This document shows, in pieces, positions 1 to 52,955 of a DNA stretch of 52,955 bases. The stretch comes from Fonticula alba ATCC 38817. Lineage: Eukaryota > Protista > Nucleariida. The position numbers and the translations under genes are program-made. Within the stretch, counting starts at the first letter, position 1; each line of letters starts with the position of its first letter. The stretch lies in assembly GCA_000388065.2 (NCBI GenBank), contig KB932202.1; one strand, given 5' to 3'. The notes below the pieces were generated by a model. It was not told the DNA's origin. It was given only the letters and a program-made list of their open reading frames with translations, and ran no database searches.

Positions 1-65
1 CCCCCTCCCCCTCGATCGCACTCTTGTCTCTGACATGGACTCCCTCCTGCGTGTGTCTTGCCCAG

Positions 66-2506
66 ATGAGCTTGATCGTCGGATTGTGGAGGCTGTCCGG
101 CTGTCCGGTGTCAAGGCCATCGTCGTGGACGGCTGGTCCCGGCGGTCCAAGGAATCGCGCGAGCCGCAGCCCGGGTCGCCGAGCCTCGGCACGCCGATGC
201 CCGTGGCCGGGTCGTGCATCCACCTGGCCACCTGCCCCGGATCCTCGGGGCCAGCGCACCAGGAAATTGCCCCCGGCCCGGGCGGGGCCATCACCGCGGC
301 CTCCGGTCGCATCATCGGCGCCGGGACGTCCACCGTGCAGCTTGCCACCTCGACGGTGTCCTCGGCCGCACGCATCCTCGGCTCGGCCTTCTCCGGGATC
401 TTCTACGCCCCGAACAGCGGCGCCACCACCGGGACCGATTACGACAGCACGCTGCCCTATGGGCTGGGCGGTCTGACCATGGAGGAGCTCCTGGCCACGG
501 AGGACTTCACGCTGCCGGGCGGCAGCGGCAGCGGGCCCGGCATGTCGTCCGAGGTGGCGGAAGAGCTCCTTCACCAAGGGATGGAGCATTTCCTTCGCGA
601 CATGCAATCCAATTACCTGACCGCCGAGCATGAGCTCTCCCTGCCGACCAGCTCCATTCGCCTTGGTGGCGGGTCATCCTCCGAGTCCCTGGCCACATCG
701 CGGTCTGCCTCATCCGCCAGCCTGGCCGACGAGGAGGCGGCTCTCTCGGAGGACACTCCCGGGGCCGGTGGCATTTGCGATTCCAGCATCGAGTTCCCCT
801 CGCTGTCGGAGGATCTGTTGAATGTGACCGGGCGTGATGGCGGCAGCCCCGGAGGCTCGTCGCCTGCCGTGCACCCGGCCCCCGGCGGCCGGACGGCCAG
901 TCCCCTCCCTCGGATGTCCTCATCAGCCTCGCCGAATGTCGATGTCGACGACGCGGACTATGTCATCAGCGATCTGGTGTACAATGAGGCGCGCTTTGCC
1001 TCGGCGCTGGGCAAGGCCGAGGCGGTGGACCCGACCGGGGCCACTGCCGGCCCCGGGATGCCCCCCGCTGCGGGGACTTCGGCCGGGCCCGCCGCCCCTG
1101 GCCATCATCATCACCACCACCACCACCACCACCACCATCACCACTTGGCCGCCGAGCCCCAGTCCGCCGGGGGAGCCGGTCGATCGGGATCCGCCAGCGG
1201 GCCGGCGACTGCCACGGGAGAGGCGCCCGAATGCGCCGAGTCTCCCACCTCCCGAGCCGAGGCGGCCGCCCATGCCAAGGGTCGGGAGCCATGTTGCTCG
1301 AATGGCCTGCCCCCTGGGGTCACCGATAGTGCCAGTCTCGGGACCTTCTTCCCCTCGCACCCCCGGCGGGCCCCGGAGTCGGACTTCATCTATCGCATGG
1401 CCGGGGCCCCGCACGACCGACTGTTCCCCCTGTGTGATGCGGTGGTGCACCATGGCGGTGCCGGTACCTCGGCGGCTGGCATCCGTGCCGGCCTCCCGGC
1501 CGCCATTTGTCCCTTCATGGGGGACCAGTTCTTCTGGATCAACCAGCTGGGCCACCGTGGCCTGGGCGTGGCCTTGCGTCTTTCACGTAAGGATCTTCTG
1601 TACTCGGATTCGAAGCCAGCCCCGACCGTGTGTCCACTGCACCCGGTCCCCGTGCCAGGCGCCCGGCCAACGGGCCTCACCGCCAGCGATCCATTCGCCG
1701 GGCAGAAGCCCACCGCCAGCGAGGATGGCCCCTCCCCGACTTGTCCCCCTGAGCAGGGCCCCCCGGCGAGCCGGCCGCCTGGCCCTGGCGCGAGCCCCTC
1801 GGCCACCGGGCCCAGCCCGGGCGCCACTCCGGAAGTGCCTCCTACCAAGGACACCCCCTCGACGGCGGGCTCCGGCTCCGGGCATTCGGCTTCGTCCTCC
1901 TCGGTCTCCGCCTCGGCGGGGGCTGCCCTGCCGGCTGCCAGCCAAGCCCCGCTGGCGGCGCTCCCTCTGGACGAGGGGGTCTTCCGCATTGCCACGGTCT
2001 TGCGGCTGCTGAGCCTGCCGGACACGCCGATGCGCCGGCGGGCGGCCTGGCTCGGTCGTCGTGTGCGCGCCGAGACCCCCTGCGAGAGTCTCACCACGCT
2101 GCTGAACCTGGAGTTCGAGCACCAGAGTAGCCTGCTGCAGGCGGAGTCCTTCGTTCTGGTGAATCACACGCTGACTCCCGGGCAGCTGGACACTGACCAG
2201 CGCCCGGTCTTCGCCTCGGACCTGGAAATGCCCACCGAGTCGCTATTCTCCTTCGACGTTGCTTCCGAGACTCGGGGGTCCGGTTCGTCGGTCGCCGCAT
2301 CGATGTCGGCAACAGCCCCGTCGGCCCCGACTCCGGGTGCCGAGATCCCGGGGCCGGGGGATGGCATTCCCGAGAAGCAGGCGACCGGGGAAACGGAGGC
2401 CAGCGGTGATGGCGAGCCCTCGGCGACCGGCACGCCACCCCCATCATCATTGGGCGATGACCTTCTCCGTCCGTCGACACCACCGCCGCCCCCCTCGAGC
2501 GAGTGA
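66..2506 (+). CDS. UDP-glycosyltransferase (GT1, sterol 3-beta-glucosyltransferase/UGT51-Atg26-like), last exon only; gene starts upstream of the window
   Basis: Branch-like CTGAC (30-34) and acceptor cccAG (61-65) precede the exon, so the ORF-track Met at 35 is intronic. Motifs: (D)ELDRRIVEAVRLSGVKAIVVDGWS, then PHDRLFPLCDAVVHHGGAGTSAAGIRAGLPAAICPFMGDQFFW (typical UGT51/UGT80 C-terminal signature), and closing helix MRRRAAWLGRRVRAE. Stop TGA at 2504-2506. Confidence 0.85.
1103..1144 (+). repeat. (CAC/CAT)14 coding trinucleotide repeat = 14 consecutive His
   Basis: Read directly, in frame with the glycosyltransferase exon. Confidence 0.95.
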
Positions 2507-2762
2507 GCTTGCATCCCAGGTGGAGGGGGAAGGGTGATGGGGGACCATTGCTTTGTTGTTGTCTTTGCCAACTCCCCCTTCCTTTGGTATGTATGTCACT
2601 GCGTCCTTTGCGCCTCCCCTGAGGCGAAAGAAACCCAAACGTGAAATGCGCGCGCGCGTGCGCGAGTGTGTGTGTGTGTGTGTGTGTGTGCTGTATAGGC
2701 GTTTGCCTTTCCTTGCTGCGAGCCTGGGAATCTATTGGAAAAATGAGGCTGGGTCCAAGGGT

Positions 2763-3959
2763 CTAGTTGGAGGGGGGCCCGGTGCCGGAGGAGGATGATC
2801 CACCCGGCGGGGAAGGATGCAATGGGACCGAGCTCGGGGCCGGGGCCGGGGCCATGGGCAGTGACGATGGTGGTGATGGTGGCTGGGGCCGGCTCGACGA
2901 GGCATCCAATTCTGTGATCCCCAGCAGCGGAACCACCTTGCTGGCAGCCGAGAAGGCCTCACCTATCAACAGGCGCGGGCGCTTGGCGGGGGAGATGGAC
3001 TCCGGGGCGGTTGAATGTGACAGCCCGGTGGGGATGCCCGATTTTGAGGGCTTTCGCTTGGGAGTACTGACCATCGGCTGGGAGGGCGTCGATGGATCGG
3101 CCGTGGGCTGGATGGCCGAAAGTCCACTCGGGTCCGTGGGACATTTGGGCGCTTGAGGCGCGGGCGGCTTGGCAGCCGAGGTGGCCTTGGGGGCACTCGC
3201 GGCCGGGGGAGCTTTCTTTTTACTCCCGCCGGAAGTGCCGGCCGACGATGTGGTGCTGCCGGTCGATGGACTCCCCTTGCTCGAACGCAGGGCCGCCACC
3301 AGGGCCTCCTTGGCGCGGGCCGGATCACGGCGCTTGGAGAAAGCCAGCAAGTACATCCCCAGGGCCATGGTGGGATCGGTCCCGGGACGAAGCTCGGTAA
3401 GGGCCTTCAGCCCGTGGAAGATGGCCGGGCCGACGCAATCGAGGAACAGTCGATCCGAGAGGCTGGCCCACTGATTGGGCGGGCCGGGCGTTTTCAGATC
3501 ACCAGGCAGACCGGTGCGCGACACTTGCGACCAGTCTTCCGGTTGAACCCCGAGGCTCGTACAAACGGCAATGCAGTCCTGCCAAGCAGCGAGAGTTGGC
3601 CGAGAGGCCGAATTCCGGGGCTTTGCCGGGGCACTGGGTGCGGGCTTGCGTTTGTCATCAAGAGATTCACTCGAGGAGCTGTTGGCTGAGGGGGCGCGCA
3701 TGCTTGAGGGGGTGCTGGAGGGGGCGCCAGAGGGGGTGCTGGAGGAGGAAGAGAAGGAGGATGAGGAGGAAGGGGAAATGCCGGGGACAGCGGCCACAGC
3801 CACGGCCGCACTGGGGTCCGATGCCGATCTCGGCGCTGGAGGCGTGCGTAGAGGCCCCTCGAGCTCCGGCGCCAAAGCCGGCACTGCAAGGCCGGCTCCG
3901 GGGGGGGAGGTGGCCCCCCCGGAAGCTGGCACCCCGACGGGTGGCCGGTCGTTGGGCAT
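2763..3959 (-). CDS. Low-complexity protein with a Dpy-30/RIIa-type dimerisation-docking motif; 5' end uncertain (N-gap 3995-4018 just upstream)
   Basis: Open frame of about 400 codons containing SDRLFLDCVGPAIFHGLKALTELRPGTDPTMALGMYLLAF, matching the Dpy-30 pattern R.YL...V.P.L..GL..L...RP.DP...L..YLL. Flanks are S/P/A-rich. First ATG in frame is 3959 (MPNDRPP); an upstream exon is possible. Confidence 0.65.
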   Translation of the reverse strand: MPNDRPPVGVPASGGATSPPGAGLAVPALAPELEGPLRTPPAPRSASDPSAAVAVAAVPGISPSSSSSFSSSSSTPSGAPSSTPSSMRAPSANSSSSESLDDKRKPAPSAPAKPRNSASRPTLAAWQDCIAVCTSLGVQPEDWSQVSRTGLPGDLKTPGPPNQWASLSDRLFLDCVGPAIFHGLKALTELRPGTDPTMALGMYLLAFSKRRDPARAKEALVAALRSSKGSPSTGSTTSSAGTSGGSKKKAPPAASAPKATSAAKPPAPQAPKCPTDPSGLSAIQPTADPSTPSQPMVSTPKRKPSKSGIPTGLSHSTAPESISPAKRPRLLIGEAFSAASKVVPLLGITELDASSSRPQPPSPPSSLPMAPAPAPSSVPLHPSPPGGSSSSGTGPPSN

Positions 3960-4409
3960 TTCCCTCAAATCAGGAGAGACGCGAGGCCGAGGGGNNNNNN
4001 NNNNNNNNNNNNNNNNNNGGGTGGGTGTCGGATCCGTTGATATCGAGGTGCGTGAACGAGCCCGTCTTTTGGGTCAGATTTCGCCTCTCGCGGGGAAGGC
4101 AGGCCCGGGAACAGGACCGAGCAACAGGGCCTGGCCGCGGGGCGAGTGGTTACGCCCGCACGCCGGAGGAGGACGCCCTGGCGGATCGGTCCCCCCGCAA
4201 TCGTGGCTTTCCGTTGTCAGTTGCTCCCCCTCGATCTGGCACGATCGCGCCTTCGTCCCAAAGTGGCCTCGCCTGATTGCAGAACACTGGCAGAAAGCAG
4301 GACCTCTGCGGGAGGGGCGGTTTTACAGCGGCCATGATTCGCCGGCTCGGTGGGATCTGAGCCCGACCCAACGCCGGGGCCCTCACCTGGACTTTCACTT
4401 TCTCCCTCC

Positions 4410-4411
4410 CT

Positions 4412-4455
<44 letters not shown>
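4410..4455. repeat. (CT)n microsatellite between the divergent Dpy-30-motif gene and CENP-K
   Basis: Direct observation; a second (CT)n lies at about 4758-4818 in CENP-K intron 1. Confidence 0.9.
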
Positions 4456-4458
<3 letters not shown>

Positions 4459-4553
4459 CCTTCCCCTCTCTCGCCCTCTCTCCCTTGATTCTTTTCCTTG
4501 CCACGAATTCGCCATCCACCTTCCTTTCCTCTCCCCGCCCCCAGCTACCTGCC

Positions 4554-4751
4554 ATGTCTGTGATTTCACATTTCCTGACTGGCTTCGCCCGACCAGGGGC
4601 GGATCTTCGCGAGGGCATGCTGGCTGCCTCGTCATTGAATTCGCGGGCAGCCGCTCTGTCCGAGCGTGTGCGTTGGCGTCCACGGCGCTGTCTGTGTTCA
4701 GAGATCGTGTGCGATCAGTTGTCCTTAGACACCCGCTGACAATATCCCTCT

Positions 4752-4804
<53 letters not shown>

Positions 4805-6004
4805 TCTCTCTCTCTCTCTTTTTATCCCCCACTCGGTCGCCCGGTCTTTGGTTGTCTACACGGGACTTGTCTCAGGCAACGTTTCTCCTTCGAAAGCAGG
4901 GAATTGCCCCCTTCAAGGGTGATGCGTCATCGGATATGGTCTCTCTGTTCGATGTGAACGATCAGAAGGATGAGCAGGCGGCGGCATCCTGGAGGCAATT
5001 TCTGCCACCATACCACTTCCTACCGCCATCGGCCCGGCAGGCAGCCGAGCTTTCGGCCGGCTTCCTGCCATTGGAGGAAAGTCTCTCGGCTGGGTTCTCC
5101 CTGACTGGCTCCCACAATGAGAATGCCCTCCTTGCCGAGGACATCGACAGCCTCGGGGCTGCCTACGAGCAGGGGGCCGCGTGGGTGAACCATGCACGGG
5201 CCATACAGGCCGGGGTGCGCTTCTTATATTTGCCTCGCCCAGCTCTCTGTTCATCCCCCCCCCCCCCCCCCCCTCCCCCCCACACCGGCCACGTGCCTCG
5301 TGTCCTGCGCGTGTCTAGCACTCGCCTTTCTGACCTATGCCCCTCCCCCCGACTCCGCGGCCGCCGATGTGCCCTTTCCATCTGGAAGCTGGTCAATGAC
5401 TTCCCGCCCAGCTCGATTGATCTGACCCTCGGGATAAACCGCGAGCTGCAGGCCCTGGCCGACACTCCGATTGGGCGTCTTGCTGTCGAGCGTGACAGCA
5501 TCGAGCGCATCGAGCGAGCGGCCACCATACGCATCCTCCGATCGACCTACCACCGGCTGGAGGCAGAGACAGCCTCTCTGGCGCGCCTGCCTCCAGTCGG
5601 GACCACCGATCAGCCGGCCAGAGGCGCGGACGATGTGGACATCGGTGCGCGGGGCCGCCTGCCCGAGCCTGTCGCCGCCTCTTCACTTGCCCCCTAACCG
5701 TGGTGTCCGTTTTTCTTTCTTGCGCGCGGGCGTCCACACATCACGAATCCCTCCCCCTGTCGGTGCTTTTGATCTCCTCCGGCTTCCGGACGATTGCCCA
5801 CTCCGTCTGCTTCAATGTGTCGAAACATCTCAGAGCTGTCCCAAAATGAGCGACTCCCGCGGCTACAGCAAGCGCGATCGCTGGCGCGATCGCGTGTCCG
5901 GGCACGCACTTCCGCCATCACGCTGCAGCACTTGCGCATTCAACTTCGTGGCCACTGGGCTGATCTTCAAGTGTTCGTCATCCTTTTTGTGGCTCTCTCT
6001 CTCA

Positions 6005-6050
<46 letters not shown>

Positions 6051-7136
6051 ACCCTGACTTTTACTGACACATTCTTGCACCAGGTACCGCAAGGAGAAGG
6101 AGTCCCTGATTGATCTCCATGCCAGTATTGACAGCCATATCGAGGCTCTCCGGCAGGAGAGGTGCGACTTGTATGACCGACAGCATGGCGTGTATCCCAT
6201 GTGCTAACCTTTGCATCTTCTCCTTTGCATGGCCCTCGCCCGGTGCCTTTGGCGCCTTTCCCTTCTTCTCTTTCTCCTCCTCCCTGTCCCTCTTTTCCTC
6301 CTCCAACGTAACCGGCGACCCACCCACCCAACCACCCGCACTTCGCGTGTATCCTGCCGCACCCTGTCAGTGAGCGCATTGAGGCATCAGCACACGGGCC
6401 CGAATCGGCCGAGCACGACACCGAGCCCGGAGCCGGCACCGAGTCCGAAGCTGGGACCCTGCGGCGCCTGGACGCGGAAAATCGCGAACTGCTGGGGCAC
6501 TTGACTCGTTTCATCCGGTCATATTATCCCCCACCAACGGCCGAGACATTGGCCAATTCCACCGTGGCCGGGATCCCCACTGCTCGGGATGCCTCTCTTG
6601 AGGCCGTCCCTTCCTTGAGTATCCTCCTGGAGGTACATTGGACATGCACACGCACGCACGCACGCACATCCAGCACCCATGGCCAGGCTCCGCGGCCCTG
6701 CCCCTCTCCCCTTTGTTCACTTCCTCCTGGCGCGGCCCTATAGGCCTCAGGACTGACGTCGTGCCTCGCCCCTGCCCCCCCCCCCCCCCACTTGAAGGAT
6801 CTCATGAACCGGACCATTCTCCATCCTGAGGATCCGTTCATCAGCACCGCCGGCCACTGGCCACCGTATGTGGAGCTCCTGCTTCGGTCTGGCATCGCCA
6901 CCACCGAGCAGGCCAACAGCCAGACAGCCACCCTGTCCGGGACAGCCAGCACCCATGGGGAGAGTGCCTCCTCGACATCGGTGTTCCACCGGACCCCCGC
7001 GTCCTACTCGCAGCAGTCGGCCGACCAAGTGGCGGCCATGGCCTCGGCAGGGGCCGCGCTTCCGGCCGGTCGCCCCGGCCGCCCGCATCATCCCCCACAA
7101 GAGACCATGATTCGGCTGGAGGATTTCCACCTTTGA
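4554..7136 (+). CDS. CENPK: Centromere protein K (CCAN subunit; Sim4/Mcm22 family), 7 exons, about 508 aa
   Basis: Exons 4554-4667, 4876-5214, 5389-5644, 5834-5972, 6084-6161, 6371-6632, 6798-7136 join in frame (1527 nt) with GT..AG ends. C-terminus LLEDLMNRTILHPEDPFISTAGHWPPYVELLLRSGIA...MIRLEDFHL* matches the CENP-K signature (human ...HDPYVKISDSFWPPYVELLLRNGIALRHPEDPTRIRLEAFHQ, from memory). N-terminal exons are less certain. Confidence 0.85.
6005..6050. repeat. 7-bp tandem repeat (CATCTCG)x6.5 in CENP-K intron 4
   Basis: Six perfect copies plus a partial copy, read directly. Confidence 0.95.
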
Positions 7137-7246
7137 GCCTGGGTTCGTGGGCAATGTACATACGTGTCCCCGTGCCATGCTTCGAGGAGAGATGTGTATG
7201 GAGGCGGGGGTGCATCGATTGATATAAATACATGTGCATCTTTACA

Positions 7247-7271
7247 TGTGTGTGTGTCTGTGTGTCTGTGT

Positions 7272-7315
<44 letters not shown>

Positions 7316-7553
7316 NNNNNNNNNNNNNNNNNNNNNNNNNNNNNNNNNNNNNNNNNNNNNNNNNNNNNNNNNNNNNNNNNNNNNNNNNNNNNNNNNNNNN
7401 NNNNNNNNNNNNNNNNNNNNNNNNNNNNNNNNNNNNNNNNNNNNNNNNNNNNNNNNNNNNNNNNNNNNNNNNNNNNNNNNNNNNNNNNNNNNNNNNNNNN
7501 NNNNNNNNNNNTGTGTGTGTGTGTGTGTGTCTGTGTGTGTCTGTGTGTGTGTC
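7247..7553. repeat. (GT)n microsatellite spanning assembly gap 7316-7511
   Basis: GT/GTCT repeats on both sides of the N-run. Confidence 0.9.
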
Positions 7554-9242
7554 TGCAAGCACGTACCTGTTCGGTCCCTTGATCCAACCTGGCCCCCCCT
7601 CGCCGGGGAAGCACCAGCGCGAACACGTGTATTCCCTCGAATTTCCGCCTGTCTCCTTCTTCTCGGGCGCTTGGGCGTGTCATTGTGTGTTTCACGCGGC
7701 AGGGGCAAGGTGTCAGCGCAAAGAGAAGAAGGCAGGGAAGAAGAAGGCGAAGGGGAAGAAGGCGAAAGCGAAGAGGCGCCTTGGCATCGAAGAAGCACCC
7801 GGGCTTTCCTCTTCTTCGTGAAGATGCGGCAAGAATACGCAAAACGCACGGCAGACCGATGCACGATCGCGCAAGTCAGCTCGACCATTCCCGGCGCGCC
7901 TCCGGCGCCCAGATCTCTAGCGAGGTGTGCACGCGCGGCAGATATAAAAAAAACACAAATAAAATGGCCCTGTGCATCCTGACCAACAACGGCACGAGGC
8001 CCGGGGGACGAGCAGCGGATCGCGGGCAAATCGCGTCATGTCGATCATGTGCCCTGGTCACGTACGCTCTAGGGTCCTACATACCCCAAGCAGCGTCTCT
8101 CGCCCCGCCCTCCTCTCCGGAGTGGGAGACTGGGGGGGGGGGGGGGAAGGACGACTGCCCCCTCGGTTGTGTTTTCCGTCGGCCGCGCATGCAAGCTCCG
8201 TGCGTCCTGTCCGGTCCGGGCGTGGAGCGCGCCGGTTCGGGGCAAGTGGGACTGGAGGCGGGGGAGGCTCGTGCACCCGGTCCCCGGCAATCACTCTGTC
8301 CATCATCATGCAGGGCCCGGGGTGCACGAGAACCTTGGTCGCGAGGGGGGGGGGGGGGGCGGGGCCAGGCCGGGGCCGAGCCCCAACACACAACGGCAAC
8401 GGGCGGCGGCCGCCTGGCTGTCGGACGCCCAACAGGACAATTGGTTGGCAATCACAACAATTTGCTGAGTGGACTGGTGATCGACGCCAGGTACCGCAAG
8501 GAGAAGGAGTCCCTGATTGANNNNNNNNNNNNNNNNNNNNNNNNNNNNNNNNNNNNNNNNNNNNNNNNNNNNNNNNNNNNNNNNNNNNNNNNNNNNNNNN
8601 NNNNNNNNNNNNNNNNNNNNNNNNNNNNNNNNNNNNNNNNNNNNNNNNNNNNNNNNNNNNNNNNNNNNNNNNNNNNNNNNNNNNNNNNNNNNNNNNNNNN
8701 NNNNNNNNNNNNNNNNNNNNNNNNNNNNNNNNNNNNNNNNNNNNNNNNNNNNNNNNNNNNNNNNNNNNCTTCGGTGCGGCAGGCGCTCGGTATTCCGATC
8801 GTCGATTGCCGCCACCGGGGGGCGGGGGGGGGGGGGGGTGCCGGGGGACGTGCGTGCCAGGGCGCAGGCGCACACGCAGCCCTGTGTGCCCCAGTCCCGG
8901 GGGGAGGGGGGACAAACGGCAGCTGTACACAAACGCCCGGCGCTGCGTGGGTCGCTCTCGTTCTTGGTCTGGGTCTCCCTGGCGGTGCATGCAGATCATG
9001 CAGGGGGGGGGGGGGGCGGCCAGCGATCCAGGCCCTGCGAGGAGACGAGAGCCCCGTCCCCCCCCCCCGCCCTCGGGCTGCCCGGTTGGAAGGCGGCGGT
9101 GTTTCTTTCTTTCATGCGGGGTGCGGGCATGGCCCCGTCGCAGGACATCACCATTACCCGCCTCCGGATGGCGAGCGGAGCCCGCTCTATTTTCGTCTCT
9201 CGTTCGGTCAGGGTATTCGGGATGACTGTTTTTCGCCCCTGG

Positions 9243-9335
9243 CCCCCTGCTCCCCCTGCTCCCCCTGCTCCTCCTGCCCCCCCGCCCCTCCTGCTCCTCC
9301 TGCCCCTCCTGCCCCTCCTGCCCCTCTTGCCCCTC
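9243..9335. repeat. Degenerate 9-bp tandem repeat (CCCCCTGCT / CCCCTCCTG)
   Basis: Direct observation; intergenic, no supported ORF. Confidence 0.8.
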
Positions 9336-9451
9336 CCGCCCCTATCCCGGCCTCTCTCGTGGCACTGAAAGGCGCCCCGGCCAGAGGGGCCGATGCCTGC
9401 CAGGCACACAAGGCATTTTGTGCCATCTCTCCCCCTCCTTCTCTGCCTTTA

Positions 9452-9493
<42 letters not shown>

Positions 9494-9792
9494 GCACGCC
9501 CATTCTTCCCCCGTCCGAAGAGCTCCCCGTCCCCGCGTGCCCTTCCATGCACGGCCCCTATCCCGCCCGGCCGTCCGCCCTACACTGTCTCCCCATCTGA
9601 GAATTCCTTTTACCCATGTTTTCCTCGGTCCCCCGGCGCCTTGGCGCGCTGGCCGCCTCCGACGCGTGGTATGCACGTCGCGCGGCCAGCTGCCTGCCGG
9701 GGCGGCGGTTGCTGCCGCCACCATCACCATCGTCACTTCCCGCCAGTGGCGCCGACGTGCCTAGCCACGCACGCGCCCTTTCGTCGCTGAGC

Positions 9793-12184
9793 ATGCGCAC
9801 GGCCGGCCTGCCGCCGCCGCCTGCCGCCCTGCGATCCGACTCCAGCCGCGCTGGTGGCTCCCCGGCCCGCGCGCGGATCTCCCTCTTCGGCACCCCGGCC
9901 CAGCGCGCCGTCGCAATGCTTGCATCTCGGGTGGTGCGTGCCCCGGCCCCCGGAGGGGGGTGGGGGTGGGGGGGGGGGTGGCCCTGCCGTCGTCCTCGTG
10001 CCCGGCAGCTCCCCGTCACATGGACACACGCCCTCCGACCCTCGCTAACCGCTTGCACATGCGCCGACATGCTTCCCTCCCCGCCTTTCCTCCCCCATGG
10101 GCATGTGGCCTTTATCGTGTGCCCCCCCGGGTTTCCCCCCCCCCCCCTGGCCACGGCGGTGCATGCACACATAGCCGGTCTTTTTCTCGAGTCTTGATGC
10201 GCTCTACTTTTCAGAATACGAGAAGGCCCTGGCCGGGACGCTGTTGCCGCGTGCCCGGCCATCGGTTCCCCTTTTCCCGCCGACGGCCCCATCGCCGCCC
10301 ATGTTTTCCCGCCCGGCGACCATGCCGGCGACCGAGCGGCCGGTCCCTCGGGACCAGTCTTCCGCAAGCCTGACCACGGTGGCCTCGGAGCCCGGGACCG
10401 GTGTTGTCCCGGCGACCGGTGCCACCGAGCTTCACACCGCCCAAACCGACCTGGCCGAGTCGCCGGGCATGTTCCACGTCAAGCCGGCCCCCGCCTGCAC
10501 AACGGCCCTGCTGAGCGAGGTCCACGGCAGCGAGTTTGTCTGCCGCGCACTGGGCGAGACGTCGATGATGCCGATCGCCGACTCGCCCTTGCATGACGGC
10601 GGCATGGCCACCACCGGCGCCGGTCCCGGTGCCATTGCCGCCGTCACGGCCGCCGCCCCTGTCGGGCAGCCGGCCGCCGCCTCCGGCGGGCATGGAGAGG
10701 AGGGCGGCCTCCTGGCCGGTGGCGACCTGTCGGACTCCTTTTCGCTGGCCACATGTCGGCCGGGGACGCCTCTGCCTCCGTTGGTGGCCGAGCGCGAGCG
10801 TCATGCCATCGGCGCGGCCATCGAAGCTCTATCATTGCTCCATGGTGCGTCAAGCTCATCCTCCCTCGTGCCTCCCCTCTGTCCTGGCCGTTTTTCCTTG
10901 TCAGCCTCATCTCACCGATTACTTTGTGTGTTCCGTCGGATCTCCCCCCCCCCCCCTTCCTTCTCTTCCTCTTTCTCTCTCCCTCCCTCCCTCCCTCTCG
11001 GTTAGCCGGTTCCCAGTTTGCCGGAAGTCTGTCCGGTAGCTTGGTCTTCAATGAGATCTCCGTTGCCATCAGTGCGTGCCCCCAGGGGCCTTGGTACTTC
11101 CTTGTTTCCCCCCGCCCAGGAGGCGGAGGCGGCCTTGCTCTTGTCGAGTCTAACCACGTGAAATCTCCCCCCCCCCCCTCATCTTCCGCCTTCGCTTGTC
11201 GGGATAGACCATGCCGTTCGGCATCTGGGCTACCGGCGGATCCTAGTATGTGACCTGTCGTGGTACCCCCGGCCCAGCCAGTGGCCCGGGACCGAGGGCG
11301 ATCCTGCCGCCGACCTGACCACGGCCGCGGCGGCGGCCGCCGCCGCGGCCGGCCCCGGTGGCGCGGCCGAGGACGCCAGTGTCTTCACTCTGTCCATCCG
11401 CCCGAGCGGCGAGCTGATTGACGACTCGACCGGCGTTGTGGATCCGTCAGTCCCGCCGACGCCGCCCGCCCCCTCGGCGGCCGGGGCCTTTGAGGCCGGC
11501 GAGCAGCCCGGAAGCAACCAGCTGGTGATCGACATCAGCCCCGATGCCGCGGACCACGAGTACATTCCCCTGGTGTCGCGGTCTCTCCGGCGGGCCTTCG
11601 CCGTTTGGAAGCCGGATCTCATCGTCTACCATGCGGGGATCGAGTCCTTCTTCTCGGAGCCTCCTCCCTGCCAGCGGCTCCCCTCGGGCCGGCTGATTCA
11701 GTACCGGCCATCGCGGGTCACCCGCCAGGGGCTGTCCGAGCGGAACCGGCTCCTATATGAGCTGGCCATTGCAGCCGGAGCGCCGGTTCTCACGCTGGCT
11801 GGCGCGCCGCCCGTCATCCCTGCCTGCCTGGAGGATGAGGCCGATGCTGATGCCAATGCCCCGGTTGGCTTTTCTTGCCCCTCCTCCCCTGCTGCGGCAT
11901 CCTCCTCCCCGGTCGGGGTTGCCGGCGGTGCTTCCGCCCTCGGGGGCACCCCTTCAGAATCCCCTCAGCCCGGTGGTGGCTGCCCGGTGGCACCCTCCCC
12001 CACGGCCATGGTGTCTGGCCGGCCGGGCAGCGGCCCGCCAATGCCCGCCTCCTCGCCGGTGCCCGGCCTTTCGCTGCCGGTCTTCCGGGCCCGGCGGTCG
12101 GCCGCCTCCGCTGCTCGCGCGGATCTCTTCCGCGCCGCGGCCCAGGTGCTGGCCGTGCACAACCACCGCCAGTTCTTCTTCTGA
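9793..12184 (+). CDS. Histone-deacetylase-fold protein (HDAC11/class IV-like) with degenerate active site, probable pseudoenzyme; 4 exons, about 617 aa
   Basis: Exons 9793-9933 (least certain), 10175-10844, 11006-11071, 11208-12184 join in frame (1854 nt). HDAC scaffold motifs appear in the correct order: EYEKALAGTL, RERHAIGAAIEA, VFNEISVAI, RRILVCDL, VFTLSI, DHEYIPLVSRSLRRAFAVWKPDLIVYHAG, RQGLSERNRLLYELAIAAGAPVLTLAG. Confidence 0.75.
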
Positions 12185-12805
12185 GCGTCGCGCGCGCGCA
12201 TGCACACATGATCGCGCAGAAAGCGCGCCTCCCACACCCCCTGTCCTTGTTCCTGTTTCCACTGCCCTCCCCTTTCCCCAGCCGCCCTCGGCGCGTCCCC
12301 CACCATCGGGGTGCGCACATACTGGCGGGGGGGGGGGGGGGGGGCTCCTCCCCGAATTTGGGGGGCGGGGTCTCCCATCGTACATGTGTCTGTGTGCGCC
12401 CACGGGGGGCACCAGTGTCGCATTTCCCTCACCTCCCTCTCCCCCCTCTGCAAAGCGAGAAATACACTCCTCCCCTCCCCCCTCACCCCCCTCCGAGGGT
12501 CCCCCTCCTCCTCCTCCTCTGGCGAGGGTTTCCAGCCACCTCATGAATGTCACCCGAGACGCATACACTAGGGAGGGCTGGGTCGGTCTAATGGTGAGAA
12601 GGGGAGGGGGGCAACGCACGCCAAGCAGCATACGGACCATTGGACTTCAGTAGTCCGGCGATCTGGGAAGGGCTCTTCGCCAACGAATCGCGAAGCAGCT
12701 TCGGCATAGCCCGGAAAGGGGGCCAAGCTGCGTGTGGTTCCCCCCCTTCCAAGCTACTCGGGCATAGGCCTCCTGTGTGTGTGTGTGGGGGGGGGGGGGG
12801 GGCCT

Positions 12806-14760
12806 TCACTCGAATGGGTTGATGAAGAGCATTCGATTGCCGGAGCCCCGCGGGTCGGTCACCAGGTCCGGGACAGACCGGTCGAGAAGGGCCTGCTTCA
12901 TGCGAACCTGGTCCATGGAGGCATCTTGGGCCAGCATGAGGGCCGCCGCACCGCCTGCCGGGCACAAGAGAGAAATCCCGCCAGGGCCCACCGAGCCAGG
13001 GCCGAGGGGGGGGGGGGGGAATGTGACGGTCAGCAAGGGGAGCACCGCCTGTCAAGCGGGACCCCCCTCTCGGCGAGACACCGATCGAGGGCCGCCTTCC
13101 TGGACGCGGAAACCCCCAGCAAAGGTGCACGGAAGAAAAAAAAAGGGGGCACATACTGACATGCGGACAGGCCATCGACGTGCCGGACAGGGCTCGGGTG
13201 TTGGTCCGGGAGTTGCCGATCCAGGCGCTGGTGATGCTGACCCCGGGAGCGAAGATGTCCACGCACTTGCCATGATTGGAGAAGGAGGCCCGGTGGTCGG
13301 CACGATCAACGGCGCCGACCGTGATCACCGAGGGAATGCGCGCCGGGGAGACGAAGCACGAGTCGCGGTTCTCATTGCCGGCCGCCGCCACCAGGATGAT
13401 GCCCTCCTCGATGGCGATCTTCACCGCATTGTCGATGATATTCGACCCCGGGCTCCCGAGGGACAGGGAGATGATCGACCGAGCCCCGGGCACCTTGCGG
13501 TGCTCCTTGGTCACCCAGGTGATGCCGGCCGCCACGTTGGACATGGCCCCGGCCCCGGAGGCCCCGAGGACCTTGACGCCCACCACATTGGCGGCCTTGG
13601 CAATGCCGAAGGTGATGCCGGCTGCGGGGCCAAAGCGGGTGTCAGATACGGGGGCTTCGGCCGGGGGCACGCTCGGCTCTCGGCTCGCGCATCGTGTTGC
13701 CCGGCCCCCTCCCCTCCCCTCTCTTTGCCTTTCTCTCTCTCGCCCCCCCCCTCTCTCTCTCTCTCTCTCGCACGCGCGCGCGTTCAGGTATCGCCCTCGC
13801 GCCGAGACGCCCCAGGAGGGCCCGGCTGCCGGGTGGTCCCCGCCTCCCGGGCCCTCTTCCTGGCAATGCTGACCCGTGATACGTACCGATGGTCCCGGCA
13901 CAGTGTGTGCCATGGCCATTGTCATCATAGGACCCGGGCTTGCCCAGGGATCCGCCGCGGTGGAAATTCCACCCGGCCCGAGCACGGGTCCCAAACTCCC
14001 GGTGGTCATGCTGGATCCCGGTGTCCAGCACGTAGACATCCACCCCGCGGCCACCCTCGGCGTCGAAGTAGTACCGCCGGTCGAGAGGCAGCTGGCGCTG
14101 ATCCACCCGGTCCAAGCCCCAAGTGGGGTTCAGCTGGATGGTGACATCGCGCGTCTTCGCGCCGGGGTCCTCGGCCCGGGGCGGCGGGGGGACGCGCGGC
14201 GCGCTGGCCGGCCCATTCGGAGCGTCACCCCCCCCGCCCGGGCGCTTGGGCCCGAGCAGGGGGGGCAAGATGCGCCGGTCGGGGACCGGAGCCTCGATGG
14301 ACACCACCAAATCGTGCTCGATGTACTCGATGATGTCCGAGCGGTTGCGCACGCGCGCCAGCAGGTGCGGGCTCAAGCGGGCGGCCAACGCCCGAAGCCG
14401 CGAGCCAAAGGTGATCATCCGCCCGTCCGGGGCCCAGCGGGCGGAAAACTCCCCAAACAGCCCATCATCCACATCGCTGCGGAAGACGATGATATACTTG
14501 TCGGGGATGATGACGGCATTGCGCTCGGCCTGCAGCAGTGGCACCAGCTCGCGCAGGCGACTGACCGTGGCCCGGAGCGGTGTGCGCACCGTGTCCGGGG
14601 TCATGGACGCCGGTGGTGGGGGCCAGATCCCCGGGCCGGTGGGCATTTCCGCATGTCGACGGTCGCGGCTCTCGGCCGGTGCGGCCACCTCCAGCGCTCG
14701 AAGCACCCCGGCCAGCAGGAGAAGCAGCACAACCACGTGCGGAAGGGTACGTCGAGCCAT
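12806..14760 (-). CDS. Secreted subtilisin-like serine protease (S8A, proteinase K type) with signal peptide and I9 prodomain; 3 exons, about 495 aa
   Basis: Exons 14760-13887, 13621-13157, 12954-12806 (1488 nt). Signal peptide [22 protein letters not shown]; I9-like KYIIVFR...[10 protein letters not shown]; mature-domain start [13 protein letters not shown]; intact triad VLDTGI / [12 protein letters not shown] / GTSMACPHV. Confidence 0.95.
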
Positions 14761-15485
14761 GGCCTGAAGGGGGGAGGGGGTGGCGGCGGCGGCGGCTGTG
14801 CGGGGATGAGGGATGAGGGGCGGGGGAGGAGGGGGGGGGGGGGGGGGGGTAGAGGGGCAGCAACACAGGTAGGGCGTGAGGACACGGCACAGAGCTGGGA
14901 GGCGAGCACGCAAGGATGTCGAAGCTAAAAGAAGGACGAAGGACAGGATTGCTGGTGTTGCAAAGACGGCCCAGGCCATCTGGTGGCAGGGGGGGGGGGC
15001 CTTTTCTGGCCACTGCTGGTGGCGAACACCCTCGACGCCGCTTTCAAAGTAGCCCAGCAGTGGCAGGCCGCCCGGTCGGCCAGCCACCCGCCCAAAGGAC
15101 ACACCAAGCATAGCGGAGGCTGCCGCGCAAGGTGCCGGGGACACACAAGGCATGCCCCCCCCCCCCCCGCCCGAGCAGCTGGCCTGCAATAGGCCCCGCG
15201 CTGATCCCCCTCCGCCCTGCCATGGCAGCCCCCTGCTGACATATGCATTCGCATCGCAGCCCCCCAGACGAGCGGCATGGTAGACGCCCTGCTCGGGAAT
15301 GCGACGCATTTGCGGGGCACATAAAGGGCAAGACATCGGCAAACAGAACCACGGCATGGAAATGCCCGGGAAAAGAAACAGGGATCTCTCTATTGCTCCC
15401 GGGGGGGGGGGACCGCCGGGGAAGAAGCAAACACTGGCGCAGGTGCAATCGAGGGCTAGGTGTCAAATTTGATGGGCACGTGTCT

Positions 15486-16640
15486 CTACTCATCGTCACT
15501 GTCGTCATCCGACAGCATGAGATCACGGTTCTTCAGGGCGTTGCCCATGTGATAGTGCATCTTGCGGTGGTGGGCAAATTCCTGCTTCCGCTGGAGAGCT
15601 TTGCGGGATGGGGATTTGGATTTGGGTTAGCACACGCTGCCGGGGGGGGGGGGGGGGGGCCGGGGGCCGGTCGCCGGGGACGACGCTTGGCCGACGCCTG
15701 GAAAGGGCCGCCAGGGTCGGGTGCCAAGGTGCGGCCGGGCGCGGGGCCATTTTACGCAGGGTCCCGGCACTGATCCGACGGCAGGTCCGTCCCCGGTTGG
15801 GCGCGGCTTGGATGCAGAGCGCGCGCGCGCGCGCGCGTGTGGAGGGGGGCGTGCAGTGAAGAATGGCCCGGCACACACAACACGGGGGAGGGGGGGGGGG
15901 GGGGGGGGAGATGCAAAATGGGCGCCGGTGCGTACCCTCAGGGCTGTTGTCCTCGTCCTCCTCGTCGTCGGAGGGCGGGTGGTCGAAGTCCGGGACGAAG
16001 TCGACATTCGCACTGAAGGAGGGCGAATGCTGCGGATCGTTGGAAGAGGGGTCCTCCATCTCCGGGGCCGCCTCGAAGATGGACTGCGCCATGATTTCTT
16101 CGAGCTTCTCCGGGGCGGCGATATTCCCGTCAACTGGTGGGGCGTGCCAGGCGCATGCGGTGCATCCGGGGGCGGCGCGGCGCGGCGCGGCGCGGTGCGG
16201 CGCGAGGTCAGAGGCATGGGTCAAGGCCAGGGGGGAAAAAAAGCCGGCAGGCGATGGACACCCGAAGTGAGGGCCGAAGGGGGAGCGCACTGTCACGGAT
16301 GCCGATGATCTCATCGCCAGCATCATTGTAATACACAAAGGGGGTCTTTGGCTCGGTGATCTTCATGGTGGCCGTGCGATTGGATTCATTCTCGCGGAGG
16401 TTTTCCTCGTTCCAAGTGATTGACCGCTTGGCGGGGCTAGAGGCACCCCGCAGGCGTGGGCCAGGAGCACGGACAGGCCAGGAGGCGACAGCGGAGATGC
16501 AAGATGTGAGGGTGAGGCTGGGCTCGTGGGGGGAATGGCATCCGGGAGAGAGAGATGGCGACAGGGACATACTGCTGGTGCTGGTCCAACTGCTGGGAGG
16601 CCCGGGCGGCTGAGACGTCCTTCAAGATCCCGTCGGTCAT
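15486..16640 (-). CDS. PPP1R2: Protein phosphatase 1 inhibitor-2 (IPP-2/Glc8); 4 exons, about 174 aa
   Basis: Exons 16640-16573, 16436-16291, 16133-15936, 15598-15486 (525 nt). Motifs GILK (PP1-binding SILK-type), KRSITWNEENL, KITEPKTPF (phospho-Thr site), acidic tract, and FAHHRKMHYHMG (F..KRK.HY type). Confidence 0.9.
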
Positions 16641-18926
16641 GGCAGCGGGGGTGGAGGGGAAAAGGGCAAAGGAAGGGGACGTGCGGCGGAGAATAGACGC
16701 GAAGGCGAGCGGGAGCGATCGAGGCCAGAGGTGATGGCCGGTGCGCGGTGAAGCCGGCCCCGAACGGGGTCTCTTTCAGATCTGGGGGCGCATTATGGGG
16801 AAGTGATGCCTGCCCCGCCCCCCCCCCCCATCCAGGTCCCGGGTCAGGCAGGCCGGCGCCGCTGTGTCAATTGTTTCATGACCGAAGGGCGGGCGGTCCC
16901 GAGCCAGTGGCAGGAGGGGGGCGGGCGGGGGCTGCCCGCCGGGTCGAATAGTCGACCAAGGGAAGAAGGACAATCATCACGGCCTTGTGTAGAAGTGAGC
17001 CGCACACACACACACGCCAACATCCAGTCCAGGGCGCAGCCAATGATCGGGGCGCGAACAAGTTTGAAGGAAGGCGCGCCGCTGGCCACATGCTCCCGGT
17101 AACATGTGACCGCCTTTCAGGTGCTCGGCCTACATTTCCCCAAACTTTTTTGAGTGGCGCGCTGACCGGGCCCCCGCCGCCCCGGGGCCTGGGGGGCGAG
17201 GCAGACGGGGCGAGGCAGACAGGGCGAGGAGGGCTGGCCGCCCGGAAAGAGTCCTGCCCGGCCGTCGGTCGGGACCGGAGCCGGGGGGGGGGGGGGGAGC
17301 CGTTTCATCTGGGTATCCTGGGCGNNNNNNNNNNNNNNNNNNNNNNNNNNNNNNNNNNNNNNNNNNNNNNNNNNNNNNNNNNNNNNNNNNNNNNNNNNNN
17401 NNNNNNNNNNNNNNNNNNNNNNNNNNNNNNNNNNNNNNNNNNNNNNNNNNNNNNNNNNNNNNNNNNNNNNNNNNNNNNNNNNNNNNNNNNNNNNNNNNNN
17501 NNNNNNNNNNNNNNNNNNNNNNNNNNNNNNNNNNNNNNNNNNNNNNNNNNNNNNNNNNNNNNNNNNNNNNNNNNNNNNNNNNNNNNNNNNNNNNNNNNNN
17601 NNNNNNNNNNNNNNNNNNNNNNNNNNNNNNNNNNNNNNNNNNNNNNNNNNNNNNNNNNNNNNNNNNNNNNNNNNCGTCGGTCGGGACCGGAGCCGGGGGG
17701 GGGGGGGGAGCCGTTTCATCTGGGTATCCTGGGCGTGCGGGTTTCCCTCTCATGGGGGGGGGGGCGACAGCGACACCCTGGTGGCTAGGGGGCGTAGGCA
17801 GGTTGGCTCTTGGGGAGAGGGGCGGGGGAGGGGGGGATGCCATTCGTCAAAGGCTGGCGCGTGGATCCCAGGCGACGCGCTTCGAGAACCCGGGAGGAAC
17901 GGCCGCCGCGTCGATCGTGCCGCTGGGGCACAGATGGGGCGCGCCCGATCACCGGCGCCTCCGCGAGCGTGCGCGCGCGGCCCTCTACCCGTGCCTGCCG
18001 AAGGCGCCAGAAGGCAGGCCGATCGAGTGAAACCAAAACGTTGGCGCAGCTGGTGTCCCTCGATAGGGGCGATACGTGGAGCGGGGGGGGGGGGGCAGGG
18101 AAAGACGAGGTGTAGAGCCCGTGCGTGCATATGCGCGGGTGTCGGTGCGTGTGTGTTCGGGGCTCGGGCCCGACATGAGAATGGGACCGCCTGGCCAGCC
18201 CGGCCGGGAGTGGGGGGGGGGGGGCGGCCGGCCGGCGGGGCTCCCGCGGGGGAGGGCCCCGCTGGGCATGCAACGAGGCCTGGTTGGAAAAACAGGCATC
18301 CGCCGCCACTGCCGCCTCGGGGGCCTGGCGGGCGCCCTTCAAACGCGGGCAGAGCCCCCTGGCATTAGACGCGGCCTGCTCGGCTGGCCCGGCTCGTCCT
18401 CCGGGCGACGAGGGCGCCGGCGGCGCGCGCGCGCGCGTGCGCGCGTATCGAGTTGGGGGTAAAATGCCCCGGGGCGCATGGTCCGCCTGCCTGCGGCGGC
18501 TGCCAGCCGGAGGGGTGCGCATCTACATGCTGGTCGGAGTGTCTGTCTGTCTGTGTGTATGTTTATCTAAGTGCCTCCGCGGCTTGGTGGCATGAAAACC
18601 GGGGGCCCCTCGCTTCCCAGCCAGGCTTTGAGGGAGTCCCGAGTTCACCCTGGATGGGGGTGCCCGCGCGGAATAATTGACCCCGGGCCGCTAACTCTCG
18701 GGGGAGAGGGGGCTGGGCACAACCTGCCTCGCCGCCCCCGGGAGGGGAAAACGTCGATCTGTCTCTCCCGAGCCGTATCTCCCGGAGGGAACAGGTTCCC
18801 CCCCGCCAAGGGCTCCTCCGACCGGCGAGTCCGACACGGGCCCGACCCCAGGGACAACCGGCATATAGTGATTGCGCTTTGTCCGGCCAGGGTGGGAGAC
18901 AGCCAAGGAAGACCAACTTGGGCTTT

Positions 18927-18928
<2 letters not shown>

Positions 18929-18962
<34 letters not shown>

Positions 18963-19659
18963 NNNNNNNNNNNNNNNNNNNNNNNNNNNNNNNNNNNNNN
19001 NNNNNNNNNNNNNNNNNNNNNNNNNNNNNNNNNNNNNNNNNNNNNNNNNNNNNNNNNNNNNNNNNNNNNNNNNNNNNNNNNNNNNNNNNNNNNNNNNNNN
19101 NNNNNNNNNNNNNNNNNNNNNNNNNNNNNNNNNNNNNNNNNNNNNNNNNNNNNNNNNNNNNNNNNNNNNNNNNNNNNNNNNNNNNNNNNNNNNNNNNNNN
19201 NNNNNNNNNNNNNNNNNNNNNNNNNNNNNNNNNNNNNNNNNNNNNNNNNNNNNNNNNNNNNNNNNNNNNNNNNNNNNNNNNNNNNNNNNNNNNNNNNNNN
19301 NNNNNNNNNNNNNNNNNNNNNNNNNNNNNNNNNNNNNNNNNNNNNNNNNNNNNNNNNNNNNNNNNNNNNNNNNNNNNNNNNNNNNNNNNNNNNNNNNNNN
19401 NNNNNNNNNNNNNNNNNNNNNNNNNNNNNNNNNNNNNNNNNNNNNNNNNNNNNNNNNNNNNNNNNNNNNNNNNNNNNNNNNNNNNNNNNNNNNNNNNNNN
19501 NNNNNNNNNNNNNNNNNNNNNNNNNNNNNNNNNNNNNNNNNNNNNNNNNNNNNNNNNNNNNNNNNNNNNNNNNNNNNNNNNNNNNNNNNNNNNNNNNNNN
19601 NNNNNNNNNNNNNNNNNNNNNNNNNNNNNNNNNNNNNNNNNNNNNNNNNNNNNNNNNNG

Positions 19660-19734
<75 letters not shown>

Positions 19735-19820
19735 GGCCCGAAGGGGGGGGGGGGGGGGGGGGACGGCGGCCCGCCCCCGGGGCGGCGGGGGGGGGGCCCG
19801 GGGGGCGGGGGGGGGGGGGG
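18929..19820. repeat. Long poly-C/poly-G tracts flanking assembly gap 18963-19658
   Basis: More than 30 C before the gap and more than 70 C after it, followed by G-runs. Similar tracts abut gaps at 20829 and 49017. Confidence 0.85.
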
Positions 19821-21789
19821 GGCCTGGGAGCCTTCCGGCGGATGTTAACGGGAAGGCCCATGGTGCGGGAACTTGTCCATGCACATGACACCTGCCCCCT
19901 TCGCCGCCTCGCGGCCCGCAGCCGGTCGGGGCGAAAGGCCCCAGGACCTTGAGGGCAATCCCTCCAAGCGGAGCCCTTCATCCATGCGCCAGCCCGAGGG
20001 GGGGCGGGGGGGGAGAGCGCGTGGAGCTCGCTCGTCGGCGAACAGCGCCAAGCGACTGCCCCCCTCTGGGCACCCCCATGCAGCGGAATGGGGCGAGCCT
20101 TGTAGACCGGAGATCTGGCTGGGGAGCCCCACCCCCCCCCATTTGGGGGGCCGGGTGCGGGGGACCTCGTGCGGTACACCCCCCGCCCCCGACCGGACAT
20201 CGGGATCGGCGGCCGGATGTGGGTGGCTCGGCCGAAATGAACCGCCCAAACGCGCGCGCGTTGCACGTTGTCCGCCTGAGGTGTCCCTACTCGCATCCTG
20301 GCCACTTGTCCGCGCGCCTGCCCCTTGCCCTCCGCAGAACAGGAGCCATTCTCAGACCCAGGGCCGCGGGGCGAGATGCTCGATCGCCGGGGCCGGGGCT
20401 CAGCTGCCGGTGCCCGTTCTCCCGGTCCAGGGCGACCGGGCGCTGAACTTGCAGGTTCAGGCGTGCGCGCGCAAGCGCAAGCGCCAACATGGCGGCCCGA
20501 GTACCCGTGACAAGACAAGACCGTCACCCGGTCGGCGATGCGGACCGGCTGGGAGGAAGGGGGCGGGGGGGGGGGCAATTAAAACCCGCCTGCCGGCCCA
20601 AAGGACGGGTGGCGACCGCCAATCAGATGTGCATCCTCGCCCGGTTCACACGCGCCGGATGTGGGCACACGCGTGTCTCGGCAGCGGGCGCTTTCGCCCG
20701 CACAGAGCGCCCCCTTCGCCGCGCGACCACTGACGACGCTTTGGGCTTGCGAGGGCGGGACGGGCAAGGAAATCCCCCCCAGGCGTGGGTGACTACTAGC
20801 GTCGCGCCGCGCCCCCGCCCCCCCCCCCNNNNNNNNNNNNNNNNNNNNNNNNNNNNNNNNNNNNNNNNNNNNNNNNNNNNNNNNNNNNNNNNNNNNNNNN
20901 NNNNNNNNNNNNNNNNNNNNNNNNNNNNNNNNNNNNNNNNNNNNNNNNNNNNNNNNNNNNNNNNNNNNNNNNNNNNNNNNNNNNNNNNNNNNNNNNNNNN
21001 NNNNNNNNNNNNNNNNNNNNNNNNNNNNNNNNNNNNNNNNNNNNNNNNNNNNNNNNNNNNNNNNNNNNNNNNNNNNNNNNNNNNNNNNNNNNNNNNNNNN
21101 NNNNNNNNNNNNNNNNNNNNNNNNNNNNNNNNNNNNNNNNNNNNNNNNNNNNNNNNNNNNNNNNNNNNNNNNNNNNNNNNNNNNNNNNNNNNNNNNNNNN
21201 NNNNNNNNNNNNNNNNNNNNNNNNNNNNNNNNNNNNNNNNNNNNNNNNNNNNNNNNNNNNNNNNNNNNNNNNNNNNNNNNNNNNNNNNNNNNNNNNNNNN
21301 NNNNNNNNNNNNNNNNNNNNNNNNNNNNNNNNNNNNNNNNNNNNNNNNNNNNNNNNNNNNNNNNNNNNNNNNNNNNNNNNNNNNNNNNNNNNNNNNNNNN
21401 NNNNNNNNNNNNNNNNNNNNNNNNNNNNNNNNNNNNNNNNNNNNNNNNNNNNNNNNNNNNNNNNNNNNNNNNNNNNNNNNNNNNNNNNNNNNNCCTGCGC
21501 CAAGGCCACATGGTGCCATTCCCGCCGCGGAGAGGGCAGGACGGAGAAGGGGCACGCACTTTTGCGCGGGCGCCCTCGTGCCCGCGAATCCCCTCGCCCC
21601 ACAACCGCTCGCCGTCGACCACCTCCCTCCCTCCCCTCTCCCCCCCCCCCTTGTATGCCCATCTCGCACCTCGCCTGCACTGGCCCTCCCCTCGCTGACA
21701 CGACCTTCGCTCCTGCGCCGGCTGCGCTGCCCGCCCCTCTCCCTCCCTTGCCCCCGCCCCCCTCTGCCCCCCCACTCTCACACACAGAT

Positions 21790-24700
21790 ATGGTCGACTT
21801 TCAATTCGACACGCTTTCTTGGTTCCTCCTCAGTGCCATCGGTGTCACTGCCCTGGCCCTTCGCTACCGCAACGGTCTCATGAGCCCCCCGGATCTGACC
21901 TTCTCGCGCTCCTCGCGCCAGGCCCTGCCAGTTGAGGGCACGCGTCTTGAGGTTCGTCCGGTGTCCCCCCGCCCTCTTACTCCCCGCCCCCACTTTGACG
22001 ACACCGGACCGTGGACACACACACACACACACATCTACATATCTGCTGCTCCCTGCTTGTCCTCCTCGCTCGCCTTCCCCCTTTCCTTCGTCCTGTCCTG
22101 ACCCCCGCCACCTCCTCGCATCCACCCCTGCGGGGAACTCAAAGGGCGAGACCGCCACCTACCGGTCATCCTCCCTCCCTCGAGATGCACCCCTGATCAA
22201 GGAGATGATCGCCCCCCTGGCGCATGCCAAGACCCTGTACGACATGTTCCTCAATGGGCACTCGATCTCCCGGGACCGCCCGTGCCTGGGCCAGCGCCGC
22301 CTTGGTGACGAGTCGGCCCCCTTCGAGTGGCGTACCTATCATGAGACTCTCGTCCAGATGGAGGGTCTCGGTGCCGGTCTCACCAAGCTCGGTGTCCCCA
22401 CTGGCCAGGGCGAGGGTGCTTCCATCGGCATCTTCATGCGCAACCGCCCGGAGTGGACTATCGGCGAGTTCGTGCGTGTCCCATCCTAAAAGTCCCCCGC
22501 CGGGTGGCCGCGCTCGCCTCCGCTCCGCCCCCCCCCCCTCGCCTCTTTTGTTGCCGCCTCTCGGCGCCTCGCCATCCCCCTAACCCTGCCCTGTTCCTCG
22601 CTTCGGGTCCCCCTGCCGATCCTTCCCCTCGCTCTCTCCCATGCTCCCTCGCCCCCTGTGGCCTGCCCCGGCATGCGGCGCTCCTCCCTGTCCTCGCCCC
22701 GGGGGGCTGGCTCCAGTCTTGCTACCTGTACAGCCGCTCGCTGATCCCGATCTATGACTCCTTCAAGTGTGACCAGCTGAAGCCCATCATCCAGGGCCAG
22801 GCCATGCGTGCCATCATCGCCACCTCGGCGCAGATCGACATCCTGCTCGCCGGTCGCGAGGAGTTCCCCTCGCTGACGATCTTGGTTTGCGTTGATCCGT
22901 GCGTGTGCCTCCTTGCGTCTCTCTCTCTCTCTCTCTCCCCCCCCCCACTCCCCTGAGCTGGGGCCGGATGTCTTTTTTTTTATCCTCCACTTTGGCTCTG
23001 ACTTGTTGAGACCACGCACCCGCGCGTGCCCTCCATATAACACACACACGCGTGCCCGTAAAATCGCCTGTACAGGATCACCGAGAGCCAGCGCGCCCTC
23101 TCTACCGAGAAGGACCTTCGTCTGATGACCTTCGACGAGGTGGTTCAGCTCGGCAAGGACAACCCCCTCCCTCACCAGCCCCCCTCGTTGGACGATGTGG
23201 CTGTGGTCTGCTACACTTCCGGCACGACCGGCACCCCGAAGGGCGCCATGCTGACGCACGGCAACATCATGGCCGTCATCGCCGCCGTCTTCTACGACTT
23301 CCCGATGACCGTCCAGCCGGACGCCAATGACCGCTACCTGTCCTACCTCCCGCTGGCGCACATGCTGGAGCGCATCATCCATTTGCTGGTCTTCTCGGTG
23401 GGCGCCAAGATCGGCTTCTACCGCGGTAGCGTGCTCCAGCTCCCGGCCGACATGGGTGCGTATTGGTCCCCCCCCCCCCCCCCTGTCTTTCCCCCTTCGT
23501 CGCCATTTTCGTGCACCTCTGTGCCTGGGGCTGAGGAGGGTCTGCGGCACCTCCGCCGGGGAGAGGGCGCGCGTGGGAAGGGGACACACCCCGCCGATTT
23601 GACTTGCCACAAGCCTCCCCCTCTCAGGACGTTTTCCCCACTGACACGGCACCATCTGCCCCGGCTGCGCCTGGCCCGCCCGCCCCCCCCCCCCCCCCCT
23701 CGCCCTGGCTCACAGAGCTCCTCGATCCGACGTACTTCGTTTCGGTGCCGCTCATGCTCAACCGTGTGTACACCCGTATCATGGCGACTGTCGAGAACTC
23801 GGGCTTCATCAAGCGCTCGATCTTCCACCTGGCTTATCAGCAGAAGCTGGCCCTCCTGGATCGCGGCATCATTCGCCGTGATACCATTTGGGATCGCTTG
23901 GTCTTTGACAAGATTCGTGTTCGCTTCGGCAAGAGCTTCAAGGGTACGCTTCTGTCGGTGCCCCTTTTCCTCCCCATGCTCGCTGGTGGCCTCCTGCGCA
24001 CCAAAAAAAAAAAAAAAATAATGGGCCGCACGCCAGCAGCGGCAACGCCAGCCGAATGCTAACGCCCTTTTGCCTCCCTCTCTCCCTCTCCCCCTCCCCC
24101 TCCCCCTCCCCCTCCCTCTGCCAGCCATTGTCACCGGTGCCGCCCCGATTGCCCCCGAGGTGAAGAAGTTCTTCCGCATCGTTTGTGGCTGCCCCCTGAT
24201 CGAGGGATATGGCCTGACGGAGACGTCGGCCGTGTCGACCCTGCAGCTGATCGGCGACTACAATGACGCCCACGTGGGGCCTCCCCTCCCCTGTGCGGAG
24301 GTCAAGCTGGTCGACGTGCCGGAGATGGGGTACTTCGCCTCGGACGAGCCCAACCCCCGTGGCGAGATGTACATCCGCGGCCCGTCGGTCTTCAAGGGGT
24401 ACTTCAACGAGCCGGAGCTCACGGCCAAGGCCCTCACCGCGGACGGCTGGTTCCGCTCTGGGGACATTGCCGAAATCCTGCCGGCCGGGAACTTCCGCCT
24501 GATTGACCGGCGGTCCAACTGCTTCAAGCTGGCCCAGGGTGAGTTTGTGGCCCCGGAGCGCATTGAGAATGCCCTGGTCGGCGCGGGCCTCGTGGAGAAT
24601 GTCTTTGTCTATGGCGACACCAGCCGGTCCATGCTGGTGGCCATCGTCGTGCCGGATATCGAGTCGCTCCGTGAGTGGGCCGCCGAGCGTGGCACCCCGG

Positions 24701-25035
24701 CCGAGTCGGTCACCCTGGCATCCATGGTCGACAACCAGGACCTCAAGCTGGCCATCGAGAAGAACATCCGCGCTGCGGCCCAGGCCCGTGGCCTCCATCG
24801 GATCGAGACCCCGGCTCGGATTACCCTGCACTCGGAGCCCTTCTCCGTGGAGAATGGCCTCCTGACGCCCACCTTCAAGCTTCGTCGGCCGGCTGCCACG
24901 GCGGCCTTCCGCTCGCAGATCGACGAGATGTACGCGGATCTGGCGCGCAACCCGCCCAAGCGCCCGACCTCGACTGCTGGCAGCGGGACTCAGGCCGCTG
25001 CCGCGGTTCCCTGCGGCGCCTCCAAGGCCGACTAG
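21790..25035 (+). CDS. ACSL: Long-chain fatty acyl-CoA synthetase (ACSL1/5/6-like); 6 exons, about 729 aa
   Basis: Exons 21790-21951, 22145-22471, 22717-22898, 23076-23455, 23716-23943, 24125-25035 (2190 nt). AMP-binding YTSGTTGTPKG, YLSYLPLAHMLER, EGYGLTE, DGWFRSGDI...IDRRSNCFKLAQGEFVAPERIE, LTPTFKLRR; N-terminal hydrophobic anchor. Confidence 0.95.
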
Positions 25036-25552
25036 AGCGCAGAGAGGGGGGGGGGGGGACACGCGCGCGCATGGATTCGTATGTGTGTGTGTGTGTGTGT
25101 GTGGCCACACATCTGTGTGCGTATGTATGTATGTATGTGTGTGTTTGTCCTTTTTCGTCCCGGAAAACCCACCACATACACACAAAGGAGAGGGAGGAGG
25201 AGACCCCAGGGCCGAGGGGAGGAGAATGTGACGGCGCGCGCGCGCGCGCGGCGCCCCGACGACACACATGTAAGTGGCATGGCAGCGGCATGGGGAAAGG
25301 CAAGAGCGGACACGACGATGGCCCTGTGTCCTCCCATGGCGCTCGCTGCGCGCCCCTCCTCGTCTATTCCTCTCCACATGCCTTTGCACCCTGCCTCCTG
25401 GATGTGTCTTTCCTCTTCCCTCACTCTTGCTTCCTTCCGCGTGCGCGAGCGCGCTCGCGCATGTGCAACCTCTCCTCTCCTACGAGATAAGGATGTCTAA
25501 ATAAAAACATATGTTTGTTCACCAACATGTGCATGCACGGCAGCAAGTGGGT

Positions 25553-25557
25553 CTATC

Positions 25558-25602
<45 letters not shown>
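25553..25602. repeat. Compound (GT)n(GA)n microsatellite downstream of the acyl-CoA synthetase
   Basis: Direct observation; another (GA)n lies at about 26499-26550. Confidence 0.9.
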
Positions 25603-25607
<5 letters not shown>

Positions 25608-26497
25608 GCAAGAAGGTAGCCACAGCGGGCGTCGCAGCGGATCACCCACTCGGCAGTAAAGACAGAGCCCGGGCCCGTTCAGCGCAGAGAAAGAGGAGGA
25701 CATCTTAGTCCTCCTGGACACCCAGAGGTGCAAAGGACGACTGCCCCCCCCCTCCCCCCCCCAGACACACACATATCTTGCACTTGGCTGGGGATCAACC
25801 CTGCGTGACTAGGACGACGGGGAGAAGCACGCCGATCAGGGTCGTGGAAAAAGTAGGCGGCCTGCGCAGAGCGGCCCACGATAAGAAGACGGTCCGCCCG
25901 TCGGCCCCAAGCACCCGGCACGGGCTCGGCCCCGCGGCAGGGCACCCAAGCCAGAAAGCAGGTCCTAAATCATTGAACTAAATGGGCTCCCTGTCCCGTG
26001 ACATGGCGTGATCAAGGCCGACAAATCAACCAGCCCTCCTCCATGTGTCTTGCCCATCCCCTGCCCTTCGGTGCGGATGTGTCCGTCTGCAAGTGCGTGG
26101 GAGGGTGGCAAGGCTAGGAGGGCGCTGCCTAGTGCGAGGGGGAATTCTCACAGGAAGCATGTTACCAAGGGTGGGCGGGCGGGCTTGCGCACTGGTGCCT
26201 GCCCGCACGCGCTCCGCGGCCTCCAGGTTGTTTCTGCGTGTGGGGTATCGCGAGCCGGGGGGTTACGCGACTCTCGTGGGGGCGGGGGCGGGGGCGGGGG
26301 GGTGAGAGGGGCCGTTCCCTTGTCCCCCCCCCCCCCCCCCCCCCCCTGGTGCGCGGGCTGAGGCGCCGGGGTCGGGGAGGGTCCCCAACGCCGAACATCT
26401 GTGCCAACCAACCGGCCGAGGCTCGCCCAAGTCGCCGCGTCCCGTTTTGGCCGGGCAGCCCACCCGAGGATTGGGGGGACCTCGGGGACAGGGAGAG

Positions 26498-26535
<38 letters not shown>

Positions 26536-26793
26536 CGAGAGAGAGGGCGAGAAAGAGGGAGTAACATCGGGGAACTCAACACCTCCGGGACATGCCACGG
26601 ATGAAGTCACGGTTCTTGGGCTGGCGTGGCGCATGGGGCCGCCTGCTCCCAGGGGTCGACTAGATTGTGGTTGGCATACTCTCCTCCTCTCTGTGTGGCC
26701 TTCCCTCTTCTCTGTCCCCTCCCTCGCTCCTCTTCGCGCCCGCCCCCTCTGTCGCGATCTCCCCCCCCCCCTCGCGCAGTCCCCCCAGTCACC

Positions 26794-29284
26794 ATGCTGT
26801 CCCGCTTCACCCACGGCGTCGTGAGCGCCACCCGCCAGCACGCCCGCACTGCGGTTCGTCCTCCCCTCCTCTGCTCTCCCCTGGCCATGCGTGCTCGTTT
26901 GGGAGGGATGGGGGAATGGCGGCCGTGCCGCCATGGCCACCATCGCCACCGCCGCTGCCGCTGCTGTCCTTTTTGAGGGTCTCGCCTTTCTTTCTAACCC
27001 AGGACTTTTTGCTTTTCCCCCCGGCCACACGTAGGCGCCCATGGCTGCCTTCTACTCTTCCAAGCCGGTGCGCCTGGGCCTCTTTCCCATTCCCCCGCCC
27101 CTTCGGCTCCGCCCCCCCCCTGCTCGTGCGCTCCTGCGATCTAACCACTTCCATGCACCTGTGCGGTCTCCTGTGTCTGCTGCAGTCCCCCCTGGCTCGT
27201 CTCGAGGAGCTCCGCGAGAAGGCTGCCCTCGGTGGCGGCCAGGCCCGCATTGATGCCCAGCACGCTCGCGTACGTTGCTCCCCCTCCTGGCCCCTCTCCC
27301 GCCGGTCCTCCTGTGGCCCGATACTGATTGCCTTCCCCCTTGCCTGCTCTGCACACAGGGCAAGCTCACCGCCCGCGAGCGCATCAACCTCCTTCTGGAC
27401 CCCGGCTCGTTCCGCGAGACCGACATGCTGGTCGAGCACCAGTGCTCCTCCTTCGGCATGGAGAAGAACAAGGTTCGCCGACCTGCTGACCCTGGGGTCT
27501 CCCCCCGCGCCCCCCTCTTCCGACAACCTGTCTGCCCGTCTCCCTCTCTCCCTCCCTCCCTCCCTCCTTCGCTCTTCTCCCCGCCTGCTCGCCGCTCACC
27601 CAGCCCGGCTTGCCCCTCGCGATTCGTGCCTTCCCTCTTATAGATCCCCGGTGATGGTGTTGTCACTGGCAGCGGTACTGTCAATGGTCGCCCGATCTTC
27701 GTCTTCAGCCAGGACTTCACCGTCTTCGGTGGTGCCCTGTCCAAGGCTTACGCTGGGAAGATTTGCAAGGTACGCTCGTGCTTCCCTCCTCCCCGCCAAA
27801 AGGGCGGGCGGCACCCGTGGAAACCCGGCCCCGCGCATGTCTGTCCCTCAGCCCTATCCTGACAGCCCCGTGCCCCGACTCGCCGGTCCTGCCTCTCTCT
27901 CTCTCGGGCCCTGTGCCTGTCTGCCTGTCCCCCCTCCCCCCACTGGCGCCAAAGATCATGGATAAGGCCATGTCCGTTGGTGCCCCTGTCATCGGCCTCA
28001 ACGACTCCGGTGGCGCGCGCATTCAGGAGGGTGTCGACTCGCTGGCCGGCTATGCTGATATTTTCCAGCGCAACGTCATGGCCTCCGGTGTCATTCCCCA
28101 GATCTCCCTGATCATGGGTCCCTGCGCCGGCGGTGCGGTCTACTCTCCGGCCATCACCGACTTCACCTTCATGGTCCGCGACTCTTCCTACATGTTCGTC
28201 ACTGGCCCGAACGTCGTGAAGACCGTCACCAACGAGGATGTCACCCAGGAGGAGCTCGGCGGTGCCAAGACCCATACTTCCAAGTCCGGTGTCGCGGCCC
28301 TCTCCTTCGACAACGATGTCGAGGCCCTGGCCCGGTACGTGCACATTGAGCACTTGCCCCCCCTCCGCGTGCTCTTGCTGAGCCTCCCATCTTGCCGCCA
28401 TCCCGGCCCCTCCCCCCCGCCCCCCCCCCCCCCCCCTCCTCTGACATGCCCCTTCTCTTGGCCTCAGCCTGCGCGACTTCATCGACTTCCTGCCGCTCTC
28501 CAACACCGAGAAGCCCCCTCAGCGCGCCACTCTGGACCCGGTCAACCGCGATCTCTCCTCCCTCAACCACATCGTCCCCTCGGACCCGACCAAGGCCTAC
28601 GACATGAAGGACATCATCACCAAGATCGCCGATGACAACACCTTCTTCGAGGTCATGCCCGACTATGCCAAGAACATTGTCATCGGCTTTGCCCGCATGG
28701 ACGGCAAGACCGTGGCCGTGGTCGGCAACCAGCCCATGGTGGCCTCCGGCTGCCTGGACATCAACGCCTCTGTCAAGGCCGCCCGGTGGGTGCGCTTCTG
28801 CGACGCCTTCAACATCCCCATCATCACCCTGGTCGATGTGCCGGGCTTCCTGCCGGGTGTCAACCAGGAGCTCAACGGCATCATTCGCCATGGTGCCAAG
28901 CTCCTGTACGCCTATGCCGAGGCCACCGTCCCCAAGATCACCGTCATCACTCGCAAGGCCTACGGTGGTGCCTACGATGTCATGGGCTCCAAGCATCTGC
29001 GCGGTGATGCCAACTACGCTTGGCCCACCGCCGAGGTGGCCGTCATGGGCGCCAAGGGTGCCGTGGAGATCATCTTCCGCAACCGCTCCCCCGAGGAGCT
29101 GGCCTCCCTGGAGGCCGACTATGTGGAGAAGTTCGCCAACCCCTTCGAGGCCGCTCGTAAGGGCTACATCGACGATGTCATCCAGCCGGCCGAGACCCGC
29201 GCGCGCATCATCGAGGACCTGGCCGTCCTGGAGCGCAAGAAGATCTCCAACCCCTGGAAGAAGCACGGCAACATCCCCCTGTAA
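26794..29284 (+). CDS. PCCB: Propionyl-CoA carboxylase beta chain, mitochondrial; 7 exons, about 537 aa
   Basis: Exons 26794-26853, 27035-27067, 27186-27269, 27359-27472, 27644-27769, 27955-28334, 28468-29284 (1614 nt). Motifs [63 protein letters not shown]-terminal WKKHGNIPL; Arg/Ser/Ala-rich presequence [19 protein letters not shown]. Confidence 0.97.
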
Positions 29285-30530
29285 AGCAGCAACGGCAGAA
29301 GCGTAGCACCAACACCGGGTAGCCGGACTTGTCCACGCGCGCGCGCGCGCGTGTGCGTGTGTGCGTGCGTGCGCCTGCATGTGTGCGTGTATGTCTCCCC
29401 GCCAAAGGGGGGGCGGGGCTCTCTGTCATGTCCCTCCCTTGCTTTGGTGGTCGTCAGCCGACAGGGGCTCAGGGGGGTGGGGCCGCCGCTCTTTTCAAAC
29501 ACAGGAGCACATGTGTCTACACTGTGGCGGGTGTGCCCGCGACTGTGTGCGTGCATTCCACCGCGCACGCACGCCTGCGCACACCTGAAGCCCCGGCCCC
29601 GCCACCATCTGCCATCCCATCCGCCGCCCCTGCCCCGGCAACGCAAACCGGCAACACGCGCACACACACCCACCCTGCTGCCAACACAGGCCAACATCTA
29701 TATGCCGGTGTACATGCGTGTGTGCATGTGTGCTCGTTGCTCTCCGGCTCCGTGTCGCCCTCTTGAATTCCCCCCTTAAAAAAATACACGCGCTATCATG
29801 TGTCAAATCCCTCTGCGTATGGGGGGGGGGAGGGGGGAGAGCGTCCTCCTCTCGCTGTTTGGCCTTGTCGGCCAGCTCTTCTCCCGATGGGGCGCTTCTT
29901 CTTCTTCCTCTTTTCCACGAAGACAACACCCACCTAATCATTGTCGTCCCTCCGCGTGCCTCTCTCTCTATCTCTCCCTCTTGCTGTCCCGGTCAGCAGT
30001 GCCATCTGCCTCGAGACAAATGTGTGCGCGCTCTCAAGAAGACACATGAAATCACACCAGGGCCCGGGCAGAGGGGCGGGGGGATGGACACAGGGAGAAA
30101 CATACACTCTAGGGGGGATAATATAGTGGGTATTTCAAGGACAGGGGGGGGGATGTATGTTTGTGGGTGGGGCGCGCAGGAAGCAGGGGCAGGGGGGGGA
30201 GGGATGTGGTGCGTAGGTGACGAAAAGAAAAGGAGCACAAACACCGGAAGGAGAGACAAAAGGACGGGCACAGAGGCGAAAACCGTGGCCGAGTCAGGCC
30301 GCCAAAGGAAAGAGGATAAGGCAGGGATGGCAGGCTGAGGAATTGGCCAAAGAAAAGTCTCGCTTTTGAGGGCCTCCACATGTGCCCCAGGGGACGTTCC
30401 GAGGGGGGGGGGGGGGGGGGGGAAGGGGGGAGACGGAAAAAAGGGACCGCCCTTGGCAGATGCACCCCCCCCCCCCCCCCCCCCCCCCCGCGCCTCCGCC
30501 CCTTGCTCACGCATTCCGGCAGAGTCGCCC

Positions 30531-33500
30531 TCAAATGTCGGAGTGCATCCCGTCATCGGCAAGGACAAGTCGGGCGGGCGGTGCCCGGGCGGCAACAGGC
30601 GCAGCAGAGGCAGCGGCAGCCCCGGCCTCTCCGGCGACCAGGCGCCGCGGCGGCGGCGGCAGGATGTCGTCCGGAGGGGGCTTCGATGGCCGGGGAGGTG
30701 GACCCCGGCGGCGGCTCTTGGCCGCCGGGGCCGTATTCAATGGAGTCGCAAAGGAATCGTCGAAAACATCGCCAGTGCGCAGGGAATTGATCAGGGCATC
30801 TAGTTGGCCATCTCCCTGGACATCGCCGGAAGGCGGCTCGGCCTTCTTGATCTCCCGGGCCAGAGCCCGAGCCATGTCCTTCGGGTTGAAGTCCTTCGGC
30901 AGGCCGGCGGCCTTCTCCTCGGGCTTGCGCTTGCGCTCCAGGGCAAGGCGCCACTCGGCCAGGTCGTTGCGTGCCTCGGTCCACTGAACGCCAAAGCGCC
31001 AGAAGACACTGAAGAACTCCTCCGGGGTGACGGAATTGGGATCCTCCCCGAAGAGGGTGGCCTGCTCGGTGAGCAGGTTCCGCGCCTGGTCAAAGGCCTT
31101 CTCCATCTTGGCCAGGGCCTTGGAGCTTTCATCGTAGAAGGGACGCATGACCTCCAGGAACCGACGCACATCGGCCGGGGCGGCATCGGGCCCGCCGGCC
31201 GCCGAGGAGGCCATCTTGTCGAAGGCCTCCAGCTCGGCCTCCAGTTGGTTGACACCACGCCGGAGGAAGGTCATCTCGGCCTGCAGGGTTGGCAGCGAGA
31301 CGCGCACCGCCTCGGCCGCCGGCTCGAGCTCCTCCACAAAGGCCATCAGGGCAGGATAGCGTGTCTCCACCACCTCCACCAGGAAGTGCAGGAGCGTGTG
31401 TCGATCAAAGTCCGCGTGCGAACTGCGCGTGTCGGAGAGCTACGGGACGTGCGGGAGGGGGCGGACGAGAGTTAGCTTGTTTGTCTCGCTCCATGGCCAG
31501 CTGGATCCTTCCGCAGCCGGGATCCCGACAGACCGGGTTCTAATGGCGGAGGAGGAGACGGCACGACAGCTGGCCGTACCTTGAGCAGCGCATCAATCTT
31601 GAAGCCATAGGCACCGCCACGGAAACCGGTGTTCAGATAATTCCCCACGGCTAGAATGAGCTCCAGGACCTGGCGGAACATGACCGCCGAGGAAAGGGCC
31701 GAAGAGCCGCCATTGATGCGAGCAATGTCGCGGGCGCACTCGCTGCTCTTCTCGGCGAACGTCCGCCGGAAGCTGATGCTCTCCAAGCGCCCCTGGAAGC
31801 GCTGGATCTTGCTCACCTGCGGGAGAGAGAGAGAGAGAGAAAGGGGAGGGGGCAACGCGAAGTGCAAGCCGTTTGCACGGGGGAGAGAGAGAGAGGGAGA
31901 CAAGGGATTGAGGGAGGGGAAGCACCGAGGTGAGTAGGTGCCCGGTCGCAACGGATCATCCATGAAGCCAGGATGAGAGGAAGAAAAGGAACAAGGAGCG
32001 TGGTACGCACCTCCCAGAAGAATTTCTCGCAATCGCCCAGCTGATCGAAGTTGTCGATGTGCTCACGGATGAGGGTGATCTCCTCGTCGGTCGGGACAAA
32101 CTTCAGCAGCTGCTCCGAAATGTCCGACTCGATGAACCCGGCATCCAAGAGGGTGATCTTGGACAGGAGCTCGGCACGTGGGAGCTTGGAGTTCTTGAGC
32201 AAAATCACTGCACGCCGAGCGGGGAGGGAGCAAAAGCGCCACAGGCAGGTCAGCAAAGGGTGATAGCGGCACTCGCGGCAGGGCGCGCAAAGCAAGTGAA
32301 AGCCCGGGGCCGGATTCCGATTTGGACTCGGACTCAAGCGACCAGGCAGGCAGGTGGGCGCGCATCAACGCACGGCAGTTTTGCGACCGACGGCCATCGA
32401 TGACACAGATCTCGCGGGGCTTCTCCTCGGCTGAGGCGCCGCCGGCGGCACCATCGGCCGACTCGGACACCGGCTTCACATACACCGAGAAGAGGTTCTC
32501 CATCTCGTCGTATTGGGGCCGGAGAACGCGCAACGGGCCCTGATCGGACAAGTGCGACCAGAGGGTCTTGTCGATGGCGTGGTTCGGGATTTTGGTCCAG
32601 TTGAAGGCCTTCAGGGGCTTTTGCGACAGCTTGGCCGGCTTGTTTGGACGGGCCGAACGAGCGGCCGCCCCGGCACCGGGCATCCCCGGGGGAGGAGGCG
32701 GCGGCGGCGGGCCACCCCCACCACCCGGCAGGGGAGGCGGCGGCGGCGGCGGCGGCCCCCCGGCAAACCCAGGCAGGGGCGGAGGCGGAGGCGGTGGCGG
32801 ACCACCGCCAGGCAGTGGCGGCGGCGGGGGCGGCGGCGCGCCACCAGCAAATTCCGGCAGTGGCGGAGGGGGCGGCGGCGGCGCGCCCGTGGGGAAGGTC
32901 CCGGGCATCGGCGGCGCCGGTGGCGGACCGCCGTCCGAAGCAGCGGCCTTTTCCAACTCGGCCTTTGCCTCAGCCAGGGCCTGGGGAGAGGGGGGGGGGG
33001 CGGAGGGGCGGAGGGGGAGGAGAAGGAGCGAGACACCGGAGGACCGTGTTAGCTTGGTTAGAGGAATGACCCAAAAGAAAAAGGGGAGATTTTCAGAAGC
33101 CCCCCAACAACGGGGGGGCAGGCACAGGGAGGAAAGCACCTTCTCGGAAAACTCCTTCAGAAGCTGCTCGATGTCCTGGTTTTCGGCGCCCAGGCGCTCG
33201 CGCACAAAGGCCGCAATCTTGTCGATCTCCAGCTGCGAAGCGCGCAGCTTCAGCTGGGCCTCCGGGTCGGCGGCAGCGGCCCCGGCGGCGTCCGACGGAG
33301 TGGCCGCCGGCTTCTCCTCCAGGCCCTCGACACCTTGGCTGGCCAGACGAGCCCACCGCTGGACCAGGGCCTGGATGCCATTGGCCGACAAGGCACCGGC
33401 AATGGCCGAGGGCGTGAAGTCGTGCGGCATCAATGCGGCCGTGGCCTCCGGCAGTGGATCGCCCGATTGCGGGTCACGCGGGACAATCACATACTCGGCC

Positions 33501-35639
33501 AGCTGCAACACCAGGCGGATGTAGTGCGGCCGCCGGACAATGCCACCCGGCATGGACACCAGCCGTCGGAAGAAGGCCACCCAGCACTCGCCCGAAGAGG
33601 GGGTAAACTGCACCGCCCGATCGAGGACCTCAAACATGGAACGCGTGTCCGAGAGATTGACCGAGGCGGGGAAGAAACCGCTGGACTCATCGGCCTCCGG
33701 CCAGTCCGGGACCTCCCGGAGGGCGGTGTGCGCGTCGCCAAGGTGCGGAGCCGCCGCCTCGCCGGCCTCGGCCGTCTCGCCACCGCGATTCTCCGTGCCC
33801 GGGCCGGCCGCCAGCAGCGAAGCCGTCGCCATGCCGGATGCCTCATCGATCGGGGCATCCGGCCGATCATCGGCGTCAGGCTCCTCCTCGCCCTCATCGC
33901 CGACAGGCAGGGCGGTGGGTCGAATGGTCTCATCCAGCTCCATGGCCAGCTGGTGCTCATCGAGGGCCAGGCGCCGGAGGAAAATCTGACACTGGCGCCG
34001 GACGATGGGGGTACTGACCCGGCGGAAGGACTCCGCATCCAGGGCCTCGGCCATGCGGGCCAGGAACTCCGGCGATTCGGCCGACGTGTCGGTCAGAGAC
34101 CCGGCCACCGGGACTTGATCCACGCCACCGGCCCCGGCCGGACCGAGGGCCAACAAATCGGAGCTCATGCGCGGGCGCGATCCCTCCGGCAGGAAGTCCC
34201 CATTCAACAGGCGAACCATGTCCAAAACACCGGCATCGCACAGCTCGGCTCGGAGCTCCACACGGATGAGCAGCGAATCGCGGCACGGGCCGAAGGTGAT
34301 CAGGGCATTGATCAGGGACAGGACCGAGGCCGCCAGCAGGGGCAGGCGCTCGGACACGGCGAAGGACAGGATTTGCACCAGCGGGCCGAGCCGGCCACGC
34401 CGGGGCCCGGTCATGACACACATGCGTGCCGACAGGCCGTACAGGGCGTCCAGCACGCGCGGATGCCGGCTGGGCGACATGCACAGGGCTCCCAGGATTT
34501 CCAGGGCCATGGACACCGTCTGGCTGCCACGCAGGGCGGACCGGCCCGCGAGGGCGGGCATCTGATCGGTGCTGCTGCCGCCGGCCGTGGCCACGGCCAG
34601 ATCGCCCGGGTCCCCGGGGCTGGCGGGAAGGCGCCCGCGCGAGGACACGGCCACCGGCGCCGCGGCATGGTAGTACCGGAGTTCATTGGCCAGGATGACC
34701 ACGGCGTCTTCGGAGTCGGCCACCCGCGCAAAGCCAAGGGCATTGTTCATGAGGGACTTCAAGCCGCGCAGGGCCAGCTCATCGTGATTCAGGGCGCGGG
34801 CCTCATCGCGGAGGTAGATCAGCAGCTCGGAGATGCCGCCAAGATCGTCAAACTCCCGGATCCAACTGATCGGCTGTGCTCGCAGCGAGACAACCATCCA
34901 CTGGAGCAGATCCGAGGAGGGCCGCGAGCTGAGGGCATTCACCACGAACTTAATTTCGTGCGAGCGCTCGGATTGCTGTCCAGACGGACGTGCGGGCGTG
35001 CGGGCGTGCGGGCGTGGGGGCGTGGGGGNNNNNNNNNNNNNNNNNNNNNNNNNNNNNNNNNNNNNNNNNNNNNNNNNNNNNNNNNNNNNNNNAAGCCGCG
35101 GCGGCATATAGCTCGGAAATGGCGGGAGCCGGCAGAGGCGTGTGCCGCACTGGGGGGGAAGAAAGAACAGGGGCAGGGCGGGGGGCAGGGCGGGGGCGCA
35201 CCACACGCAAGTCGTGCGACAGCATGGGCCACTTGCTGGAGGCCGGCAAGGCGCGGAGTTGCTCCAGGGTCCGAGCATCCATGCCGCGGTCGACCATCAT
35301 CGCCTCGAAGAGGCGGTCAAGCTCCTCGTCGGTTTCCGGGCGCTGTGGGGGAGCCGCGGCTTCGGCGTCCTTCGACGGGACAAAGCCCGGTGGAGCACCA
35401 CGTCCATCGGGGTTCCGGTGCTTCGGGGGCATGGAGCTGCCGGAGGTGGGATCGGCCGCGCCGCCGGATGCGGCGCTACGCCGATTCCGGCGACGGCCAC
35501 CGAGACCCTTGCCGCGCTTGGCCTGGCTGGAGGATCGGCTCCGGGGGGGGGAAGAGGGGACCGTGCCCCCGGAGGAGGCGCCGGGGGCCCCGGCGTCGGC
35601 CGCCGCGCCGCCGGACCCCTTGCTGATGGTATTTCCCAT
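30531..35639 (-). CDS. Diaphanous-related formin (GBD/FH3-FH1-FH2-DAD); 6 exons, about 1407 aa
   Basis: Exons 35639-35202, 34975-33140, 32980-32374, 32207-32011, 31816-31580, 31439-30531 (4224 nt). GBD (EELDRLFEAMM...LRALPASSKWPML; SLRAQPISWIREFDDLGG), FH3 (LINAL...RVELRAEL), poly-Pro FH1, FH2 (LKAFNWTKI, ILAVGNYLN, GAYGFKIDALLKL, TLLHFLV), DAD LDALINSLRTGDVF followed by basic KSRRR. Confidence 0.93.
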
Positions 35640-38442
35640 GGCAAGAGAGAGGGCAGGAGGGGGGGGGGGGCAGGAAGAGCGGAGAGGGGGAGGAAGAAGA
35701 GAAGGACCGAGAGGGAAGTGCGAAATCGAGAGCCCTACCTCACCCGAGCCGGCTGGCTATTGCCGGAGGGAGAGGGAGAGGGGAGGGGGGGAGGGGGGGG
35801 GGGGGAGCGTGTTGGTGGCCGTCCTTCCACGCCAGCCGTCCGGGGAGGGAGGAGGGAGAAGGGGGGCGGGAGGGCAGCCCGATCGCCCGAGGGGAGTCCG
35901 GGGAGGGGAGGGCGAGACAAAAAAGGGACGAGAGACAGAGGCAGAGGGGGGAATGGGGGGGGGGGAGGCTACGCTTGTGGAAGGAGGGAAGGAGGAGGGG
36001 ATGGAGCCGGCTGACGAAAAGCCGACCGCCGCATGGGGCACATGGTGGCCCCTCTCGAAATCTACGCCACAGGATCCCCTGGACCGGGGGCGTCTCACGA
36101 ACTCACGAACTCACCTCCCCCGTGGTGGAGGGGAAGGGGGGGGGGGGGCCGAGGGGCAGGGCCATGCCTTTGCCTTCCTCCCCCGGGCGGAGGCCGCGGG
36201 GCCAGCCCCCCTCGGGCCTGTGCGCGCGCGCGCGCGATGCTCCGAAACACGGGAGAATGCGGGACCCGGGGGAAGGGCACGCACGCCAGGCCGATGAGAG
36301 CTGCCCTGTCGCGAGAATTCCTCCGACGGCCCGCCCCGGTGGTACCCTCGGCTGCGGCCGTGCCTAGAAACCCGGAGGCAGGACGCCGCCGCCCCATCGG
36401 GCGCGCATTCTTGCCGGTGGCTCGCAATGGCACGCCGGCCGCGGCGTCGGGTCCGATCTACCCAGTGCGCGCGCGCACGCGCGCGTGTGTGCGGCTCAGA
36501 CGGGGAGGCCCGGCCAGCATGAGCCGAGCCGCAAGGTCGGGCGCATCCCCCGCGGCAGTCTCCTCCAATCTCTGGGCGACAAGGGAGACGCCGGGCGCGG
36601 CGGGGGGGGGGGGGCGGCGGCGCGGCGCGTGCTTCCCTCGGCATAAATGGCCCCCAGTCCGGGGGGGGCGGGCGGCCTTCGCCCAGGCGGGCGTGTAAAG
36701 GATCAGGCACGAGCAGGCCGCAGGGGGGAACGGCACGCATGCACACATGTGTGGTGCGCGAACGAGGATGTGCCCCCCCCCGCCCCCCGGCCCGAGCCCG
36801 TCCACAGGCGATGAGGGTGCAGGGGGCCGGTGGCCCCGAAAGGGACGCCCAGCGAGGAAGGTGGCAGCCGCGCCACCAAGAAGCGCAACTCCCCCCCCCC
36901 CGCAAGGTGCTTCTCCCCCGGGCGGGGGGATGACAGTGGTGCGTGTCGCGCCGGGCGAGTTTAGCCCCAGTCTCCCGGGCAGTTGGCTGCAAGGCCACGT
37001 CCTGCGCCGGCGGCCCGGCGGCGCGCACGCGCGTGCCTCCTTCCGGATCCCGAACACGCCCCGGGGCCGGTGTTCCCCTCCGAGCGGCGATGCGTCCGGA
37101 CGCCGGAGCCGGGGAAGGCCCCCCCCCCCTACCAGCCCCCTGGCAGCGGAACGAAACACTTTGTGCCCCTGTTTCTGTCTTCCAGAAGCAGGACCAGCTT
37201 CTTGGGCGGGAGGCCTGTGTGTTTTTTTTATTCCGCATCTCGCCCCCGGGGCGGCGGCCCCTCGGCCCGGCTCCAAGACACGCGGATGCCCGCCTGGTCA
37301 CAATCCCCCGCTCCCCCCCCCCCGGCCAGCCGGCCGGCACTGGGTGCAGACAACAACACCAGTGACCAGCCTAAGCGCCGCATCCGTCCATCGTCCCGGG
37401 CGGGAGTTTCGGCTCACGCCGGCCCCCCTCCGAAAGGGGGGACAAAGAGGGGACACCGCCCCGGGCTCGGTGTCCCGAGGGAGCCAGCTGGCCACCGCCC
37501 TTTCGAGAAGCACGAGAAAGCCCAAGGCTGTCGGCCTGCTCGGGGGTGCCGGTGTGCCCATCGGAGGGCGTGGGCCCCCCCAGGCACTCCCGTCGACAGA
37601 AGTGAACCGTACAGCCTTATCCGCACCCAACCCGGTCGGAAGGGCAGCAGAAGAGACAAATGCCCAGGCCCGAAGGAGCCGAAAGCGCTCATGCTGGGGA
37701 AGGCACACAGGGAGGGGCGGGGGGGGGGGAGGGGGAGGGGGTTAGCCACCCCACCCGGCCCGGGGCGTGATGGGCATTTGTAGGGACACGCCGCCCGGGT
37801 ATGCCGTCGGGCCCGACAGCAATTGCCGGCCCAACGCGAACAATATGCAGAGCACAATAAATATATAATTTATTCTTATAATAATATGGCTCATCCGGCG
37901 TCTGCGCCCTCCCCCCGTTCCCACCAAGGGCGGTCTCTCCTGCCCGGAGCGAGAGTGTAGGGGGGAGGGTGGAGCATTTCGAGGTGCGCATGCGCTGTGG
38001 AGGGGACTTCCTCCTCGCCCCGCCCCCCCCCCCCTGTGGAAGCAGTTGCCATCGTACAGCCTGCGCGCAGGGGGGCCCCCCGCGCCGGTGCGTCGGTCCC
38101 CGGCCCGCGCGCCCGGCCGCGCCGAGAAGCCGCCAGGCAGAATGAACCTCCGCACCGCCTGCGCTGTTCCAGACCATCTGGAGGTGTGTACCCTCCGGAG
38201 ATGCTCGGTGTTCGGTGCACGGCCCATGGGAGCTCTCACGCATGTGCTGCTGCAGGCACGCGCACGCGCTGACCTGTGAGCCCCCATGCGAGCGTGTCCC
38301 CCTGGCCCCCCCCCGGCGGCCCCCTCCTGCCGGGGCCGGCCCGAGCCCGGTGGGGGCGAGGCGGGGGGGGGCTCACGCACATGGGCCGACAATTTATTGG
38401 AGCGGACGTGAATGTTCCCTCGCCCACACCAACGCCGCCTCG

Positions 38443-38444
<2 letters not shown>

Positions 38445-38501
<57 letters not shown>
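38445..38501. repeat. (GCC)x19 trinucleotide repeat, intergenic
   Basis: Direct observation; a shorter (GGC)n lies at about 48016-48050. Confidence 0.9.
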
Positions 38502-38503
<2 letters not shown>

Positions 38504-39744
38504 TGCCGTCCCTCCCCCCCCCCCCCCCCCCCCCGGGGCACCCCACCGCCCCGTCACCCGACCCGCGGGGCCCCCAAGAGGGCGGAGCCGCCAGGCGATG
38601 GGGAAGAAGGGGCCCGGGCCCTGGGGCCGACACTTCCTGCCTTGTAGAAGATGCCGCTGCTGTTGCTGCTGCGCGCGCCCCGCCTCCCCCCTGCTGCTCA
38701 GCCCCCCCCCCCCATGGCGTGTGAATGTCTCTGCTCAACGTCGCGCACTGCTGCGCCCGGCCGATCGGCACACCTTCCTCCGCCACATCCGGGGCCCTCG
38801 TCCAGTCATGCCCTGGGCCCCCCGGGCCACGGTCGGCCCGGTCCCAATGTGCCAACTTCTCCCGGCCCCGGGGCCGGGCCGGGCCGGGCGGGGGGGGGGG
38901 GGGGGACCCTGCCGGGCCCGGATGAGAGCCGGGGCCGCCGCCCCCCCCTGGCTCTGCGCGCCCCCCCCCCAGGTGCCTTCCCTTTGTCGGTCTCCCGGCC
39001 GGCCCCCCCCCCCCCCCCCCCCCCCGGGGGGAGGGACCAAAACCCCCCCCCCCCCCCCCCCCCCCCCCGAGCCCCGCTACACCTTCATAGGTCCTCCTCT
39101 CCGAGGGTCACCGGCATTGCAGACGCCTTCAGACTTGCAGCCGGGAGAGAGATATGGATGGCGAAAATGCGAAGCCCGCATTCCTGCTCCGGTCACGAAG
39201 CATTGGCCGGATCACTTGCACGACATTGGCGCGCGCGGCGCCAGAGCCGCCCGGAAAAGCGCTATCACCAGTGTGCGCTATTGGTGAGGGGAGCACCACT
39301 TTCAGGAACCCGTGACAGCATCACACGGTACGGATCGCCCTTCCACAATTGCCTCGCCTCCGACCGCCGCCCCATCCCCCTCGGGTCCCAGGCGTTCATG
39401 CACACACGCACGCACGCACCCACGCCGGGCATCGGGTCGCCGCACACCAAGGATGGCAGGCCCGCTCCGCGCCTGCCTTCCACCGTCGCTCGGTTGCCGC
39501 CCACCTGGTCCGCCGCCCACCTGGTCCGCCGTCCCCGGCCCCGATCTCAGCACAAATAGAACATTATTGGTTGCCCAAGCGAAGGGGGAAGTCGCTGAGG
39601 AAAAGAAACAAGATACTTTATCCGGGCTTGCATGCAGCCGAGAGGTCCCCCGCCCAGAAAAAAAAAAAACATGGGAAGGAGGGAGGGAGATACAGCAGTC
39701 GGCAGACACACCGCCCCCCTCACCCGCCGGCCTTTCCGCCCTCG

Positions 39745-40313
39745 TTACATGTGCAAACACCGCAACGTTGTGTTTGCATCAAGGGAGTTCACCAGAGCAC
39801 GACGAACAGCCTCGGGGGACCCGTTCATGGCCCTCGAATCATCCTCGGCAGAAGAAGAGACATCTGGGCCATCACTGTCGATCGGCCAAGAGAAGACGTT
39901 TGCTAAGGTGCATCGACACCATCGTCCCGGCACACGCAAGGAGGGCATGTAAGTTGTCTGATGGCCATTTGTGTGTCTGGCGGGGGGAGAAAAGGAACCC
40001 CTGAGGGAGGGGCTCGATCGGAGCGCAGGGGGAAAAAAAAACGCACAGGAAAGGTCAATAGTATGAAGGGTGGAGTTCTGGGCGAGGACCTCGGCAAGGT
40101 GCGGGAGGATATCCTCATCGATCTGGTTGCCTGGCGGCCCGGGCGGATGGATCCAACAAGGGAGGCAGATGCAGGTCAGGGGCCGGGTCGGGAGATCAAG
40201 CAAAGGATGCATGCGCATGAAAAGGCCCGATCCTCGGTCTCCATCGCGAAGCCCCGGAGCATTCATACAGGCGCATACCAAAGAACCTCTTTATAGATGC
40301 ATGGATGTGTGCA

Positions 40314-40345
<32 letters not shown>

Positions 40346-42022
40346 TGTGTGTGTGTGTGTGTGTGTATGGATGGACACATACCTCGAAGAGACAGAGACT
40401 CGAGAGAAGTGTTCTCCTTCAAAGCGCCGAGCAGCAAAATGACGCCTTCCGAAGCAATGCGATTGACTGGGACGTCCGCTGTCAGTAAAGCCGGCCACTT
40501 GCATGTGCGGATTTGCACGGGCCCGGAAAGGGAAAGAGGGAGCAGAGAAAGGCCCAGCATGCTCTACACGCACAGTCCAGCTGCAGAGACTTCAACTGGG
40601 CGCCACGCTGCAGGGCGATGGCCAGAGCCTGCAGGCCCACGCAGGAAATGCCGTTGTCCGAGAGGTCAAGGTGCTCGACAACCGCTCCGCGGAGCAGCGC
40701 CGCCGCCAGCTGCAGAGCTCCCATGTCACCCAGCATATTGTGAGGAAGGGCCAGCGACCGAACGGAGAGGTTCCGTGTCGGCCGGCAGGAGGCGGCGAAG
40801 GTAGGCTCGGCCTGGCGCTCAGCACCACAGGTCATCGGGGTCACCTTGCCAGCAAAGTGCCGATGGATGGTGAGATACTCCTCCGGGCGCCGCCGAGACC
40901 CAAGAGCCAGGCGCATCACCTCGTCATAGTCCGGCGGGGCCATCGATGCCGGGTGATGATGGCCGAAAGCCCGATGGGATGGGCAGCAGGAGGGATCCCT
41001 CACGGTACTGGTGGCAGTAGCCGCGGCCGGGTCGGACAGGTCCCCAGCAAGCGCCTCGGCCAATGCCAAGGCCCCCTGCGAGGTGATGCACTGCCCAGCC
41101 AGAGTGACCTCAGTCACGGAGGTGCACTCCCGCAAGGCGGTGGCAATGCTGCAGGCACCCTGATCGCCGATGAGATTGCCTGAACACGAGCCACATGCTG
41201 TTAGACGATGCATGGGCACTCCCCCCCCCCTCCCCGCAGAAGCAACACAGGGGGGAGGGAGGGAGAGAGAGAGAGAGGAGCGGCAGAGGGCGTGGTGCTC
41301 CCACCGCATTGCCAGAAGGGCACGTACCGGTGAGGTCGATGGAGCCGACACGGTGCGGACCGGACAGGAGATTGGCCAGCAAATCGACATCCGGCTGGCC
41401 CAGAGGGACGCCTGCGTGCGTGCGTGCGCGCGCGCGCGCGCGCATGGGATGCATTGCCAGGGAGCAGGGAGACAGGACGATGGCGAGGATCAGCGGGCAG
41501 ATGGGTCAGAGCCCGGCAATCGGCGAGGCGACGGGGCAGCCATGGGCTTTGCCCTGGGCGCGGGTTATCCTGCGGAGGGACGCACCACTGATGCTGACCG
41601 AGCCGTGGCGGGGGCCGGCAGTGGCGGCGGCCCCCGACGCGAGGGATGAGCCATCGGTCGGACGAGGCCCAAGGAATGCCTTGACAACATCCAGCACAGG
41701 GCTGGATACATGATTGTCAAGGCGACCACGTATATAGCCCTCCGGGTCGCCTGGGAGACAGGGCCCGCGGCCGGAGGAGAGCGACAACATGCGGTGGGCC
41801 AGGGTTAGGCACGGGTTCCGACACATGGTCGTACGCAAATCACCAACAGGAGCACGGTCCCTCGGTGTCTCGGTCTGCGCCCTCCCCCCCCCCCCCCCCC
41901 TGCCTCCCCTACGTGCCCGGAGTCCCCCCCCCCCCCCCCCCCCCTGCCCGGCCCTCGGGGCCGGGGGCCGAGGACACCGACAACGCACCATGACCCGAGG
42001 AGAGAAACTGGCCAAGTATCAT
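39745..42022 (-). CDS. Leucine-rich repeat protein, ribonuclease-inhibitor (28-aa) type; about 7 exons, both ends uncertain
   Basis: Exons 42022-41989 (tentative), 41750-41586, 41411-41328, 41179-40574, 40466-40383, 40130-40047, 39902-39745, all phase 1. Repeats such as IDLTGNLIGDQGACSIATAL, LDLSDNGISCVGLQALAIAL, LQLDFNRIASEGVILLLGAL, LSLRGNQIDEDILPHLAEVL. A further short 3' exon (possible donor GTAACG at 39748) cannot be excluded. Confidence 0.75.
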
Positions 42023-43056
42023 GCCAGGAGGAGGGCACACACGCGCGGGCGCGGGCGTTTAGCTCAGCGAGGCGACGCTGCTCAGGCGGCGAGCGCGACG
42101 GGAGAGAGTCACGGCGTAGGCCGTACGGCGGGGGGTGGCGGCGGCGGCGGCGGCGAGCGACGTCGTGGTGGTGGTGGCGGCGGCGACGGCGGGGGCGTCC
42201 GGTGTTGACAGGCGGCGACGACGACGGGCAGCCGGGAGGAACCCGGTGGAGCAGAGGTGGCCGGCGCGAGTGAGACTGAGTGGCGGGCGCTGAACGGACG
42301 CCCGAACGCGGAGGGCGAGATTCGGCTGTGACCGGCGGCAGAAGCGACTGCGGGACTGGGTACTCTCGGACTGGAGGGAAGGGCCGGTACTCCGAGGTGA
42401 CAGGTTGCCACGGGGCCAGGAGCGGCGGGCGCTGCGTGCGCGAAGCGAGCGGACGGCCGAGGAAGTCAGCGTGACGGTCCTCTCCGAGCAGGGGGGAGAG
42501 GGGAGGGGGTGAGCGGAGGGCTGCACGGGGGTGCGGCCGCGGGGACGGGGAGGGGGGCTGCTCCGGCGCCGTAAGGAAGCTGGCGCGGGGGAGACCGAGT
42601 CCGAGCTGCTCGGTGGCTCCGGCGAGATTCAGGCAGGTCCTTGGAGGGGGAGCCTGCCGGGGTGTGTGGGAGGGAGGTGGAGGGNNNNNNNNNNNNNNNN
42701 NNNNNNNNNNNNNNNNNNNNNNNNNNNNNNNNNNNNNNNNNNNNNNNNNNNNNNNNNNNNNNNNNNNNNNNNNNNNNNNNNNNNNNNNNNNNNNNNNNNN
42801 NNNNNNNNNNNNNNNNNNNNNNNNNNNNNNNNNNNNNNNNNNNNNNNNNNNNNNNNNNNNNNNNNNNNNNNNNNNNNNNNNNNNNNNNNNNNNNNNNNNN
42901 NNNNNNNNNNNNNNNNNNNNNNNNNGCGGGGGGAAGAAGCTGGGGGTGACTTCTTTCTGATGGATGGGTGTGTATGGAGGGGCGAGGACAGGCCCTCCGG
43001 CACGCAGGTGGGGCCAAGAAAAGTGGGCTCGTCCTTGGGAGAACGCGCGTCTTGCG

Positions 43057-43087
<31 letters not shown>

Positions 43088-44226
43088 TGAACATGCTCCT
43101 TCGGCAGGGGGAAGACACCAAGGAAAAACCGGCAAGTAAGCGGAGATGCCCTGGGGCTTCTCGGGTGCCGTGGCAAGCCGGTCACCGGGGCAACCAGACG
43201 GGGGGGGGGGGGAAGGGGGTTGGTGGCCAGAGGCGTGGCCCGCGGGCGGCGGGGCCCGGGCCCCAGGGGCGCTGGCACATCACCACTCAGGGGTGGGTGT
43301 GGAACACCGGCCACCGCTCGGACCGCCGGTTCCAGCACAGCAGCCCCAATCCGGCAACAGGGTGTGTGATCTTGTGCTCCCTTGTTGCAGATCCCTTTTT
43401 CGGCGCCCCCCCCCCCCCCCCCCCGCCCCGCGGACAGGCAAGCACCCGACCCTGGCTGGTGGCCCGATGCCGGCCCGGTTGGGTGCGTGCGCCGTCCGGG
43501 CGCGGGCCCCGGTGAAGGGGTGGCAGGTCAACCTGCTGGCCTCCCGGGCCCTGTCCCCCTGCCTGCGTGTCTCCTGCCACGGTAGGCCTCCGGCACGGGC
43601 CGATCATCGCGGCTGACCCCCGTATCGACGCACTTTCTGCCTGGGCAGCGATCGAGCAGCGCCTTTTGCCCCCCCCCCCCCCCCCCGCCCGTGAAACAAA
43701 CAATGTTGTGATTCTCACAAAGGGGGGAGGGGGGTTGCCTTGTGTGCTGGTGACCCCGAGGACCCCGACCTCTGGCCGGCAACTGGTGGTCCCTGGCGAG
43801 CCCGAGATCTGAGGTCATCAGATCCCCGGGAGGGTCCATTCTGATGGGACCAGCGTCGGCCTGCCCTGCGGCATGTATGCTTGGCAGGGCACATGCGTGT
43901 GTGTGCGCACTCGACGGGGACGGCAGCACGGCCAGCTGGGGACACGTAGCAGGAAAATGTGGTGTATTTGTGTGTGCGTGTGCGTGCGCGTATGATGGTG
44001 GCAAAGTGCATCAGCTTGCTCCTCCAGACGGAGCACACAGCAAGGCAGGCGCGGCGCGTCAAACGTATATGCATCTTTGGGAGAGAGGGAGAGGGAGAGA
44101 GAGAGCAGAAAGGGAATCCATGACCGAGGGACACAGGCACAGATCCTCCTTCGGTCGCTCGCGTTCGCGCGCGCCCTCCCCCTCCACCGCCCTCCCGCAC
44201 TCGCGCGTGGCGCGCCCTTCATCTGC

Positions 44227-47172
44227 CTACAAGCCGGCGGACTCCTTGGCCAGGACATTCTCCAGACCGTCCATGATGTCGAGCGCACACTTGGGAATGC
44301 GGGTGCCAGGCCCGAAGATGGCAATGACACCGTGCTGGCGCAGGAACTCATAGTCCTGGATGGGGATGACACCGCCCACCACGACGCTGATGTGCGGGGC
44401 ACCGAGGGCCTGGAGCTCCTTCACCAGGGCCGGGACCAGGGTCTTGTGCCCGGCGGCCTGGGACGACACGCCGATGGCATGGACATCGGCGTCCACCGCC
44501 TGGCGAGCCACCTCGGCCGGGGTGGCGAACAGCGGCCCGACATCAACATCGAAGCCCAGATCGGCCAGACCGGTGGCCACCACCTTGGCCCCACGATCGT
44601 GGCCATCCTGGCCCATCTTGGCCACGAGCAGGCGCGGCCGGCGGCCATGCTTCTCCTCGAAGGCGGCGGTCCGCTGGCGCGCGATGTCCAACTCCTCCGA
44701 GGCGCGGAACTCGTCGGCATACGCGCCACTGAGAATGCGCGTGGGCGGCTGGTAGCGACCGCCACCGCCACGCTCGATGGCCGCGGAAATCTCGCCAACC
44801 GTGCACCGGGCCCGGGCAGCCTCGATGGCCAGAGCCAGCAGGTTGTCCTCATCATTGGCATCATACTCGGCGCTGTCGTCCGCGGCCAGGGCCAGCCGGC
44901 GGCCGGCCGCCGCCTCCAGGGCAGCCAGAGCGGCATCCGCGCGGCCGGCATCGCGCTCGGCACGCACCCGCTGCAGGCGGTCCACCTGCTTGTTGCGAAC
45001 CGACTCATTGTCGATGGCCAGCACATCAACCAGCTCGGTCTCCTCCTCGGTCAGACGGTACTTGTTGACACCGACGACCACCTCGCGGCCGGAGTCGATG
45101 CGGGCCTGCTTGCGGGCGGCCGACTCCTCGATGCGGAGCTTCGGCATGCCGGAGGCAATGGCCTTGGCCATGCCCCCGAGGGACTCCACCTCCTCGATGA
45201 TGGCCTCGGCCTTGCGGACCAGCTCGTCCGTCAGGGCCTCCATGGCATAGGACCCGGCCCACGGATCGGCGATCTTGGCGATGTGGGCCTCCTCCTGGAG
45301 GATGAGCTGGGTGTTACGGGCAATTCGCGCCGAGAAGACCGTCGGCAGGCCGATGGCCTCATCCAGGGCATTGGTGTGCAGGGACTGCGTGCCGCCCAGG
45401 GTGGCGGCCATGGCCTCGATGGTGGTCCGGATGACATTGTTATGGGGATCCTGCTCGGTGAGCGACACACCGGAGGTCTGGCAATGGGTACGCAGCAGGA
45501 GGGACTTCTCGTTCTTCGGGGAGAAGTGCTTCTTCACCTGGGTGGCCCACAGACGCCGGGCAGCGCGCAGCTTGGCAATCTCCATGTAGAAGGACATGCC
45601 GATGGCGAAGAAGAACGACAGCCGCGGCGCAAAGGCATCAATGTCCAAACCGGCACGGACACCGGTGCGGCAGTACTCAATGCCATCGGCAATGGTGAAG
45701 GCCAGCTCCAGGGCACAGTCGGCCCCGGCCTCCTGCATGTGGTAGCCGGAGATGGAAATGGAGTTGTACTTCGGCATGTTCTGCAAGTGCCGATGCGCGC
45801 GTCCGGCCAGGCAAGGGCACATGCCGCATCATGTGGATGGGGAGGGGGGGGGGGGGGGGAGTATAGGTGAGTGGCCCGAGCGCCGGGTCCGGAGTTGGTG
45901 ACTTGCCCCCTGCCCCGGCGGTGGTCGCGAAGGATGGGCCCCGTCTGAATGCGTACCTTGGAGGTGAAGGCGAAAATGTCGGCAATCACCTGCATGGACA
46001 TGGCCGGGTTGTAGATGAAGGTGTTGCGGACCATGAACTCCTTGAGGATGTCATTCTGCACGGTACCAGCCAGCTCATCCAGCCGGGCGCCCTGCTCCTC
46101 GGCGGCCACGATGTACATGGCCAAGATGGGCAGAACCGCGCCGTTCATGGTCATCGAAACGGACATCTTGTTCAGGGGAATGCCATCGAAGAGAATCTGC
46201 AATTCCCCGGGGAGGGGGGGGGGGAGAAAAAAAAAGGTCAGCACGGGACAGGAAGAACGCGCGAGGTTTCAGTGGTGGGCGTGTGGGCCGGGTCTTTTTT
46301 TTTTCTCCTCCCGGGTGGGCCCACCCCCGCCGGATGCATATAGAGCCACGGACCTTGACATCCTCCACGGAGTCGATGGCTACACCGGCCATACCGACAT
46401 CACCCACCACACGAGGATGATCGGAGTCATAGCTGGCATGGAGGTCAGTCGCAGGCAAGGGAACTTCGAGGCGGGCATGAACACATGCCACATGCATGGC
46501 CATGATGATATGGGAGGGGATTGACGAACCCGCGGTGGGTGGCCAGATCGAAGGCCACACTCAGACCCTGCTGGCCGGCGGCCAGGTTGCGCCGATAGAA
46601 GGCGTTGGACTCCTCGACGGTGGAGAAGCCGGCATACTGGCGCACGGTCCAGGGGCGAACCGTGTACATGGTGGCATACGGGCCACGAGTGAAGGGGAAC
46701 TTACCGGGGAGCTCGCCCTCAGCGGTGGCCATCTGCTCGGGGGTCAGGTCGGCGCCAGCCGCGCCGTAGACCGACGCCGGCAGATCGGCCCGCGTGTAGA
46801 CCGGCCGCATGGGGATACCCTCCGGGGTCTGGAAGATGAGGTTGTTCGGGTCGCCACCGCGCATCTCCTTGGAGGCCATCTTGGACCACTCGGCATTGAG
46901 GGGACGCTCGGTCGAGGCGTCATTGGCACTGGAGGCGAACTGGGCGGAGAGTTCCACAGGGATTCCGGGCTGTTAGGGGACTTGGCCACGAGCAGTCGCA
47001 CCGGCGAAAGGAGCTGAGGAGGGGGGGGGAGGAGGAAAGGGGAAGGAGGACAGAAGCCGCGCAAAACAAGCCAGAGGGGGCGCACCATCCGGCGGGCAAA
47101 ATGAGGCGCGAGGGCGCCGGCGCTGCGCGAGGCCGAGGCCAGGCGCATCGAGCGGGCGGCGACGTTCAGCAT
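44227..47172 (-). CDS. MMUT: Methylmalonyl-CoA mutase, mitochondrial, adenosylcobalamin-dependent; 5 exons, about 799 aa
   Basis: Exons 47172-47086, 46969-46530, 46432-46354, 46196-45957, 45780-44227 (2400 nt). Motifs [76 protein letters not shown], and B12-binding [10 protein letters not shown] (DxHxxG); presequence [17 protein letters not shown]. Confidence 0.98.
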
Positions 47173-48015
47173 GGCTGACGGCTGGAAAGGGAGAAAAGGG
47201 GGGAGGGGGCGGAGAAAGGGCAGAGAGGGTGGTGGTGGGTCTCCCGACTGGATGATGGTTGTGCTCTGTCTCTTGGGGGGGGGGGGGCAGGATGCCGGAC
47301 GAGAGACTGCCCCAGCCAAACGCCGGGGCAACGCGGAAACAGCCCCGCCCGGAGCCCCCCTGACCGGCACTCCCTGGCAGGACAGGGGGATCAGCTGGCG
47401 ACGAGGGGAACATACAACCCCCCCCCCCCCTAGGCCCGGCTCCTTTGCGTTGGTGGAACACCGTCTCCTGTGCGCCGCCACACCTCCGGCCGGGGTTGCT
47501 TTCCCCCGGGGACCGCGCGTGCGCGACAGTCCCGAAAGGTTTCCATTTGCCAAGGGGGCGGGGGGGGGGGGGGTCTTTCCTCCTGCTGGGTGGGCGGACA
47601 TGCCGCGCCCGTTGGCATTTCACTCGCAGGTCCGGCTAATGAGCTAAGGTCCGGACGATAAACTCCGCACCGGCCCCCAATCGGGCGCGGGGCAGCCGGC
47701 GACAAGGGGGCGCGGGGGAGCCGGTGCGGCCGGCGCGGTCGCGTTGCCGTGCTGGGCCCCCGCCCGTTCTTCTGCCTCGGTGGGCGGACAGGGGAGGATG
47801 GCTTTCAAGATGGATTACGACGCCCTGGGTCATGGTTGGCCGGCCTTGCTGGCGGATTTCCCGGGGACATTTGCGAGAACAAGATATCCGGAAGCCACAA
47901 ATGCCATTCTCCCACGCCGGCCCCCAAAGTCCGATGCTCCGGGTCGTGCCTGGCGCCGGCCGGCCGGCATCTGGCCGGTGTTTTTTTTTTTTCCCAGGCC
48001 GCTCCGGGCCAGGTC

Positions 48016-48052
<37 letters not shown>

Positions 48053-48620
48053 ACAGGCAGAGAGGCCCGAGACCGGCTTCTTCCCCGGGCCTGTCTTCCC
48101 CGGCTCGGACGGGGCAGGGATGCCCGGCGTGAGGCCGCGCCTTTCCGGTGTTATTGTTGGTCTCCAGGGAACTCCGGCCTTTGCGGGGATGACTGGCAGG
48201 GTCTGCCAGCGGCGGGTGAGATGACTAGACCATTGGCCCCTCGGCCGGCCGGCCGGCCAGCCGCCCTGGCCCCCTCTCCGGAGACCCGGAGGATCCTCAG
48301 ACGCCCGCAGCTGGCTCGAGATCAGCGCCCCAGAGGCGATCTCGGGCGATCAGCCCCGGCCAGAGGCCCTCCTCCCCGGAGAACGGGAGAGGGGGGGGGG
48401 ACCGAGAGACGCAGACAGCCCCCGCGCCCATACCCGCGTTCCCCTCCCCGGGGACTGGGATGTCGCTCCATTTGTGCCAGCGCCCTGGCAAGCGTGCCCG
48501 CAGCCAGCGGGGAGATCACTCCCCCTTTCCTGAGCCGGTTCACCCCACCCAGCTCCTCTCTCTCTGCCCCCCCCCCACTTCTTGCCTGTTTCCCCGCCAG
48601 CAGCTTGTCTGCTCCCTTCC

Positions 48621-48946
48621 ATGGCCTTTCGCCTGCAGCAGCAGCTCCGCACAGTCGCCGGCGCCCTTGCCCGTTCCTCCTCCCTTCGCACCATGTCCAC
48701 CACCACCACCACCACCACCACCGCTGCCAGCACTTTCTCCATGGGTGCCGGCACCTTTGAAATTGACCTGGCCGCCCTGCATGGCGCACACCGCGCCAAG
48801 CTGGCCGAGCGCATGCAGGTCGACGCCTGGGCCGTCCTCGCCGGTATGCTCCTCGGTGTCCTTCTCTTCCCGCTTCTCGCCCTCGCTCCTTGCCCACTCT
48901 ACGCACATACTCATTCCTTCTTCCCTTCCTCGCTTGCCACTCCCGC

Positions 48947-49016
<70 letters not shown>

Positions 49017-50809
49017 NNNNNNNNNNNNNNNNNNNNNNNNNNNNNNNNNNNNNNNNNNNNNNNNNNNNNNNNNNNNNNNNNCCCCCCGCCGCCGCCGCCG
49101 CCGCCTCCCTGCTCGGCACGCATGGCATCTGTCCAGGCGGCGTGCAGGCCACCCGCGATGCCACCGACCATGAGCCGCTCTTCCGCCAGGAGAGCTTCTT
49201 CCACTACCTGTTCGGCGTGCGGGAGGCCGGCTTCATGGGGGCCGTGCATTTGAAGACCGGGCGGTCGCTGCTTTTCGCCCCCCGGCTGCCCGAGGCGTAC
49301 GCCGTCTGGATGGGCACCATCCATCCTCCGTCGCACTTCGCCAGCCGGTACTCCGTTGACGGGGCCCACTATGTTGATGAGCTGGCCGCCGTGTTGAAGG
49401 CCGAGTCCCCGGCTGGCAGCGCCCCGCCCACGGTGTATGTCCTGCACGGGGTCAACACCGACAGCGGCAACACCACCACCCCGGCCACTTTCGAGGGCAT
49501 CGAGGATTTCCCGGTGAACCGGTCCACCGGCGGTGATGGCCTGCACCACCACCTGGTGGAGTGCCGTCTGATCAAGACCCCGGCCGAGGTGGAGCTCATG
49601 CGCTATGTCAACTCGGTCAGCTCGCGCGCCCATGTCGATGTCATGAAGTGGGCCCCGACCGCGGTGACCGCCCCCGGCGGGCTGAAGGAGTACCAGCTGG
49701 AGGCGCGCTTCATGCACTTCTGCTACCACCATGGCGGTGCGCGCTTCATGTCCTACACTTGCATCTGCGGTGTCGGTGACCATGGTGCCGTGCTGCACTA
49801 CGGCCATGCCGGCGCTCCCAACGATGGGGCCTGCACTCCGGGGCAGATGGCTCTGCTGGACATGGGCTGCGAGTATCATGGCTACGCGTCGGACATCACC
49901 TGCAGCTATCCCATGGGCGGGGTCTTCTCGGCCGATCAGCGTCTCATTTACGATGCTGTCCTGGCCTCGGTCAAGGCCGTCGAGGAGGCCATCCGTCCGG
50001 GCGTCATGTGGCCGGACCTGCACATCCTGTGTGGTGCGTTCTCCTCCGGGCCCCTTTTCGTGTTCCCCCTCTGGCGCTCTTCTCCCGGTGTTGCCCCCGG
50101 TTCGCCGCTGTTCTGCTCGGGGCCGCCCTTGGGGCCGTCATTTTGTCTCCGGCCTTTTCCTCCCCCCCCCCCCCCCCCTCCCCCCTCCGCATCCTTCCTT
50201 TCGGCCAATCCACCCCCACTTACCTACCACCCCCTCGGCCCTCCTGCAGAGACGGTCCTCGTTGAGCGCCTCCAGGCTGGCGGCCTCATCAAGTCCGACA
50301 CCCCTGCCCGTGAGCTGGTGGACCTGGGCGTGGCGGCTCTCTTCATGCCGCACGGCATGGGGCACCTGCTGGGCATTGACACCCATGATGTGGGTGGCTA
50401 TCCGGCCCACATGGACAACCCGGAGGATCTGGTCCCGCGTGCCACGCGCCCCGGGCTCCGGTCGCTGCGCTGCGGTCGCCGCCTGCTGGCCAACATGGTG
50501 CTGACCGTTGAGCCGGGGATCTACTTCATCGAGGCCATCCTGCGCCCGGTGGTCGGGACCTCGGCCGCTGACGTGACCGGCTCCGACGCCCACCCCCTGG
50601 CCCAGTACCTGGAGACCGACCGCGTCCGTGCCCTGCTGGACTCCCGCTTCGGTGGCATTCGCATTGAGGACAATGTTGTGGTCACCGAGACCGGGTGCGA
50701 GAACCTGACCGATGTGCCGCGCGAGGTGGACGACATCGAGGCTGTCTGCGCTGGCCGCCAGACCTGGGCCTTCCGCAACCGCCTGCCCGCGCACAATGCT
50801 GCCGACTGA
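48621..50809 (+). CDS. PEPD: Xaa-Pro dipeptidase (prolidase, M24B); 3 exons, about 559 aa
   Basis: Exons 48621-48843, 49137-50033, 50250-50809 (1680 nt); the N-gap lies inside intron 1. Motifs LFRQESFFHYLFG, VLHYGH, LLDMGCEYHGYASDIT, PHGMGHLLGIDTHDVGGY, LTVEPGIYF, GGIRIEDNV, so the metal ligands are intact. Confidence 0.96.
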
Positions 50810-51364
50810 AAAAAAAAAAAAAGGAAGAAGACCCCTCCACCCTGGGCAAGCAGCGGGGGCTGCCGGAAAGCGACGGCCCGGCTGCAGCACATGATGCTGA
50901 CAGGAAACCGCCCACCGCCGGTGTGGCCCCCGGCCTTTTCGGTCTCTTGTGGGTGTTCCCCTCTTGTTGCTTCTGCCCTCCCCTTTTTGCCTTTCCCTCG
51001 GGGATGGCGGTGCTCCCGGCGTAATAAAAAAATGCCACGCTGCTGGCTCCCCTCCAGTCCCTCCTCACTCGCCCTGCAGACAATCGCAAAATTTCCAGCT
51101 TGGGTCAGGGAGAAAAGAAAGAGTGATCGGGGAAGTGGTCGACACACACACACACACACACACACACCGATCAGAGGGCGATGCGATTGTCCTGGCCGGA
51201 AGGAAAAGCCAACAAAAGCAGGAGGACGGAAGAGGGAAGCAGCGACCAGGGGAGGCTGACCAGGTCTCGGGCTATTGTACAGGAGGATTTGAAAGGGGGA
51301 GGAGGGAGCGGGGAGGTGCAAGACACATATGGCAATGACTGGCGTCGACGCGAATCGAAGGGCG

Positions 51365-51876
51365 TCACGAAAAGAAGAAGAACACAAGGCGCTCGTGGAC
51401 TGCCTTCTCCAGCTCCTTCGGCGAGTGGCGCGGATGTTCCTTAGCCCATTGGGCGAGGCTCGCGGCAAATTGGACCTTAAATAGGGCGGAGGGGGGAAGG
51501 CGGCAATGTCAGCGCATGTGTGTGGCTGTGTGCGTGAGCTGCTCGGGCAGCGAGCTGGCGCGCACCTGGCGGCGCTTCTGCTGCGACTGGCAGATGGACT
51601 TGAAGGTGGCGTTGGCCAGCTTGTATTGAGCGAATGCCTTGTAGAGGGCAGGTGCCCGGCCCTCCGGCTCGGCGAGAGCACTGGCGTGCAGGTACTACTC
51701 GTGCGGGATGCCCGGAGCGAGTCGGCGGCCGAGCCGGGCGAGGAGAGCAACAGGTCAGTGCAAGAGACCAGGCGTGAGAGGCAAGGCAAAAGAGACTGCC
51801 CCTCGTGTGGCCGGAGGGGAGCTGTTCGACGTACGCGCTCCAGCCCGTCCAGGAACTCGGGCTCGGTGAAGAACAT
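51365..51876 (-). CDS. Hypothetical small helical protein, 3 exons, 93 aa (missed by the ORF track)
   Basis: Exons 51876-51835, 51694-51566, 51475-51365 are all phase 0 with donors GTACGT and GTGCGC and acceptors TAG and AAG. Codons are mostly C/G-ending. Product: MFFTEPEFLDGLERYLHASALAEPEGRAPALYKAFAQYKLANATFKSICQSQQKRRQVQFAASLAQWAKEHPRHSPKELEKAVHERLVFFFFS. Confidence 0.7.
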
Positions 51877-52955
51877 TGGGCTGCGAGTGGGGGCTTGTGT
51901 GGTGTGGCAACGGTCTCGGAGGCGCGAAAGGGGCACGGGCAGGGCAAGGGAAGAGGGGAAGGGAGGGAGGGGGGGGGGCAGGACTAAATGAGTGGTGATT
52001 GGCGCATTTGGCCAGCAAGCCGGCATGTACGATGCTTCCTCTTCTTTGGCGCGCGCCTCAACCGGGGCGGACAGATCTTGCCCTCGGCGGATCCCGCCTC
52101 TGGAGATTGAAAGGCCTGGGAGAAGAGACGCTGCCCGGGGGAGGGAGACACGCACACCGAGGAAGAGACTCGGCGGGGGCATGTCTCCGGGACTTGCGTT
52201 TGTGTCGGCTCACACGGGGGGGGGGGGGGGGGGGAGAATGAGCGGCTGACTCTCGGCCCGCATTGGGGCCCCCCGCCCGCCATCGGCCCCACTCGCCCCG
52301 CCCACTGTCGGGCGGGAGCCCAAAACGGCCGAGGGAAAAAGGCCGCGGCCCCTTTATGGCGTTCTCTGGCGGGTCGCCTGAAACAGCCAGGCGCAGGCAC
52401 CTCTCCCCCACATGCATATATACAGGCGCGGCAACGGGTGCGCGCCCAAGCGCTTCGTGTGCGCGCGTGTGAGCGTGTGTTCGGGCCCCTTGCAAGGTTG
52501 GCAGCGGCGCGTCTTAAATGGGAAGGTGCCCGGACCTTGGGCCGATCTCCCTCCGGCAGCCGGGCCGTGGGCCGGCGTTCTGGGGCACCTTCAGAACCGA
52601 CAACTTGTGTGATGTGCACGTGACCGGGCGCTCCGCGGTCCGGTCGGCGTGAAAGCATCGCGCCCGGGCCCTTGTGTGAGCGTGCGTTCGCGCGTACATG
52701 TGTGCGAGCCGAGCGAGCGGGCAAGCGTGCAGGGCGAAGACCGCCCCGGGGGCGTGTGTGCGTGGACATTTGTTCGGTCATACCGGCCGGGCTCCTGTGT
52801 GCGGCTGCTTCCTCCCCACGGCAGCGCGCGGCCCCGCGCGCCATCATCCGGGGTGGCGGGCGGGTCGCAGAGCGGCGAGGGTGGCAGCGTGTCCCGGGCC
52901 CCCCGTGGCCAATGGGCGCGCTCCGCTGTGCCAGCCGGTGCCCCGCCTCAAGGCG

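Follow-up and report, generated by a model that had tools for sequence, protein, structure and literature searches.

In Fonticula alba ATCC 38817, the introns are ordinary major-type (U2-type) GT-AG spliceosomal introns, but their 5′ splice sites have a consensus specific to the lineage, G|GT(A/G/T)CG(T/C), in place of the usual GT(A/G)AGT. Our sample is a single 53-kb window (GCA_000388065.2 KB932202.1), the whole stretch of DNA that was analysed, and it holds about 2 to 3 introns per gene. As one explanation, to which we give a probability of roughly 0.7, we propose that this consensus is a selected variant of the GT-AG donor, matched by a U1 snRNA with G at position 5.

Introns and donor consensus

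The verified set comprises 21 introns, in whose verification positions +3 to +6 were not used: 10 were fixed by spliced cDNA contigs, six by exact mapping of an annotated protein, four by homology and one by a motif-blind parse. Position +4 is C in 20 of them and T in one, with neither A nor G, and position +5 is G in 21/21; the counts are A8, G8, T4 and C1 at +3, and T14, C6 and G1 at +6. The cDNA-defined introns have +4 C and +5 G in 10/10. An additional, model-based set of 14 introns from the IPP-2 gene, a 143-aa gene, an LRR gene and an HDAC-like gene gives C12 and T2 at +4, and G in all 14 at +5. Over all 35 introns, +4 is therefore C32, T3, A0, G0 and +5 is G in 35/35, which closely matches the 40 C and 4 T that the sequence-only reading had counted at +4 in 44 introns. 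Our total omits about nine of those introns, about six of them in CENP-K and the others in the 5′ parts of formin and PEPD. GTATGT is the donor in all three introns with +4 T, and +6 is a pyrimidine in 34/35, the single exception being GTACGG.

Each intron begins with GT and ends with AG (21/21 verified, 14/14 model-based), and the 35 acceptors are CAG in 22, TAG in nine and AAG in four. The introns are C-rich and 89 to 337 nt long; cDNA contigs from two samples lack 10 of them, and the others rest on protein continuity. N is absent from every intron listed here and the closest assembly gap is 459 nt off; in the 5′ parts of formin and PEPD, the annotated models step over assembly gaps. Minor (U12-type) introns can be set aside, with a /RTATCCTT-like donor in 0/35, as can a yeast-type +4 U dialect, since T stands at +4 in just 3/35 and is not the majority base. 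One +4 A intron (GTGAGG) is annotated on a different scaffold (L003), where it belongs to the model of a hypothetical 108-aa gene, and we rejected it as unsupported: what it would excise is (CA)n microsatellite sequence, and nearly any 94-nt deletion leaves the frame open.

Ten introns of ACSL and PCCB, both on the + strand, are defined by spliced cDNA contigs of runs X1 and X2, through their joints, their pieces or their loose ends. In ACSL, intron 2 (22472..22716, GTGCGT) is spanned by the contig joint 22471>22717 in X1 and X2, and intron 3 (22899..23075, GTGCGT) separates the neighbouring pieces 22717-22898 and 23076-23454. Intron 4 (23456..23715, GTGCGT) lies between pieces 23076-23454 and 23715-23943, with a 1-nt cut ambiguity that is settled by GT-AG, and intron 5 (23944..24124, GTACGC) lies between pieces 23715-23943 and 24127-25031, with two intervening record letters and its CAG end at 24124. 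ACSL intron 1 (21952..22144, GTTCGT) comes from a motif-blind parse at the annotated product length of 729 aa, which also returns the four cDNA-proved introns of this gene. The PCCB joints are 26852>27034 for intron 1 (26854..27034, GTTCGT; cut +1), 27066>27185 for intron 2 (27068..27185, GTGCGC; cut +1), 27269>27359 for intron 3 (27270..27358, GTACGT), 27470>27642 for intron 4 (27473..27643, GTTCGC; cut +2) and 27766>27952 for intron 5 (27770..27954, GTACGC; cut +3). At PCCB intron 6 (28335..28467, GTACGT), a loose end past 28334 resumes with the letters of 28468.

Exact mapping of an annotated protein, with one GT-AG solution apiece, fixes four introns of MMUT (P0001) and two of the subtilase (P0121), all on the - strand. 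In MMUT, exon sequence agrees at 100% identity with the Fonticula alba protein in NCBI. MMUT intron 1 (46940..47085, GTGCGC) has its junction in the non-conserved presequence, and the junctions of introns 2 (46433..46529, GTTCGT), 3 (46197..46353, GTCCGT) and 4 (45781..45956, GTACGC) fall within ungapped, near-invariant ortholog blocks. The subtilase introns are 13622..13886 (GTACGT) and 12955..13156 (GTATGT, hence +4 T). Homology fixes one in-frame intron in PEPD (50034..50249, +, GTGCGT), a 216-nt insert relative to human prolidase: residues 318-392 of the open reading frame have no equivalent in the human chain, where residues 328 to 332 are directly consecutive, and the GT-AG pair gives back an ungapped fit. 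The three introns in the formin FH2 domain (- strand; 32208..32373, GTGCGT; 31817..32010, GTGCGT; 31440..31579, GTACGG, the only +6 G) each outscore every other frame-compatible GT/GC-AG pair when alignment scores to 10 formin homologs are averaged.

The parser, which has no donor model, recovered MMUT and ACSL exactly, got the subtilase wrong when this gene was held out of training, and left CENP-K and the 5′ part of the HDAC-like gene unsolved after three rounds of self-training. Since it is unreliable on the subtilase and in low-complexity genes, its use was confined to a statistical test and to the model-based introns. At the annotated lengths (174 aa for IPP-2), motif-blind parses on the - strand gave IPP-2 introns 16437..16572 (GTATGT), 16134..16290 (GTGCGC) and 15599..15935 (GTACGC), and introns 51695..51834 (GTACGT) and 51476..51565 (GTGCGC) in the 143-aa gene. 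For the LRR gene (- strand, annotated length 404 aa), blind and self-trained parses agree on 41412..41585 (GTGCGT), 41180..41327 (GTACGT), 40467..40573 (GTGCGT) and 39903..40046 (GTGCGT). Two further LRR introns, 41751..41988 (GTGCGT) and 40131..40382 (GTATGT), appear only in the self-trained and the GTNYG-restricted parses; the blind parse took GTCATG 6 nt upstream at the former and GTCCAT 6 nt downstream at the latter. In the HDAC-like gene (+ strand, annotated length 676 aa), introns 10845..11005 (GTGCGT) and 11072..11207 (GTGCGT) are common to blind, self-trained and restricted parses, and 9934..10174 (GTGCGT) is weak, appearing only when donors are restricted to +4 C or GTNYG; its coding score is close to zero. 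Searches of the PDB with exons of the HDAC-like gene yielded nothing usable across the junctions, and two raw-read RNA runs under the same species label (X12, X13) gave poly-A and poly-C matches only and are of no use for Fonticula.

Selection versus base composition

The C at +4 and the G at +5 are selected as recognition bases and do not simply follow from GC content. The interior of the introns consists of A.11, C.445, G.23 and T.21, and against the 44.5% C expected from this composition, C occupies +4 in 17/18 introns (p=1e-5). Intronic GC content, which the sequence-only reading had allowed might account for +4 C, thus does not explain it. That reading had also laid its stress on the total absence of +4 A. 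The observation itself holds, with A in 0/35, but with A accounting for just 11% of intron bases the emphasis was too strong; taken alone, the absence has p=0.12 at n=18 and about 0.006 at n=44. It is the near fixation of +4 C and +5 G, rather than the missing A, that gives the strong signal.

A preference for this donor also emerges from gene parses. The motif-blind parse chose GTNCG at 23/32 donors, compared with 9.4% among all sense-strand GT sites (p=3e-17). When eight genes were parsed with GTNYG donors only, the annotated product length was reproduced, the coding score was the highest among the donor classes tried, and the result equalled the unrestricted optimum in 5/8 genes. Two canonical-looking sites, AGGTGAGT (24536-24544) and CCGGTAAGT (donor GT at 46704), lie within exons and are not spliced. 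The hexamer by itself is insufficient to define a donor, since 50 exonic GTNCG sites are left unspliced in verified exons. Hexamer counts on the sense and antisense strands (GTNCGY 68 vs 43; GTRAG 8 vs 24) are suggestive, but they are confounded by codon usage and were given no weight.

It could be argued that the whole pattern is an artefact of biased hand-built or annotated gene models, or of mere intron C-richness. The skewed composition, the non-significance of the missing A at n=18 and the behaviour of the motif-blind parser in low-complexity genes would speak for such a view. We nevertheless consider it extremely improbable: it is refuted by the 10 introns with motif-independent cDNA joints, every one of which has +4 C and +5 G, and it is contradicted by the excess of +4 C over composition and by a +5 G in 21/21 verified introns where only 23% of intron bases are G.

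A candidate U1 snRNA with G at position 5

We propose that the U1 snRNA of Fonticula most likely carries G rather than U at position 5, its 5′ end then reading 5′-ACGUACCU-3′. With such a U1, a +4 C would form a Watson-Crick pair, the infrequent +4 U would form a G.U wobble, and either purine at +4 would be mismatched. The observed spectrum at +4 (C32 T3 A0 G0) is composed of just those bases that pair with G, and the three +4 U donors (GTATGT) are otherwise fully complementary to U1. The predicted mean duplex between donor and U1 5′ end is -3.9 kcal/mol for the standard U1 and -8.7 kcal/mol with U5 -> G; with the standard form, the value is as weak as -1.1 kcal/mol for some donors proved by cDNA, tcGTGCGT among them. 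Pairing with neither form of U1 explains the C at +6 (6/21) or the T/C at +3 (5/21). The change in U1 and that in the donors would have arisen by co-evolution, with a GC bias in mutation as the probable pressure. Once U1 leaves, the +4 C would stand unpaired opposite the central A of the U6 ACAGAGA box, as must also hold in other lineages with +4 C.

The sequence-only reading had raised three options: a compensatory U1 (G5), a change in U6 (ACGGA), or an altered dependence on METTL16/SNRNP27K. Among these, the donor spectrum and the duplex energies of the window indirectly favour U1-G5. The U1 gene itself was not found: Rfam at the gathering threshold reports no snRNA gene within the window, and on two other loci (L001, L003) it reports four tRNAs only and no snRNA gene. 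Matches to a U1 5′-end pattern are no more frequent than chance predicts, and none was found for a U6 ACAGAGA-box pattern.

Two other accounts of the +4 C have to be weighed against a U1 with G at position 5. In one, U1 keeps ACUUACCU; GC-biased mutation produces the +4 C, which other factors then tolerate or read, candidates being the U1 proteins (U1C, LUC7), U5/U6 or others. We regard this as unlikely. Thecamonas trahens and five Mamiellales have a standard U1 despite +4 C donors (bioRxiv 10.1101/2022.06.08.495308), so a +4 C dialect alone does not require a changed U1, and Saccharomycotina went from +4 A to U without any snRNA change (PMC10581693); the failure to find a U1 gene in the window or in L001/L003 is also compatible with it. 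Against it, several of the cDNA-proved donors would form a mere split 2+2 helix with the standard U1, at -1.1 kcal/mol. In addition, +4 G could wobble-pair with U5 and G makes up 23% of intron bases, yet it occurs in 0/35 donors, which would be unexpected if U1 were standard.

The other account places the driving change, alone or together with U1, on the U6 side, through replacement of the central A of ACAGAGA by G or through loss or alteration of METTL16 or SNRNP27K. In the ACAGA box, the A opposite position +4 is indeed the central one, which carries m6A, and in Saccharomycotina the +4 preference tracks METTL16 and SNRNP27K (PMC10581693). However, the ACAGA box is invariant across the 240 species surveyed, and loss of METTL16 goes with +4 U, not +4 C (PMC10581693), so that we consider a U6-side origin improbable, clearly more so than a standard U1.

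Comparison with other donor dialects

Fonticula joins a small number of other protists for which a +4 C donor dialect (GTRCGY or GYGCGY type) is known. The closest parallel is Mastigamoeba balamuthi, in which a U1 with ACGUAC occurs together with GUGCGC donors (Roy and Bowser, bioRxiv 10.1101/2022.06.08.495308). Mastigamoeba and Fonticula have in common donors of the GUGCGC/GUACGU type, with +4 C, +3 R and often C at +6, and both are moderately intron-rich, at about 2.5 introns per gene in Mastigamoeba and about 2 to 3 in the Fonticula window. They differ in that Fonticula has T more often than C at +6 and a fairly common T at +3 (4/21). Mastigamoeba belongs to the amoebozoans, whereas Fonticula is holomycotan, from the sister lineage of Fungi, so any common change in U1 would be independent.

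On balance, we lean slightly towards regarding Fonticula as a second, independent case of co-evolution between the U1 5′ end (U5 -> G) and the donor (+4 A -> C), with a standard, METTL16-methylated U6 ACAGAGA and a +4 C that is unpaired against the m6A. The RNA core of the spliceosome very rarely changes; in a survey of 240 yeast species, the regions of U1 and U6 that pair with splice sites do not vary, not even where the preference at +4 has switched (PMC10581693). So far, only a preprint on Mastigamoeba describes a +4 C dialect with a matching U1 G5. If true, the Fonticula case would be an independent one in a different supergroup, at about 2 to 3 introns per gene, and would bear on the co-evolution of splice signals and snRNAs without prior intron loss. 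The value of the finding is limited in that the decisive object, the U1 gene, lies outside the window. As a practical matter, annotation of the Fonticula genome will go wrong when the gene finder has been trained on GTRAGT donors.

Other lineages resemble Fonticula in part. Thecamonas trahens and the Mamiellales (Micromonas, with GYGCGY donors) are likewise GC-rich and favour C at +4 together with G at +5; the 5′ end of their U1 is standard (bioRxiv 10.1101/2022.06.08.495308). In Entamoeba, GUUUGU donors go with a U1 of AACAAAC, an altered donor consensus matched by an altered U1 5′ end, but at other bases and positions than in Fonticula and in an intron-poor lineage. Saccharomycotina (GUAUGU, with loss of METTL16/SNRNP27K; PMC10581693) share with Fonticula a lineage-wide departure from +4 A; their switch was to U, with U1 and U6 invariant (PMC10581693), whereas Fonticula has C in 32/35 and U as a minor variant. 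The donors in which this rare +4 U occurs, GTATGT, are comparable to the GUAUGU of Saccharomycotina.

Donor bases at introns placed by independent evidence

The 5' splice sites in this window of Fonticula alba follow a genuine, selected donor dialect, GT-(A/G/T)-C-G-(T/C), in which intron position +4 is almost always C. The window starts at record position 829047 of scaffold KB932202.1 (GCA_000388065.2), as derived from the record ranges; the window is 67% G+C and holds nine assembly gaps. For most of the window, gene spans and product lengths were taken from the assembly's called genes. The gene names proposed earlier (subtilase, MMUT, PEPD, ACSL, PCCB and formin) were borne out by Pfam, and a methylmalonyl-CoA mutase exon was 100% identical to a Fonticula alba NCBI protein.

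Spliced cDNA contigs from two samples of one 2012 study (X1 and X2) were compared over 22450-28449; GT..AG segments are missing from the contigs, whose depth drops to zero across intergenic 25850-26650. They define four introns in ACSL and six in PCCB, the acceptor of PCCB intron 6 coming from a cDNA loose end that resumes at 28468, and all ten donors read GT-N-C-G-(T/C). In MMUT and subtilase, six junctions were fixed by placing the annotated protein exactly on the genomic sequence, which allowed one GT-AG solution apiece (donors GTGCGC, GTTCGT, GTCCGT, GTACGC, GTACGT and GTATGT), and three MMUT junctions lie inside near-invariant ortholog blocks without gaps. The PEPD open reading frame carries 75 in-frame codons unmatched in human prolidase, and the alignment becomes ungapped again with a GT-AG pair whose donor is GTGCGT. 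At three junctions in the formin FH2 domain, the joined peptides of all frame-compatible GT/GC-AG pairs were scored against ten homologs; the top-scoring donors were GTGCGT, GTGCGT and GTACGG, the last belonging to a homology-placed intron at 31440-31579 (-) with the sole +6 G among 35 introns. Finally, an ACSL parse informed by nothing but "GT", codon usage and the annotated length of the product recovered the four cDNA-proved introns and added a fifth, intron 1, with donor GTTCGT.

Across these 21 introns placed without the motif, +3 was A8, G8, T4, C1; +4 was C20, T1; +5 was G throughout (21); +6 was T14, C6, G1; and -1 was G in 16. A further 14 introns (+4 C12/T2, +5 G14) came from parsing the IPP-2, 143-aa, LRR and HDAC-like genes under a length constraint. 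Over all 35, +4 was C in 32 and T in three, with no A and no G, matching the C40/T4 that the sequence-only reading had counted in 44 introns, and every +4 T donor was GTATGT (3/3). The listed introns contain no N, the closest assembly gap being 459 nt away. About six introns of that reading in CENP-K, where coding signal was too weak, and the 5' introns of PEPD and formin lay outside the check.

Acceptors were CAG in 22 of the 35 introns, and long poly-C tracts precede them. Read in the sense direction, introns are markedly rich in C (44.5%) and poor in A (11%), for example at 46197-46353 and 23456-23715.

Base composition and chance

Could base composition account for the pattern? Against intron interiors (A.11, C.445, G.23, T.21), +4 C in 17 of 18 has p=1e-5, and +5 G in 21 of 21 departs from composition still more. 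The total absence of +4 A, singled out earlier as the distinctive point, does hold in that none of 35 introns has it, but on its own this does not stand out (p=0.12 at n=18, about 0.006 at n=44) and is therefore the weaker half of the pattern. A motif-blind parse of eight genes chose GTNCG at 23 of 32 donors, the share of GTNCG among sense-strand GT sites overall being 9.4% (p=3e-17). Restricting donors to GTNYG gave a stop-free parse at the exact annotated length in 8/8 genes, with a coding score above all other donor classes tried; in five of these genes the unrestricted optimum was the same parse.

GTGCGT occurs 70 times in the whole window against 27.8 expected, while GTAAGT (4) and GTGAGT (6) are each under expectation; outside genes, the raw tally of GTGCGT-like hexamers is inflated by GTGTGT- and GTGC-type microsatellites. 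These repeats are abundant, for example at 29353-29390 and 39405-39420, and GTGTGT itself was observed 157 times against 13.6 expected.

A possible U1 counterpart and known donor dialects

A changed U1 or U6, or altered METTL16/SNRNP27K dependence, had been proposed for this pattern. No snRNA genes were found in the window or in two additional loci (L001, and L003 on scaffold KB932206.1), so we infer the U1/U6 part. The best explanation of the dialect, judged from the donor spectrum and predicted duplex energies, is a U1 with G instead of U at position 5. The +4 bases seen (C >> U, neither A nor G) are the ones that could pair with such a G, and the +4 U donors, all GTATGT, would otherwise be complementary in full. 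The mean predicted duplex between donor and U1 5' end is -3.9 kcal/mol for standard U1 and -8.7 for the G5 version; cDNA-proved donors of the tcGTGCGT type are predicted to reach only -1.1 kcal/mol with standard U1. Neither form accounts for +6 C and +3 T. As a lead only, the candidate Fonticula U1 5' end would be ACGUACCU.

Perfect metazoan-style donors lie unspliced within exons: AGGTGAGT at 24536-24544 (+) in the final ACSL exon, which the cDNA contigs read straight through, and CCGGTAAGT at 46696-46704 (-) in conserved MMUT exon 2. These serve as illustration only, since 50 exonic GTNCG sites are likewise left unspliced.

Dialects of this type are already known from other lineages, and Fonticula is a further member. 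Mastigamoeba balamuthi combines a U1 reading ACGUAC with GUGCGC donors, and Thecamonas and Mamiellales keep a standard U1 despite +4 C donors (Roy and Bowser, bioRxiv 10.1101/2022.06.08.495308). The Mastigamoeba change is the same as that proposed here for Fonticula U1. In yeasts, +4 switches between A and U while U1 and U6 are invariant (Parker et al., PMC10581693). In the library searched, no paper connects Fonticula alba with U1, and among 20 that name the species along with introns and splicing, no title is about its splice signals; in one of these papers it serves only as an outgroup.

Doubtful models and neighbouring loci

The annotated lengths of PEPD (535 aa) and formin (1407 aa) add up only if each model has an intron across an assembly gap, at 49017-49081 and 35029-35092, respectively; these introns may be annotation artefacts. 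The CENP-K annotation at 4554-7136 (+) may be wrong: its coding score is near zero or negative, no convincing parse exists at the annotated length, blind-parse donors are odd (GTCGCC, GTGTTC, GTACAT), and with GTNYG donors alone the parse score is -48.

At 25368 (+), in the ACSL 3' UTR, both cDNA contig sets have C and the assembly T, a discrepancy that strain variation, an assembly error or RNA editing could explain. Two raw-read RNA runs under the same species label (X12 and X13, organism B) gave only poly-A and poly-C matches to 22450-28449 and appear to be without Fonticula ACSL or PCCB transcripts.

Directly past the window end (L001, 96-3194), the next two genes (642 aa and 79 aa), parsed under the length constraint but blind to the motif, again gave GTGCGT three times and GTACGT once. 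In L003, a 108-aa hypothetical protein has a 94-nt "intron" at 13343-13436 (-), GTGAGG...(CA)n...GAG, that is a mere microsatellite; the model is probably spurious, because nearly any 94-nt deletion leaves the frame open. The same locus holds four tRNA genes (967-1039, 8489-8562, 8727-8800 and 9184-9265), three of which lie together inside 800 nt, upstream of a subtilase paralog that has no introns.

What the first reader, a model, noticed from the sequence alone, without database searches (positions are those of the whole stretch)
9793..12184. Stand-alone HDAC11-like pseudoenzyme with the catalytic machinery dismantled
Seen, compared with HDAC consensus from memory: (i) the His-His dyad loop (GG.HHA...GF) is absent within a single exon, FAGSLSG running directly into SLVFNEI; (ii) the Zn ligands D-x-H read D-L-S-W-Y instead of D-L-D-x-H (11252-11266); (iii) the third Zn-ligand Asp is Glu (YHAGIE, 11627-11644); (iv) the catalytic Tyr of GGY is replaced (LAGAPP, about 11795-11812). 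The frame is intact over about 617 codons with clean introns and preserved structural motifs, which argues for a maintained protein rather than a decaying pseudogene. Established: HDAC pseudo-domains are known mainly as the second domain of HDAC10, and HDAC11 is a fatty-acyl-lysine deacylase. Inference: a scaffold or acyl-lysine reader role.
Basis: partly seen in the sequence, partly recalled or inferred. Interest (0 to 1): 0.7.

Follow-up and report, generated by a model that had tools for sequence, protein, structure and literature searches.

The report
Zinc-free class IV deacetylase look-alike
The amoeba-like microbe Fonticula alba carries a gene for a protein that keeps the shape of an HDAC11-type deacylase but has lost every residue needed for catalysis, and less eroded versions exist in a few uncultured relatives, so a dead enzyme has been kept for some non-catalytic job.

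Summary
Observation confirmed. A four-exon gene on the + strand (9616/9793 to 12184) encodes a 676-residue protein, database record P0001, which matches the exon translation exactly. P0001 passes Pfam's Hist_deacetyl cut-off (30.5 bits). Its predicted core superposes on class IV deacylase structures (Z 28.5, rmsd 2.8 Å, 280 residues).

All four reported lesions are real:
- A 12-residue deletion removes the His-His loop.
- The zinc ligands Asp and His read Ser and Tyr.
- The second zinc Asp is Glu.
- The catalytic Tyr is Pro.

New here:
- Four orthologues lie on metagenome contigs of uncultured GC-rich eukaryotes. They keep the His dyad (one has lost its second His) and one zinc Asp, but also lack the zinc His, the second Asp and the Tyr.
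- All five proteins end in the same octapeptide, HNHRQFFF. Two intron positions are shared, and the N-termini look like mitochondrial presequences.
- Among the relatives dN/dS is 0.17-0.29. The Fonticula branch is too saturated to test.
- The closest active kin are clade A class IV enzymes. F. alba has no active class IV paralogue.

Function is inferred to be a non-catalytic binder or scaffold. Expression was not tested.

The scan earlier noted a different, class I-type pseudo-deacetylase elsewhere in this genome, not at this locus.

The parts
9616..9933 (+). Exon 1: presequence-like N-terminus.
   Evidence: P0001 residues 1-106. Arg-rich with few acidic residues, and a predicted helix at residues 5-25. 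It ends in ..RV before a phase-0 intron at the same position as in the relatives.
9934..10174 (+). Intron 1 (donor GTGCGT, acceptor AG)
10175..10844 (+). Exon 2: N-terminal third of the deacylase fold, with two low-complexity inserts.
   Evidence: Alignment A1/A5. pLDDT is above 90 for the core parts and below 50 for the inserts at residues 129-185 and 246-295.
10845..11005 (+). Intron 2 (GTGCGT..AG), specific to Fonticula
11006..11071 (+). Exon 3: carries the 12-residue deletion of the His-His loop. The junction is near 11031/11032, after residue 338.
11072..11207 (+). Intron 3 (GTGCGT..AG), phase 1, at the same position as intron 2 of the relatives
11208..12184 (+). Exon 4 with the stop codon: C-terminal two thirds of the fold
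   Evidence: Pfam hit at residues 447-547; alignments A2-A5
11252..11266 (+). Degenerate metal site D-L-S-W-Y: the potassium-site Asp367 is kept, the zinc Asp is Ser369 and the zinc His is Tyr371.
11642..11644 (+). Glu497 in place of the second zinc-binding Asp
11810..11812 (+). Pro553 in place of the catalytic Tyr
11822..12073 (+). Ala/Pro/Ser/Gly-rich insert of about 84 residues before the last helix. It is absent from the relatives and predicted to be disordered.
12158..12181 (+). C-terminal octapeptide HNHRQFFF. It is identical in all family members whose 3' end is known and absent from the bacterial enzymes.

Best explanation
The gene encodes a non-catalytic descendant of a class IV (HDAC11-type, most likely clade A) zinc deacylase. 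The alpha/beta deacylase fold is kept. The zinc site, the His-His general acid/base pair and the transition-state Tyr are gone, so it cannot hydrolyse amides by the family's mechanism.

The loss is old. Orthologues in uncultured relatives already lack two of the three zinc ligands and the Tyr, and catalytic positions keep eroding independently in different lineages. Structural motifs and a family-specific C-terminal tail stay fixed.

Inferred, not shown: the protein is imported into mitochondria through its Arg-rich presequence. There it acts as a binding or scaffolding module. It would use either what remains of the pocket (fatty acid or other small ligand) or the invariant aromatic C-terminal tail as a docking peptide.
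For: Fold and family:
- Pfam 30.5 bits.
- The relatives' exons hit the domain collinearly and sum to about 100 bits against a class IV HMM.
- The AlphaFold core has pLDDT above 90. The top structural matches are VcHdaH and Leptospira HDAC11.

Class IV, clade A lean:
- Profile searches of PDB pick 9gkv, 9rje and 9rje as the best or only hits.
- The active bacterial enzyme L021 shares a nine-residue motif with the family, and its close homologue L022 scores 9rje > 9gkv > 9gz5.

Loss of catalysis.

Family and constraint:
- Reciprocal unique genome hit.
- A clade in three block trees, with support 0.997, 0.969 and 0.785.
- Shared intron positions.
- dN/dS 0.17-0.29.
- The tail is kept across synonymous changes and three different stop codons.

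No active class IV paralogue in the genome.
Against: - There is no expression or splicing evidence, because no reads tool was available and the exact-product look-up was blank.
- Fonticula against the relatives gives pN/pS 0.80-0.88 with upper bounds near 1. Relaxed constraint on this copy cannot be excluded.
- Low-complexity inserts make up about 40% of the protein.
- Localisation rests on composition only.
- The structural model was built with class IV sequences in its alignment, so its preference for class IV templates is partly built in.
- The clade A versus B call rests on weak scores. Fonticula exon 4 alone scores clade B 9gz5 slightly higher.
Confidence: 0.72

Rival explanations
1. The Fonticula copy is a recently inactivated or slowly decaying gene with no function. 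The frame is open only by chance in GC-rich DNA.
For: Raw pN/pS against the relatives is 0.80-0.88. This is the most eroded member of the family. It has large low-complexity inserts. Chance ORFs of 250-300 codons are common here.
Against: - 676 codons across four exons stay open, with three canonical GTGCGT..AG introns.
- From base composition I estimate chance survival at about 1e-5.
- The last eight residues are identical to relatives whose housekeeping proteins are only 52-59% identical.
- The core motifs are still good enough for a confident fold.
Confidence: 0.12
2. It is still an enzyme, using a non-canonical metal site or mechanism. For example, Glu497 and nearby residues might bind another metal, or it might perform a different chemistry.
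For: Glu can ligate metals, and the potassium-site Asp367 is kept. Clade A enzymes have unknown substrates (PMC13325672).
Against: The general acid/base His pair is physically deleted. Two further ligands and the Tyr are replaced. The zinc-His column varies freely in the family (T, T, A, V, Y), which argues against a conserved alternative site.
Confidence: 0.06
3. It derives from clade B (cytosolic HDAC11 proper) or from an unsampled class IV lineage, and acts in the cytosol or nucleus, for instance as an acyl-lysine reader.
For: Fonticula exon 4 alone hits clade B 9gz5 at 19.5 bits against 13.8 for clade A 9rje. Fungal class IV proteins in PMC13325672 (Table S1) are clade B. No targeting predictor was run.
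Against: The family profiles favour clade A structures. The shared motif was found in a clade A-type bacterium. The N-termini of four members are Arg-rich and nearly free of acidic residues.
Confidence: 0.1

Closest known systems
Clade A class IV deacylases (Chlamydomonas HDAC11-1/A, PDB 9RJE; Vibrio cholerae HdaH, 9GKV/9GKY)
   Same: Compact fold of about 300 residues, and the best sequence-profile and structural matches. The eukaryotic members carry organellar presequences, and no peptide deacylase activity has been reported for them (PMC13325672).
   Different: Those proteins keep all zinc ligands, the His dyad and the Tyr. This family has lost them and has gained a fixed C-terminal octapeptide. 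The Fonticula member also carries about 270 residues of disordered inserts.
Pseudo-deacetylase domain of HDAC10
   Same: An HDAC fold without catalytic residues, retained for a structural role.
   Different: It is class IIb, fused to an active domain in the same chain, and found in animals. The present protein is class IV and stands alone.
Class IIa HDACs (HDAC4/5/7/9)
   Same: Deacetylase folds that act mainly as scaffolds or readers.
   Different: They keep zinc and the His dyad and have only a Tyr-to-His change, so the pocket still binds acetyl-lysine. Here the whole site is gone.
Rpd3-like pseudo-deacetylase noted earlier by this scan in the same genome (s1-065460)
   Same: Same organism, same superfamily and the same kind of loss.
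   Different: It is class I-derived and lies on another contig, so it is an independent event.

Membership tests
Pfam Hist_deacetyl (PF00850) / arginase-deacetylase fold | Whole-protein HMM score at or above the curated cut-off of 27.9 bits | tested here: met
   P0001 scores 30.5 bits, E 2.9e-7. Exon 4 alone scores only 20.2 bits. Exon 3 of relative L013 scores 30.0 bits on its own.
Pfam Hist_deacetyl (PF00850) / arginase-deacetylase fold | Three-dimensional fold superposable on solved HDACs | tested here: met
   VIA-align Z 28.5, rmsd 2.8 Å, 280 of 314 residues against 9gky; Foldseek E 2.4e-10. This is a predicted model whose alignment contained class IV sequences.
Class IV (HDAC11-type) deacylases | Closer to class IV than to class I or II in sequence and structure | tested here: met
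   The only or best PDB hits of exon and profile queries are class IV entries 9gz5/9rjd, 9rje and 9gkv. Class IV chains lead the structural ranking by 1-2 Z units. The margins are modest.
Class IV (HDAC11-type) deacylases | A Gly-Gly-x-His-His motif in place of the Arg-Pro-Pro-Gly-His-His of classes I and II (Graf et al., PMC11532494) | tested here: inconclusive
   The relatives have Gly-Gly-x-His-His. In Fonticula the motif is deleted, so it cannot be scored.
Catalytically competent zinc deacylase | Asp, His, Asp zinc ligands | tested here: not met
   Ser369, Tyr371 and Glu497.
Catalytically competent zinc deacylase | His-His dyad and transition-state Tyr | tested here: not met
   The dyad is removed by a 12-residue deletion, and the Tyr column is Pro553.
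Clade A of class IV (Novakova et al. 2026, PMC13325672) | Groups with clade A sequences in a phylogeny that samples both clades | not tested
   No clade B sequences were available offline. Indirect evidence only: the family profiles score 9rje above 9gz5.
Clade A of class IV (Novakova et al. 2026, PMC13325672) | N-terminal organellar targeting peptide | tested here: inconclusive
   The composition fits: 4-7 Arg/Lys and 0-2 Asp/Glu in the first 25-59 residues of four members. No dedicated predictor and no experiment.

The most novel reading that the evidence does not exclude
This is a previously undescribed, conserved family of organelle-targeted, zinc-free class IV deacylase-fold proteins. Its function has moved from catalysis to a new invariant C-terminal aromatic tail (HNHRQFFF). 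The tail may dock onto a mitochondrial partner or into the protein's own vestigial pocket, possibly in fatty-acid or polyamine sensing. In the relatives the gene sits beside S-adenosylmethionine decarboxylase and an amine oxidase.
Probability: 0.25. Interest if true: 0.62.

Novelty: new variant of a known kind. Interest (0 to 1): 0.5.

Why it matters
Pseudo-deacetylases are known from class II, as the HDAC10 second domain and the class IIa proteins. I found no paper describing a stand-alone class IV one. The recent survey of class IV across the tree of life holds no Fonticula entry in its text or supplements.

Clade A class IV proteins are themselves enigmatic: they have intact sites, yet no activity on any tested peptide. 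A lineage that discarded the site altogether but kept the fold under selection suggests that part of the clade A function may not need catalysis. It also offers a natural dead control for finding the ligand or partner.

F. alba now has two independent HDAC pseudoenzymes, which may interest people working on pseudoenzyme evolution in early Holomycota.

Tried and rejected
- Exon-by-exon Pfam and NCBIfam scans gave only a sub-threshold hit on exon 4. Exon 2 alone found nothing in PDB.
- The word search with exon 4 was blank. Its length window of 178-567 aa could not even see the 676-aa self protein, so that blank means little.
- tblastn of the exons against the seven HDAC paralogue loci gave nothing useful.
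- My first reading, that Gln-Phe in exon 3 stood for the His pair with no deletion, was rejected by alignments A1 and A5 and by the HMM.
- The relatives' exon 2 and exon 3 do not find the Fonticula gene by simple search. Only the last exon does.
- The exact-product look-up for P0001 was blank.
The comparison was redone from coordinates and stored files.
- My own spliced models of the relatives were never joined. They were analysed exon by exon, and codon counts were pooled without building a joined sequence.
- Full-length analyses of the Fonticula protein used the database's own record, P0001.

Full report
**Locus and gene model.** The window lies on contig 2 of a 31.3-Mb, roughly 65% GC eukaryotic assembly. 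I did not verify the name independently.

Reading 9500-12500 shows four exons on the + strand, separated by three introns that all begin GTGCGT and end AG. A library search with exon 4 returned the database's own full-length product, P0001, of 676 aa. Translating 9616-9933, 10175-10843, 11008-11070 and 11210-12181, plus the two split codons, reproduces P0001 with no mismatch.

There is no assembly gap inside the gene. The nearest N run is 8521-8768.

**Is it an HDAC?** Exon by exon, only exon 4 gave a weak Pfam hit of 20.2 bits. P0001 as a whole passes the curated cut-off at 30.5 bits, E 2.9e-7.

An AlphaFold2 model was built on alignment A5. It has a confident core, with 192 residues at pLDDT 90 or more and pTM 0.66, interrupted by disordered inserts. 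Foldseek ranks Vibrio cholerae HdaH (E 2.4e-10) and Leptospira HDAC11 first. VIA-align gives Z 28.5, rmsd 2.8 Å over 280 residues, with other HDAC classes 1-2 Z units lower.

The alignment contained class IV sequences, so the template preference is not fully independent.

**Relatives.**
- The scan of 1.84 billion representatives found only the self protein and an 85-aa fragment, P0002.
- P0002 lies on metagenome contigs of a GC-rich, intron-bearing eukaryote, loci L013-L016.
- A word search and a metagenome scan added L017, L018/L019 and L020.
- I modelled their exons from the DNA and kept them apart throughout.
- Their exons hit Hist_deacetyl collinearly and sum to about 100 bits against an HMM of 59 bacterial class IV enzymes.

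Evidence that these genes are orthologues of the Fonticula gene:
- The last exon of L013 hits only this gene in the Fonticula genome.
- Block trees unite P0001 with the four relatives, with support 0.997, 0.969 and 0.785, on a long stem. The outgroup sampling was limited.
- Two introns lie at the same position and phase in Fonticula and the relatives.
- All sequences whose 3' end is known finish with HNHRQFFF. That tail is encoded with synonymous differences and followed by TGA, TGA, TAG or TAA.

The organisms are not close to F. alba. Their SAM decarboxylase and ribosomal protein P2 are 52% and 59% identical to the Fonticula copies, and synteny is not shared.

**The catalytic residues.** The active reference is L021, a bacterial enzyme caught by the same scan, together with 80 homologues. 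All 80 homologues show the Gly-Gly-Thr-His-His, Asp-x-Asp-x-His and Gly-Gly-Tyr motifs. The A5 consensus used for the columns below comes from L021 and 40 of them.

| Catalytic column | Four relatives | Fonticula |
|---|---|---|
| His dyad | H-H in three, H-S in L019 | deleted with ten neighbouring residues |
| Potassium-site Asp | Asp | Asp367 |
| First zinc Asp | Asp | Ser369 |
| Zinc His | T, T, A, V | Tyr371 |
| Second zinc Asp | Ser in three (L019 lacks this exon) | Glu497 |
| Catalytic Tyr | Ala in three (L019 lacks this exon) | Pro553 |

The whole family is therefore zinc-site-defective. The catalytic columns drift freely while neighbouring structural columns stay fixed. This indicates loss of catalysis before these lineages split, with Fonticula the most eroded.

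**Which class?** Every significant PDB hit of exon or profile queries is a class IV entry:
- Fonticula exon 4 hits 9gz5/9rjd.
- Exon 2 of L013, and profile A1, hit 9gkv.
- Profile A2 hits 9rje at 28.6 bits in one stretch, against about 16 per domain for HDAC6.
- Profile A4 hits 9rje only.

According to PMC13325672, 9RJE is the mitochondrial clade A enzyme of Chlamydomonas and 9RJD is the clade B enzyme of Leptospira. According to PMC11532494, 9GKV/9GKY is VcHdaH of cluster 5b. L022, a close homologue of L021, scores 9rje 210, 9gkv 197, 9gz5 157 and HDAC6 119 bits. I read this as class IV, probably clade A. The clade call is not tested by a tree with both clades.

**Paralogues.** The genome holds two class I genes, four class II or HDAH-like genes and one odd HDAC locus. 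None has class IV motifs. An active class IV query finds nothing better than 36 bits. With these queries, the pseudoenzyme is the only class IV-derived gene found.

**Selection.**
- Among the relatives, pooled Nei-Gojobori dN/dS is 0.17-0.29. Raw pN/pS is 0.34-0.45, with bootstrap upper bounds below 0.57. Constraint is strongest in the last exon.
- Between Fonticula and the relatives, core columns are about 30% identical and synonymous sites are saturated. The resulting pN/pS of 0.80-0.88 is uninformative and is compatible with relaxed constraint.

The case for retention in Fonticula therefore rests on three things: the open 676-codon frame, the conserved introns and motifs, and the invariant tail.

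**Mechanism.**
- Shown: the fold, the class affinity, the loss of all catalytic groups, family-level purifying selection and the family-specific tail.
- Inferred: mitochondrial import, because the N-termini are Arg-rich and nearly free of acidic residues and clade A proteins are typically organellar. A non-catalytic binding or scaffolding role is also an inference.

Clade A enzymes show no peptide deacylase activity and trap free fatty acids (PMC13325672). I therefore rate a small-ligand or partner-docking role above acyl-lysine reading.

**Limits.**
- No expression data were available.
- No targeting predictor was run.
- No model coordinates were available to inspect the pocket or the tail.
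- The taxonomic identity of the relatives is unknown.

Noticed in passing
L013:8082-11409; L014-L016; L017:2587-8089: In the relatives the pseudo-deacylase gene lies next to S-adenosylmethionine decarboxylase and a flavin amine oxidase, both polyamine-metabolism families, with ribosomal protein P2 upstream. The order differs between L013 and L017. In Fonticula these genes are on other contigs.
   Followed up: partly
L019:1453-1878: One relative has lost the second His of the dyad (His-Ser), an independent erosion of a catalytic residue within the family.
   Followed up: yes
L020:3859-4216: This relative has an extra intron that splits the last exon just before the conserved Gln-Gly-Leu motif.
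   Followed up: partly
L006 (G000:C9:512339-515836): This HDAC-domain locus matches profile positions 31-220 but shows no Asp-x-His or Gly-Gly-Tyr motif in any frame. It may be the class I-type pseudo-deacetylase reported earlier by the scan.
   Followed up: no
window 12588-15357 (-): A multi-exon subtilase (Peptidase_S8) gene lies just downstream on the opposite strand. A glycosyltransferase-like ORF (EryCIII-like C domain) lies at 35-2503 (+).
   Followed up: partly
window 9955-9980, 10138-10150, 10946-10958, 11166-11178, 12326-12345: Long homopolymer G or C runs sit in the introns and flanks of the gene. A CA microsatellite lies near 9440-9465 upstream.
   Followed up: no
window 3995-4018, 7316-7511, 8521-8768, 17325-17674, 18963-19658, 20829-21493, 35029-35092, 42685-42925, 49017-49081: Nine runs of N (assembly gaps or masked stretches) lie in the window. 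None is inside the gene.
   Followed up: yes
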